A model generated the notes under the pieces. It did not search any database and had not been told where the DNA came from. It saw nothing but the letters and a program-made list of their open reading frames with translations. Shown one piece after another: positions 1-64,000 of a stretch of 64,000 nt of DNA. How positions within the stretch are numbered: the first letter of the stretch is position 1; each line of letters starts with the position of its first letter. The stretch spans positions 124,001-188,000 of the forward strand of contig CM102289.1 of the NCBI GenBank assembly GCA_046563655.1. Direction: 5' to 3'. The position numbers were made by a program, and so were the translations under genes. This DNA is from Yuukianura sp. NJ FZ-2021 (Eukaryota).

Positions 1-248
1 CGGTCATCGACACAGTGGGGACAGGCAGTACTTCTGAGAATGCTTGCATCTCTGCTGGCTACTATGACCCCACTCTGGATGCTCAAGGGAACCCCAAGGG
101 GGGTCAAGGTCACCAACTAGGAAGGGGCAACATCAACATCTACACTCAACGTCAGCAGCACAACACGCAGACTACTGCTTACAAGTGCCTCCTTAACGGA
201 GTCCAGGTGCCCTGCGACAAAGCAACCATTGCGCAGGCCCACGCTTAA
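1..248 (+). CDS. 3' exon of a Gly/Gln-rich small protein, tandem paralog of the gene at 786-1517 (5' part lies outside the window)
   Basis: VIDTVGTGSTSENACISAGYYDPTLD...YKCLLNGVQVPCDKATIAQAHA* aligns with the last exon of the neighbour (TLGSDSTSESACITAGYYDPNLD...YKCVRNGQTVPCDAATIAQAQG*). Confidence 0.75.
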   Translation, partial: VIDTVGTGSTSENACISAGYYDPTLDAQGNPKGGQGHQLGRGNINIYTQRQQHNTQTTAYKCLLNGVQVPCDKATIAQAHA

Positions 249-785
249 CTATCGGCATTTCATTTCATCAATTTAGCAAAGTAACACTTCCTAAAAATGG
301 ACTTTCAATTTTTACCACACTTGTAACATTCTGAAAATTTTGGAAGGGAAAAAAATGAGTTGTAATATAATAATACATTTCTTTTTTATTCTTTTGAAAT
401 AGTTTTCTCAAACTTTTTAAATAGCATCAAACCAGGAAGCGACGCGGTTGAAAAAAAAATGAAAAAGATTATTTGAGTTGAGGTTAATTTGAGAATTGAA
501 GTAGCCACAATTAAAATTAGCGTGGTTTTGAAGTGTTCCAGAGTAAAAATTGAACGTGTCCGTGGTTACCGCAACAGTTTCGGTTGGAGATAAGTTGTAA
601 TCGTCGCTTAGCAACAGTGTAACTTCCATTTCTACCTTGCGGTGGAAACTGAATGTGGAATTGCGGAAAGTGGATAGTTGGTGGTCAGATTTCTCAATTT
701 ACTTTCTCCTATAAATATCACACTCAAATTGACGCAAAGTCCAAATCCACTCTAACTTTTAACAAGGTCTTTAGAACCATAAAAA

Positions 786-1517
786 ATGGGAAAGTTGTTG
801 GCAGTTTGTCTGTTAGCAGTCGTCGTAAGGAAAATCACAAACAACTCAAATCAAATACTCAAGCTTTTTCAAACTGAAATTGAATTTTGAATTGTAGGTG
901 GTGGCTGATGCCCGCGTGAAGCGAGGGCTGGGAGATGTTATTGGTCAGTTTCAAAATGTTCCAATTTTTGTTTTTTGAAATTTCATTTTGTTTTATAAAG
1001 GTCATGGGTTGGGTGCTATTGGGAGCGTCATTCTGCCACCGAGTGCGACCAAGGCTGCGTGTGAAGCTGCTGGACTGTACAACCGAGAGAGAGACGGAAG
1101 CCCACCAAACCGCAAGGGCGGAATCTGTAAGTTCTCTCAACAAATTTCCAAATTTCATTTTTAGTTTTGGTTTTTGAAAATTTTGAAAACTTTTGAAAAT
1201 TTGAACATGAAGTTAGGCCTGCTGGACATGTGATTGGTGGAGTGATCAACACTCTGGGCTCAGACAGTACTTCCGAGAGTGCTTGCATCACTGCTGGTTA
1301 CTACGACCCCAACCTGGATGAGTATGGACGCCCAAGAGTGCAGGGTGGGACCGGAGGTGGGTTGGGAGGTCAAGGTGGAACCACCATCAACGTCCACCTC
1401 AACGGCCAAGGTCAGCAACAGCAACAACAGAACACGCACACGACCACGTACAAGTGCGTCAGGAACGGGCAGACTGTGCCCTGTGATGCTGCCACCATTG
1501 CCCAAGCACAAGGCTAA
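786..1517 (+). CDS. Small secreted precursor protein of unknown family (signal peptide, RVKR site, two ACxxAGxY repeats, Gly/Gln-rich tail); 4 exons ~786-824, 898-943, 1001-1127, 1213-1517
   Basis: Phase-compatible GT-AG splicing gives MGKLLAVCLLAVVVVADARVKRGLGDVIGHGLGAIGSVILPPSATKAACEAAGLYN...; TATAAA at ~710. Confidence 0.75.
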
Positions 1518-1824
1518 ACACTATCAATTTTCAACAATTTTTTGAATTTAAAAAAAGGAATTTGGAAAACAGATTCCACTAAAATTTCGAATTTTCAATT
1601 TTTACAGTCTAGGCTAACATCCGAATTTGAAATTTTTTGTTTCTGCAAATTTTGAAATTCGCCCAGAAAATGAAATAAATTTGGTCGTTGCACAGCATTT
1701 AATTGAGCAATTGTGACACAGGAAGAGGAAACATTTGTTAAAAAACTTGCATTTTTGGAAACATTTTTTTGAGAAGTTATTAGATTTTTTGAAAAAGTTG
1801 GGATTTTGAGACAATTTGAGTAAG

Positions 1825-4454
<2,630 letters not shown>

Positions 4455-4894
4455 GACGCTAAGTGCAAAGATCAAAAATTAGATTTTAAAAAACTCCCGC
4501 TCTTGAACAAAACAAAATGACTGTTTTCAATAGTCTTTTCATCTTTAAGTAGACTACTTGTGGAATTTGATGAGTTAAACTTTGGATGATAGTCTTTGAC
4601 CTTGCGTTCCTCTGAAGCTTCTTTCAAAATGTTTCATCTGACCTCCATTTTTTGAGGTCAAACTGAGTGACCTGGAATTCCAAAAATCCATTGACGTTTT
4701 CATTGTGAAACTTTAAAGTGAATTTACAAATCAACTAAAGTAATTAACAAAATGGAGAATTCAAGTTTTAAAAAATTGTGTATTTGAGACCATGTGTGAT
4801 GTAAAATAAGGACAATTTGTTGAAGTTGAATTTGAGAGAAATGTATCACAGTTTTTGATGAATTGGTATTAAAAATTACAAATTGCGTGAAAGT

Positions 4895-7623
4895 TTATAG
4901 GTCCATTGCCCTTGTGTCTGTGAATCCTGTGAGTTGTGGTTGTCCAGTTTTGACCAAGCTGTTTCTCATGGAAACGCGCTTGACAGTGCTTTGTCTTTTG
5001 AAGAGGATTTCAATTTGTTCGGGTGTTTTGCCCTTCGTTTCCGGAATCACAAAGTAGATGAAGAAGCAGCCAAGGAGACACATCAGTGCAAAGAGTCCAT
5101 AAGACGCAGTCCATCCCAGTCTCAACACCAAATCTTCAAATGTCTTGGCTGTCACGAAACTGAGGATCCAGTAGAACGAAGTCACCACGGAAGTGGCAAG
5201 TCCTGGAAAAAAAATTAACAAACTTAGAAACTCAAAAAAATAAGAAACCCAAAAAACGTTTGTCATTTTTGACAGTCTGTGCCAAAACATTCCACAGTGG
5301 AAAATTGTTTCGCAATTTCTTAACAGTCTGCTCCAAAAAAATCAACACCGGAAATTTTTTTTTCTCAATTTTGACAGTCTATGCCGAAACAGTTCAATGC
5401 GGCTGCTTTTTTACACAGCCGGCGTACCAAATCGTTGAAAGGGCAGAAAAGTTTGTAAATTTTTTAAATGTAAAGGAGCTTTGGACAAGTGGAATTTTTT
5501 TTTAAAGTTGGTTACCTCTGGATTGTGACGGTAGGAGTTCGCTGACGACCAACCACGGAATAGGTCCCATTCCGATGTTGTAGCCAACAGTGAAAGCGAG
5601 GAATGCTGGCAGTGGAATCCAGTTCAGATTCATGTCGTCTTTCAAGTGGAAGAAGAGGCCGAGAGAGCACAGACTGAGCAGCATCACGACTTCTGATGAG
5701 ATGAGGAGCCACTTCCGTCCAACACGGTCCACGAGGAAAGTGGACATGACCACAGTGACGAACTGGAAGGTGGCCACCAGGATGGAGGCCAAGTAGGGGT
5801 CAATGTCAGTTCCAGCAGACTGGAAAACCTGGACAGTGTACAGTGAAACTGCGTTGTTTCCGGACATTTGCTGGAAAAAGAACAGCACGAGGCCAATGGC
5901 AGTCGGTTTGAGCGACGATAGGACGAACAGATCGCGCAGACGAGACGAATCCTCCTTGTCCACTCGGAAATTGTCTTGAATCTGGAAAAAAAAAAAAAAG
6001 TTTTCAAAAAATAACAAATTCTACGAAGAATTTCAAAATATTTACAAATTATATCAAGAATCTGAAAATGTTGCTCAATTATATCAAGAATTTGAACAGT
6101 TTCATGTTTGGGTACAAATTACTGGAATTTGGGGAAATTATTCACTTTTGAAAATTTTCAACTTTTCCAGGAACGACACTTAAGCCAGTCACTTTTTTCA
6201 AAATAGAAACCGGTTTTTTGTGTATCTTTTTTTCTTTTTCTGCGTTTGCAAAAGACTTGGAGAATTGAATGGCTTAAATGCCATTGATACAAGTTTAAAG
6301 ATATGCGTTGATCAGTTCCAAGAATCTTTTTGTGCAAAAGTCTGGATTCGTCATCTGAGAAATGCGACAGAAGGTTGAAAATTGTGAAAATGTAGAATTC
6401 CAACATAGAAAAGCGGAAACTAAAATGAAAAATACTAAAAGTAGGAAATGATTCTTACTGTTTCTAGTTCTGGTTTGACTAGATCTTCTGTTTCTGCTCC
6501 CCTGAGCCACTGGAGTGACTTGAGGGCCTTGAAGGGCTCGTTCTGGCTGATCCAGTATCTGGGTGTGTCCGGCACAAGTGGAAGCAGAATCAACTGGAAT
6601 ATTGGGACAACTGAGCAGAGGAGCGACAGCACAAACCAAGACACACACGATCCAACTGCAAAGCTAAACAGCACTCCAGCCACCAGCATCAGAATCATCA
6701 TGGTGGCCAAGGCTCCTCGGATCCGCACATGCGCAATCTCACCCACGTAAATAGGAATCAACACCAGGTACGAAGCACTGCTGAAACCTAACCAATTTAC
6801 ACAAAAAACTTAGTTTAGTACACAGTTCACTAAAAAGTTTAGTTTAGCAAATAGTTTACAATTTGTGGAGAAAGTGTAGGTGGAATTGAGGAAATGGGGT
6901 GAGATTGTTTGTAGAACGGTTGTTAATCTTTGAAAACAAGATCACTTTTCTTATTTTTGTTATGAGGTTGAGAGGAAGTCAATTAAAGAGTTATGAGAAA
7001 AGTGTTTGTACCTAACCTGAAATTTACAAAAAAGTATAAAACTATTTCAAAAAAGTTTAAAACTAACCTGTGATGACTCTTCCCAAGTAGACCAAGTATA
7101 CAGAAGGGAATGGAAATGCAAGAGCAATGAGAAGCCACCCCAAAATTAGAGGAATCGCCATCGTCAACATCGCTTGTTTCCGACCAACTTTGTTCATCAA
7201 AAATCCTGCGGCAGGAGAAGACAAAAGAGCTCCCAGCTACACGATTCAATCACAAAAAAATTATAAAAAAGTAAAGAATTTTTGAAAGTCATGCTAAAAA
7301 GTTATTTTTTTTGGAGAAACTTACAAAGATTAGAGACGCCATCCATGTTTTTGCTTCTGAAATGTCTCCGAGATCTCCAGAATTTTCCAGATCCGGCAGA
7401 GCAGGAGTTGACCAAGCCAAAACATTTCCTAAACTGAACGATCCAATTGCGGCTGAAAATCAAACAAAAGTTAAAATTTTTTTTTCTAAAATTTAAATTT
7501 TACATTAACTTTTTAGTGCGTAGTTGTACCTGTTCCAGCAGCCATGATTTGGCGTCGTTTCTGAGCACGAAAGGTGGAAGTGGTTGACTCAAGGTCAACA
7601 GAGAGCCGTTTTTCGGATTCCAT
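4895..7623 (-). CDS. MFS sugar porter, facilitated trehalose transporter Tret1-like, multi-exon
   Basis: PIYVGEIAHVRIRGAL, PDTPRY, FFQQMSGNNAV, VDRVGRKWLL, GMGPIPWLVVSELLP, PETKGK sugar-porter signatures; start MESEKRLSVDLE... at 7623 read by hand. Confidence 0.9.
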
Positions 7624-8148
7624 TTGAAATTGTTAAAATATTGGAACTTGGATTTTGAAAACTTTTAAAAAAGTAAAAAGAATTTTGAATGTGTGGAGTG
7701 TTGTTGCTGGTCAGCGTCTGAATTTGAAATGGTTGAATTTTGAGGAGTGCTTGGGGGTAGTTCCTCATTTTATGTGGTAAGTACATGAACCAGTTATTTC
7801 TTGGAAACGTCTTTTGCATCAAACCTGTTTCTAGGCAGAGATGACCAATTGCAAAACCAAGGAGCGGCGTCAGCAAACAAAGCCCTTTTCTTAAGAAAAT
7901 TCATCAGGCTTCGTTTTTTGTGCAAATTGATCCATTTTTTTTATTGGTTATCTCCAGACAAGACTAAAGATTCTATTTTTTAATTCAAGGAGTAACAATC
8001 TGCCGCTTTTTACTTACGACAGAGACAGGTCTTTAGCTGACAGAGCGATGAGTTGTTTGAGAAGAAATGCGAAGATGAGGTCAAAGGTCAAAGAGCTTCA
8101 TGTCATCTGCTTTTTCACTCCACATGTTTCGCCGTTACTAGTGATGAG

Positions 8149-8675
8149 CAGAGCCCCAAAAAATATTTTTTATCAATATTTTAAATATTTTAAATATTAA
8201 TTTTTGATAAATATTTTTGGAAATAAGAAATATTTATTAAATATTTTGAGGTTTTTGAAAAATATTTGCATTTTAAGCCAACTTTTGGGTAAAAACCAAA
8301 ATTTTTCAGAATGAATGGTCAATGGTGAAATAGATGACCATATACTGTACTTAACGCACAGTACTTCTCGTAAGATTTTTGCATACGAGTCGCCGAAATT
8401 GCTTCATCGTGTATGCTAAAAGGAAAAATACGGTAAAATTCTGAAATGACATTACGGAAATCGCTTCAAGAGTAAATTAACAGCCCAAATTCATTGTTCG
8501 AATAAAAACTACAAAGGTTAAACAACTTTTTGTATGCTTTTGGGCGTCTAAAACTCCAATATTTTCCGAAATATTGCTGTTTTTAGTAAATATTTAAGCA
8601 AATATTTTGACAGTTTTTAGTAAATATTTAAATAAATATATCGGTAGTTTATAGAAAATATTTTTTGGGGCTCTG
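8149..8675. mobile_element. Non-autonomous hAT-like MITE (527 bp)
   Basis: TIRs CAGAGCCCCAAAAAATATTTT / AAAATATTTTTTGGGGCTCTG flanked by an exact 8-bp TSD GTGATGAG (8141-8148, 8676-8683). Confidence 0.9.
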
Positions 8676-9335
8676 GTGATGAGTCTCTCTTCATTGAAAA
8701 TAACACTACTTTATTAGGCAAATATTATTGACGAATTTGCACATTCAAATTGAGTGTCTAACGGATATTTAGAGGCCTGTTAACGTTTTTATAGTTTTTA
8801 CAGTTTTCAAACTGCAAAACGTAACGCAAAATTTAATTTGACGAGGAATTTTTCGCATTACACGTAAAAGTGTTGACGTTTATCAGACTGTAATTTAACT
8901 AAATGCTTAAGTGTCAACTATTTAGTTAAGATACGGTACGCATAGTTTTACAACGTATTGTCCTAACATTTTGTAATGTTGCTCCAATGTTTTCGTGTAT
9001 TGTCCCTACATATTTGTCATCACTTTCTAAAAGTTCTCAAGAGAATCTGTTTGAGCGGGATCCCAAAATTCAAAAATAATAACAAATCTACCCGAGTAAA
9101 TTGAGTTTTTCATAAGGCGCAAGTATGTCTATTCCTCGGAAAAATTGGAATAGGTCTTACATTAGGGGAACTCATAGAATTAGAAATCTCGCGTAAGATA
9201 ATTCCTAGTATTAGACACGCCTTTTTGAAATTGTAGTAAAATCGACTCCAACTTCACTGGCCAACTTCACTTAACCTACCGTTGTTGAATCAAAATTGTT
9301 CGTCCAATTAATTGTTGTTAACTAATTAATTGGCG

Positions 9336-10906
9336 ATGGCGGAGGTTACATTGGAGTGGAAAGTGCAGTGTCTGGAGAAGACCGTGGCAGGACTAAGTGC
9401 AGAAGTGAACCGCAGAATGACAATCATGGAGAGGATCCTAACCACTCGAAACGGTAACTTTCATTCATCGCAATTAATCAATTATTGTGTACTAATTAAG
9501 AAACTGTTTGTTTAGAGCAATTCCTGGTTCATAAGAAGCTGATTGAGGAGGAGCAGGCGCTCTACCAAAGTGTCATTGCAAGTTGGGCGGATTGTGCTGG
9601 ATCAGGTTCAGATCAATGTTCGGACAACGTTCAAATTCAAGAGTTGAAGCGTAGTTCCACCGCCGCCTCTTTCCCTTCTTCTCAACGATTGGCCCTCAGA
9701 GCTAAAAGACTCAAAAGTAATCGCTCAATTTACGTTCAAATGTTAAATTCCAGTTTGGTGACTACTATTTTAACTTGCCTAGTATTTGGTTTCAGGTCAC
9801 CACAATTCCAGTTCCTTAGTGAAGTGTGAGAGGATAGAGTCTAATTTAGAGTGGGAAGAGTCCAGAAGTAGTGCTACTTATGGCGATAGCGACACAGAAC
9901 CACATCCAGATGATCAACGTTTCAATTCAGAACAAGAGGATGAGGATGGAGATCCAGATCAAGGTAATACAGTTGCTCAATTACAAACTCATTTCTTTAA
10001 AACATCTCTCTTTTGTTTTAATTCGTTTCATTCGTGTTTAATTTCCAGACAGTTTGGGCAGCAGTGGACTGGAGAAGCGGATTTTTGTCAACTTTTACTC
10101 AGAGGATGGAGGGGGTTTGGATGGAAGCAGCGATCCTGTGTGGATTCATTTTTTAAGGGAGGAGAAGGGAACTGCTGCTCTGTGTAAATACTGCGATCAG
10201 AAAGGATTTCAGCAAATCTACAAACTCAAGACTCCCAGTTTGAGTTTACTACGCAGACACTTGAAGCAAAAACACAAAATATTTGTACCAGTTCTACCAC
10301 CACCATCCACCGACTCCAAGGAAAAGGACAGTTCAGGTAATGAATAACAGAGTTATAAAATACAAACTAAAGTTGATTTTTTGAAAACTGAGAATAACAT
10401 TTTTTCATTTCTCAGAGCACGAGAAGAATCCTTTGCGTAAGACGAATTTCTTGAAGCATGAAGATCACATCTACACTCTCTACGCTCGGAAGAATTCGAG
10501 TCGGTCGCAGTTTTGGAGATGTCGTGACAGAACGTGTTGCGGAAGGGCTATAAACAGAAATGGCACAATTCAAACGACCAGAGAACACTCTTGCTTAACA
10601 ACGTCCGTAGAGTACGCTTCTCAAATATTTAAATAAGGGCTTTTAAAAACTTTGCTAAAGTTTTGCCTAACACTTTTTGATTTTTATAGCTGCGACGCAA
10701 TTCTGCTGCGTGAGAAAGTTCGAGAACTGGCTGGGACTGAGCCGACGATGTCCGTTGCTGACGTAATTGCGATTGCACGGGAAGGTTTTCCGGAAGAAGT
10801 TTTGGAACTCGTGCCACTGGAATCTCTGAGACGAACGATTCGACGCGTACGGCAACTCATGCTGCAAACCTCGGCACAACAAAGAGGAAGTGCAGATTGG
10901 ACTTAA
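9336..10906 (+). CDS. Zinc-finger protein: N-terminal coiled coil, BED finger and FLYWCH-like finger; multi-exon
   Basis: VWIHF...ALCKYC...LRRHLKQKH (BED) at ~10138-10275; HIYTLY...FWRCRDRTCCGRA...EHSC (FLYWCH-like) at ~10460-10595; short GT-AG introns between ORF pieces. Confidence 0.7.
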
Positions 10907-11641
10907 ATGCGCTAGTTCTCTCTTTATTTTAGTTATAAATTTTTAATGCTTCAAAGTATAGCATATCTAATAAATAGGGTAATTTTTTATTTATGAAATT
11001 TTTCCTTCTAATACTTGCGATTCGCAAGTTGCGACGAAGACAGTTGGGTGGAATTTCCCCGATTCTGGGTATTAGTGCATAGTGTTTTGAAACTCCTTGG
11101 TTGAAGTGAGGCAATGAGACGTATGTGTGTCCGTGTAGTATCAGCTGTTGCAGTTAGTTTTGTTTTTACATGCCCAGTTCGTCCATTGCAGGTTAAATTT
11201 TAACGGAGTTTAAATATTTAACCGGAGATTAAAAAATTTAACTGGAGAAAATCGGCCGGTTAAATTTAACCGGACTTTAACCGGCGGAGGAATACAAGAA
11301 TTTTGATACCTTGTATGCCAAGATTGTATGCCAAGATATGTCTTAATTAAATAAAACCATTAGTTAAAAACCGTTAAACTTTGTTTTATGATTAGCTCGA
11401 CTTGAGTAACGTTTTGTCTTTTCAGTTTACGTTCAGCTTTTGAGTCGTGGTTACATTAGTTCTACTACTTCCTTCATTTCGCTTGGATTTCGGATGGATA
11501 CGATACACAGAACATAAACACAGATCATACAAGAGGGCATGGGCAGGTGACAGAAATTAGAAATTGCTCATTGCTAAGTCGATTAATGAGTAATTGAGTA
11601 GTCGATTGCTTGATTACTACACCAATTAATCAACTGTCACA

Positions 11642-13569
11642 ATGCCGATTACCACGAGATCTGGAAGGACGGTACGGGCATTGAAGGAAGTTGACCTTCC
11701 AATTGAGGTAACACATTCGTCACATTTACTTTTACTGGTAAAATTTTACTATCAGTGGGTAACTCCGATTTTCGTGATTTTTTTTTCACAAATACCCTAT
11801 GACCCCCTGACTAGGAAAATACAATTTTTTTCACCCGCTCTCAAAAATTTCCAATTTTTAGAAAATTTTGAAAATTACAATTTCCCCATAAGGGCACATG
11901 TTAATTTTTTTCTCAAAATAGGTTTTTGCTTTTATTTGATTAGGTTAGGTTAGGTTACGTTTTTAAAGGCTCAAACAATGTTATTATATCGTTTAGGTTA
12001 GGTTTGGTTAGGCTTCGAAAAATGGGATTTATTTTTAAGAAAAGTTAACATGTGATCTTATGGGAAATTTCCCATTTTCAAAATTTTATAAAAATTCGAA
12101 AGTATTGAGAGCGGGTCAAAAAAATTATATTTTTGTAGTCAGGGGGTCATAGGGTATTTGTGAAAAAAAAATCACGAAAATCGGAGTTACCCACTGATAG
12201 TAAAATTTTTCCCTTTTACTTCTATATTCGTTCATTATGTTATTCTAATCAAAATGTCCGTTTTTAGATGATTTGCCATATTCTTCAGTATGCCGAGTTG
12301 AAGGAGCTGCTCAACTATCGGTTTGTGAAGAGGAGCTGGAATGAAGCCGCTTTCAGAATCCTCTCCACATCTCCCCATCTCCAGCCATTCACAGTTAAAC
12401 TTCTCAATTCCACAACTGTGGATCGCATACTCAGTCTCCGGTCTACTGCCTTCCAGCCCAACTTCATCACCAAGTTTGATGTCGTCCTCAGCGAATTCAA
12501 CATTTCCACAGTCACGAGATTTGGACTGGAATTCGGAGGGTGTTTAAGACAACTGACGATGGACACTCGCAAGAAGACGACTTCCCTCAAGCGAATGAAG
12601 GCCAAAGTGCACGAGCTTCTTAAACATTGTCCCTTGATTGACACATTGACCATCATTGGTATGAATCAGCTGATCAGTCAACCACAAACGTATTACTTAA
12701 TAGTTTAATTGAATGTTTTGAAAAATTGTCTCTAGGGAACAACGACGGGACGAGTTTCATGGAAGATATAGAAGAAGTTGACCTGTGTCGTGTGAAGACA
12801 CTGACTCTCAAGTCGCCATATGATCCTGTCCTGTCCATCATTCGTCATGCTGTTATCAAGCAGTGGACAAGCAAACTCAGACATCTTTCCAAACTAAACG
12901 TGGCGTGTACTTTGGATCCCAATGAAAATGGACAACTCAAGCAGTTTCTTGTGGAACTCGGCCCACTAGACCACCTCAGTCTTTGCCTTCGATTCAAACC
13001 AGAAAATCGAACAATCTTTAGATCCCTGGCAGCAGCAAAGGTACGAAATCCCTTCATTTCTCCGATTCTGCCCATTTCTGACTTTTGTGAGTATTATTAG
13101 CTACTCTACAAATTCTTAATTTTTTTGACTGTTTTAGATCAAAATCCACGATTTGAACCTGGTTGTGGACATGGACGAAGACGATGACCAGAATCTGCTT
13201 TTCCTGAACTTGTATACTTGGTTGGCCTGGCAAGGACGCCACCTCACTCGTGTCACCCACCAACTCCATACGCAAATCACTGAAGGCCCAATCCTCAACA
13301 AATTGAAGCTCTTTGGCCAGCCACTCCGGACGGCCGGTCGTTCTGGCCAGCCGTTTCGAAACGGCCAATCTTCTTCTCTGTACTTTGTGAGTGTTTTGTC
13401 CAACGATCCAAACGAACCAGTGGAAGAGGATCCTACCGAGACACACTTTGGACTCTTTGCCAACATGGAACAGTCCATCATCAGCATCAACAAGAAAACT
13501 TCCCGAATCCTCAAGTATCTCTTCCCAAACATGAAGATTGTCCACTCCACCCACTACTTTGTCGCTTAA
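11642..13569 (+). CDS. F-box protein with probable degenerate LRR-like region; exons ~11642-11707, 12268-12658, 12737-13040, 13138-13569
   Basis: Splicing joins DLPIE|MICHILQYAELKELLNYRFVKRSWNEAA, a typical F-box; downstream LRR-like spacing (LLKHCPLIDTLTI, LRHLSKLNV). Confidence 0.75.
11740..12209. mobile_element. Foldback/MULE-like MITE in F-box intron 1, long TIRs with a TTAGG-repeat core
   Basis: ACTATCAGTGGGTAACTCCGATTTTCGTG...CCCTATGACCCCCTGACTA is mirrored at the other end for well over 100 bp; flanked by AAAATTTT on both sides; TTAGG repeats at ~11940-12012. Confidence 0.85.
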
Positions 13570-13866
13570 TTCAAACACAAATGTCTTAATAGGCCCCCTT
13601 TTCCATTGTTCTGACGCGCCTTTTTCAAAGGAATTTAAAGCCAGCGTTTACTTTTCCCCAAAAACGTTTGTTTTCCAATAGGTCTAGACATTGCCAAATA
13701 CACCTTGGAATTTAACTTTAAACTTAATTTGTAGATACAGCTAATAAACTTTAAGCAGTTTTTAAAACTAAATTTGAAAAGAGCGAAACGTTTGACTAGT
13801 TTTAGAAAACGTTGCTAAAACGTTTTACTAATTTTTGAAAACGTTGCTAAAACGGTTTAGTTTTTT

Positions 13867-15169
13867 CTATTTGTCGGCAGCTACGATTTCCATTTTGGTT
13901 TGACTGTATCTATTTCCAAGGAGGTTCAACATAAAATATGCGTAGACTTGGCCATCAAACGTTTGGAGGGCAATTGCTATAAAGTTTGAAACTGACTCAA
14001 GGTCAAACGTTTTTGTTAAAATTTTGGACGTAAAGCGCATGTCTCGCGTGCAGTTGTTCAGCAGTTGAGAAACTTGTTCAAATGAGTCATTCAAGCTGAG
14101 TCCATGCTTCTGCACTCCCCTCAGAACTGCGTTGTTCATGTCACAGTTTCTCAAATCTTTCTCAAGTCCAAAAATGTCATTTAGAAGCCCAGTGGCTAAG
14201 TTATAGCTGTTGATGAATATTTTAAAAACCAAACTTTGTCTGACATGAGAAGGCAAAGCGACGTTGCTAAGCGCAGTTGCCGCTTCCACAAAAAGCTGGC
14301 CTCCAGCATCAGCTTCTCGGATCTTCCTCATTGCTTCTTCAGAAAAAGTTTCTGTGCCTGTGCAAGTACTCGAGAATACTTGTCCAGTACTTCCAGTACT
14401 TTCAAATACTTGCCCAGTACTTCCAGCATTTCGTGATGCTTGAGTGAGGTGGATGGCCTCCACTCCCTTGAAAACTGAGCGTTCAAATGGAATAATATTT
14501 TGACGGAAGTTGGGGACCGACTTTTCAAATTTCTGAAACGCCGCGATGTAGAATGCAATGGAAAGAGCGCCAACCGGAAACGCCCTTCCAACTTCCTCCC
14601 ACACTTCAAATTCTCCCGCCAAAATCCTCTCCCACACAAAGTACTTTTTGTATAGAGATTTCAACTCTAGTGAAATTCCTGCTTCTGCGCATGTCTCGTC
14701 CAACGCATCGTCAATCTGAAATGATCCTGCACAGATACTTGCCACTCCTTCAAAAATGTCCGAGTGAACATCAAAGTTCGGAAACACCGTGACAGACAGA
14801 ATGAGCCACCCAAGAAACTTGTTCCGAAGTTGCTCCTCGTCCAGTTCTTCGTGCAAACAGCGATGTTTCCGCACAAAAGCCTCCAGAATCTTCTCCTGCT
14901 CTTCATAATCCAGTGAATAGTAATTGGAACACGGGTATTGTCTTAAAAAAGTACAAAAATAAAAATCAAATTTCAAAATTTCATGAAAAGTGAAAAAATT
15001 ACCCAAATCGAGTAAAAAGTGGAACTTCGCAAATGAGTTTGTCGGCGGTTCCATACAGAGGGTGGTTTATGTTCTCAAAAGTAATGCGGACTTTGACCTT
15101 TGACCCGAAAGGAACTTCATTTGAGGTGGAGCAGGCGAATCGGATTGCTTCCTTTCCCGGAGAATTCAT
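13867..15169 (-). CDS. Microbial-type class I terpene synthase (terpene cyclase fold); 2 exons, intron 14942-15002
   Basis: IDDALDE (DDxxD), READAG (pyrophosphate-sensor Arg region), NDIFGLEKD (NSE/DTE-like) followed by MNNAV, and C-terminal RY; upstream exon MNSPGKEA...PLFTRFG joins in phase through a 61-nt GT-AG intron. Confidence 0.85.
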
Positions 15170-15678
15170 TTTTGGAAATGGCGGGCAGATTGAAATTTTT
15201 GAAATTTATGTTTTGGGTTTTATTGGAAACCTTGAGCATCTAATCACTTCCTGGGCTTTCCCTGACCTAAGGTCACTTAAAAAACAGAAATTCATTTTAA
15301 GAAACATTACAAATTTTAAAAGTGTGTAAATGTTTTAAAAGCTTTTCCCACAAAAAGATGGAAGATGATTTTTTTTGCGTGACGCTAAAGTGAGTAGATG
15401 GTGGTGATAAAGATGTGCCAAGGTGGTCAGCATCTTAACTTTTTCTTTGTGTTGGTTCACTACAACAAAGTGTTAAACATCAAATTGCTTCTCAATGTAT
15501 TTTCTTGTGGTAATTCAAGGACATCGTGATTCACTTGAGTAGATTTAAGTGCAGAATGAAAAACCGGCCTTCGGGAATTCTGAGAGAATGGATGCAGTTT
15601 TTCCAATAGCCAATTCCAATTTAGTTGTCAACTGGTGTAGAACGTGTAGTGTGGAAGTAATTCCAAACGGAACTTGTC

Positions 15679-16966
15679 ATGGCGCATTTCATGATTGGAA
15701 CACAAGTGATTTTTGTAATTTTTTTGGTGAGTGGCCTTCATGCTGAGGACTCGTACACTGCTGCAGAACTCAAGGCCATTCAAGCGGTAAGCGCTTTCAA
15801 ATTCCAACTGGAGTGCAAGTCACGATTTAATTTTGATTAGTACAAATGTATACGTAACTAAAAATTAATTTAGATTCGGCATTTGGTGAAAGATGGATTG
15901 ACCAAAAGCTACATGAAGGAGAACAAATATCTCGTTAGGTGGCTCAGAGGTGAGGAATTTGCTTTACGTTTATCGAAATGCATGCAGCATAGGCAATTAC
16001 ATTAACGCTTTACCACATAAAGTCAACTACAAAGTAACACTCTTGATTTCTTGTGCAGCTCGTGACCTTGACATTAAAAGTGCCGAAGATATGCTGAGGA
16101 GAGTAAGTTTTGAAAAGTATTTTTATAATATATTTTAATAACTTTGTAATAATAAAATACTTAGAACTTTGAGTGGAGGAAAGAAAACAAGATGGACGAG
16201 ATTGAATACGAGGATTGGAGGCAGTACGAGGCTCAGTATCCGTTCAGTTTCCACATGAAATCATACGATGGACGCCCTGGTACGCTCCTTAACACAGATT
16301 TAAACTTGTACTGTATTAAATTTGTATTTAAATTCCCAGTGCTCTCGTCGAGACTGGGTGCAATCAACATTCGACGAATAATTCTCAACGGCCAGCGACT
16401 AAAAATCCGTCGCTACTTGCTGTATGGCCTGGAGAGGGCAGTGCTAAATGTACATAAAGTTTCTAATGAAACTGGCAAGGAGTTCGTGGGATCACACTTG
16501 CTGTTCAACATGGCAGGATACGACCTAAGGACGCACTCATGCTTCCAGTGTAAGGAATATTACGCAGATTTTGTATAATACGCATGCGTATTATACTGTA
16601 ATTCCATTTTCATGACCACCCTTTTTAATTTTTTACAGGTATTGCCGGTTGGATTATTTTTGTGCAAAATTATGAAAATAATTACCCACAACTAGCACAA
16701 ACTATGATTGTAGTCAACAGTATGTAACACACAACTTTGACACCTAAAATTCCAACCTATGTTTTCAAAATTTGTCTCTAATTTGTTTTCCAGCACCTAG
16801 AATCTTTGAAACATTGTTCAGCGTGTTGAAGCCATTGCTGTCTGAGCAGTCGCAAAGGATTATTCGCGTGTACGGTGTGGACAAGGCAGAATGGAAACCA
16901 GAACTCCTTAAACTTTATCCCGAGAATATCTTGACGCCTGAGTTTGGAGGCACGTACAAGGTGTAA
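15679..16966 (+). CDS. SEC14-like CRAL-TRIO lipid-binding protein with N-terminal signal peptide; multi-exon
   Basis: YLVRWLRARDLDIKSAEDMLR, YDGRP, YENNYPQLAQTMIVVN/APRIFETLF, LTPEFGG; N-terminus MAHFMIGTQVIFVIFLVSGLHA-ED. Confidence 0.88.
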
Positions 16967-17999
16967 TGAAGCAACTATTTTGATTAGAAGTCGATTCACC
17001 ACAATCAATGTAATCGTAGCATCGAATTGCACCAAATTAATAAACTGCCGAGCAAACTGTAGTAAAAACGATTATATTTTAAACCGTACGAATTGCATCA
17101 AAGGAATGTTGGCGTATCAGTTTCTTAATTATCAGCAGAATCCGTCGTATTCCTAGGATTAGTAAAACGAGTACAAATATTGGAACTGGAACACACACGA
17201 GCTGCATCATTTGTACTCACCAGGTCAATTCAAATGCTATTGGTAATTTCAGAACTTTCCAGTAGTTGCAATGTGTGATAAGAATGCAAAAGTTTGTTAT
17301 GGTTTATTATTGTGTGGCTGTTAAGCCTTGTAACCGCATGTATTGTAGCAATTTATAAAAAAAATATTCCGTAACTGCTTTAGCAGTAACACCATGGTTA
17401 CAACAAATCAGGCTATAGTCTTTTTCCTCGACTGTGTCAAGAATCAGCCAAATCTGTCGTATTCCGAGGATTAGTCAAAACAAACAAAAATGTTGTGGTT
17501 GGTAATACTTCGACTCGCATCTTTTGTAACCACGTACTGCATTGAATTGACTAAATTACACTAACTAGTTGTTTTATTTAAGACTCAGTAGTTTTTATAA
17601 ATATGTTAATAAAGTTGATAAAATTAAGTTTTGCGGTGCTATAATTACCTGACAGTGGAAAATTACGATGTCTTTCTTTTTACATGGTATATAGTGATTA
17701 TAGTGTCGTTTGTGGATACAACAAGCCAAGCTGTGAGTGATGTCAACCAATATTTACGCATTTTTTCAAAGGAAAAAAGTTTATTTAATTTGTGTTATAA
17801 CTCCAGACGAAACGCAGTAACAATTTTGGAATTAAGTTGGTTAGATCGTTAACAGTTAGGTATTTAACTAATTAGTCATCAGTTGGTTGCCCACCAGACA
17901 ATAGCCCGCCCAAACGGATAAGGTAACAATTCAACACATCAACTACCACTCAATATTTCAAATTGTTGAATTCGTCTTTGCTTTTGCAGGAGTTAATTG

Positions 18000-19506
18000 A
18001 TGAGGTCAATTGGTTTCATGATGACCTCCAGCATATTGTTCCCTGATCCTTGGACTCTGGACGAAATAAAGCCGGAGTTGCACGTCTTCCGAAGAGGGAG
18101 AGTGGATGGCCTAGTCATTCCCCACTCGATTCAACCATCGGGTGCTGCCACAGTTCTTGCTCAAAATGGAATGCTCTCTACATCCAGACTCGTGTTTGTG
18201 GTCCATGGATTCAGAAATACTGTCCAAATTCCTTGGATGCAGGACATGAAGGATGCTCTCCTCAACGAATCCGACCAAACCGTCATTCTCCTTAACTGGG
18301 GAAATGGTAACGTTTTGACCTTTTCCATCAACTTCATCGTAAGAATGTTTTAGTTTGGTTGTAATGTAAAACAACTTTCAATTGTGGACTTACTATTGTA
18401 GGTGCGGATCTGATGGCTGCGAGATACTTGCAAGCTGCTGCCAATATCCAGCCTGTTGGAGCATGGCTGGCAGCACATGTTTCTCAACTTGGGATCGTCC
18501 AAGGACGGACTTTGTGGGGAATTGGACACAGTTTGGGATGTCATCTGCTGGGAATTGCTGGACGGCAGAGTGGGAGACTGGACAGAATCTCGGCCATGGA
18601 CCCTGCAGGACCAGCTTTTGAGAAACACTCCTTTGTCCCTCTGCGACTCTGTCCCACTGATGCTGTATTTGTCGATGTCATACACACGGATGGATATGAC
18701 TCATTTCTGGATCCAGAGGACTGGGTAAAGCCTATTTTACTTCAACCAAGGGATCCAAATTGTTCGTACTGCACTTTTCTGGAATCCAAAAAGGAATCCA
18801 GAATGCTGCAGAAGGAGAATAATCGTCCATGATTCCTTTTTCCCACCAACAATTCAAATTCCTCTCAATTTGTGTTCACTTTCCTACTTTCAAATAGAGT
18901 CACCCCATTATAAGTTAGAATTAATTGATTACTTGTTGTAGCATAGCCTTAAGTTGATACAAAGCTAACAGCTCATGCAGTAAATCCGGGTTAGTTGACA
19001 CGTTAGATGAATTAGTTGCTAACTAATAATTTTTGTTGTAGATTTCTCCTGTGAATCACTATGGCACACTCATCCCTCTGGGTACAATTGATTTCTACCC
19101 GAATTTCGGGTATGACCAACCTGGTGCTGGTCCAGTGTCATCTCACCTCATTGCGGCCAGTCACTTGAGGGCCATTGACCTCTTCCTGTGGAGCATCGCT
19201 AATCCACTCAAATTCAGAACCAAGGAAGGGCTGGATGGAGTTCCAGCGTTCGAGGCGCCAGTCAAGAAACTGAAGGCGGTGGACACAGAGTCTGAAATGG
19301 GGTACCATGCCTATGCTGCTCCAGCCACAGCAGGAATCTACTACATCCAGACAACCAAGGCTGAGCCATGGGTCAAGAACTGGAAAGAACCACCAGAAAT
19401 GAGCCCCACTTCGGCGGGTCAAGGGTCACCGCAAGATATTAACCCGCCATCCGATGGACAAGGGAAGGTCAATGACTCTGACTCTTGGAACTGCACCATT
19501 TGTTGA
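18000..19506 (+). CDS. Pancreatic-lipase family lipase; 3 coding exons ~18000-18306, 18402-18724, 19042-19506
   Basis: FVVHGF, GHSLG (nucleophile Ser), MDPAGP (Asp), FVDVIHTDG, GTIDFYPNFG, SHLRA (His). Confidence 0.9.
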
Positions 19507-20544
19507 ACACAGTCCACCCTAACTACGAGCCAAATCCTAAGCCTACAAAACAATTCGTCCCACCATGTAACATTTTTTAAATTTTTACTGACAACAATAT
19601 TCAGGTGACCTTTGACCCACAAACCCTTCAGAGGTTGACGTTAGTAACCTTACATGTGATTATCTTTGAGTCCACACAAAAATAATTTTAAAATTAATTT
19701 ATTCCTAAGCCTTACCAGTTCAAAAGTCTTCATCTGCTTAATTCAGAGGTTTACTGACCCCCGCTTTCGTTGACGTTCTAATCCATTGTTTTGTGGGAAT
19801 TGTGAAAGCCGCAGATTCGCATCTGCGTCGCATTTTAAACTCAAATCCTCAATTAGTTTTTAATTTAGTCCGAGATTACAAATAGGAGATTAAAATTGTG
19901 TTGCGAATGCAAAAACTGGATTTTGTTGTAACATCATCATGCCACTCTTTGACCTCTGAACTACATTAGTCTTGAACTTACTTTCAAATCGAGACCTCTG
20001 AACTTTGAAATTTGACCTTTCCAAATATTTTGGAATTTGAGCTCAAGGCATTGACATTCTGATGAGATGAGCTCAGACAGGAACCTGCAAAGGGAAAGTT
20101 TTTTTGTTTTCGGTGACGCAAAGCCTACGTGATGTTTAATGCATTGCACAGAAGCATCGTCTGTCTGCAAACAAAATGGAAAATGGTAAATTTCATAACT
20201 TAACGTCACTTTGCAGTAGGAATTTTGGGGGTTTCCTCTTGTGAACTTCTCCATCCTGAATGTTTGAAAAGAAAAAGGAGATACTCAAAGTGCGAAGGTA
20301 AGGAAATATTGTTTTGTTTTTGAAAGAGTAACCTCATTTTGGTTTGAAGGAGGATGTGGATTTCCTTGGGAGTTGGAGGGAGTAACTACTTTTACTTTTA
20401 GGATTGTGGGGATTCACGATGACTCAAACTGACCCACTGAAACTCAACAAACAAAAACCACCCTCTCCACTTCACCCCCTGTGCACAGGGTGAGAAATGA
20501 CTTCAATTTTGAAAAGTGCAGAGTGGAAGTGGACACAGATCAAG

Positions 20545-22580
20545 ATGGAAGTGAAATCGGTTTTGCTTTTAGTTGTTTTCGTGTGCAGTGTGGCCTCTAC
20601 CTGCTTTGAAGATGAAAACCAGCCGGGGTCAAAGTTCAGGTCACAAGTTACACAAGATTTTCAACAAGTTCTCTACCAAAACCAACTCAATTTCTCACTC
20701 ACCCTCTTTCACAATCTACACAAAAAGTAAATTTCATAACAACATTTTCACTTTTATTTAAAAGAATTATTTTTAGAAATTACGAGTCTGCTAAGCATGC
20801 TTCCTGAGGCCTCGCCTACACCCGTTAAATCCTCCTAATTTTTCCACTTTTTTTTCCAAAAGTAATAAGCTAGAAAGGTAGAACGTGTGATGAACTTTTT
20901 CAAAAAACTACATTTTGGAAAATTTCAATGTCTCATAAATGAGGAAAATGCGTTTTAGAGAGTTATAGCCGAAAACCGTGACTAAAATCTAAAAAATTTG
21001 GGGGTAAAAAAATGATTTAGTAAAATGCAATTCCGGAAGTACATCTCACCTGTGAGTTTTCATTAGTATATAATAGATTTTTATAATATTTTTTTTATTG
21101 TTTTTTTTCAGCATGAGAGGAGGAACTTGTTCTTCTCTCCGCAGAGTATCCACAAGGCCTTGATGCTGGCGTTGTTTGGATCCGCCGGAGAAACAGAAAT
21201 GCAGCTAAGGAAAGCACTGCAACTGGACCCCACCATGTCAAAGACTGACCTCATCCGACAGTACAAAATGGAAAAGTATTTCATGGTAACAAAATTTACA
21301 CTTTTACAACTTTTCTCAAAATTTCTGCAAAAACTTTCAAAATGAGGGCATGAGTCTCTAACTTTGACTTTGATTTTAATTTCAGGAAGCGAGAGCTCTG
21401 AACACTTCAAGCTACGACCTGAGAATCTCGAACAAAGTATTTTTCTCTGACCAGGAGCCACTGCGCAGTTGCATTCTGGAAATCCTGGAAGGAGAAATTG
21501 AGCAAATGAATTTTGAAAATGACACGGAAAGTTCTCGACAGGAAATCAACTCCTGGGTGTCAAAAAACACAAACGGAAAAATCCAAAACATCATTCCCCC
21601 TGGGGTCATCAACTCTCAAACCAGAATTGCAATTGTAAGTTAAAACCATTAAACCAATTAAAAGTAAGGCAGTTGACATTTTTTTTATTAAGTAGCAAAA
21701 GCTACTTTATGGCTTGTTCTAGTCTGTCTGTCCGTGAGGACTCAAGTTTTTTTAATTTTATCGGTCTGTCTGCCGGTGCCATCTTTCGCTACTTTCGAAC
21801 ATCGTTTTTTCTTTAATTTTAGGTGAACAGTGCCTACTTCAAAGGGACTTGGGAAAAACAGTTTGACGTTGACAAGACAAAGCCCAGTTTGTTCTACGTT
21901 TCTCCAAAAGAAGTCAAACGGACAGAAATGATGTTTCACCGAGACGCCTATCGTCACGGAGTGTCAGAAAGTCTAAGATCCTACATTCTGGAACTGCCGT
22001 ACGCCGGAGAAGAAATTTCAATGTTCATTCTTCTGCCACCATTCGAACCAAATGCACTCGAACTCACTTTGAGTCGACTCACTGCTCAGAGTCTCCAGGA
22101 AGCAATTGACCCCAACCAACTCTACTACGACACAATAGACATCGCAATCCCAAAGTTCAAAATAGAACAGTCTTTTGAACTCAACAAGGTCAGTAGGAAA
22201 CTAACTTTCAAGTTTTGAATTTTTACAACTGACTTTTTAATTTTAATTTTGAATTTTGCGCATTTTGATTTTAGGCTTTAGAGACAATCGGAGTGGTTGA
22301 TTTGTTCGACGTGGAAAAAGCAGATTTGAGTGGATTTTCAAATAAGTCTGGCCTTGTGATTGGAACTGCCAAACACAGATCTTTTGTGGAAATCAACGAA
22401 GAGGGGTCTGAGGGTGGGGCAGCGACGCTTTTGATTGACACGCGCAGTGGTCGCCCGCTGGACCAAATGCACTTCATCTGCAACCATCCTTTCCTCTTTC
22501 TCATCCACGACAATGTCGCCAAAACTGTCCTCTTCATGGGGGCATTCACTAACCCCAAGGGCACCAAGAGGTCAACATAA
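20545..22580 (+). CDS. Secreted serpin (serine protease inhibitor), multi-exon
   Basis: Signal peptide MEVKSVLLLVVFVCSVAS; NLFFSPQSI, NSAYFKGTW, IPKFKIE, reactive loop EEGSEGGAATLLIDTR-SGR, FICNHPFLFLIHD. Confidence 0.92.
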
Positions 22581-22866
22581 CGATATACTACGCTATTTTT
22601 ATTAAACGCTTTTCAACTTTTGAAAATTAGGAAATTTATGGGTTAGGCTGTCCTCACTTCATTTTTAGTGCCAAGTGATTTCAATTGCAAACTTGGTCAG
22701 TGAATAGAAGAGGTTCGAAATCAGGCTAAATTTGACAACTCAATGAAAAAAAAATCTGGGTTAGGTTTCCCACATTTTACTTCCCAGTGCTTCAGTTTTG
22801 AAATTTTTTTCAATTTGAAAAGGTTGAACTTTCCGTTTAAAATTTTTTGGATCCTTTGTAGCTACA

Positions 22867-23661
22867 ATGCTTTTTGTTGGGATTAGAAACATTGTGTTTT
22901 GTTTCACTTTAATTTTTGTGGTTGTACTGAAACTGGGATCAAGTGATCTTCGTGACCTTTTAGATTCCACGAAAGGAGTTTTGCCCTGGAACTTTGAGCC
23001 TTCGGGGCAAGAGTGCAGTCATGTGAGAAAAGGGGGTCCAATGTGCATATTGTTCCCGGAGTCAGATCCGGGGCCCTTCTACCTGCCCCTGCACTTGGTG
23101 AGACAAGATGTGCGAGAGGGGGAGCAGGGGGTGCCGTTGACGTTGACCCTCAAGGTCATCCACATCACAACTTGTTCTCCAGTGGGGAAAGTAGCTGTTG
23201 ACTTGTGGCAGTCCAATGCATTTGGCCTCTACTCTGCCTTTCCTGGCAGAAATGTTGTGGAACAAGCAGTAGTAGCAGCCGGGAGTGGCCCTGCACGCCC
23301 CTCCTCTGGCAACACAACTACTTTTCTCCGTGGCGTCCAGTACACTGATCAAAAGGGACTTGTTAAGTTCGTGACTATTTTCCCTGGATCGTACGCTGTA
23401 CGGTGTGTCCATGTCCACTTGAATGTCCACTTCAACAACCAGATACACTATGTTGACTTGTACTTTGAGGATAGGTTGAGGAAGAGAGTGGACAAAGTGT
23501 ACCCTTACAATGTCAACTTGAGTCCAAGGCTTAACAACAAAGACGACAAATTCTACGCCAGGGACAACGGAACCATCAGCACAGTTCCACTCACGGGAAA
23601 CGTCCAACAGGGATTCAAAGGAACGATCACCATGGCTTTTGGACCAAAAACCAAGTTGTGA
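22867..23661 (+). CDS. Intradiol ring-cleavage dioxygenase, secreted type, intronless
   Basis: CILFPESDPGPFY, EQGVPLTLTL, VDLWQSNAFGLYS, FLRGVQYTDQKG, TIFPGSYAVRCVHVH with Tyr/Tyr/His/His iron ligands; hydrophobic N-terminus. Confidence 0.92.
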   Translation: MLFVGIRNIVFCFTLIFVVVLKLGSSDLRDLLDSTKGVLPWNFEPSGQECSHVRKGGPMCILFPESDPGPFYLPLHLVRQDVREGEQGVPLTLTLKVIHITTCSPVGKVAVDLWQSNAFGLYSAFPGRNVVEQAVVAAGSGPARPSSGNTTTFLRGVQYTDQKGLVKFVTIFPGSYAVRCVHVHLNVHFNNQIHYVDLYFEDRLRKRVDKVYPYNVNLSPRLNNKDDKFYARDNGTISTVPLTGNVQQGFKGTITMAFGPKTKL

Positions 23662-24336
23662 ACACATTCAATTTTTCCAAGGTTGCTACAGCAACCAATT
23701 CCATTTCCTACAACAGGTTCTTCAATAACTCCGACTTTTATAAAAAATTGAGTCAAAACAACTGTTTGAACCGATTCCCGTTAAACACAAGTTACCATTG
23801 AATGGCACGGCGAAACCAGATTTGAAAATTATTGAGCAAAATTAAAAACTCGGAGTTATTGAGTAACATGTTCTAGAAAAAACAATCCGCCTGTCTACCA
23901 ACTTTGAATTATTCTAAGAATTAATTATGAATCTGAGGGACCTTATTAAAATGTCTAAAAATACTACATATTTTTGTGAATTCAGGAGGAAAAGATTAAG
24001 TCATCGATCTGGAAATTGAAATTTCAGATATTTTGAAACACCTAACTCGAGAACGGATAGCGATAGAAAAATAGAAATAATAATATCTTCACGACAAACC
24101 TTCAAAAACTATGAACAATTTTGGAAATTTTGAAAAGTCCACGAGTGAACATTAAGTTTTAGTGTACAGAAATTAGTAAATTCGTTTCAAACTCCAAAAA
24201 GGTAAATGCTTAAAGTTAAAATTTATTGGACAAAATAAGAACACTAACTAAATCTTAAAAACTGAGAAACTGTAATCCTAGTGACTTTTAAATAGGAGTT
24301 TAGTCTTGTTCTCTTCTTCAACTAAAGTAAATATTT

Positions 24337-27300
24337 TCAGTTACAAATGAACAGTTCCACTTTCTCTTGACACTTTTGACACTCCACTTCACAACACCAG
24401 CGGAACTTGCAAGCACATTTCCAGTTGCGCTGTACTTGGTGAATGCTGTGCCCTCTGCCACAACAGAGCATGTCACAGGACTCCTCACTTCTGCGCAGAC
24501 TCACATTCTGCAAAGAACGGCCTTCCATGAGGCAGTGGCGACCTCTCGTGCCAAGCGAACCAAGGCGACTGTTGGCTTCGCAGTAGTTGGGCGACGGTTC
24601 CAAGTACACTAACTCAGTTCTGCGTGGTTTGGACTGCGCATGAGCAGATTCCTTCAGAGAACGCTTCCTTTCTTTGGCAACTTTGCTCGCACGATGTCTC
24701 AAGTGGGATAGTTTCTTCACGGCGGACTTTGGGTGCGGACGGATGAGCAAAATAAGAGAGCGACGTGACCTCTGACCCTCAAATTTCACAAATTCAATTT
24801 TTCAAAATTATAGTTTTTGAAAATTTTTATTTTTTGAAATGTTGTGTAAACTGTTTACCTGTTGAGGTCCTCCTGAGACGGCCAAGACAGGTTTAGCCTC
24901 TTGGTACTTTTTGACTAATTTGTCTCCGATTTGTCTAAAAGTGGGTAATTTGAGCCAACATGTTTTGAGTGTACAGGAACCACTCACCCCATGACACTTG
25001 CACTCCGTTTCTAATGTAGACTGGACCATCTGAAACGTAAAAAAGTAAAATTTACGTCTCATGCAATCGTAAATTGTAAATTTTGACCTTTCTGCCTGCT
25101 TTGTTGTTGTGTAGATTCATGAGTGATCGTGCATCTTTCTCCATCTCCCTTGAATCCAGAAACTTCCTGGCGAAACGGAGGCCAAACTGGACGTTGGCTG
25201 AGCAGCCTCCCCACCGCCACGACGCTCCTCCGTTGGCTCCGCCCACTTCTGCGTTACTTTGTGACGCAGTCAGAGATGCAGCAGAGGGAGTTGTCGTAGC
25301 TGGACCACAACCACAAGAACTAATTTCACCCCGTCCACATGCCTACGCATTCAAAATTCATTTCATTTCACCAAATTTACTTTCCCTACTTCCATACATT
25401 CCTAAATTTCCCATGTCAACTTTTCTCTTCTGCAAACTTACCTCCGTTAGTTCCTAAACTTACGTAAATTGACTTCCGTCAGGATGAAATTTACTGCTAA
25501 AAGTTCCATAAGTTATGTAAATTTGCCTCGTAAGTGTGTAAATTTACCTGAGTGATGGCATACGTGACAGCTGAACTGGTGATGGCGTACAAGTAGGCAG
25601 CTTCACGACTTCCTGCACACAAAAAGTGGAACAATAAGAACAGAACTAAAAGAAGTTTTTTGGTTGTGCGCATGCGCTGAGAAAATAAAAGGAGAATATA
25701 GGCGTGAGATTTCCTTTTCTTTGAATTTGTTTGAGAAATGGAGAGAACCCTCTAATTTGTCGGCAACATTCCCAGTTCAAAAGAAACCAAAAGATGCTCC
25801 CCTGCTGCTTACGACAAAGGAACAAAACCTGCGGTAAAAACCAAAGGTGTAACAAAAACTCCAAATCTTCAAAGAAAAACTGAAAAAATGGTGGCTAATT
25901 TTGAAAATTAAAATAGTTTCCTTACGCCGTCTTAAAAATTTAAGAAAGTCTGAAATCTCGCAACACTTCTAATCTAAACTCTTTCTCTTTTTTCTCTTTC
26001 TCTCTTTTCTTTAGACAATTGAGTGGAGGGTGTGGCTGTTGACAAGTTGACGTCTAATCTAAATTGTTCCGTTGTCACATCATTCTACAAGAACATCTCA
26101 AAAGTGTCGTAATGAGCCGCAACACGCTCAGAATTCAAATCAACTGATCTCCTTTGATCAACTCAACTAAAAAACTACAAAGAAATTTTAAAAAGTTAAA
26201 AAAAATCAAATTGGACACGAGAAACTCATTTGGAGATTCGGAGATGAAATGAATGAAGAAAAACAAAGTTCAAAGTGAGGGAGTGACCCCGAAGTGTCAA
26301 CTTTCAATCAAAGGTCAATCTCACAAAAACACAAAATTCTACTTTGTCTTTTAAAAAAACTGTTTAACTTTTTTCTTTGAGAGTTCCCTGAGAATGCGGT
26401 CTTACAATTAACTTCCGTTGACTTGATTTCGTTTTGTTCACACCTACTTGCAAAAAGTTAAGTGGATTTTGACACCTACACTTGCCACTTTTGTGCTTTT
26501 TGCGAACGGAGATGAGTGGCTAATTACTTTTGTTAGTGATTCAACTTTTCATCATAATTTGTTGTGTGAATCATAATAATTCAAATCTTCCCACGAGATA
26601 ATTGGAAGTCCATTGTGCATTGTGTGGGAGTTTGTTTGTTATTGTTTAAAGGCATGACAGGGAATGCGTTGGTGGTAAATTTTAAATTTCAACTCATGAC
26701 TTTCCTGCTGCGTCGTACTTAATAACTAACCAATAATTTCAACTTTTCCTTCGTAATTAACCGTAAACTGGGCACAAATCGTGGGCGGCAGGATAAATGA
26801 TAGATCGATTGAAACAGAATCGCAATATCTAAGCAAAAAATCACAATGATACTGCGCAAAAAAGTCGTGACTCGACAGACTTCAACTTTAAACATTCGGA
26901 AAAACTTTAAAGTTCACATAAACTTAAAGTCTTTTTTTACTTGTGAAAACTAAACTTCAGTTTTAATTTTTTCTCTGCATTTTCTTACCGATGAGAAAAA
27001 GGTGTGGGAAAGATAGTTCGTGCCCAAATGCAGGCGTGCAATTCCAGCGACTGAATTTGAATTGATGTTGACACTCTGCAATTCCGAGCTGCGTTCCCAC
27101 CCCCACCACTGGAATTACATCTGGGAATGTCTGGAAAGAAGAGAAGTGTCAAGCATTTTGTCATAATGTTGGTCCACATCAACAGTAAACAGAAACAGAA
27201 AACAACAGAAACAGTAAACAACAGAAAGTGTTAAGATAGTGCATTGTTCCTACCTGACAAATGGCTCTTTGTCTCTGCGTCAGAGAAGGAATGTGGCTGC

Positions 27301-28446
27301 ACAGGAACTCCGCACCGAAACTGTTCACAGCCCCCCTCAACATCAAAACAAAAAATTAGTTTAGCGCTTCCTCCTCCCATCTCTGAACATGATCTGAACA
27401 TGAAACATCTCTCAACATCGCCACAATAGCTGGGAGATGAGGAGAGAGATCATAAATAATTTCTTAATTTCCCTCTCTTCCCATGTCCAGAGGTCCTAAT
27501 TACAACATTCCAAGGGAAGCATGGAGACCCTTAAGGGCTCCCTTCTCCGCGCATGCTCTCCCCTCCAAGTGGCAATTATCCTTGTACTGCATAGTTGCTT
27601 CTCTCCCGCCCACAACGCCACTCTCACCTCAATTCAACTCAGTAATTAATAGGAACAAAACACTTTTGACCACAAAATTTAAAGACTTTCAAGGCCTCGG
27701 GCCAATTTCAAATTCAATTTCTGGGCTTTTGCGTAATTTGAAAGGAAGTTTGCAATTTTGGACGTTTGAGAACTAAGTTTAATTGTATGTTATTATCAAT
27801 TGTTGTTCCACGCTTCCCTTCAAAGGTGCCAAGTTGATGACTGGTTTCTGTTACCGCAAAAAATTCTCACAAAATCCAAAATTTCTAAACATGAGTTGTT
27901 TTTTTGAAAAAGGAGAAAAAGAGAAGTTGATTTTTTATTGGCGCGGTGCAGAGACTCTCAGTGGGAGAGTGTTAATTTCCATCCCTTTGAAAAAAACCCG
28001 GGTGAGCAAGAGGTGTGAAGAGCCCTTTAAAAATCTCATAATCTTCACACTTCAATTTACTCCACTAATGCACATTTAGGAATCATGAAATCCATAATGT
28101 ACTGTATCTAATATACATTCACAATTTAGGTAATCCACCATTTACATCCAACATTGTACATTCTAAATTCCAAATTTTACCTATGCAAGAAGCGGAAACT
28201 TTAAGAGATTGCGTGCACAAAAATTAAAAAACCCATTGTTATAAAGTAGGGCAATAGGAGTACTTTACTCAACAATTTTCTAGATTGATTGGATGCTCGA
28301 TAGCACTAAAATATAATCCTAAAAACTTTGTCTAACGTATAATGGACTTCTGGTACTGTTAAAATTGTTAAATTGTGTTTGCACCTTGAGTAGATGAGGA
28401 GACTGATGGTGAGTAGTTTGCTCACGAAGAGCATCAACTTGTGCAT
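24337..28446 (-). CDS. Wnt7: Wnt ligand, Wnt7 subfamily; multi-exon
   Basis: [80 protein letters not shown]; first exon [19 protein letters not shown] (28446-28385) splices in phase. Confidence 0.88.
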
Positions 28447-29791
28447 CTCAGTTCTCCCGGAGAAAGCACCACTTTCACTCAATTCCTCTCAAAATTTAAT
28501 TCATCACCTCGTCCAAATTCTTTCTTCAAGCACTTCCATGTTCAAACTCAACGCACTTCCAACATCATAACTTTTCAAAAATTCACAAACTCACACTTTT
28601 GAAATCACTAAACAGTAATGCTGAGCTAAAGTTTTCCAACAAAGTTTTCACTTAGCTTTCGCTCAATTTTGCTTCTAAAATTTTCTATTTTCAACTTTTT
28701 TGTGCCTCGCCGTCGCTCACAAACTTTGAAATTTAAATTCGTGCTGGAATGAAATTTGCGTGATAAATTTCGTGTTGCGAGGAAGAGTTGGACTCTACTA
28801 CGCAGAATATTTGTGTTTCCGTCACTATTTGGAATGTAGCTAAATAGTTGGTGTGATGGCGGCTTTTTTGAAAGTTTGAAATTTAAAAAGTGTATTTCGT
28901 GGATGAAATCGGAGTGATGCGTTGGGTTAGAGAGCCAATTGACATGTGAATTGAGGGAGAGGTGAGTGAGAGGAAGAGGCTGAATGCCGAGGGCACTCAA
29001 CAATGGACTCACCAACAATGCACAGGAAGGACCAACATTCTCAATCTGAGTAATTAAAGTTAGTAATTAATTAACTACGGAGTAATTGAGATTTGGGTGG
29101 GTTTACATGGGGACACTGTCACTATCCCCCCAAACTCACTCATCACTTGCATAATGTCAAAGTTATGCAAATACAAACTACTTATTCTCCTCAACTGACT
29201 CCAATTAAACAACTTTTTAGATTCAAATACGAGTTGAATGGAATAAAAAATGTCAAATGTACAGAGTCAACAACAGCTTTTAGCAAAAGTTCACAGAGTC
29301 AACGTCACCCCACGTCACTGGCCGGTTTCAACTCTAATTTGTCAATAACAGCACGTACCACGACAAAACATGTCTGCAAATTTAAAAAACTAAATATCAG
29401 ACACATAAATTTTAAATGAGTAGAAACATTCTTGACCTTGCACTTTAAATTTCACACTCTACACCAATATTCTCTCAAATTTTCAATTTCTCTCTCAAAA
29501 AGGTCCAACTTTTGAGTGTGAAAAATGTTGGCAATGCTGTATTTGAGTGACTACGTTTCGTCAGTTGTTTTAATTGATTAGTTTGGTGAGTTAATGAGTG
29601 CAATAAATTAGTTTAGTGGATTGTGGTGTTATAAAGTGAGGGAACTTTAAAAATCAAAGAGAGACAATGTGAGAGGGGGATTATAGTAGGGAGAAGAACA
29701 GCAACTTGTTCTTCCAGTTGTGTGAATTCATTAAAAACCAATCGAATTAATTCCACACTCTGGAATTTGATACATGTCCAACTACTCAAGT

Positions 29792-30167
29792 TGTTAAATA
29801 GCTAAACTATTCAACGGGAAGTTGAATCTCCTAACCGGGGAATCTTCCTTCCTAATAATTCGTCGAACCACGCTAAGAATCAACGTCATCCAAACAATAC
29901 TTCCGATTCCAAATTTACACTTTTAATTGCCAAATTATGAAAATTACTTCCAATTAAAGTCAAATTAAGAATTGAAAACTTATGACTTGAAACCCACGAA
30001 CTTCTTCTCCTGTCAAAATCTTATCCTTCAATACTCTAAAAAAACTTACTTATTCCTAACGGACAAACCCACAATCCGCCAAAGGCCAAACGCCACCCAA
30101 CTCAACACACAAATCTAAAATTAGTCTTAAATACAACCCCCCCAAAATAACGCTTAACAATTTAACA
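29792..30167 (-). repeat. 3' LTR of the BEL/Pao element
   Basis: Direct repeat of 35865-36240. Confidence 0.95.
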
Positions 30168-30259
30168 TATTCCCACTATTTTTTGACACTCAAAAAATAC
30201 GTAATAGTTAAGCTTAGAATTAAATTAAGTTAATGAATTAAAATCAATTAGTCAAATTT

Positions 30260-33200
30260 TCAATAATCACAATATCGGACAGGTTGACGGATGATCCTTC
30301 CACTCCTGGTAGTCGTCTCTGGAGTCATTTCAGGTTCCGGTTCCTTCCGCTTTCTCGAGTCCGTCTTCTTCCGGATCGACTTCCGTTCCAGAAACAATTC
30401 ACGGGCGATGTCATCTTGCTGAAATTCCAGTGGGTAGAGACGTTGAACTGGCCGCAACAACTCTCCATTCTTCGTTCTCAAGCGAGCCACTCGTTCCACA
30501 GCGTCCTTCCCTGGAATCAGTTCTTCAACACGCGCCATTGGCCAGAGAATCCTCTTCTTGGCCTCACTTCCGACAAGAACGAAATCTCCTAGTTTGATGT
30601 CATGCGTCTTGGTCTCCTTCCCACGTTGGACCAACAAACCAAGGTACTCCTTCCGGAATCGTTCCTTGATTTCTTCGAAGAGCTTCTCGAGAGACCTTTT
30701 CCTTTTCCCGAGAGTCTCCAACGTGATCGCTTCTGCTTCTGGAAAGTCCATGGCTGGAATGTTGTAGTGGAACATTGCTGGTGTGAGAGCCACCAAATCC
30801 TCTTGGTCCTCAGTCACAAAGGTCAAAGGTCGACTGTTGACCACAACTTCCACTTCACACAAACAAGTTTCGAGTTCCACGTAAACCAACTTGCGAGTTC
30901 CCAGCATTCTTTTCAGTAAGTCCTTGACACTGCGAATCAGCCTTTCCCACCAGCCACCCCACCATGGTGCTGAGGGAGGGTTGAACTTCCATTGAATGCG
31001 GTACTGACTTGTCCTCTGTTCAACTTCCGTCCAGTTGATCAGTTTGAAGAGATTCACCGCTCCCACGAAGTTCGTCCCATTGTCACTGTAGACAATGGTT
31101 GGTCGAGTCTTCCGCATGCAGAACCGTGTAAAGGCCAACAAAAATTCTTCAGTGGATATGGATCGTACGAGCTCCAAATGAATCCCGCGAAAGACAGCAC
31201 AAGTGAATAACACGATCCACACTTTACTCTTGTCTTTCAGTAGCAGGGGCCCAGCTAAATCGATTCCAGTCACTCCGAATGCCTTCACGTCCTTGACCCT
31301 GTCTTCTGGTAGAGCAGTCGTAGGTACTTCAACCTTCTTAGAAGTGAATCGTTGACAGACGACACAGGCCTTCAAGACTCTCTTCACTGTCTCTCGTCCG
31401 CGCAGAATCCAGAATTTCTCCCTCATCTTCCCCATTGTGAATTGTATCCCTCCGTGACATCCAATTCTGTGTTCACTATGGATAAGCAATTCCACCAATG
31501 GGTGATGACTGGGTAGTAGAGCAGGAGTCCGAAAGTTGACAGTGTCCTGGCGATGCACTAATTTCGTTTTCACACGAATAATGTCGTCTTCGTCACGAAA
31601 CACCCACAAGTCATTCACTTTCCCATTGTATTCACAAAGAGTGTCAGTTTGGATGAATTTGATTAGACGACGTTCTGCCAAGTCTATCTCCTTTGGTGTA
31701 GGAAATCCACTGCACACTTCACCTTTCCTTTTCAATTTGTCCACAAATCTGAAGATATACACAAAGACCCTCAAATTAGACAAATAAGATCCTCTCACAA
31801 CATACCAAAACGATGTGACTTGATCCTCATTGTGTAGTATCAGTAGTTTCCTTTTCCGCTCCAAGTTGATCTCTACGTCATTGACTTCGAATTCTGGAGT
31901 AGGCCAATTCTCACGACTCAACTTCAGCCAGTCAGGCCCCTCCCACCATTTAGAGTCAATGAACTTGCGCGGGTCAATTCCTCGAGATGGTAGGTCAGCA
32001 GGGTTCATCACACCAGGAACATGTCGCCATTCATCTCCTGCTGTCAAACTCAAAATTTCACGAACCCTGTTACCAACGAAGGTACCCCACTCGTCACTCC
32101 GTTTCACCCATGACAAGGCAGTTGATGAGTCACTCCAAAATGTAGTAGACACTTCACCAAATCCCAAAGCCTTCTTAACGGAAGTGGCCAGACGAGCAGC
32201 AATTGTACAACCCAAAAGTTCCAATCTGGGAATAGTCACAGTCTTCACTGGGGCAACACGAGCCTTCGATTGAAGTAATTGTAAAGAGACTCCGTTTTCT
32301 GTTTCAACACGAAGGAAGACGACAGCCGCATACGCCAATTTGCTTGCGTCAGAAAAAACGTGAAGTTGCATCTTTTCGAGATTCCACCCAACTCCACCAG
32401 AACAGTTTCTAGGAATACGAAATGAGGTTAACAATGGCACTACGTCATTCCACCACTTACTGAACTGTGTTCCCACGTCCTCGGAAACTTCTTCCTCCCA
32501 CTGTTTGTTCTCCAGCCATGCCTTCTGAAGTAGAGACTTCGGAGCGATAAGGACTGGAGTCAAGAATCCGAGTGGATCAAAGATTTGGTGGAGTTGTGAC
32601 AGAATCGTTTTCTTCGTGACCTTGAGTGAGACTTCTGGAGATACACTTGCACACGAAAGTTCATCTTTCTCCTTATTCCATCTCAATCCGAGTACATTGG
32701 TCACCCAGTCGTCACCTCGTTCTCCACCACGTTCCCACATTCGAAGTTCCATCTGAGCTTCCGATAGAATGTGAGTTGAGATGTCCTTGAACTCGTGGTA
32801 CTCACTTTCACTGTCCAGAGAGACCACACAATTGTCCACATACAGCGAGTCCTTGAGTAGACGAACGACCTTGGGATTTGAAACTGTATACTTATTCAAG
32901 TGGAAATTAATCACTGCACCCAAGAGAAAAGGACTACAATTCATACCAAATACCACTCTGTTATGACGGTAGACGATGGTTTCCTTCTTCTCTGTGTCTT
33001 TCCACCAAAGAAATCGAACAGCATTCCTATCCTCTTCATTAATCTCAATCATGAGGAATGCTTTGCGAATGTCGGAGATTACTCCAATCTTCCCGATCCG
33101 AAATCGCAACAGCACCGAAGGAATCAATTCCAGTAGATTGGGCCCTTTCTCCAGCATGTCATTTAAGGAAGGAGCTCGTCCCACCTTACACGATGCGTCG

Positions 33201-35512
33201 AAAACTGGTCTGACGGGTGTAGTAGTACTGCTAACTTTGATAACAGCCCGATGTGGTAAATAGTGACAGTTTTGACACTCCAACATCCCGTCTTCATCTA
33301 ACCGTGAAATGACTGCTTCGTCTTCCCACGTCTTGAAGATGGTGTTGTAGTCCTCGAATTTCCCCATAGCCACCAATTTCTTTGTAGTCCCCTCCAGTCG
33401 CCTAAAAGCCACTTCTCGGTTTGATGGGACTCTGATTTCTTTACTCACCCACGGAAGACTCACTGAATAACGGCCATTCGGCATCCTCTTCACAGTCTGA
33501 AGAAAGTGATCCAAAACTGCAGTCTCTCGTTCTTCTTTGGATTGGGCTTCAGCAGGATCACAAATTCCAATAGTGTCAAGTTTCCATAGTTCAGGAACCG
33601 TAGCACTCATAACAGTCATAGAGAGCACACTGGTAGCCAGATTGTTCACTTCAACCGTATGACTCATCTCAGGACCCATGAAACACCAACCAAATCTGGT
33701 TTCTGTGACTACTGAGCCACTGTCCAAACGATGAATCTTGCCAGTCAGGATCTCTCCTAGGATATCAGCACCGATAAGCAGTTCTACTTCCATGGAGTTC
33801 CTATGGTCTGAGTCACTGAGCCTAATCCCTTTCTTTTCCAGTTCCGTCAAAATGAGTCCCACTGAAACACGAGGTACACTACCACAAAGTTGTTCCTGGT
33901 CCATAACACGGATTGGCAACTTGAAAGGTCCACAGGCACTACACAAAACAACATCATAAAGATCATGTTTCACATTTTGAATCTCACCACCCCCGAACAA
34001 CTGATGATTGATGGTGAGCTTCTTTACTGATTGTAGTCCCAGTTCCTCAGCAGTGCGCTTCAGCACATACGAACGTTGAGACCCACAATCCAGTAGAACT
34101 CTCACTTTCTTCTCATCTCCAGTCTGTTGATTCCGAATCCACACCATGAGAGTTCTTAAAATAACAGCACTGGTACAGTTCAGATTTGATTGAATTGTTT
34201 GGGTGGCTTCCTTCTGCTGAGACTGTTCAGTAGGCTTCTTCCCACCATCACACAGCAGAGTGCAATGACCTTTGCAGCAATTTGGGCACTTTGTCATTTT
34301 GCACTGTCTTGATTGATGGCCCTTCTGAAGACACAAGAAACAAACTTTTGCCTGTTTAACTTTAAGGAGACGTTGATCCAGTGATAATTTAGGAGCCTTG
34401 AAACATGACCTGCTACCGTGACCTCCCTTACCACAAAATACGCACAAAGGTTTTTCTGAAGACCCGTTGAATAATCCAGCGGCCGTAGGCTCGTCTTCAA
34501 CATCTTCAGTCTCCTTCCTCTTGTTCGTCCTTTTGCGATCAATGGAGTTGAAGCCAGTTCTGGCCAGTTTCCTTTGCTCTTCATGATCAATCTCCTTCTT
34601 CAAGAAGTCCATGAGTAGATCCAGTTCTGATTTCGAATTCTCTTCCTCTGGATCCGACGATTTCCCAAAATTTGGATGTCTCTGCCATGCTCTCAGCACT
34701 TCCTCAGGCAGCGCAGACTCAACCAATGGGTACAAGAAGACAGCAGATTGTTCAATTGTGACTCCAAGCGATTCCAACGAGCGTAAATGAGCCACCAATT
34801 TGTCAAACATTGTTGACAATGCCACTGCCTCTGTATTCCTGTTGGTAATGATCATTGAGATGAGTTCCCTCACGTACAACTGCTGAAGTGTCTTCGGGTT
34901 CCCAAATCTCTCTTTCAAGGCAGCAATCACCTTAGGATAATTGGCTGCTGACTGCGGGTAACTTGCGACGAGTGCTGCTGCACGACTTCCCTTCGTCATA
35001 CATTGAGACAGATAAGAGAACTTGTCAGTAGTATGCAGATCCTCGTCATCATGAATCTTCTGAAACTGGGCCCACCAGCCCAGCCACTCCTTCAAATCCC
35101 CGTTGAACTCCTTCAGTTCTACTTTTGGCAATTTGAAGTTCCGTTTAGAACGGGAAGTAGAACCGTCCGAATCTCCTCCGACTTCTGAACGTGCTACATT
35201 CCCGGGTACTGGCGGTGGGTAGAGAAGCTTGTTGACCTTGTGTTTTAACACCTCCGCTCGGGTGATGTATACAGTACAAGCGTCATCTTCTGCTTCAAGT
35301 TCTGTCATGGTGACATCTGTATTCTTCATCATTTCTTCTAGAATCTTCTCATCCATCTCTCTCAAAGTCTTGATATGGTCATCTAGAATCGTGATTGATA
35401 CTTGCAGCGCATCTAAGTCCCCGTGTTCCTTCTGAACTTCTGCTTCTGCGGCAGTCATGACCTTAGTCGCTGCAGTCCTCTTCAATCGACGTAACTTCTT
35501 CAGGTTATCCAT
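30260..35512 (-). CDS. BEL/Pao Gag-Pol polyprotein, 1750 aa, uninterrupted
   Basis: Gag region (KLPKVELKEFNGD), Cys/His knuckles, protease LLDCGS, RT LYVDN, RNase H FSDAS, integrase HHCC and YSDNGTNF...WERL. Confidence 0.97.
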   Translation of the reverse strand: MDNLKKLRRLKRTAATKVMTAAEAEVQKEHGDLDALQVSITILDDHIKTLREMDEKILEEMMKNTDVTMTELEAEDDACTVYITRAEVLKHKVNKLLYPPPVPGNVARSEVGGDSDGSTSRSKRNFKLPKVELKEFNGDLKEWLGWWAQFQKIHDDEDLHTTDKFSYLSQCMTKGSRAAALVASYPQSAANYPKVIAALKERFGNPKTLQQLYVRELISMIITNRNTEAVALSTMFDKLVAHLRSLESLGVTIEQSAVFLYPLVESALPEEVLRAWQRHPNFGKSSDPEEENSKSELDLLMDFLKKEIDHEEQRKLARTGFNSIDRKRTNKRKETEDVEDEPTAAGLFNGSSEKPLCVFCGKGGHGSRSCFKAPKLSLDQRLLKVKQAKVCFLCLQKGHQSRQCKMTKCPNCCKGHCTLLCDGGKKPTEQSQQKEATQTIQSNLNCTSAVILRTLMVWIRNQQTGDEKKVRVLLDCGSQRSYVLKRTAEELGLQSVKKLTINHQLFGGGEIQNVKHDLYDVVLCSACGPFKLPIRVMDQEQLCGSVPRVSVGLILTELEKKGIRLSDSDHRNSMEVELLIGADILGEILTGKIHRLDSGSVVTETRFGWCFMGPEMSHTVEVNNLATSVLSMTVMSATVPELWKLDTIGICDPAEAQSKEERETAVLDHFLQTVKRMPNGRYSVSLPWVSKEIRVPSNREVAFRRLEGTTKKLVAMGKFEDYNTIFKTWEDEAVISRLDEDGMLECQNCHYLPHRAVIKVSSTTTPVRPVFDASCKVGRAPSLNDMLEKGPNLLELIPSVLLRFRIGKIGVISDIRKAFLMIEINEEDRNAVRFLWWKDTEKKETIVYRHNRVVFGMNCSPFLLGAVINFHLNKYTVSNPKVVRLLKDSLYVDNCVVSLDSESEYHEFKDISTHILSEAQMELRMWERGGERGDDWVTNVLGLRWNKEKDELSCASVSPEVSLKVTKKTILSQLHQIFDPLGFLTPVLIAPKSLLQKAWLENKQWEEEVSEDVGTQFSKWWNDVVPLLTSFRIPRNCSGGVGWNLEKMQLHVFSDASKLAYAAVVFLRVETENGVSLQLLQSKARVAPVKTVTIPRLELLGCTIAARLATSVKKALGFGEVSTTFWSDSSTALSWVKRSDEWGTFVGNRVREILSLTAGDEWRHVPGVMNPADLPSRGIDPRKFIDSKWWEGPDWLKLSRENWPTPEFEVNDVEINLERKRKLLILHNEDQVTSFWYVVRGSYLSNLRVFVYIFRFVDKLKRKGEVCSGFPTPKEIDLAERRLIKFIQTDTLCEYNGKVNDLWVFRDEDDIIRVKTKLVHRQDTVNFRTPALLPSHHPLVELLIHSEHRIGCHGGIQFTMGKMREKFWILRGRETVKRVLKACVVCQRFTSKKVEVPTTALPEDRVKDVKAFGVTGIDLAGPLLLKDKSKVWIVLFTCAVFRGIHLELVRSISTEEFLLAFTRFCMRKTRPTIVYSDNGTNFVGAVNLFKLINWTEVEQRTSQYRIQWKFNPPSAPWWGGWWERLIRSVKDLLKRMLGTRKLVYVELETCLCEVEVVVNSRPLTFVTEDQEDLVALTPAMFHYNIPAMDFPEAEAITLETLGKRKRSLEKLFEEIKERFRKEYLGLLVQRGKETKTHDIKLGDFVLVGSEAKKRILWPMARVEELIPGKDAVERVARLRTKNGELLRPVQRLYPLEFQQDDIARELFLERKSIRKKTDSRKRKEPEPEMTPETTTRSGRIIRQPVRYCDY

Positions 35513-35864
35513 GTCTCTCTCAACAGAAAGATAGGATCAATACCAGAATCCAGCCAATTATAACGAACGATCGTTACCTTGTTCGGTTCCACTCCGGTAG
35601 GAACGCACCACGATGTGAACGGCGGTTCAATTATAGACGTGAACCCGCGTCCGTGACTCCCTCAATGATCCAAGATCCAGAATGAGTGTCCAGTCACCGT
35701 CCAAAATCAACGAAACGAGAATTAGCCTGATTCAGGATTCAAATGCAAATTGGAATCTATCACCTGGTTTAATCCCACTCCGGTAGGGATCTACCACGAT
35801 GTATATCTTTGTTTAACGATGTCCAGTTGTTCCAGCGATTGACGGTCCGGCCAGGGTCACCATA

Positions 35865-36240
35865 TGTTAAATAGCTAAACTATTCAACGGGAAGTTGAAT
35901 CTCCTAACCGGGGAATCTTCCTTCCTAATAATTCGTCGAACCACGCTAAGAATCAACGTCATCCAAACAATACTTCCGATTCCAAATTTACACTTTTAAT
36001 TGCCAAATTATGAAAATTACTTCCAATTAAAGTCAAATTAAGAATTGAAAACTTATGACTTGAAACCCACGAACTTCTTCTCCTGTCAAAATCTTATCCT
36101 TCAATACTCTAAAAAAACTTACTTATTCCTAACGGACAAACCCACAATCCGCCAAAGGCCAAACGCCACCCAACTCAACACACAAATCTAAAATTAGTCT
36201 TAAATACAACCCCCCCAAAATAACGCTTAACAATTTAACA
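35865..36240 (-). repeat. 5' LTR of the BEL/Pao element
   Basis: Direct repeat of 29792-30167; PBS immediately internal. Confidence 0.95.
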
Positions 36241-36506
36241 CAAGTGAACATAGGAAATTGACTGTACAGGTCAAAGGTCAACTGCTTCAATCCAACGGAA
36301 TTCCAAAATCAAGTTTCAAAATCTGCTCAAAATCACTTCCCCACTTTTTCCACATCTCTCTGCTGAAGAGATTTTATCTTTTACAAATTTGTAACATGCC
36401 ACTGTAGGCACAAAAAAAGAAGGTTGTATTTCGTTTGTAGAGCTGGATTGCGTTTGTTTTATTTTTATAGAAATTGAATGGATTTTAAATTTAGAAAATT
36501 AAAATG

Positions 36507-38402
36507 CTACTCGCATGCTACTCTTGCGACGTTTTCTAGTAGATCTGCTGCTCTTTTGATGTTATTAGCTGCTTTGATGCGTGTTGAAATGGTTTTCATG
36601 CGTTTTTCCAGCATGTCGTCTGCCAAGAGTGTTTCAATTCCTTGCAGAAGTTCCTGTTCTGTGACCTGGTAGGGATCAAAGTGCAGTCCAAGTCCCATTT
36701 CTGTCACTCGCTGGCCATTGTCAGCTTGGTCGCAAAACAGCGGCAACACCAACACTTTCTTTCCGAAATGAAATGATTCTGTGATTGTGTTGTTGCCACC
36801 GTGAGTTATGACGAGGTCAACCAATGGAAGGAGGTTCGTCTGCGGCAGACTGTTGGCCCCCCACATGTTGTCACCAAGCTCCAACTGGTCGCCAAGTGGA
36901 CCTAAACAAAAGTTACACATAGTTACCATCAAGTTACGATGGTTACATGTCATGGTTACTTAATTGTAACGATGTAGCTGTAGTTACCTTTGGAAATGAT
37001 GAATCTGTGTGGAGATTTGGAGCAAATGGAGATGAGTTTGTTCATGAGCTGGAGTTCGGAGCAGCCGATGGATCCGAGCGACACGTACACCAATTTCCCC
37101 GCCAGATTTTGGAGTTTGGCGGGAATTTCAAAATGTTTTGGATCCGAGCGGACAAGAGCATCAAATTGATGGAAGTTGGGAGGGTAAGGACGGTGGATGT
37201 GATAGTCCAACTCCTGGGGGTACATGTAGAGGTTGGCATAGGGGGAGTCCCTTGTCCAGATCGCTCTGTCGTCATATCTCAACTCACTCCCGCCCTTCTC
37301 CAGGATCCAGGACCGGAACTCTTCAAAGATCGGTTCCAGAACTTGCCGCTGTTTCTTCCGGTACTCGTCCCACAGAGTGTAGTCAGGATCCAGGGAAGAG
37401 TAGCCGCTGAATGCTGGAGCAACATTGTCCACCGCCAGGCCAATTGGGTTGATAGACGTCAAACACACCCAGGGGTAACCTGCAATTTATAAGTACTTTA
37501 ATTACACTAATTACTTTGTCATTACCAAGTAATTACTCACAATTTGTATCCAGTTCATTCGAAATAAAATATTATGTGTATTTGACTTGTAGTTCTAAAA
37601 TATATGATTTCTTGTAGTAATTACTTTGTAATTACCTAGTAATTACTTGGTATTTGGAAAAAGTTCAGATGAAATGAAATATCTATCGCCAATGGACAAC
37701 TTGTAATTCCCAAATGTGTGGCACTCATAGCACTTACATTGTAATTACTAAGCAATTACATCTTAATTACTTTGTAATTACCAAGTAATTATTTGGTATG
37801 TGGAAAATGTTCAGTCGATATTAAAAATCTATCATAGACGGATATCTTGTTATCCGTAAATGCGTAATTACTAATTACTAATCACTCATATAATAGGAGC
37901 AACATAATTACCATGTAATTACTCATAGGCGTTAGTAATTGCCAAGTAATTACCCGGTAGTTCATGTGATACAAAAGAGTGCGACTACTGAAATGGATTG
38001 TTTACCGGAGTCTGAGAGTGCTGGGTTGTAGATAGCGTCGACCATGATTAAATCCGGTTGTATTTCTTCCACAATTTGGCGTAGTTTGGCGTCTGAGTCT
38101 TTGGCGTTTTGAATGAGTTGGCGATAGATGTTGGAGTTGAAGTGTTCTAGTTTGGCGAGAGGGGGCATTGCGAGTGCTGGACTCATTGTTTTCACCATTT
38201 CCCCCCACTTCTCCAGAGATGGCTCCTCCTTCTGCTCATCCTGGAAACATCTCTCACTGAAGCCCAGGGGGGTCAGTTTGCCCACCCAACTCTGCGACAC
38301 TCCGAATGTGACCGAGTGACCTCTCTCCACTAACTCCTGACCCACTCCAATCATCGCATTCACATGACCAACAGCATCAATTGGAACAAACAAAAACTTC
38401 AT
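36507..38402 (-). CDS. Soluble GT1 UDP-glycosyltransferase of bacterial (macrolide GT-like) type; 3 exons
   Basis: MKFLFVPIDAVGHVNA (catalytic His, no signal peptide), LVYVSLGS, LPQTNLL..DLVITHGGNNTITES..LPLFCDQ; ends AADLLENVARVACE* with no transmembrane tail. Confidence 0.9.
37490..37960. repeat. Degenerate TAATTAC-rich repeat region in UGT intron 1
   Basis: Many copies of (G)TAATTAC and larger duplicated blocks (attactttgtaattaccaagtaatta). Confidence 0.6.
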
Positions 38403-38603
38403 CTTCTCCAATTTCTGTAAACAACTTCAACTGCTAACAAACAGAGGAATTCGGAATTAAAATGAAGCATTGTTATTTATTTTATATAACTAACGAAATC
38501 TAGCGGTTGTGTGTCCGTCTGTACCATTAGTATAAATTACTGTTTATAACTAGGTCGCGTGTACGTGTGCTACGTTGAATACATAAAAAATGGATTTAAA
38601 AAC

Positions 38604-38873
38604 GGGAGCACGCCATTGGTTCAAATGAATTGGTTCAAATGCGAATTGGTTCTAAAAATAATTGGTTCTAAACACTAGTTGTTTAGGCTATAAGGCTTAA
38701 ATTAGGTTAACTTGGATTAGAATAATTAAGTTTAGGTTAGCTTACTTATTTTAGGTTAGGTTAGGTTAGGTTTAGGTATCAAAATTAGGTTTTAGAACCA
38801 ATTATTTTTAGAACCAATTCGTATTTGAACCAATTCATTTGAACCAATTCATTTGAACCAATGGCATGGAACC
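38604..38873. mobile_element. MITE with tandem-repeat subterminal arms and a TTAGG core (MULE-like)
   Basis: GCCATTGGTTCAAATGAATTGGTTC... mirrored by ...GAACCAATTCATTTGAACCAATGGC; 8-bp direct flank TTAAAAAC at 38596-38603 and 38874-38881. Confidence 0.8.
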
Positions 38874-39617
38874 TTAAAAACAACTTTTGTAAGAATTTAC
38901 CGAAACAAAAATTATGGTTTGTTTTTAAAAATAGGCGGACACTGGTTTTAGTGATTGACGCTATTAGTAAACTGAATACTGAATCACCTAATCAATTCGA
39001 ATGAAGTGGTTTTGCTGTGTATGGCACTTAACTTTAGACTGTCGGGGTTCTAAGCGACGTTTCGTTTTAATATTGTTATTCTAATTGAGAAGTTGGTTTG
39101 GATTCCAGGAATAAAAATCTCTTTTTGTTGCACTTGAACATTGGAATTTCGCAATTCCGTAAGTGTCATGATGGCCTTGACGTTTTTTCTATTACCAGCT
39201 AAGTTTCTCCTAACACGCTAATTCAAGAGACATAGGAACACATTTCTCAAGGAGAGCAACATCTCCAAATTATTTCCATTTAGCCAAAACTAGAAAGTTT
39301 TGCAAGTTCCGAATCTTAGTTGTTAGTCTTAAATAATATAAAAATATACTATGTCTCTTCAATTCCGTGATTCCACTCAATTACATTGTTAGTAACTTAT
39401 AAGTTTACCACATTTCAGTAACAAAAACGCCACTTTTTAAAAATTCAGAAAAGTTGTGTAACAGGTCGGCACATGCTCAAAACGCCCTTGGTTTATGCTT
39501 TTCGTCTGAAAATGACATTTGACCTTCAAAGTCAATCAAAATTCCAGTTTTTACTCTTTTTTAGTTTTGTTACATAAATTTTTGATAGTTAGTTTATAAA
39601 TTTAAATGCAAGTGGTG

Positions 39618-42600
39618 TTAAGTTCCGTTGTTGAGAGCAGTGTCAGGTCTAAGTACATTTTGAGTTGCCATTTCATCATAGGCTATCGTAAACACACTCT
39701 TCTTCTCCAGCATTTTGTTTCTGTGTGCCATTCCAACAATTCCAATTCCAGAATCCTCATCCTCTTCTCGTAGAAGACGATCAAGGTCATCCGGGAGGAG
39801 GAGTACACCTCCTCCTCCGACCTCCACCCTCTCCTCCTCATGACGAACCTCCTTGCTAATCAAGAGCGGTGATTGGCCGGAAGTCACGTGGTTCTCACTC
39901 CTCTTACTCCCACGTGACCTCCCTCTACTCCTCTCTCTGTCTTCATCAACCACAAGCAAAGCGGGAATCGGAGATTTCGGATTTTCCATTTTCAGATTTC
40001 CGATTTTCGGAGATTTCGGATTCCTTGAAATTTTCCTATCTTTTTGCCGATCTTTGTGCCGATCTGCTCTGGGCGAACTCACATTCCCGTCGTCTTCAGT
40101 TTCACGACTTCTGGACCGATCTTTGGATTTTGAGTGGGACTTGGACCGTGTACCGTCTTTGTGTTTCCGGTGTTTCGGTTTTTGAGGTTCGCGGTGTGAG
40201 GGAGATTCGTCTTCTTCCGGTAGTTCCGGAATTTCTAGAGTGGAAGGATGCACGGTACGCCGGGAACCGACGGCTCCCTTTGGTCTGTGTTCTATTTCGT
40301 TCCTAAGTTGTAATGTTTCAGCGACATTGTCGCTCTGATGTCGCTGTGTGGCTAAGTGAAGTTTCTGGGTTTGTGATTGGTCGATTTCTGGACAAGCGTA
40401 GCCAATTGGAAGGCTTGGGTCTTGGAAATGTCGTGGATGTCGCTGGTCTTGTATGAAACGTCGCATGAGCAGCTCTTTTCCATCGTCACCATCGTAGTCC
40501 AACTGAAGAACCTCGCCAACATCCGTTCTAAAAATTTCGAAAAAAAAAAAAAAAAGTTTTTGAAAAAAAAATTCAAAAAAAAAATTTTTAGTCTTACCTA
40601 AAAAATCTTTGGTGTGGATGTCGTTGCGACCGAATTCGGTAATCTTCGGAGGGTGGAGCAGGGGGTAAACTGTGCGGAGGAGATCGAACGGGTGACAAAT
40701 TTTGAAATCTGCGTTTGCCGCTCATTCCATTTTCGTAATTTCCGCCATAATCTGAAAATCTGTCTGAAAAATATCCGTCGTTTCTTGCATTTTCGCCATA
40801 ATAAATTACACTTCCTCCCTCCGCTGAAGCGTCTCTCACTTTGTTCTGTTTTCCTCGTCTTCCTATTGGTTGATTTGAAAATCGCCATCTATCAGTGACG
40901 TTTCTTTGTTCACGGTCAAGGTCACGGTGACTCGCGACGTGAAAAACTTTGGTTTGACGTGGATCCCAGTCATCTGAATCTTGTCGCTGAACTTGCAATT
41001 GCGTCAAATTTTGATTTTGACGCAGTGGATTTCTGCCTCCGGCTGGACGCTGATCCAATCGCTGATCTCCACTCCACGCTTCTCTGACTCTCGGGAATCC
41101 ATTGACACTCGGATTGTAATCTTCGCTGTTTTTTAAAACAGTCGTCACTTGACGCTTCCGAGTTGAAGCCACAAGTTGGTCATCAGTGTCGTCAATTTCA
41201 AATTCACGATGCTCTTTTTTGGATTTGTGAATTTTGATTTTCCCGCCATCTCTGCTTCTACTGCGATTGTACAGGCAACAGGGACACAAAATGCAGATGA
41301 AGAAAATCAGAAATAGAATCAACAGAATTATTATGAGGGAGATCAGGATCCAAAACATATTCTGCCCCTCTGCCTTCACAGCCACCTAAAATTAAATAAA
41401 TATATTTAAAATATTATATAAAACATGAAATATAGCTGAATTGCTCTAACTATGTGTTGCAAGAGAGAGAAAAAAATAAATGGCTGAAGTGGGATTCGAA
41501 CTAGGGCATGCAAGTCCGGAATTCGAGTCCGAACTTTTTGCCTGGAAGATCCGACGGACTTTATTCGGCTCGACTCCGGATTCGAAGTTTAAAATTGGAC
41601 TTTATTGGACCCAGTTTGAGACGAATTATTTTTGTAGGAAACGAACTCCTAAACCCTTCGTTTGGCAAGATTTCGTATTTCATATTATAACTTTTCCTTT
41701 AAAAACTCAAGCTTTAAAGTCTCAGGGATACCTAAAACTTCTCCTTGATGAAATCTAGCTGTCTCGGGAATATCTAAAATTTCTTTTTGATAAAATCTAC
41801 TATCTAGCTTAGATTAGGTTAGGCTAGGATTTGAATATTAAAATTAGGTTAGGCTAGGATTTGAATATTAAAACTAGGTTAGGCTAGGATTCGAATATTA
41901 AAATTAGGTTAGGCTAGGATTTGAATATTAAAATTAGGTTAGGCTAGGATTCGAATAGTTAGATTAGATTAGGTTAGGATAGGATTCGAATCATTAGATT
42001 AGGTTAGGCTAGGATTGAAATCTTTAGATTAAGTTACGCTAGGATGCAATCTATGTAAGTCTTAAGAATATCTCAACTTTCTTGTTGCTGAAATCTACCT
42101 AAGTCTCATATAATATCTAAAATTTGTTTTTGACGAAATCTAAGTCTCCGGAAAACGAAATTTCTTCTTATTCCTCCTAAGCTAGGATGCGAATTCTTAG
42201 ATTAGGTTAGGCTAGGATGCGAGTTCTTAGACTAGATTAGGCTAGGATGCGAATTCTTAGATTAGATTAGGCTAGGATACGAATTCTTAGATTAGGTTAG
42301 GCTAGGATGTGAATTCTTAGATTAGGTTAGGATAGGATTATGTGCCATTTTTCGAGCAAAATGTTCGAGGAATATGCTGGAATAAATTTCTCGAGCAAAA
42401 TGCTCGAGGAATATGCTGGAGTACATTTCTCGAGCAAAATGCTCGAGGAATATAAATTTTTCGAGCAAAATGCTCGAGGAATATGCTGGAATAAATTTCT
42501 CGAGCAAAATGCTCGAGGAATATAAATTTTTCGAGCAAAATGCTCGAGGAATATGCTGGAATAAATTTCTCGAGCAAAATGCTCGAGGAATATGCTGGAA

Positions 42601-45600
42601 TAAATTTCTCGAGCAAAATGCTCGAGGAATATAAATTTTTCGAGCAAAATGCTCGAGGAATATGCTGGAATAAATTTCTCGAGCAAAATGCTCGACGAAT
42701 ATCATGGAATAAATTTTTCTCACCTAACCTAACCTCTCACCATTGAGCTACCTTCATACGTTCAAATCTCCCAATTAACCTGAAGTTTAGTTTAATTTAG
42801 TTTTCCTTAACTCACCGGTTCAGGAGTTGTTGTTTTTGTTGCTTCTGTTGTTGTTGTTCCTGTAGTTGTTGCGATCCTGTTTTCTTCTAAAATCATGAAA
42901 GACTTGAGTGCCTCTAGGTCAAAAACCCGATTTTTTCCGGCCATCGGAGAGTGAACCCGCGTCGTCACAACTGTTTTCTCGGTCTGTTTCTTCTGCTGCT
43001 CACTTTCTGTTCTATTTAGCGTTTCTATCTGCGCATGCTCTTCAACGTCGTACAAAATCTCCCCAAAGTTCCTGGGTTGCTCGTACTTTAAACTTCTAAA
43101 AGTTTTAGTTGGTTTGCTTTCTTGGTAGAGGTCAATGTTCTGAATCTCGGCGTGACCTCCGACTAAACTGGAAAGCATCTTCTCAATTTCCTTCTCCTCT
43201 TTCCTGATTTGCTCTGGAGATGCTGGAAAGAGGAACTGAATATCCTGAGACAAAACATCTTCACTAAACACTTCCACGGTTGCTTCAGCCGTGAGTGAGG
43301 GTGACCCCAGGTCATAGGCATTGACCTTGAAACTGCCCAGATACGGACTTGTGTCAGAAGTGACGAGACGAGATTTGACCTTGACCTCTCCCGTGACAGC
43401 GTCGATTGAAAACCGAGAATCTTGTGGAATTGAGTATCTGATGACAGAGTTGAGAGTGGAGTTGGAGTCTGCGTCTGTTGCTGTGATTTGGAGTGGCCAT
43501 TTCAGTCCATCTAGTTGTGGTGTGAGGATTGCTTTGTACGTGGCACTTTTAAAAATCGGTGGACAGTCGTTCACGTCCACAAGAGTCACAATCACCATGG
43601 CCATCGCAGAGTTCCGCACAAAAGCAGTCGAGATGCTCCGATTTTGCAATTTCGGAGGAATTTCTCCCCCGCCGTCTGTTGCAATCACGTAGAATCGCAT
43701 TTCTAAAAAAAATTGAAAACAAAAATTTATATTTTTTTACTCTATTTATCGGACTACACCGTGCACTGAAATATAATGCCTAGGACATAAATTAATGGTT
43801 AGCCTCGTGCCACAAAAACAACACATAACGTGAGCGTTATATGCCGATAAATCGGGGAATAATTTTTTTTGAAGTTTAGAGGTGAACCACCTTTACAAAA
43901 AAAAACATTTTTAGTGAAAGTTAAGAAAAATCAGTTTCTTCTTCCAGTAAAAAAAATGTTTGTCTATCGATTTGTGGGAGCGAGAGTGCAATTGTCTAAA
44001 AATCGTAATAAATCTACGCTAGATTTGCTCTCGTGCAAAGTTGTAATTAAGTCTTAGTAGTTTTAATTAGTTTTTGTTAATTAGTTTTCACCTGACTGTG
44101 TCTCTCTGTCCAGGAACTGTGGACTGTTGACTGTAATGAGTCCAGTGCCAGGGTCAATGTGAAATGCTTCCGATGCTGCCAGGAGACTGTACGATACTTG
44201 CCCATAATTCAAAGTATCGCAGTCTGTTGCCTCTACTCGTACGACGGTACTGCCAGCACCGGCATTTTCTGGTACTTCAACTCGGTACTCCTTTTGCACA
44301 AATACCGGTTTGCAGTCGTTCTCATCACGCACAAAAACTTCCACTTCAGCAGAACTTGTTAAATTCACAGAAAAAGAACTCGCAAGAACCTAAAAATAAG
44401 AAAAAAGTGGATAAAAAAAGTTGAAGATTGAACAATTTGTAGAATTATTTGAAGTTTTAGTTTATTACCCTGAATTTGAATATTTTTGTTTGCTCAAAGT
44501 CCAGGAGTTCTGGACGGATGACACGCAGTTCAAAGGTCATGTTGCGATGACCTTCTTCCGGAATGACCTCGAAAGGCAGTTGACTTCTTGACCTCTGCTG
44601 AGTTTCTTTAGAAGATTCAGTGTTTTGAAGATGCAGTGAAATACTGAGAGATGAAGACCCTGTCACCCAAACTTTGGTTTCTAAACTAAATCGCACTAGA
44701 GAACCAATCACCGCGTTTTCTTCAATTTCTCCCACGAACCTAAGAAACCAAATTAGTTTTCGTACAAATTCCAATTTTTAACAAAAAATCAATCAAAAAT
44801 TTTGAATTGAAGAATTTTCTGAGAGTTAAATTTTGTTGTCTTACTTTGAAGATGAGAATTGAATAGAAAGGTTTGTAGATTTAGTGGGTTGATTTATCCA
44901 GAAAGTGATGTTTCGGAGAGTGCGCGTTGCCTGCTGCCCGCTTCTGCGGAAACGGGCAAGTCCAGCAGGCACTTCTGCAGGCGGTACGATTTCTTCTGCT
45001 AAAATTGTTAGTTCAATCCGCTCATGCGGAGAAGCAGCTTCTCTCAACTCCCAAACATTCCGTTTCAGACGAATCTCGCCTGAAAAGATATTAAGTAAAT
45101 AATATTAATATATTAATAATAATTAATATTAAATTATATAAATTTTAAAGGTAAATAGAACTGACCTGACATGGCGTCAAGGTCAAAGAAACCCACGAAC
45201 GGATTGGAATCTGTGAGGAATCCGTAGCGAATCAGGCGTTTGTTTTTCTTGTCCCCATCTTCCGCACCCACTCGAGTAATCAAATCTCCCTAGTTTTTAA
45301 AATACAAAAGCAAAAACCCATTTTGAAATTTTTTTTGAAAACTTTTTTTGAAATTGATTGAATGAGGTCAGTTTGAGTGATTACCTTGGACATGTTGGTT
45401 GGAATGTGGACGACTGAGGAGAAAGTAGTGAAAGTGGGCGGAGAGTCCTGCGCGTCCTCCACTCCAACCACCACTCCACAAACTAAAACATTCCGAGTGT
45501 CAACACTAGAATTGGTATGGGCATTCTGAAAACAAAAAACCAGGTCACCAACTTCCGTCATTCATTTTTTAGTCGTTTATAGTCGTCAGTTTTAGTCGTT

Positions 45601-47736
45601 ACTGTCACTTTTAGTACTTGAGGTCAATCAATAGTCGATGCATATGTAAAAGTGGAGGTCAAAAACTTTTACATTTCATCAACTTTTTAAGTTTCATAAA
45701 CTTTTTGGAAATTTACTCTTTTGAACTGACCATTGCGAGAAGTTGAAAAGTGAACCAAGGTTCTACTTCATAGTCCAACTTTCTCTTTAAGTATAAGCTG
45801 CCTTCTGTCCGGTTGTTGGATAAAAGACGCTGACGAAGCTCAAGTCTCCCCTCCGGCTCCTACAAAAGTTCAAATTTTTAAAAAAAAAATCGAAGAAATT
45901 TTAAATTTTTAAAATTTTCAAAATTTCTTTTTGGAGAAATTTTTGGAAAGGCACTTTTGCAGCTCACCCGAAGTTCGAGGAGGACCATTCTGGAATTAAG
46001 CTCGTTTTTTCTGACAACGAACGAAGTTAACTTCGTTCCCACCGCTGTGTCCTGAAAATCAAAATTTAAAATCAAAAATCAAAATGTTAACTTTACAAAT
46101 TCTAAGTTTTAATTAGTTAACCACTTGGTTAATTAGTAACAAATCCTCTTCAATCCGTCATTGTTTGACTTGTTCCCATTTTGTTTGAGGATCAATTAAA
46201 ATTAGACTCAGGTTGTGACCCCAATAGACAAACAAAAACTCCGCTTTTTCTCTATTTGAAAAAGGAGTTGGAATTGTGTGACACAAATGTGAGGTTTGCA
46301 TGTTTTTTGAAAATTCAAAGGAGGGAGATTTAGGGAGAGTGAAAGTGTTTAAGTTGCACAACGCATGAACTCAATTTTGTAGTCAAAGTGAGTCAAGTGG
46401 TCGTTCACCCATAAACAAAAAAAGAAGAGTTTTTTTCAAAGTAAGCTTACAAAAAAAAGTCGCTTTAAAAATTTATTACAAAGCAGGAAAATATTTCCCA
46501 GTGGCGGTTTAAAATTTCATTTCGAAAGAACGAAAAAATGAAGAAAAAGTGTGTCACCATTTTGTGTCTTTTTTTTCTGCTGGCAGTAAAAGTTTCGTGA
46601 TGTGTTTGATTTGTGTCACCTTGCATAATTGACAACTTTACTCCCTCTTCCTCTTACTATTGATTTTGCACAGTGGGAAACCAAATCACTTTCCAATTCA
46701 AACTCATTTCTCGCCAAACAGCCACACTAAAATTCATCCCTCTCTCTTTTTTCTTTCTCTACCTTTCTCCCTCTGCCTAAATTTGTGCACCTCAAGTGTG
46801 TTTTTGTGAGTCACCACAAAAAGCTTTCACTTTGTGCTTTCACTGTCTGTCAACACGAACTTTTAGCGACTTTCACCCTTCTTGCTCCTCTCTACGAAAT
46901 TCCTCTTCCCCAAATGTCAATGCTTTCTCAATTTTAACCTTGCACAACTAAAATTGAGACATAAAATTTTAATGACAAACTTCTAAATGCGGCATGCGAT
47001 GTTTTTTGTCTCTTTGAAGTCATCTACCATCAAACTTCAACAACAAACTAAGCACTTTAGCAAAATTTCCAGTTTTGTGTTGACAGGACTAAAATAAAAA
47101 ATAAAATAATAAAACTAAAACTTGTATTTTGGACATGTAATTCAACTGGTGGAGAAAGTAGAGCACTACAATGACCTTGGAATTTGGGGCGAAAGTTTGA
47201 AACTTTCGTAGTTTGAAGACTAAAATTCAGTTTTCAACATACTAAATTTTGAAAGTTCCAACCTAAACTTTATGGAATTCGTAAGTTATTACCTCTGGGA
47301 AAGTGAGTGTGTTGGGGCCAAGGAGAGAAGGGAAGGAGGCGGAGGTTTGCGTGGCTGCGATGGCTGCCTTGACTCGCGTGAAGTCCCCCGAAGTGTCGCT
47401 CACTCTCAGCTGAAACTCATAAGTCCTCCCCATGTCAAGGGCCTTCTTGAGACTCACATCCGCCTGACACAGGGACTCTGTTTCAGAACACCCCAACAAC
47501 TCAATTCCAATTAAACTTGACCCCACTGACCCCAAAACTTCAAAGGTCAACGGGAAGTTCCGGTCGGAATCAGTGGCTTTTAATCGGTAGAACGGAGTTC
47601 CGATTGGCATGTCATGCGGAACAAGGACAATACGCATGTTGGTGTCCACGTCCAGCAGAGGGAAGTTTCCACAACTATTACAAGTCCACGAAAACATAAA
47701 CAACAGAACGGACAAAATTCTGCCGGAAACTTCCAT
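39618..47736 (-). CDS. Cad86C: Non-classical cadherin, Cad86C-like; multi-exon
   Basis: Signal peptide; first repeat MRIVLVPHD..FYRLKATD..FPLTFE..CQADV; cadherin motifs DAQDSPP, DENDCKP, DVNDCPP, LDRE; TM FWILISLIIILLILFLIFFICILCPCC; C-terminal DSGIG...LEKKSVFTIAYD. Orthology is from my recollection of the family. Confidence 0.82.
41480..42735. repeat. Compound repeat insertion in a cadherin intron: TTAGG-derived ~30-bp arrays followed by a palindromic minisatellite
   Basis: ATTAGGTTAGGCTAGGATT(T/C)GAAT arrays at ~41810-42040 and 42180-42340; (C/T)TCGAGCAAAATGCTCGAGGAATAT units of ~29/38 bp at 42350-42700. Confidence 0.8.
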
Positions 47737-48484
47737 AGTTCTTTCTGATTTGTGGTTTAAAAACTTCAATTTTTAAGTTCAAAATAAGTTTTCACTTTTT
47801 GTGGTCCTGTAAAGGATGAAAGACGGAGTGTATTTCTCAAGACTTGCCTTACTGTATCCTAAAGTTTTGTAAAATGGACGGAAATGGACGGATTTGAAAT
47901 ATTTCGGACAGCTATGATAATGGTTTGTAAAATGGGCGGGAGTAGACGGAAATGGACGGATTTGAAAGTTTTTCGGACAGTTCAGACTGTCCGTCCTCTC
48001 CCACTTTCACCCTCACTTCAACTGATTCACGAATTTTGTTTGCCCTCAAACGGGCGGTTTTCGGAGAAAGTTTGAGTTGACGACAAAAGTTGTTTACATT
48101 TCCACAGCGGTAAGTCATGCAACTGCGCACCAAATCCCTTCCTGACCACAATCCTCTCAAAATTTCAAAAATTTCAAAATTTTTGAACTTCAAAGGAAAT
48201 TGAAAATTTAGTTTAGTTAACTACCTAACCCGAACTCATATTTGAGTAAAGGAAGGAGAAAGCGTTGAAGTTGATTTGAAATTACTGGCGCCATCTCGCG
48301 GTTAGCCAAAACTCTTTGCATTATTGAAGAGTCGTGTAAGAATTCTGAGAAAAAAAGAAAGTTCGGAGAAAGTAAAAAAAAAAATCAATAGTCACTTCTA
48401 GAGTAGCCTCCGTGGAGGGACATACTAAACAGCACACTATAAAAGTGTAAATCAACTTTCAAAATCATTTCCAAATTGTTAAAA

Positions 48485-49400
48485 ATGTCGAGCGACATGC
48501 TGTCCCATCGTTCGTCTGACTTTGGACTCAAGTTGTTGTTGTCCAGAACAACTTTTCGTCCAGGAGACCACATTCCGTTTGAAGTCCTGATTGAGAATCC
48601 GCATGGAGTGCTGCTGGAATTCCTGACTGTGAAGATGATTCAAAATTCAATTGCAATTTCTAAGAAGAAGAGACGCTTCTCCAGTCCCAATCCACTCAAA
48701 GCTTTCAAAATGGAGACGCGCGAAGTGGCCTCGGAAACGTCTGGAGCTGGATATCACGAGACGAGTTGGTTCGGATTTCTCAAGATTCCGGAAGTCATAC
48801 TGCCCACTCTGCATACTTGGGATCCTCCCATGATGAATGTCATTCAAAACAACTACACTCTCCAGGTCAGTCAAGGTCAAAGGTCAACGTCAAAGGTCAA
48901 AGGTCAAACCTAATCTTTAAAAAATTGCTCAAATATTTTGTCCTTAGATTGTGGCGACGCAGTCTGAGCATTATCCTCTGCTCAGTAAGGAGTATCCTAT
49001 CAGAATCGACTACAACTTTAGCCGCAATGGACCGCAGCGCACTTTGGTGCAACAAATTGCTGACCTGTCGCTGACCCCGGGGGGTCAAAGGTCAGAGGTC
49101 AGCAGGTCACCGGGGATTCGACGTGGAACCAGCATGCTGGCCCCACCCAGTCCCAGTTTCAGTCTCCTTGGACCCCCACGCTACTCGTCGCTGTCGCTCG
49201 ACTCCATTTCATCACAAGCTGAAACTCTGTCAAGATCATTTGAGACTTGTAACAAATTTTTATAAAATTCTAAATTCTGAAAACTCTAATTCTGACAATT
49301 CTAAATTCTAAATTTTTAAAAATGTGTCCTTCATTTTTTAGTGCCGCCAAACTACGGAGACTTGGTGCCAAACGGAGCTGCGTCCGCCCTTCTCCGCTGA
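48485..49400 (+). CDS. Alpha-arrestin-like protein (arrestin C-domain plus PPxY motifs); 3 exons
   Basis: FRPGDHIPFEVLIEN, LKIPEVILPT, VIQNNYTLQ, YPIRI; PPRY and PPNY motifs in the tail. Confidence 0.75.
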
Positions 49401-49823
49401 ACGCTGAACTGACTGTTGAAAATGTAACATTTTTCTTATAAAATTTGTTTTAAAAAATGCGGGAATTTTAAATTGTTCTGACACAACAATGGCGCTGGAA
49501 GCTTAGGTGTGTTAATGTTTTGCTCTAAATAAATATTCGTCAAATGTCTCACTTTTCCATCAGGAAGATAAAGTTTTTATTATCTCCAGAATTATCTAAA
49601 CTTCTCTCACAAAATGACGTCTGAGATTTGACACTAGAGGCACAAAGACTAACACAAAATAGTCTATCAAAATGTTTATCCAAAACTCATCATGAAAAAA
49701 TATAAGCCCTGCGGTTTAGATGATTTGGATCATAATTTGATGGCTGCTACTAAAAAATATTCTTAAACTTCTGTTCAATCGTAAATATTTAACTCTTGAG
49801 AAAATATATTTTTTGTACTCTTC

Positions 49824-52047
49824 TCAAACCAAAGCGTTTTTTAGCGGATTAGCTGTACGGTAAGGCACTCGGTGGCGGTTGGAAGTGTTGTTGAGCAGAT
49901 TTCCAGCGCCATTCGACTGGGCTTTGGCTGGAGACGACGCTGAATTGATCGCTGCGTAAAAGGAAGTTGGTAGGCCAATCGTTTCTGCTCCTCCTATGAT
50001 GCAGTTCACACTTTCCACAAGTGTTTTCTCGTCAAGTGGAGTGATGATGAAGATCTTCTTGTCTCTCGTGTCAATATTCCGCACAATGCCGTAGCCAAAG
50101 AACTCAACTGGAGTTGTTGCCCTCCCTTCGTCCCACTGAATGACTCTGCATTCTGTGGTTGTCATGGCAACTCTCGTCAAAGTGTGCACAGACAGAGCAC
50201 ACAGAGCAACCAAGTTCCCGTTCACGACTTCCAGAGTTTTTGTGGCCGAAAAGTTCTTGTCCTTGCAGCCAAACGCAACCTTGTCCATTGGTAGACTGAA
50301 AAATAGAAAATAAAAATTTCATAAAGTTCAAAAAAAAAGTTTCATAAAATTCGAACTTTTAAGGTTTATGGGATTCAAGGTTCTTGTTGTGCTTGTGAAA
50401 TGTGATGTGACTTGGATTTACTTACACTTTTGGTCGAGTGCGCAGGAGATCAGTCCCAATTTCCGTAGCAAAGTAGGAGATCATCACAATTTCTCGCAAC
50501 GTCTTTGGAGTAGCACCCCTACAAAATCCAAAAAATCCATCCACAAATTATTTTTGTTGAAGATTTAGTTTTTTTTAAATGAAGTTACGGTTGTGTCTGT
50601 GCGGCATTGGTGTTTGGATGAGGTGCCTCGTGACTGCACACAGATGGAAATTCATACATCCTGTGGTTGGCATGGACTGAAGTTGACGGTGGGCGTGGTC
50701 CATTGTTGCCAGAGAATTGGTTGGAACTAGGCGTAAAGTCGGTCGTGTACCGAGTCACATATTGTGAAGTGAGCAGAGACGGAAATGCAAGTTGTTTGTT
50801 GTTTGTACGAATTTGAACAACTGAAGACGGCTCGAACATTCTGATTGTCTCAACAGCAAAGTCAATCCCAAGACCTACAACATCAACATAAAATGTAAAC
50901 ACACACTGGTTCAAACGTTTACCAAATTTTTAAAATTTTGAAACGATTTAAAAACGATTTGACTCACCAGTACAATAGCCCATTGTGTTCAGCACAATTC
51001 TTCTCGTCCTCAACGTTTCATTTCCTTTGATGAATTTGGCCAGTTCTCTCATTGCATTGACGTATATGAAACGATCGTCCGTCGCAGAAACACTCCCAAT
51101 GTAAAAGGCTCTGAAACAAATACAAAAACCTTACATGAAACTAAAAACGTAAAAGTTAGTTTCTTTTCACTTACTTGAGTGGTTTTTGCAAATGAGTGTA
51201 GTTTGGTCCAAGTAGTGGTTTGGTCAACTCATGGACTGAGATGACTCCAGGAGGAGTGAACTCTGGTTGGCCAATGTCCACATCCACAAAAAGAACTGGA
51301 CCGGTGTAGTATTTTGACAGGAGTTGATTGACCAGCCAACGATTGAATGTCGATTTCCCAACTCCCTTTCCCCCAAATGTAGCAATCCGTGTCCTTGGCG
51401 ATGTGGCTAAACAAATAAATGACATTAATTCCATGATTAATAATCGAAAGTAAGAGTGTCTTACATAGAATGTTGCTCAGAATGGTGTCCCATCCCTTAG
51501 GTACATCCAGCACTTTATTTTCTACGGCCATCCGATCCGGAAACAACTTAACTCCCATCTTAAAAATCAAAGAGTTGACTGGCGGAATTGTAGTGAGACT
51601 TAGCCCCACCACCTTCGGCCCCACCAATTCCTCCCCTCGGCTGAAGTACTCCCGCATCCCATCGCACCACCGATTGTCAATCGCATGTAGGACGATCACA
51701 GCTCCTTCCATTTCCTTGAGTTGCTGGACAGTGACTGGATGAGGAGTTGAGGGGAGATGCTGGCCCTCTTTCTCCAGAAACTGCTTCACATTGTCCTCAT
51801 TCCTCAGCGGAGATGAATTGACTGATTCTATGGTGAGGAGACTGTAGTGTGTCTTGGGACTGTAGAGGGGCAGTGCAGGGTAAGTACTCAGGATGTCCAT
51901 GCCCATGACCTTCACTGACCCCTTCAGCACCAGAATCTCACATTGACCTTGGATGGCCACTTTTGTATGTGGAGCCATCTCTACAAGGAGGTTTTTGCGA
52001 CTGAGAGGGCGATAGGTCACACCCTCCTTCAACTGCTTGAACTCCAT
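49824..52047 (-). CDS. NOL9: Polynucleotide 5'-hydroxyl kinase, NOL9/Grc3 family; multi-exon
   Basis: Walker A GGKGVGKSTFNRWLVN, DVDIGQPEFTPPG, LNTMGYCTGLG, VNGNLVALC, GYGIVRNID..IFIITP. Confidence 0.9.
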
Positions 52048-54587
52048 CCTATCCAGCACTACTCCAACTCTATCACAGTAAAACAAACGTTTATCAGCTG
52101 TTAACTTAATTACTGATTTTACCAACACATCGTTTCGAAGATGATCTTACCTGGTCGGTGGACGTCTTTTAACTATGGTCAATCCCTCAGTCTTCAATTA
52201 GTTCCAATCATAAATTAACTGTTAAAATTTAGAATTAATTTTTAAAAAAGTTACATAATTTAACGGCTCTGGTTTTGGTTGAAGTAAGGTTTACGGATCA
52301 TTGTATCGTAGCCACTGCAGATAGTCCTGGTGGTTGCAAGAAGGTGGCTACCAAAGTTGGCTTCATTTACGCTTCCTTATCATACAAGCATAATCTAAAG
52401 TAGCGACATAATTTATAACAATGTAGCCAGCGTTTGCAGCCTCCAAAGTGGGGGTGGGTACATTTGTTGCTTAACTAATTACGCGTATAGCTTACTTCAG
52501 CCAAACTGGCGACGAGAGATCGCAATTCTGAGGATTAGAAGCCCCTTCTCCAGGAAAAGTACAGTCGTTGCCTAGTGTACTAAATCCGCCAAGTTCTCGG
52601 GAAAAAAAAGTGACGATTAGAAACTTCCTAAAATGTATTTACCACAATCATGAAAAATTAAAAATTTCCAAAATGTTGTTTAATTTTAAACTCCATCACA
52701 CCTTCTAACTTTCTAGCGATTACTTTTGGGAAAAAAAGCCCTGCTTATTAGACTAAAGAAATTAGGACGACTGAAAAAGTCTTCGGCGGAGCCCCAGTAG
52801 GCATACCTAGCAATCTTTTCATATACTACTGAAGATGTACGTGAAATGTGTAATTCCAAAACGGCATTACCACAATTATTATTTTGTTTGAAATACCTGC
52901 AACAAAAGTATTTACATAGCGTTTGTGCCATAAGTTAGTTTGAGGTGAGTGACCTATTTAGACTCACCTACTTGTGCTGGTAAGCTTTGTACTTATCAGT
53001 TCAAATGTTTTGTCATATGAACGTATACCTTAAAACGTAGTTTGCGGTTGACAGATTTTAATATTTTTCTTAGCTACTTTACATTATACAGCCCACCTAA
53101 TTTCAATTAATCGTCTAAACAAGTTATGACGCCAAAACAACTTTTTTTAGAGAAATTTAATCCCAAATAAAGCACAAGTCACACGAGATAAAGTCTTTTA
53201 AACATTCGGTTTATTTTCAAAATAAACAACTTTTTTCAGTTTGGTGGGAAAATATGGGAGTTTGTTCCAGGTTGCAACACTGCAAATTTGGGTGCAGTCA
53301 TGTGAGCCAATTGAACTTCTCAGTCAGAATTAAATTACATCACGTGATTTTAAAAATGGAAACTTTTTAGAGCTAAGCCTCTGCTAAAACCTAAACAGAA
53401 GTTTCCGTTTTTAGCAATTTTGACGGGAATGAATGTAAAAGTTATGCGAAATGGCGCTTAAGTTGTGAACGTCAATCAGACTAAATTTGTGAGAGATTGA
53501 GTGATTTGCGTTGGAGTGCATAAGAATGGTGGATGTTTAATTGGAAGAGTGTGCTGTTCGTGGTGCTTCTTCCAGATTAGATGTCAAGGTTTCTGTCCGT
53601 GACATGCATAAATTTAAATTGAAAATTTAAAACTTCAATCGCTTGAACACTTAAACAATTGGCAGAGTCAGACGAGGCAGGTTGAGCACAACCTACAATT
53701 TCCTCATTTATCTCCACTTGCACTTCTGCACTCATAGCATATCCTCAGTCACTCTGCAAAACTCCACACGTCAACATTCAGCATCCGCGTAAGCATTTTC
53801 TACTTTTTCAAAATTTCAAATTTTAGAAGAAATTTATGTTCTTTGTTATACGGGGGTGTTTAGTCACGAGCTATACGCATGCGCACTCCAAATATTGCAA
53901 TACCGCTCAAAGTTAAAGTCCAGCGTCACTTTGGACCAAACTTGATTTGTTTTTCTTTTTAAACTTTGACTAATTTTTTAAACGAAAGAACGTCGAAGGT
54001 GAAATACGTCAAATGTCTGTTTTGATTTAGTTCGCACTTGTGGTTTGGTTGAAGGAGTGAAGTAGTCTGTTGATGGATCAGTTTCTTGAGACTTTTGGAC
54101 TTAATTACAATTAACAGTCACCACACCACGGACAGAGATTAAAACAACTTATTTTTAGACACGCTTCATCTCACTCCAGAATCCTGGAGAGGGATTAAGC
54201 ACATCTCCAAGTTGCATCTCCAACATTAACTTTCTCACTTCAGTCCACCAAATAAAAGCTCACTATATTTTCCGTTCGACGCTCAGCCTTTAGCAACACT
54301 CAGTTTTCAATTTTCTGAACTTTAATTTCTCGGTTTTTTGGCATCTTTTTTAGTATTTGACGTTTTCTGTCATTTTTGGTGTTAAGAAAGTAGCGAAAGT
54401 TTGAAAATCTTTGGCTGCTATGAAACCTCTGTTTTTTCAAGAAGCATCTCAAATGGGATCGGTGTAAGCTAATGGCTTCATGTCACGTCAGCGCACTTTT
54501 GAAAGTTTGATTCTCTCAAGATTAGTTTTTAGTCTAAAATTGCACTTTTTGATGAAATGTGTGAAATTTCCTGTTTTTTTTAGGAAA

Positions 54588-56716
54588 ATGATGGGAAGGA
54601 ATCGATTTCTATCTTCAGACAGCGTGACCTTGGAGGAAGCAATTACAGCCTACGAGAAACTGAAGAAAGGCAGGGACTTTCCCAAGTTTCTGCGCATTGT
54701 GTCTGAAAATGAGAGTCAGGAGGAGTCGCCTAGCAACTCCATCAAATCAACAAGTGAAACCGAACTCACTGACCCCAAATTCTCCAGTGGACTATTGAAG
54801 CACATCAACTTGTTTCAGCACTTCGATCACTCCAAGGTACTTTGAATCCAAAGTTTGTTTTTAACAGGTTATACCATAACTATTTTTTCTTTTACATTTT
54901 AGTACTCTTACTATTCTGCGGAGAGAGACCTCTTACAAGCTGCGACTCTGCCAGATCTAGCTCCGAACTACTCTTCCCTCCTCACTGCCTCCAACTTCTG
55001 GTTGAACATCACGAATCCAGATGAGGCAGACATCATCTTCCTCAGACAGACGTTCGATGTCAATGAAATCGTTTTATCTGAGATTCAAGAGGGAAATGCA
55101 GAAGAGAAAGTGGAGACTTTTCGCCAACACACCTTCATCTCATTCAGACTCCTCGGACAACAACAGGAACTCGGAAGTCAGGCCGCCGGAAGGGATTCGG
55201 GCAAGTCACTTTTACAATTCTCACTTTTAGCATTTTTGGTCTCATGTCATACTTAAAAACATTCTCATACGACATTGTCCGTCTGTCTGTCCTTCCGTCG
55301 CGTTTTAAAAATAAATGTCGTGGTTTCAGAAATAAGACGGACAGACGAACAATGTTGTGTCAATAGTCTTCTGGGAACGTATTTCTATCCTATCCTTAGG
55401 AAGAATAATAATGCAACTTTGTACGTCTGCCTGTCTGTCTGTGTGTTTTAAAATTACAACGAAGGTAAATTTTAAAAATGTTTTTTTTTTGTTTTTCATT
55501 AGACATGGCCTTCAACATGATCATGTTCAAAGACTTTATCATCACGACGCACAAGAATTCGTGGGACAGCATCCCCAACATCCTCTCATTCATTTCCATG
55601 ATTTGTAAAAGTGGCAAAGAAGAACTGAAGCCAGAATGGGTTTTGTTTTCAATTCTGGTAGAATTGAGTCAAGATGCCAAATTCTTACTGGATGTGATGG
55701 AACCGGAAATCGACAACATTCGGATCGGTAGTAAAAGTTTGGCCGAAATGTCGAATGTGATGCGACGGAACTTTGACATGGAATTTCAAATTTACAAAAT
55801 CAATGCCTTCATTACCCCCAAAGTTGACGTTCTCAGGCAGCTCCTCAACTCGTCAACACACTCTAGCCGCATCTCTGAAAAAATGCAAAAGCATCTGAGA
55901 GACGCACAAGAAGAATTCGTTGGACTGCTGGATCACCTGAAGAATTTTACGCATATTGTAGAGAGAAGTCAGGATACGATTCTGGCTCTGGCCAATGTGG
56001 AGCATGCGCGACTCGCAAATGGACTCGCAATTGCCATGAACAGAATTGGAGAAATAGCTCTCGTCTTCCTTCCTGTTCAAGGTTTGTTTTTAGTTTTTGG
56101 CATTCGTCGTTTCAAACTCTCGCTACTTTCTTAACAACGTTTTTAGTTTTTGGCATTTGTTGTTTCAAACTGTCGCTACTTTCTTAACAACGTTGTTAGT
56201 TTTTGGCATTTGCTGCCATTTTTGTTGTTAAGAAAGTAGCGAAAGTTAGGAAAATCTTTGGCTACTACAAAACCTCTGTTTTTTTTCAAGAATGATCTTA
56301 AGTATCTAAGAACTTTTTTTTTAAAGTTTTGTATAATTCGTCTTGTTTAAATTGCAGCTCTAGCTGGATTTTTCGGGATGAATGTGAAAGTGCCTTTCCA
56401 GAGCTACGAGTCGACGACTGCCTTTTGGTGCATCGCTTTGATTTCTTTTTTGATTGCGGTTGCAGTTTACGCTAGAAGCAGAAGTTTATCAGTTAAATCA
56501 GAAGTGACTCCACTTCCGGTGAAACTCAGAGGAGATCTTCTGCATGAAAACGAATCAGAAAAGGCGGGAGACTTCACAGACGCACATCACACTCTGCTCG
56601 GCAAAACCAAGAAAAGAAATGCCTTTACAAAGCTCAAGTGCAATCCAGTTTACACGAGAGTTGCTTCGATGTGTAGCAAAAATAACACGCAGTCGCACTC
56701 CGACCATCATGTCTGA
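54588..56716 (+). CDS. CorA-family Mg2+ channel, fungal ALR1/MNR2-like; exons ~54588-54836, 54903-55200, 55503-56080, 56358-56716
   Basis: FWLNITNP, EEKVETFRQHTFISFR, long helical stalk, then LVFLPVQALAGFFGMNVKVPF (GMN signature) and a second TM FWCIALISFLIAVAVY. Confidence 0.85.
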
Positions 56717-57053
56717 CTCACCAATTTTCTTTCATCTCCCACCAATCACCGGTTTCCAAATAAATTTATCAACATTTCAAAATTTCAGAGTTTTCAGAAG
56801 TTTTTCAGAGAAACACAAAAGATTGCAAGTTTTCACAAACATATTTGCTGAAAGAAATTTCCAATTTTCCGACAGTTTCAGACCAATTTTCTTCCCTTCA
56901 GATTTTCAGAGAAGTTTCAGAAAGATTCCTTAGCGGAAACTTGAGATTTTTAAAGTTTCTGCAAAATTAATTTTCCAGAAAATTTTTCAAGGAAATTGGA
57001 GAAATTTTTAACACTGCAATTTTTTTTATTGTAAAAAGTATTGAAAAAATTAG

Positions 57054-59450
57054 CTAAACCGTCGTTGTATTTTTTGAATTTGCCACTGCTGTGACTATTC
57101 TGCTTTCCTCTGCATAGTGTTGAATGGAGTATTCTGGCGGGAGTTGCTGCGATGGTTTGAAATTTGCACGGACAGTTTTGAAGGGAGGAACTGATGGAGA
57201 TTGCGCAGTGGGGGCAGTGGGAGAGTAGCTCACAGTGTTTCCATAGTCTTTGGATCCCAGATCGTAGGGATGCGTAGTTGTTTGAGCACGGGGTAAGTTG
57301 TTGTGCGGAATTTGAGCCAGCAGTTTTTGAATTCCTAAAGCTGTTGGTCTAATTCCGACTCCCGGAGTTTCCAAGTACACAATTCCCCCAGATTTCTTAG
57401 AAGTGGCAGAAGGAGAGGGAAAATTTTGGAAATTTGAATTTTGGTGGGACTTTGAATTTTGAGTTGGTGATGCTGAAAAGTAAGAAAGTTGTGGAGGAAG
57501 ATCCTCCACTTCCTCCAAAACATAGTGTTCACCAGGATGCAGTTGTGTTCCAAGAATCTCCCTGTTTTCAAAACTTTGTGTATTTTCAAAATTTTGGTTT
57601 TTTAAATGTTTGAATTCCTGATGGCCGTATTCTGCTGGTCCTGCTCTAAATAATTCCGTTGGCAAAAGCCGACTGTTTCTGGGCGTCTGAGCTGGAATTT
57701 GTGTTTGTTCAAAGCTTTTTGAAAATGTTGGATTCAAATTTCCGGCTGGTTGGTGGTGGTAGTCATCAGATTCAAAGTTAGAATTTTTCAAAAACGAAAC
57801 ATGATGATTCGTGTGTAAGTCGGGAGAAAGTCGAGATGGCTTCTGCGGTTGTGCAATTTGAAATTGTTGTTTAGTTTGTGGAATGGACGGAGGATTTGTA
57901 GCAGGCCCCGCCCTTTGACCCCACGACACAGGAGCGTAGTGTGCCGTTTGGTGAAAGTAGTTGATTTTGTCGTAGATGCTGTTTGGAGTTGATCGAGGAT
58001 TCTGATTGGCTGTTGAGTGAAATGGAGGACTGTGATTGGCTGTCGAGTGAAATGGAGGGTTCTGATTGGCTGTCGAGTGAAATGGAGGGTTCTGATTGGT
58101 GGAAACTGTTGGCCCAAAAATGGCTCGTTTGAAAGTTTGATACTGCGGAGTTGGAGATGGTTTTGGATTCAATGGAGGCTGTTCAGTAGAAACTTTTTGA
58201 AATGCTGGATGAGCTGTCGGAGAGTGTGCGTAATTCGAGTAGTTTGGCGGAGAGTTTTCTATTGGTTGGTTTTTGAAATACTGCTTTCCTATTGGTTGTT
58301 TGAAATTCTGTTTTCCTATTGGTTGCTTCAAATGTTGGTGAGTGTTGACCTCTCCTGACCTGTGTTCTGAATAGTAGTGAAGTGATGGGGACAAACTGGG
58401 ATGGACTCTTGCCCCACTGGAGGAGAAAGTGCGGAATTTGAATGCTGGTGGGGCCGATGGCGGGGCATGGTGGACTTGGTGGGGCACTGCGGTGGGTTTA
58501 GTTGCAGAAATGGGTTGGTGTTGAGGTTCTGAATGTTCTTGAGAGTGTGCAATTGCACTGCCTTCCCCCTCGTACGTGACATCCGCCTTGAAACCAGTTT
58601 TCCCATCAGCAGTATACCGAACCACCTCAACGTAAAATAAAATTTAAGCATAACAAACTTTAGTTACAACAATTTTTTTTTCAAAATTCAAAAAATTAAA
58701 AAAAAAGTGCTTGTTGAAAACGAATTTTGACTGCATTCTTCTTACCTGTAAACGACCGTCAGGTAATAAAACCTAAAAAATTAAAAGTTAGACAAATTCG
58801 AACTCATGCAAAACTTTCTCTTTGTTAAAATCAAAATTTAGTGAAAATTTGTTAAATTTAGTACCTTGTACTCTCCCATGGTGACTTTGCCATCTCTGCT
58901 TTCTTTGTGTGATAGATTGAAGTCGTCACTTACGGGAGTGTAGCCATTCTTCGGTCGAACTGCATATGCAAAAGCATATTTCTTCCCTTCCTAAACTCAA
59001 TATTTTGTTGAGATCACAATTTAACCAAAACAAATTCTTTAACTACAATTTTAACAAATTGAGATTCAAACTTTGTACCGTTTGATCTTCCAGATGCTGT
59101 GTAGTGACATCTGTAGTGGGGCGATAGTGAATTGGTGGAAGTGGCGTTGCGGCTGAATGTTGGCCAATTCTTTTGCTGCTTCTTTTGACTCCTGCCACTC
59201 TGAACACTTTTAACTGTCCATTTGGCCCTCGCTTGACTACATATTCAACGTTATTCGGATTGATTCCTAATCCCGCATTGGCGAGGAGCTGCGAAGACGC
59301 AGAGTCGTAAGTGGTTCCGTATTTTTGAATGTTGAGGTCGTTCCGAGATGCGTAGAGTGCAGATCGCACGGAACTTTCTCCTCTAAACTGATTGGAGAAA
59401 GCTGTTTTCTTCCGGAGACAACAAGAACATGGCAAACCAAGATCAAAATC
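57054..59450 (-). CDS. Cuticular protein with R&R chitin-binding domain and long low-complexity C-terminus (5' end not resolved)
   Basis: Spliced YAFAYAV...HKESRDGKVTMGEYK|VLLPDGRLQ|VVRYTADGKTGFKADVTYEG; internal repeats TANQNPPFHS and QPIGKQxFK. Confidence 0.78.
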
Positions 59451-61267
59451 TGCAAACATTTAAAAAAGTAAACAGACACGAAATTAAACATGATTCGAGA
59501 CAGCAAAATTGCAACTCACACTAAAACAAAATTACTGACATGAAAACCTAAGTTTTTAAAGTAGTTTTTAAAAGTAACTTGAACTTTCACTTGTTAAATT
59601 GAGTGTGAAATTGGTTGATTGAAGATGTTTTAGTTTTAAACTGACCCTGCTTAGAAGTTGTGGTTTGTTGGTTGGTGCACAAGTGTGTTTCCCTCCAACA
59701 CCCATGTTGACTTTCGAGGTCAAAGGTCAATTCCACTCGATCTAAAGTGATTTAGGCAGTTACAGTCCAGTACTTTGGCTACTCCTCCAACAACTGACCC
59801 ACTGAGGCTGTAAAAAGTAGAAGTGAGGTTGAAGATGTGTGTAATCAGTGGAACGATCTCCAATTGATGAGCAATTGTTGGCGTAACAAACAAAAAATCA
59901 AAAGTTCCCACCAAAGTACAATTGCTTCTCCTTTGTTTCTTATGCTTTGACCTCAGTCAGCGGAAACACTCCGCCTCTACAGATTTCAAAACACAAACTG
60001 AATCAAAGTTAGGCAACAACACTCCTTTATAAACATCTTCAACTGTGTAAAACACCCAAAACACTCAATTTAAAACACCCAAAACACCCAGTTCTAACTC
60101 AATTGTTGTAAACCAAATGTAAGACACCATCAACTGCAAACCTTTTCCTAGGTTAACATTCTTCTTAGCCTTATTTTCAATTAGTTACTCCCTCGAATGG
60201 ATGTTAAAATTTTGAATTGCCAGTGGAATTTAACAACAATTTTACTAGGAATTAGTTTTCCCCAAGGTATGAGAAACGTTGGGCCTTAAATCCAGTGTTA
60301 AATTTCAAGTATATTTTAACAAGTTTTTGTGAATTTGACATTCAATTAGAACTAATTCACAATAAAATCATTGAAAATTTAAACTTTTTTTAAGAAAATG
60401 AGAAAATTGGAGTTAAGAGGGAAACCATTTTTGGATTTTAGAGTGTAAAGTTTGATTAGAGTTGGAATTAGTTTCCCAGCGTGTCTTTTGTGTTTAATTT
60501 TGCAGAGAAACAATGGAATACGGAACTTGATTGTGCAATGGACTTTGTTAGCTTTGCGGAAGGAAAAGTTGAAAAGTGAATCTGAAGTGTAAATAGTGGA
60601 CATTTAAATTTGGATTTGGCGGGAGCAAAGTCAAAGTGTTAAGGAGGGAAAGTGGAATCTGTGTGTCGCATAGCGTCAGTTTCCCAGTCGTCACTTGAGA
60701 TTGTGATCTCTGATTCTTTGTCACTCCACAATTGACTGTGGGAATTTAAATGTTATACAAACAGTACAATACGTTCCATCAACTCACCCTGGGAAAATAC
60801 ATGTTATATAAATAAGTTAATGTGTTTCATTAATGCGTGAGAGCGGAAGGAAGTAACGACAACTGTAGCCACAAAGTTTCTCCGTCGCATTGTTCCACAA
60901 AATTTAGTCACAAAAAAGTTAAGCCATTCCTGAGATACGCGTTGACGAAAAGACAGACAAACAAAACCAAACTATAAAGTAGTTTTCGCTGCTTATTAAA
61001 AGTGATAGACTGGGGCGTAGGTAAGTAGCGAAAGAGGAACTGTTTTTTTTATTCTCTCATTTTTCGTAGTACAAAATTAGAGTTGAGATTGTATATAAAT
61101 GGTATTGAATGTAGAAGTGCAGCAGCGTCCGCTCTCCATCCAACTTTCTCTCCACAATCCACAACTTTCACCATCAATTTCCTAAATTTAAAATAAAAGT
61201 ATTTGGTAAAGGAGTGTTCCTTGACTTGATTTGTTAATTACATAATTAGTTAAGTTTACCTTAGTTT

Positions 61268-61441
61268 TTAGTATTTGAGAATGATGTAGACAGCATGGAT
61301 GATGCCTGGGATGTAGCCAAGGAGTGTAAGGCAAATGTTAATCAGAAGGTCACAGCCACACCCCTTCTCCAGCAACACCCCGATGGGGGGCAGGAAGATT
61401 GCCAACAACAGTTTGCAAATGTCACTGCACGTAAACGCCAT
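61268..61441 (-). CDS. Pmp3/UPF0057 plasma-membrane proteolipid, 57 aa, intronless (not in the ORF track)
   Basis: MAFTCSDICKLLLAIFLPPIGVLLEKGCGCDLLINICLTLLGYIPGIIHAVYIILKY*; LPPxGV and LTLLGYIPGIIHA are the family signature. Confidence 0.92.
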   Translation of the reverse strand: MAFTCSDICKLLLAIFLPPIGVLLEKGCGCDLLINICLTLLGYIPGIIHAVYIILKY

Positions 61442-62091
61442 TTCTCAATTCAAGATTTCCAAAAGTGACAAAATTACTTTTTAATTTCTGAGTTTGTGCT
61501 TTCAATGTCGCTACTTTTCCTGAACCTTGCTCCTGATTTCGTTAAAGTTCTTCTACTAATTCCTGAAATTAATTTGAGCGACACCGCACCGCAACGTGAG
61601 TGTTTTATGGAGAGACTGTGACTAATTCCTGCTCAAATTACTAACACCTCTCTTTTTCCTTAAAATATGCGCTAACTCTCCCTCTGCACTGTCGTCACTA
61701 CACCCACTCATCCAGGATGTTACGTTCTAAATTAGTCAACACTCAAAGTCATACTTTTAAACACCGACTAAACATGCTCAATGTTCCATTTCAAAAATAA
61801 TCTTATCTGTATACTTTCATACAACTTTATCTCCAGAGCATCCGTCATCCTCGGATTTTGTCAAGGTGCCAAAAACTGAAAAAGAATTCAACTCCTTGTG
61901 AAATCCCAGCATAACTGGGTGATTCCAAGGATTTTTGAAGGTTGAATTGGTAATGACAGGAGATGGCGTCACCAAAACACAAATGACTCACAAATGACAT
62001 CTCAACTTCTCAACTACAATTCACTTACGCCCTCAGTCAAATACGTTTTTCAAAAACCAAAACAATTGACATACTAAACTATTGAGTTTTT

Positions 62092-62188
62092 AATAATATT
62101 TGCAATAATATTTTCAATAATATTTGCAATAATATTTGCAATAATATTTGCAATAATATTTGCAATAATATTTTCAATAATATTTTGA
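62092..62188. repeat. 12-bp minisatellite (AATAATATTTGC)n
   Basis: About 8 tandem copies visible. Confidence 0.85.
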
Positions 62189-62791
62189 ATAGCTCATGTT
62201 CCAATCAGATTACTCTTAGACGCGAATTTTGGCTGAAATTGATGTTTTGCAGAAAGAATCAAAACAAATGTAGGAATGAAAACAAATTCCACGAACTTTG
62301 ATTTGCTAATCTTTGACATGAAAAATATGAACAACTTTATGACAAAACAGCAAAATTCGACACAATTTGAAAATTAGTTAATCTTGATGGACTACAAATT
62401 CAAACTAAAAAGTTGTTGACGCAGTGGACGTGTTGAAGTTGTTGTTTCCACTAATTTATCAGTTCCGCTGGAAATGCTGTTTTTCGAAATAAGCATTTCC
62501 AACATCCCGCTGCAAAATACAAAAATAACATCAACAATCCAACTGCGCATCTTGCTACGTGACCAAGAATTGATCAATCTCTGGAATATTTTTCCAGTTT
62601 AATCCAAAACATACAAACAGTATAAAACAAACGACTTTGGTTGCATTGTCAGGCCAAGTCTACTTTCCGAAAAACCACAATTTCACACAAACCTACCAAA
62701 GAACTTTAAAAAGTCTTTCCAATTTTTAATTTTGAACTTTGAAAAATCTTTCCAATTTTTAACTTTGAACAAATTTTGGAGCTTGAGCAAA

Positions 62792-63205
62792 ATGAATAAA
62801 CAAATTCTGCTAATTGCTATCCTGTTTGCAACTGTTGCATTTGTTGCCAGTGCCCGTGCTAGAGGAGTTGCCGCTGGTGAGTCATTTAAATTTTTAAATT
62901 TTGAATTCAAATTTTGAATTTGAAAATTTCATTGAAATTTCAGGATCTTCGAAAGATGGTGAAAAGGAGGTTGTTGTGAAAGCAGAGAAAGAAGGAAACT
63001 CAAAGGCTCTTGGTTGGTTTCCTTGTCCTGGAAACTGTGGACACATTGGCTGTTACTATCCACCCTACTACTACTGTAACCCATATTACAATTTCAAAAA
63101 AAAAAAATCAAATTTTCAAAATTTTCAAAACAGTTAATGTAGAACAATATTGTTTCAGGTACGTGCTACTTGCCATACTGCGACAGTTGCTACTGCCACA
63201 ACTAA
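62792..63205 (+). CDS. Small secreted Cys/Tyr-rich peptide precursor; exons ~62792-62876, 62944-63075, 63159-63205
   Basis: Signal peptide MNKQILLIAILFATVAFVASA, charged pro-region, then LGWFPCPGNCGHIGCYYPPYYYCTCYLPYCDSCYCHN*; TATAAA at ~62621 and AATAAA at ~63306. Confidence 0.75.
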
Positions 63206-63633
63206 AACTACAAAGCACTGCTACACAATACGATACTGAGATTTTTAGTTTTCTAAAAATTATCATAAGTTAAAAACATTGTATTTAGTAATTTATATTC
63301 GTAGAAATAAAAACAGTGTAGACTAAAAGCAGAAATTTGTGAATTTCTATTCCTCATGACTTTTTTTTATTGTGTTGTGAACACGATGCCTGGAGAAAGT
63401 GACCGAGTGCTGGAGAATCTGTGTTCGGGAGAAGATTTTGATAGGGTGGATCAATACATTCGAATTCCTGGACACTTTCACTCTCCACTTTCTCTGCGCA
63501 TCTCAACATGATCACAATCACAGTGGAAATCAAAAGTTATAAAAAGTATTGCCAGTACTGGAAGTATTTCCAGTATTTAGTCAACTGTTTAGAATCAACT
63601 ACAACATTGGTGAATCACATCAACTGTTGTAAG

Positions 63634-64000
63634 ATGCCGATCAGAGAGAGTGAGAGTCAGACGAGTGGAGATTTGTCCAGTGTTTTCTCCATGCCCCTCA
63701 GTCGCTCTCTGCCCAACCCATTTCCATGGCAACCACCAACACTCTCAGCCAGTCGATGGCCATCTCTCACCGGCAGAACCTCAATCTGGACAAAGTCAAC
63801 ATTTCAAACAATTTGTCTATATTTCTAACATTTCAAACACTTTTACTCATTTCACTTTTGGTTTTTGAAAAATGAGTGACTTAAACTTTGAATTGCAGGT
63901 ATTGTCTACTGTGTACTGCGTGTGGTACTGCTGCAACTCTCCTCGCAGCCATTTTCCTCATCATCGCTGCTCTTCTGCGCTACCACACTACGTCTATCTA
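63634..64000 (+). CDS. 5' part of a probable membrane protein, truncated by the window end
   Basis: ...MPLSRSLPNPF...SIWTK splices in phase to YCLLCTACGTAATLLAAIFLIIAALLRYHTTSI (hydrophobic helix); start codon uncertain. Confidence 0.45.

Follow-up and report, generated by a model that had tools for sequence, protein, structure and literature searches.

A probable microbial-type class I terpene synthase gene with a conserved intron in an arthropod-like genome

The window, the whole 64-kb stretch of DNA that was analyzed (64,000 nucleotides, 39.8% GC), carries on its minus strand a two-exon gene. We think it probable that this is a nuclear arthropod gene for a class I terpene synthase of the "canonical", microbial type, 413 residues long, with a single alpha domain behind an N-terminal extension. 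The minus-strand ATG lies at 15169..15167. Exon 1 (15003..15169, minus strand) is 167 nt long, enough for 55 full codons and two bases of a further one, for Gly, and exon 2 (13867..14941, minus strand) encodes the complete terpene synthase alpha domain and ends in a stop codon at 13869..13867. Between them, at 14942..15002 (minus strand), is a predicted spliceosomal intron of 61 nt with GT..AG borders and 16% GC; it is in phase 2, in agreement with an earlier note on this DNA that had described a phase-correct intron of this length. The spliced coding sequence of 1242 nt has 413 codons, a single terminal stop, and zero internal stops. Roughly 65 residues lie ahead of the alpha domain, and exon 1 supplies most of them. 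When the family profile was run against the 1548 ORFs of the window, the sole match was 13870-15066, and no second synthase copy was found within the 64 kb.

Tail to tail with the synthase lies a gene of three exons that has an F-box-like beginning (12268..13569, plus strand) and whose 3′ end is 297 nt from the synthase stop. On the other side, a divergent SEC14/CRAL-TRIO-like gene occupies approximately 15679..17153 (plus strand), with its ATG at 15679; roughly 510 nt separate the two start codons. Both neighbors had been named in the earlier note. The SEC14 assignment agrees with a CRAL_TRIO domain at 16748-16963 on the plus strand (E 3e-5). The F-box assignment is better treated as a lead: the nearest Atlas clusters (scores of 0.91-0.92) have F-box families in 11-55% of their members, but 12268-12705 gave no Pfam match at E <= 0.001. 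The Atlas taxa of this neighbor, Rotifera and Mucoromycota, are uninformative. Also present elsewhere in the window are genes for Wnt, serpin, lipase, cadherin, and NOL9 and a retrotransposon of the Pao type, as well as a Chitin_bind_4 (cuticle-protein) match that is partial and falls below the Pfam cutoff. The six best matches of the Wnt exon are all from insects, at just 43-53% identity. From the insect-best Wnt and the partial Chitin_bind_4 match, we place the host among the arthropods with modest confidence; it may belong to the hexapod line, as springtails do. A dioxygenase query from the window retrieved bacterial proteins.

The exon-2 protein matched the Pfam family PF19086 (Terpene_syn_C_2) with an E value of 6.9e-10 and 39.4 bits against a gathering cutoff of 23.7, the match being limited to residues 204-300 of this protein and to positions 103-199 of the 199 in the profile, its C-terminal half. 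An AlphaFold2 model of the same protein (pLDDT 86.8, pTM 0.86) adopted an all-helical alpha-terpenoid-synthase fold, and all 42 of the Foldseek matches listed were class I terpene synthases, with TM-scores of up to 0.77 on the target. The best sequence match in the PDB was weak (E 0.0015), to an entry titled as an inactive synthase. Among the solved class I structures from bacteria and fungi, sesqui-, di-, and sesterterpene synthases such as 10-epi-cubebol synthase (7zrn), selinadiene synthase (4okm), pentalenene synthase, and BcBOT2 (8h6q) are 9-17% identical to the window protein and, unlike it, have the canonical Ser/Thr and Glu of the NSE motif and lack an exon-1-type extension and introns. 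The Pfam match, the fold model, and the structure matches bear out the proposal that this is a microbial-type class I terpene synthase with a single alpha domain.

The four motifs on which that proposal was built were all found at the places given for them on the minus strand. DDALD, the first (Asp-rich) metal-binding motif, is encoded at 14698..14712 (full-length residues 133-137). READAG (14302..14319) comprises the predicted diphosphate-sensor Arg, R264 in full-length numbering, and the helix-break region behind this Arg. The second metal-binding motif, NDIFGLEKD, which has the form NDxxGxxxD, lies at 14155..14181 (residues 310-318), and the RY pair near the C terminus lies at 13906..13911 (residues 400-401). 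In an alignment of 18 sequences, D77, R234, N254, R344, and Y345 (exon-2 numbering) were invariant, and D78 was nearly so. Class I terpene synthases carry the diphosphate-sensor Arg approximately 46 residues before the Asn of the NSE motif. The READAG Arg (exon-2 R208) precedes the NSE-like Asn (N254) by exactly 46 residues, a spacing also present in 27 of the 37 family members examined. Both the diphosphate-sensor Arg and the C-terminal RY are named as motifs in PMC13638087.

Relative to the NSE/DTE triad consensus, (N/D)Dxx(S/T)xxxE, NDIFGLEKD retains the Asn and the spacing but has Gly for Ser/Thr and Asp for Glu. The earlier note had flagged this motif as noncanonical, and the G and D substitutions are real, but they are not peculiar to this gene. 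The form NDxxGxxxD is fixed in the near clade (all ten of P0003-P0012); PMC9992776 reports it in 12 of 13 characterized sponge synthases, which were assayed as active, and PMC13483135 in 9 of 10 enzymes of Acanthella cavernosa. As the motif is clade-wide and is that of active sponge synthases, we see in it no sign of decay: the strict consensus is missed, yet a form fixed in the near clade and present in 12 of 13 active sponge synthases appears compatible with catalysis. PMC11665903 screened for proteins of at least 250 residues with DDxxD and NSE/DTE present; the window protein has 413 residues and the DDxxD, with the NSE as its G and D variant.

We propose that the enzyme would bind an all-trans prenyl diphosphate, most likely FPP and possibly GGPP or GFPP. 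DDALD and NDIFGLEKD would together hold three Mg2+, with a water molecule or the backbone taking the place of the missing Ser/Thr side chain in NDIFGLEKD, while R264 and the R400/Y401 pair would hold the diphosphate. Ionization would then set off a carbocation cascade leading to a terpene hydrocarbon or alcohol, which might serve the animal as a volatile signal or in defense.

The copy in the window contains a 26-residue Ser/Thr/Gly-rich insert (14359..14436, minus strand; full-length residues 225-250) that is predicted to be disordered and is built on a 9-nt tandem repeat (TRF: 14383-14426, period 9, 4.6 copies). The insert is absent from all 17 of the other aligned sequences and is sited just before the sensor helix, with pLDDT below 50 at exon-2-protein residues 175-194. 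Such an insert, together with the noncanonical NSE motif, could mark a decaying or catalytically dead copy, whether a pseudo-enzyme or a duplicate of recent origin on which constraint has relaxed. The terminal branch of the window gene is also long, three times that of its nearest relative P0003 (0.45 versus 0.15), and two of the four read-contig variants change an amino acid (H to Y in one, R to K in the other). Moreover, enzymes with intact motifs and no activity are on record, namely ScTC4, one of five from Sinella (PMC13638087), and BcTPS4, one of five from Bradysia (PMC11665903). We nevertheless regard decay as unlikely. The 413-codon frame is intact, every invariant catalytic residue is retained, and the G and D motif is shared with the clade and with active sponge enzymes. 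At clade-conserved columns the window protein departs at 6 of 44, none of them within a motif, which is inside the family range (0 to 13 in the other ten sequences). Against the related locus L001, to which the protein is 56% identical (218 of 390 aligned residues), dN was 0.35-0.36 with dS saturated (LWL85 dS 2.07; NG86 dS not computable), giving an omega of about 0.17. In addition, a second study's organism carries the gene at approximately 93% identity, on a contig covering 702 nt of it with 49 differences and a single gap.

A search of 1.84 billion representatives returned 41 homologues at E <= 1e-3, six of them at E <= 1e-30. Among the 30 of these 41 whose records were looked up, the sole named animal relative was a Folsomia candida protein, XP_021952902.1, which aligns over 292 residues at 24% identity with a pairwise E value of 9e-15, and no sponge, mite, or gnat protein was recognized. 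Related loci were searched for with the six closest sequences, the 18-sequence alignment being too diverse for this use. Introns identical in position and phase occur in L001 (73 nt), L002 (108 nt), and L003 (59 nt), and the phase-2 site is thus common to all four genes with upstream DNA. Exon 1 is identical to that of L001 at 26 of 55 residues and has homologues in L002 and L003; in L004, where 597 nt upstream were scanned up to the contig end, it was not found. L001 and L004 are adjoined by multi-exon, animal-looking genes. We place the window gene in a deep and diversified clade whose members are known almost entirely from environmental contigs; those with visible DNA are animal genes that share the intron.

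In the phylogenetic tree, the window gene, the Folsomia protein, metagenome proteins, and L005, a terpene synthase of a Parachlamydiaceae MAG lying within a mevalonate-pathway operon, form a wider clade apart from the actinomycete and Staphylococcus synthases (support 96/90). L006 is a further bacterial relative within this wider clade. Two peptide patterns of the near clade found no relative among bacterial and archaeal genomes (185,579 species genomes). The Folsomia sequence, which sits on a long branch and is the only springtail sequence in the tree, falls in a three-way split with the 25-row clade of the window gene and the group of L005. An AU test of the window clade joined to this one long-branch sequence did not reject the grouping (p 0.418), which is not thereby shown. 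L005 resembles the long-form family members in its N-terminal extension, by eye, and differs from the window gene in its canonical NDIFSLRKE and its bacterial operon context; the two proteins are 31% identical over just 121 residues. In the order of L005, any match was present in only 4 of 201 genomes, three of the four being distant.

The N-terminal extensions were compared by profile. An exon-1 profile gave weak N-terminal matches among the long-form proteins (P0031, E 0.18; P0028, E 0.32) and none to the N terminus of L005. In the other direction, a profile of ten long-form N termini placed the exon-1 ORFs of L003, L002, and L001 at ranks 1-3 of 1643 ORFs (E 0.06-0.5), with the exon-1 ORF of the window gene at rank 7 of 1643 (E 3, not significant). 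Given these weak scores, the case for homology between exon 1 and the long-form and chlamydial N termini comes from L001-L003 together with visual comparison.

The earlier note had taken as established that characterized insect terpene synthases derive from IDS/FPPS. The view that all arthropod terpene synthases have this origin is now outdated. Canonical terpene synthases were published for trombidid mites in 2018 (PMC6275457) and for Sciaridae, Collembola, and Acariformes in 2024 (PMC11665903), and in 2026 a survey of springtails reported 277 canonical TPS genes in 21 of 26 genomes, 152 of the 277 with introns (PMC13638087). Assays showed activity for three enzymes each from Collembola and Acariformes and for four of the five from Bradysia (PMC11665903); from Sinella, too, four of five were active (PMC13638087). 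This kind of enzyme is already known in springtails, mites, and fungus gnats, and the window gene is a further member, not a new category. The springtail enzymes FcTPS and AfTPS (PMC11665903) and ScTC1-5 (PMC13638087) are like the window protein in having a single alpha domain, DDxxD, the Arg sensor, RY, and arthropod residence. The N-terminal extensions of ScTC1-5 have, by eye, a pattern like the N terminus of the window gene's family; however, ScTC1-5 carry the canonical NDxxSxxxE where the window clade has NDxxGxxxD, and likeness at the sequence level is low, at 24% identity to the one Folsomia protein. Motif strings of the window clade were absent from the PMC13638087 supplement. The synthases of acariform mites and Sciaridae (PMC6275457, PMC11665903) are likewise arthropod-resident class I enzymes of bacterial or fungal type, with introns, family expansion, and activity in the members assayed; no such protein was among the 30 of 41 window homologues looked up.

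Horizontal acquisition of the window gene is plausible, and any such event would be ancient, since the intron and the N-terminal exon are common to paralogues just 33-35% identical. That same age would also suit an account with no transfer into arthropods at all, in which the gene descends from an old vertical animal family with many losses or shares one origin with the NDxxGxxxD sponge synthases. The metal motif of the sponge enzymes is identical, the near-clade patterns picked up no close relative from bacteria in the 185,579 species genomes, and PMC13638087 itself allows for one acquisition by an ancestral arthropod with later losses. The sponge type I synthases are animal-encoded and alpha-only, carry DDxxD, NDxxGxxxD, and RY, a likeness of motifs only, and are described as active sesquiterpene synthases (PMC9992776, PMC13483135). 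Their genes are mostly intron-less, unlike the window gene, and the sponge sequences in the supplement, compared by eye, bear little resemblance to the window protein outside the motif. Furthermore, no sponge sequence was among the 30 of 41 homologues looked up, the holders of such genes are patchy (14 of 76 non-insect arthropods and 5 of 361 insects; PMC11665903), and the wider clade includes the bacterial relatives L005 and L006. We consider an origin without transfer slightly less probable even than decay.

A broader proposal is also improbable, although somewhat less so than either of these two. It holds that the N-terminal exon, the phase-2 intron, and NDxxGxxxD mark a deep animal-borne lineage, whose host here would belong to an arthropod group other than the Acariformes, Collembola, and Sciaridae already published, and that this lineage would have one origin with the springtail and sponge synthases, either as an old metazoan family or through one type of donor, for example, a chlamydia-like intracellular bacterium. 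No literature tying a terpene synthase to Parachlamydia was found, and among the matches listed no title or abstract opening tied a terpene synthase to chlamydia horizontal gene transfer.

Microbial contamination or misassembly, to which the bacterial/fungal-type fold and motifs might point, is very improbable. The assembly's own reads are known as short contigs, none of which covers the whole 6-kb stretch; two of them, however, bridge the last exon of the tail-to-tail neighbor into the synthase (13521-14016 and 13543-14295) with 0-3 differences. The GC content of the synthase (0.44), its GC3 (0.445), and its codon-usage correlation (0.64) are all inside the range of host exons, animal genes flank it on both sides within 300-510 nt, and its spliceosomal intron is conserved in position in relatives. 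We therefore concur with the earlier note that this is no contaminant but a resident animal gene with arthropod marks.

The least probable alternative, with a negligible chance, is that the window protein is a prenyltransferase or a terpene synthase of IDS/FPPS descent, resembling the insect enzymes characterized earlier. An Asp-rich motif and the alpha-terpenoid fold class are common to the two families, but the window protein has just one DDxxD motif against two Asp-rich motifs in the IDS/FPPS-derived type, its RY pair and Arg sensor are spaced as in bacterial-type synthases, and the profile and structure comparisons that the earlier note had suggested returned a terpene-synthase profile above cutoff with no polyprenyl-synthase family among the Pfam matches at E <= 1, and no prenyltransferase among the 42 Foldseek and 50 VIA-align matches listed.

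Read as a resident canonical synthase, the window gene, with its gene model, an intron conserved among paralogues, an N-terminal exon, and intact catalytic residues, would add a well-documented case to the growing evidence that some arthropods make terpenes by their own canonical synthases and not via symbionts. It also ties NDxxGxxxD, hitherto described for sponge enzymes, to an arthropod clade, and the presence of the motif in both makes a concrete mutational test of its role possible. Finally, the near relatives P0003-P0012 stand in public protein collections without informative names and, where the DNA was checked, as entries clipped at the intron: P0004, P0005, and P0007 open with a Met internal to exon 2, and P0003 opens without a Met.

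The synthase gene lies on the minus strand, with its ATG at 15169. Exon 1 (15169 to 15003, 167 nt, minus strand) ends with two bases of a glycine codon, and exon 2, which runs from 14941 to a stop codon at 13869..13867 (minus strand), supplies the third; because the codon is divided in this way, the intervening GT..AG intron (15002..14942, minus strand, 61 nt, 16% GC) is in phase 2. The spliced coding sequence of 1242 nt comprises 413 codons plus the stop, with no internal stops, which fits the phase-correct 61-nt intron described in an earlier note made from the sequence alone. The motifs named in that note were all found on the minus strand: DDALD at 14712..14698, the diphosphate-sensor arginine motif READAG at 14319..14302, the NSE-like second metal motif NDIFGLEKD at 14181..14155, and RY at 13911..13906. 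The HMM search that the note had proposed matched the exon-2 protein to Pfam Terpene_syn_C_2 (PF19086; E 6.9e-10, 39.4 bits against a cutoff of 23.7), with only the C-terminal half aligned. Sequence matches in the PDB were weak, 9wf7_A being the best (E 0.0015), followed by pentalenene synthases (0.76-0.77). Exactly 46 residues separate the READAG arginine from the asparagine of the second metal motif, a spacing found in 27 of 37 family members, and D77, R234, N254, R344, and Y345 (numbered on the exon-2 protein) are invariant in an 18-sequence alignment. With the PF19086 match, the arginine spacing, and these invariant residues, the predicted identity of the gene as a terpene synthase is well supported. 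No second copy was detected in the window when a family profile was compared with all 1548 ORFs of at least 25 residues.

A word-indexed search with the window protein returned one match, the homologue P0003 (53% identity), and a search of 1.84 billion protein representatives gave 41 homologues at E <= 1e-3, of which 15 reached E <= 1e-10 and 6 reached E <= 1e-30. Records were examined for 30 of the 41, and 29 of these came from metagenome or run assemblies and carried no informative name; the synthase family is thinly represented in public data. The DNA of four relatives was fetched (loci L001-L004). At L001, L002, and L003, the predicted "protein" corresponds to exon 2 alone, and an ORF homologous to exon 1 of the window gene lies upstream of each (at L001, 26 of 55 residues are identical). 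The GT..AG introns of these loci (73, 108, and 59 nt, respectively) are all in phase 2 and split the same glycine codon, immediately ahead of the x-Y/F-P with which exon 2 opens, so that the intron is conserved in all four genes with upstream DNA, the window gene included. For L004, no exon 1 was seen in the 597 nt upstream, where the contig ends. The L001 and L004 contigs also bear multi-exon genes recognized by eye: an anion-exchanger-like gene, a C2H2 zinc-finger array, and a membrane carrier. Identity between the window protein and these intron-sharing paralogues is only 33-35%, so both the intron and the N-terminal exon are old features of the lineage and do not mark a recent transfer. 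The synthase and the L001 gene (393 residues) agree at 218 of 390 aligned positions; dN between them is 0.35-0.36, and dS is saturated (LWL85 dS 2.07, omega about 0.17; NG86 gave no dS).

The public predictions of these animal genes are cut short at the intron, with P0004, P0005, and P0007 (loci L002, L003, and L004) beginning at an internal exon-2 methionine and P0003 (locus L001) lacking a methionine. All four were probably made by a prokaryotic gene finder, and as a result of such calls databases make the family appear "bacterial," with a length of about 320 residues. Another homologue, P0029 (779 aa, run assembly), has two tandem synthase domains, each preceded by an N-terminal pattern of its own.

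The earlier note had argued that the gene is not a bacterial contaminant. Its composition is host-like (GC 0.44 in a window of 39.8% GC, GC3 0.445, codon usage r 0.64 against 0.37-0.76 for host exons), and in the probable source sample, read contigs link the last exon of the tail-to-tail neighbor to the synthase (13521-14016 with no differences, 13543-14295 with three). In a run on a different organism from a separate study, segment 14287-14987 is present with 49 differences and 1 gap (about 93% identity), together with pieces of both neighbors. No single read contig spanning the whole 6 kb was found. Together with the conserved intron, the composition and the bridging contigs bear the note out, and residence of the synthase in an animal genome is well supported. 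The SEC14-like neighbor mentioned in the note was recovered by Pfam as a CRAL/TRIO gene directly adjoining the synthase. Elsewhere in the window, Pfam identified a Wnt gene, a serpin, a pancreatic-type lipase, cadherin repeats, NOL9, an arrestin-like exon, a sugar transporter, GMC oxidoreductase exons, BED and FLYWCH fingers, and an intact Pao retrotransposon frame. The six best matches of a Wnt exon are insects (43-53% identity). Evidence for a cuticle protein is modest: a 48-residue piece of ORF 57054-58643 matches Chitin_bind_4 partially and below the cutoff (E 0.00098), and two exons upstream resemble, by eye, the remainder of a Rebers-Riddiford domain. In this cuticle-protein-like gene (57054-58990, minus strand), the domain as judged by eye is split over three exons and is followed by a long Pro/Gln/His-rich tail with repeats. 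On the gene content, the Wnt matches, and the cuticle-protein candidate, assignment of the host to the arthropods, at that level only, is supported.

The claim of novelty in the earlier note is not supported. Canonical terpene synthases are reported from trombidid mites (PMC6275457), from 5 Sciaridae among 361 insects, and from 14 of 76 non-insect arthropods, made up of 2 Collembola and 12 Acariformes; ten of the arthropod enzymes were shown to be active (PMC11665903). For springtails, 277 genes in 21 of 26 genomes are described, of which 152 contain introns, and activity on FPP to GFPP was shown for four of five Sinella enzymes (PMC13638087). Such enzymes are already established as part of arthropod genomes, and the window gene is best regarded as one further case, which may belong to a sub-clade without earlier biochemical characterization. 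The only named animal relative among the 30 homologues with examined records, Folsomia candida XP_021952902.1, shows 24% identity over 292 residues, inside the 19-97% spread reported for Sinella paralogues (PMC13638087). The five Sinella enzymes (ScTC1-5), judged by eye, have N-terminal parts similar to the pattern at the N-terminus of the window gene's family; the main text of PMC13638087 does not mention an N-terminal extension.

A maximum-likelihood tree of 44 rows was built with IQ-TREE (LG+G4) from sequences of at least 250 residues, with the two-domain P0029 set aside. The window protein paired with P0003 (support 100/99) within nested clades of 7 (99/97), 11 (95/93), and 25 rows (99/98). 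The 25-row clade, the Folsomia protein, and the group of the bacterial locus L005 formed a three-way split without resolution, and these three with a further bacterial locus, L006, stood apart from actinomycete and Staphylococcus synthases (96/90). Grouping of the window clade with Folsomia was not rejected in AU tests (p 0.418), and the alternative was not rejected either. In one genome per bacterial or archaeal species, near-clade patterns had no match, and a second scan with patterns of long-form members returned 22 loci. The best of these, L005, comes from a Parachlamydiaceae MAG; over its full length it shares 42% identity with the homologue P0020. Its synthase sits within a mevalonate operon comprising, by Pfam, HMG-CoA reductase, NUDIX-type isomerase, diphosphomevalonate decarboxylase, the synthase, GHMP kinase, thiolase, and HMG-CoA synthase. 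The operon (L005 1-7053) looks complete, and the synthase has an N-terminal extension. A literature search linking "terpene synthase" to "Parachlamydia" found no paper. Since only 4 of 201 genomes of this order had any match, three of them distant (19-26% identity), a chlamydial donor is no more than a lead, and any transfer could have run in either direction. ORFs from Staphylococcus pseudoxylosus, S. aureus, and S. shinii (L007-L009) carry DDYSD and NDILSLKKE and are 27-29% identical to the C-terminal half of the family.

The second metal motif had been described as non-canonical, with glycine for Ser/Thr and aspartate for glutamate. Both residues are present, but they are not peculiar to the window copy: NDxxG(L/F)xKD occurs in all ten nearest relatives (P0003-P0012), and glycine with aspartate is the form in most of the 25-row clade. 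The canonical NDxxSLxKE is found in remoter long-form members and in bacterial relatives. Judged from this distribution, the variant is no accident of the window copy. NDXXGXXXD, with DDXXD and RY, is reported as common to 12 of 13 characterized sponge type I synthases, assayed as active (PMC9992776), and the motif is reported for nine of ten Acanthella cavernosa enzymes (PMC13483135); the variant is therefore compatible with catalysis. The likeness, which may reflect either common descent or convergence, lies in the motif, and outside it the supplement sequences of the sponge enzymes bear, by eye, little resemblance to the window protein.

The window protein has a 26-residue Ser/Thr/Gly-rich insert (14436..14359, minus strand) placed after the helix that ends at residue 174 and before the sensor helix. 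None of the 17 other aligned sequences has this insert, which rests on a 9-nt tandem repeat and is predicted to be disordered. The terminal branch of the window protein in the maximum-likelihood tree is 0.45, against 0.15 for P0003, and the protein departs from the clade at 6 of 44 conserved columns (others, 0-13), none of the six within a motif. We read the insert and divergence as a tolerated loop expansion, leaving relaxed constraint a minority chance.

Several other features of the window were recorded. A single-exon intradiol-dioxygenase-like gene (22828-23658, plus strand; Dioxygenase_C, E 8.9e-7) encodes a protein with a hydrophobic N-terminus and ten matches at E <= 1e-5 (29-42% identity). 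Two are named, both bacterial (Taibaiella and Nocardioides), two are labeled protocatechuate dioxygenase beta subunit, six are nameless, and none of the ten is labeled animal; this may be a second foreign-derived gene of the window. A glycosyltransferase gene (36510-38426, minus strand), whose C-terminal exon matches UDPGT modestly (E 1.4e-12) and also EryCIII-like_C and Glyco_tran_28_C, and whose frame has no obvious membrane anchor at its end, is closer in appearance to a bacterial-type GT1 than to the typical UGT of animals. In a multi-exon gene at 54903-56713 (plus strand), three exons match the CorA-like Mg2+ transporter family (PF01544), which is unusual in an animal gene. The Pao/BEL retrotransposon frame (30263-35536, minus strand) is unbroken over 1758 residues and contains DUF1759, Peptidase_A17, reverse transcriptase, integrase, and DUF5641. 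At 11700-12300, just upstream of the F-box-like gene that is the tail-to-tail neighbor of the synthase, coverage by read contigs is about tenfold deeper than on either side, and joints and loose ends are numerous; this segment is a high-copy repeat.

Follow-up and report, generated by a model that had tools for sequence, protein, structure and literature searches.

How microbial-type genes come to stand close together on an animal chromosome, and whether such neighbours were acquired or work together, is the question raised by a segment of the Yuukianura sp. NJ FZ-2021 genome. Within the window, meaning the whole 64,000-nt stretch analysed (CM102289.1:124001-188000), positions 13,867-61,441 had been proposed from the sequence alone to hold five horizontally acquired genes at different stages of intron gain, interleaved with animal genes and possibly forming a biochemical toolkit. 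Dispersed among the animal genes we find three to five that are bacterial or fungal in type and were domesticated long ago, a picture that fits known springtail biology. In our preferred reading, to which we assign a probability of roughly 0.7, at least three foreign genes and probably a fourth, CorA, are separate old acquisitions that were domesticated singly, and neither a co-transferred block nor a pathway cluster is involved.

Gene layout of the segment

The window is one continuous sequence and contains no N, and the chromosome piece is springtail-like, given the springtail-specific gene families that it carries. Scanning its 173 stop-to-stop ORFs of at least 80 aa against Pfam, limited to the 150 longest and supplemented by a separate scan for Pmp3, recovered all five microbial-type genes at the places claimed for them: a terpene synthase, an intradiol dioxygenase, a soluble UGT, a CorA transporter and Pmp3. 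Their gene models reproduced the reported intron numbers (1, 0, 2, 3 and 0, in that order). The genes are intact, carry their catalytic or defining motifs and their splicing signals, and are physically linked to the following animal genes.

13867..14941, minus strand: terpene synthase exon 2, PF19086; spliced product 413 aa
15003..15169, minus strand: terpene synthase exon 1, 55 codons plus 2 bases; ATG at 15169, GTAATT donor at 15002
17997-19503, plus strand: lipase (Pfam), a native neighbour
21067-22577, plus strand: serpin (Pfam), ending 290 bp before the dioxygenase ATG
22867..23661, plus strand: intradiol ring-cleavage dioxygenase, PF00775; intronless, 264 aa
24340-25751, minus strand: Wnt7-like gene, its last exon about 680 bp past the dioxygenase stop
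29792-36164, minus strand: Pao/BEL LTR retrotransposon between Wnt and UGT; context, outside the gene set
36507..36901, minus strand: UGT exon 3; 427 aa after splicing, hydrophobic tail absent
36988..37479, minus strand: UGT exon 2; sole matches UGT203A2 (87.3 bits) and UGT202A2 (57.1 bits)
38006..38402, minus strand: UGT exon 1; best solved relative UGT203A2 (53.4 bits); TIGR01426 MGT
39621-47772: cadherin repeats (Pfam)
49827-52146: NOL9 (Pfam)
54588..54836, plus strand: CorA exon 1, colinear with the relative P0049 from the first Met
54903..55200, plus strand: CorA exon 2; 3' boundary the least certain, 55176 or 55245 scoring nearly equally
55503..56081, plus strand: CorA exon 3, 73% identical to P0049
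56358..56716, plus strand: CorA exon 4, carrying GMN and the second of the membrane helices; 494 aa after splicing
57057-58643: low-complexity cuticle-like ORF
61268..61441, minus strand: Pmp3/UPF0057 proteolipid, PF01679; 57 aa, single exon

The interleaving described in the sequence-only reading is borne out, with the lipase, serpin, Wnt7-like, cadherin, NOL9 and cuticle genes, and also an arrestin-like gene (Pfam), lying between the five. The dioxygenase is bracketed by native genes within 17997..25751 (lipase, serpin and Wnt7-like), and the top solved relative of the Wnt gene is Wnt-7a (94.9 bits, against 80.1 for Wnt-5a). Unmentioned until now was the Pao/BEL element, which lies about 350 bp off the 3' end of the UGT gene. 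Its polyprotein frame is open over 1758 aa and includes Peptidase_A17, RVT_1, integrase and DUF1759; its LTRs of 300 nt are 100% identical, and the element is young.

Three genes with well-supported foreign ancestry

The claim of horizontal acquisition stood for the terpene synthase, UGT and dioxygenase families, is weaker for CorA, where it is probable, and had to be given up for Pmp3, which is uncallable. The literature reads the first three families in arthropods as horizontally acquired (PMC11665903, PMC13638087, PMC9113151, PMC9167512).

The foreign ancestry of the terpene synthase is well supported. Its Terpene_syn_C_2 match at 13870-15066(-) reaches E 8.6e-10 (39.1 bits, Pfam cut-off 23.7), and its two exons are separated by a 61-nt GT..AG intron. 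Terpene synthases are recognised by metal-binding and terminal motifs named DDxxD, NSE/DTE and the C-terminal RY pair; here these are intact as DDALD, NDIFGLEKD and RY and are conserved across the alignment, D76, D77, D80, N253, D254, G257, K260, D261, R343 and Y344 showing little or no variation among 13 sequences. The protein may thus act as a class I terpene cyclase. It probably belongs to a springtail family already in print, with which it shares a single alpha-domain, the DDxxD, NSE-type and RY motifs, a position among animal genes with nearest relatives on animal-type contigs, and the presence of an intron, as in 152 of 277 published springtail genes (55%; PMC11665903, PMC13638087). The two papers describe springtail terpene synthases as a separate clade, and our findings agree with this. 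A 22-aa tandem insertion of STGQVF units, missing in all 12 aligned relatives, sets the Yuukianura enzyme apart.

Relatives of this gene are scarce: 41 of 1.84 billion representative proteins matched at E<=1e-3, and among 185,579 prokaryote species scanned for the motif, 38 pattern matches included no relative. Five related loci were found in metagenomes. Flanks were checked for two of them, and both have split animal-type genes as neighbours (SLC4 exons at L081, BTB and EamA at L084). Four of the five share the first exon and the intron: a counterpart of the exon-1 peptide precedes the homologue at L081 (51% identity, E 1e-16), L083 (E 2.6e-10), L082 (E 1e-3) and L085 (E 3e-3) and is absent from L084. 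At L081-L083, the three loci displayed, the donor comes after an identical 'GG'. Since the intron is common to distant relatives on animal-type contigs, it appears to be old, and with it the acquisition. An intron and an added first exon common to terpene synthases that are only 31-54% identical provide an example of old domestication.

For the UGT, a foreign ancestry of the bacterial MGT type is well supported. Its three exons are separated by introns of 526 and 86 nt, both in phase 1, and UDPGT (E 1.4e-12), EryCIII-like and Glyco_tran_28_C matches fall at 36510-36959(-). All three exons score highest on UGT203A2/202A2 and then on bacterial OleD/YjiC; we take UGT202A2 (6pnt) and UGT203A2 (7lvy) to be enzymes of the spider mite Tetranychus urticae, and the bacterial-type UGTs of Acariformes to be the UGT201-205 series. 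Exon 3 gives 98.9 bits with UGT203A2, 96.7 with UGT202A2, 54.6 with a YjiC-type enzyme, 48 with OleD and 39.1 with human UGT2B17. Against the TIGR01426 MGT model (NCBIfam) it scores 76.6 and exon 1 33.7 bits, values for single exons that stay below the whole-protein cut-off of 260. The protein, like the Acariformes enzymes, is a soluble GT-B of about 430 aa, MGT-like and with the N-terminal GH and the C-terminal nucleotide-sugar signature (THGGNNT...DQ) kept. It ends in ...NVARVACE, its maximum 19-aa hydropathy (1.46) falls at the N-terminal strand, and it is without the C-terminal membrane anchor of animal ER UGTs. What distinguishes it from the Acariformes genes is its springtail host and its pair of introns. 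Its relation to the mite clade may reflect a shared acquisition, a transfer between arthropods or donors of one group. It would be a cytosolic small-molecule glycosyltransferase. In PMC9113151, acariform, rotifer, Folsomia and bacterial UGTs group apart from the remaining arthropod UGTs.

The intronless dioxygenase, whose foreign ancestry is also well supported, matches Dioxygenase_C marginally at 22828-23658(+) (29.0 bits, Pfam cut-off 27.3). The best solved structure is that of spider-mite Tetur07g02040 (6bdj; E 1.6e-26, 96.4 phmmer bits). Intradiol dioxygenases bind Fe(III) through two Tyr and two His; Y122, Y176, R179, H182 and H184 are invariant in our alignment, where the Tyr and His residues fall on the Y/Y/H/H of 6bdj. 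The N-terminus is hydrophobic (hydropathy peak 2.46 at residue 2) and probably forms a signal peptide, and the protein could therefore be a secreted Fe(III) catechol-cleaving enzyme. Small, intronless and with an export-type leader, it resembles the spider-mite DOGs, and it shares with them and with their microbial counterparts the iron ligands and the Arg.

In score, however, it differs from them. Prokaryotes provide 504 relatives at 28-40% identity (best 135.5 phmmer bits), of which the 19 best-scoring reach 114.7-135.5 bits against 96.4 for 6bdj. Membership of the tetranychoid DOG lineage was considered and set aside, microbial scores exceeding the mite score among the prokaryotes compared; as soil Actinomycetota enzymes (120-135 bits) lie closer than the mite enzyme, the springtail gene is probably not of mite lineage. 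Its donor may have been fungal or bacterial. In a bacteria-only tree its branch is 1.33 long and joins no supported clade, and in the Atlas ranking fungal clusters come first at 0.92, with a bacterial cluster scoring 0.87. No close relative turned up in the protein collection, where two of 518 candidates matched, at 37-38% identity. PMC9167512 places animal DOGs in Tetranychoidea only, mentions springtails or Folsomia nowhere and reads the spider-mite dioxygenase itself as a transfer; we found no report of an intradiol dioxygenase in springtails in the literature searched. What is new here is that a springtail-like genome carries an intradiol dioxygenase in intact form, an enzyme class whose animal occurrence the searched literature limits to spider mites and their kin. 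It looks separately acquired, and soil arthropods may have gained catechol-cleaving enzymes more than once.

CorA and Pmp3

The CorA gene was modelled on the full-length relative P0049 and has four exons with introns of 66, 302 and 276 nt; the Pfam match covers three ORFs at 54903-56713(+). The GMN motif, as FFGMNV, spans the exon 3/4 junction, and hydropathy peaks at residues 367 and 394-398 correspond to two C-terminal membrane helices. Like prokaryotic CorA (Thermotoga maritima, 4eeb/2bbj) and fungal Alr1/Mnr2, the protein carries PF01544, a long cytosolic N-terminal domain and a GMN that ends the first of the two helices. Unlike them, it has 494 aa, three introns and, at the N-terminus, about 120 additional aa that its four close relatives conserve as well. 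It is proposed to be a pentameric Mg2+/Co2+ channel.

A profile built from four CorA relatives matched Thermotoga-type CorA in the PDB (E 2.5e-10), and its 14 hits at E<=1 comprise CorA, CmaX, ZntB and one unrelated PsbY chain, with no MRS2 chain named and no fungal sequence among them. The PDB set searched presumably contains MRS2 structures, as PMC13022745 supports, and an identity with animal or mitochondrial MRS2 was rejected on this result. By its sequence the gene is prokaryote-type and not MRS2, which makes a foreign origin probable. Most non-vertebrate animals are described in PMC13022745 as being without MRS2.

Pmp3 matches PF01679 over model positions 1-49 of 49 (E 1.7e-24, 86 bits, cut-off 22.9) and would be a small membrane proteolipid. 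We found no difference from the Pmp3/RCI2/YqaE proteolipids, a family common to bacteria, fungi, plants and some animals and therefore uninformative on transfer. According to PMC12136403, 'some simple animals' have PMP3 proteins, and C. elegans carries 15 copies. Because nematodes carry many copies, the gene cannot be called microbial; with its 57 aa it is too short to carry a claim of transfer, and it may simply be an inherited eukaryotic gene.

Probable separate acquisitions and local density

The nearest non-animal relatives of these genes differ in kind, which argues against one transfer event. Together with the differing intron loads and the host composition, this points to separate old acquisitions. 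All five genes are host-like in composition, with GC of 0.43-0.51 and GC3 of 0.45-0.67 against 0.37-0.53 and 0.37-0.66 in native genes, and three of the five have GT..AG spliceosomal introns. That they stand at different stages of intron gain is possible; the single datable intron, that of the terpene synthase, is old. We picture the segment as one contiguous piece of an animal chromosome, in which foreign genes would sit singly among native ones, each presumably with its own promoter and strand. Current views are not overturned by these findings. Springtails already count among the animals with the most foreign genes, and for them two of these five families have been published.

The segment offers a concrete site for asking whether springtail foreign genes pile up locally. 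Folsomia candida has a published load of 809 foreign genes in 221.7 Mb. Under a uniform model that borrows this load, at least three such genes fall within 47.6 kb with P 7.7e-4 and at least four with P 3.3e-5, values to be read with the fact that this window was chosen because it is conspicuous. Local enrichment is thus likely to be real in some measure, and scatter by chance alone may be too simple a picture. An insertion-tolerant, transposon-active region that accumulates foreign genes would make the density real and non-functional. The low P for three genes, the intact Pao/BEL element close to the UGT and the correlation between transposon and HGT abundance in F. candida (Spearman 0.637; PMC5490193) speak for such a region. 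However, a young retrotransposon cannot have brought in foreign genes whose amelioration and shared intron mark them as old; chance alone would produce about 3.6 windows with at least three such genes across 221.7 Mb, and developmental genes (Wnt, cadherin) occupy the same stretch. We regard this explanation as possible, if somewhat unlikely.

More speculative, and unlikely, is that the stretch is a real accretion hotspot, on a chromosome where terpene synthases and soluble UGTs are paired again and again, and that springtails, independently of spider mites, recruited the same kinds of foreign enzyme for small-molecule chemistry, namely a bacterial-type UGT and a secreted intradiol dioxygenase, here next to a terpene synthase. 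If true, the dioxygenase would be the first known hexapod catechol ring-cleaving enzyme, and the proximity of terpene synthase and UGT a selected feature.

Vertical inheritance and a shared pathway as unlikely readings

Some or all of the five could instead be ancient eukaryotic genes that springtails retained while most animals lost them. The distribution of PMP3 and the one eukaryotic Atlas cluster near CorA fit this, and PMC13638087, in which the origin of springtail terpene synthases is unsettled, keeps open a single acquisition in a common arthropod ancestor followed by losses. The best-conserved UGT exon nevertheless prefers the bacterial MGT-type enzyme over human UGT2B, and the other two match bacterial and UGT20x enzymes only. 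The dioxygenase, with its many prokaryotic relatives, has as its only animal match among solved structures an enzyme itself read as transferred, and CorA is without an MRS2 match. Inheritance of this kind is improbable for the set.

Separate acquisition also fits the arrangement of the genes better than the make/oxidise/glycosylate/transport toolkit suggested earlier, in which a terpene synthase scaffold would be oxidised, glycosylated by the UGT and moved by a porter under shared regulation. The terpene synthase and a small-molecule UGT do lie 22 kb apart, and springtails make unusual terpenoids, as stated in PMC13638087. Yet lipase, serpin, dioxygenase, Wnt and retrotransposon lie between these two, and the genes as a whole stand on both strands, split further by cadherin and NOL9. 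The sugar porter is GLUT-like, an ordinary animal family, and the GMC oxidoreductase likewise falls in an ordinary family, by its Pfam match, that we take to be common in arthropods. Intradiol dioxygenases act on catechols, not terpenes, and the Pfam scan of window ORFs returned no P450 or other terpene-tailoring enzyme. We see no evidence of a shared pathway and give a working metabolic cluster very little credence.

Microbial contamination or a chimeric assembly, which the two intronless genes (dioxygenase and Pmp3) and the lack of close dioxygenase relatives might suggest, is very unlikely for a continuous, N-free sequence with animal genes less than 1 kb away on both sides, host-like composition and spliceosomal introns in three of the five genes.

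Gene order and integration into the animal genome

The window is eukaryotic and contains no N. Of its 173 stop-to-stop ORFs of at least 80 aa, the 150 longest were scanned against Pfam, and small ORFs were scanned separately later; these scans bore out the gene list and coordinates of the sequence-only reading, which had placed five genes of microbial type among animal genes.

Genes in order along the window (Pfam assignments, the cuticle-like gene apart)
about 1.6-4.2 kb, minus strand: GMC oxidoreductase
4.9-6.8 kb, minus strand: sugar transporter, top match human GLUT3
between sugar transporter and terpene synthase: zf-BED ORF and weak F-box-like ORF
13.9-15.2 kb, minus strand: terpene synthase
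between terpene synthase and serpin, plus strand: pancreatic-type lipase
directly before the dioxygenase, plus strand: serpin
22.9-23.7 kb, plus strand: intradiol dioxygenase
after the dioxygenase, minus strand: Wnt
29.8-36.2 kb: Pao/BEL LTR retrotransposon
36.5-38.4 kb, minus strand: UGT
39.6-47.8 kb, minus strand: large cadherin
between cadherin and NOL9, plus strand: arrestin-like gene
between arrestin-like gene and CorA, minus strand: NOL9
54.6-56.7 kb, plus strand: CorA
between CorA and Pmp3, minus strand: low-complexity cuticle-like gene
61.27-61.44 kb, minus strand: Pmp3 (small-ORF scan)

The Wnt exon matches Wnt-7a best (94.9 bits vs 80.1 for Wnt-5a). The ORFs with the BED zinc finger (9500-10347, plus strand, E 2e-4) are possibly what remains of a hAT-type transposase, or else a BED gene that was domesticated. 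Open frames that have no Pfam family and span 100-150 aa, at 59046-59459 (minus) and 62603-63270, 12268-13097 and 16165-16575 (all plus), may be lineage-specific genes; the ORF at 62.7-63.1 kb starts with the signal-peptide-like MNKQILLIAILFATVAFVASA and has a tail rich in Tyr, Pro and Cys.

Gene models of all five confirmed the intron counts of 1, 0, 2, 3 and 0 along the window.

Gene models of the five microbial-type genes
Terpene synthase exon 1, minus strand: ATG at 15169, end at 15003, donor GTAATT next
Terpene synthase exon 2, minus strand: 14941 to stop at 13867, after a 61-nt intron; product 413 aa
Intradiol dioxygenase: single ORF, 264 aa, no intron
UGT exon 1, minus strand: 38402-38006
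UGT exon 2, minus strand: 37479-36988
UGT exon 3, minus strand: 36901-36507; spliced product 427 aa
CorA: four exons, 494 aa, fitted to the full-length relative P0049; exon 2 end the least certain boundary
Pmp3: single ORF, 57 aa, no intron

The five genes are part of the animal genome. Contamination is ruled out because three of them contain introns of the spliceosomal type, 290 bp lie between the serpin and the start of the dioxygenase, whose end is about 680 bp short of the last Wnt exon, and composition lies in the native range (GC 0.43-0.51 and GC3 0.45-0.67, against 0.37-0.53 and 0.37-0.66 in native exons).

The intradiol dioxygenase

Foreign genes of this kind are well known from springtails; the new element is the dioxygenase, the one component here that seems not to have been reported before. 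Its two Tyr, two His and one Arg stand at invariant columns and align to the same residues in 6bdj, the solved spider-mite enzyme Tetur07g02040. The protein is probably secreted, because it begins with a strongly hydrophobic stretch. Among solved proteins the mite enzyme is the top relative (E 1.6e-26, 96.4 bits), followed by a family at 31.5 bits. Across 5.8 billion proteins, a word-based search with 518 candidates yielded just two matches, both 37-38% identical and bacterial in look, one with a twin-arginine-type leader; a close relative is therefore absent from that collection. A scan of prokaryote genomes found 504 relatives, the best 80 of which are 28-40% identical and come mostly from soil Actinomycetota (Gaiellaceae, Streptomyces, Acidimicrobiia). 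On the same phmmer scale, the best 19 prokaryotic relatives listed reach 114.7-135.5 bits, clearly more than the mite enzyme.

A bacteria-only tree of 82 rows, comprising the window gene, the proteins P0002 and P0003 and 79 of the 80 loci (one was dropped by an ORF filter), places the window dioxygenase on a long branch (1.33) outside every supported clade. A feature-based Atlas search, which yields family-level leads only, ranked fungal clusters first (0.92) and a bacterial cluster at 0.87. The donor may have belonged to either the Actinomycetota or the fungi.

A joint transfer from a mite of terpene synthase, dioxygenase and UGT can be rejected, because Actinomycetota sequences score higher against the dioxygenase than the mite enzyme does, Tetranychus is reported to be without terpene synthase in the part of PMC11665903 available, and the accessible text of PMC9167512 places animal intradiol ring-cleavage dioxygenases (DOGs) in Tetranychoidea only. 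We conclude that this is a foreign-type secreted intradiol dioxygenase whose acquisition was probably separate from that of the spider-mite family. The words 'springtail' and 'Folsomia' do not occur in the accessible text of PMC9167512, and a search of literature that mostly lies outside subscription journals found no paper linking intradiol dioxygenases to springtails.

Terpene synthase and soluble UGT

In an alignment of 13 sequences, DDALD, NDIFGLEKD and the C-terminal RY of the terpene synthase all fall on conserved columns. A metagenome scan found five relatives, 31-54% identical (L081-L085), and in four of them the exon-1 peptide lies directly upstream of the homologue: L081 (51% identity, E 1e-16), L083 (E 2.6e-10), L082 (E 1e-3) and L085 (E 3e-3); a search upstream of the homologue in L084 did not find it. 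In L081, L082 and L083, the three loci listed, the same GG stands before a GT donor. Since relatives carry both this peptide and the same donor, the two-exon model is settled, and the alternative start at an in-frame Met within a retained intron is excluded by the exon-1 peptide in the relatives. The added first exon holds a conserved (V/I)DHP(L/I)YGK motif (L081, 3998-4138; L083, 457-588; L082, 763-903), and prokaryote-style gene calling skips it on these metagenomic contigs, which leaves P0001 and P0004-P0007, as stored, truncated at the N-terminus. Private to the window protein is a tandem-repeat insertion of 22 aa that none of the 12 aligned relatives shares; this in-frame tandem duplication (STGQVFE/STGQVFS, 14300-14380 in exon 2) falls where the relatives vary in length too.

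Relatives of this protein are few: among 1.84 billion representative proteins, 41 reach E<=1e-3 and six E<=1e-30, and the word-based homologue search returned one match among 3038 candidates. None of 38 pattern matches across 185,579 prokaryote species, one genome each, was a relative, which is weak evidence of absence from prokaryotes as the scan hinged on one exact motif. On two long contigs split animal-type genes adjoin the homologue, namely four SLC4/Band-3 exons (L081) and a BTB gene with a split EamA gene (L084), and the nearest relatives therefore lie in animal DNA too; the taxonomy of the terpene synthase, CorA and dioxygenase matches (20 proteins looked up) is read from flanking genes alone. 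The intron is common to the window gene and its nearest relatives. According to the parts available of two studies, canonical terpene synthases occur in two of three springtails as their own clade (PMC11665903), and 277 such genes, 55% of them with introns, occur in 21 of 26 springtail genomes as a distinct clade of unresolved origin (PMC13638087). The window gene is an ordinary member of this published family.

Both introns of the UGT are phase 1 (526 and 86 nt). The protein carries an N-terminal GH and, in its C-terminal part, the THGG...DQ signature, and it lacks a hydrophobic tail. Each exon taken singly finds UGT203A2 as its top solved match (53.4, 87.3 and 98.9 bits) and UGT202A2 as its second, both of which we take to be Tetranychus urticae proteins. 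Bacterial OleD/YjiC-type enzymes come next, and human UGT2B is matched by the conserved C-terminal exon only, at no more than 39 bits. The NCBIfam subfamily is macrolide glycosyltransferase (MGT), and the UGT family is already known. Intron 1 contains a 102-nt repeat (37618-37865) in two copies, 146 nt apart and 79% alike.

CorA and Pmp3

The CorA protein has the FFGMNV motif and two C-terminal hydrophobic helices. A word-based search restricted to longer proteins gave four matches among 1078 candidates, all full-length relatives (P0049-P0052), 50-73% identical on the large exon and encoded on contigs 1.9-2.6 kb long. All four relatives run colinear with the spliced product over all three junctions, which makes these contigs either transcripts or genes free of introns. 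A profile built from these four sequences matches Thermotoga-type CorA (E 2.5e-10), and none of its 14 matches to solved chains at E<=1 is named MRS2; vertebrates and sponges aside, MRS2 is missing from most lineages of animals, according to the part of PMC13022745 available. A foreign origin is probable on these comparisons. Comparison of P0049-P0052 with 54588-54960 of the window also showed conservation of an N-terminal stretch, some 30 residues long (S..LEEVITVYEKLKRGR-like), that the CorA Pfam domain does not include.

Pmp3 covers 49 of 49 model positions (86 bits). Its family is described, in the accessible part of PMC12136403, as widespread among bacteria, plants and fungi as well as present in some simple animals, with 15 members in C. 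elegans; at 57 aa the protein cannot carry a transfer argument. Nothing relevant linking CorA or Pmp3 to springtails was found in the literature covered, again mostly outside subscription journals.

Pathway, local density and the retrotransposon

Horizontal acquisition, proposed for all five genes, is supported for the terpene synthase, UGT and dioxygenase, probable for CorA and no more than possible for Pmp3. Nothing favours the suggested make/oxidise/glycosylate/transport toolkit: its putative members lie on both strands with unrelated native genes in between, the sugar porter resembles GLUT proteins, and the Pfam family that the GMC enzyme matches is an ordinary one, common in arthropods. 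Intradiol dioxygenases act on catechols, and the Pfam scan of the longest ORFs found no P450 or other terpene-tailoring enzyme in the 64-kb window.

We modelled local density as uniform and took as background the load published for F. candida (809 foreign genes in 221.7 Mb, 2.8% of genes, in the part of PMC5490193 available), which gives 0.17 foreign genes expected per 47.6 kb.

Foreign genes in 47.6 kb under the uniform model
three or more: P 7.7e-4, about 3.6 windows expected in 221.7 Mb
four or more: P 3.3e-5, about 0.15 windows expected in 221.7 Mb
five: P 1.1e-6, 0.01 windows expected in 221.7 Mb

These P values apply to a window picked for standing out, and the model ignores clumping of foreign genes with transposons, for which the accessible text of PMC5490193 gives a Spearman coefficient of 0.637 in F. 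candida. With three to four real cases set against them, they suggest some local enrichment, for a pre-selected window and an F. candida background; the region-level and pathway readings are unproven.

Some 350 bp separate the UGT from a Pao/BEL element whose LTRs are identical. This element cannot have brought in the foreign genes, because it is far younger than they are. Located at 29792-36164, it has 300-nt LTRs that are 100% identical and one open polyprotein of 1758 aa (DUF1759, Peptidase_A17, RVT_1, integrase and DUF5641); the copy is probably very recent and possibly still active.
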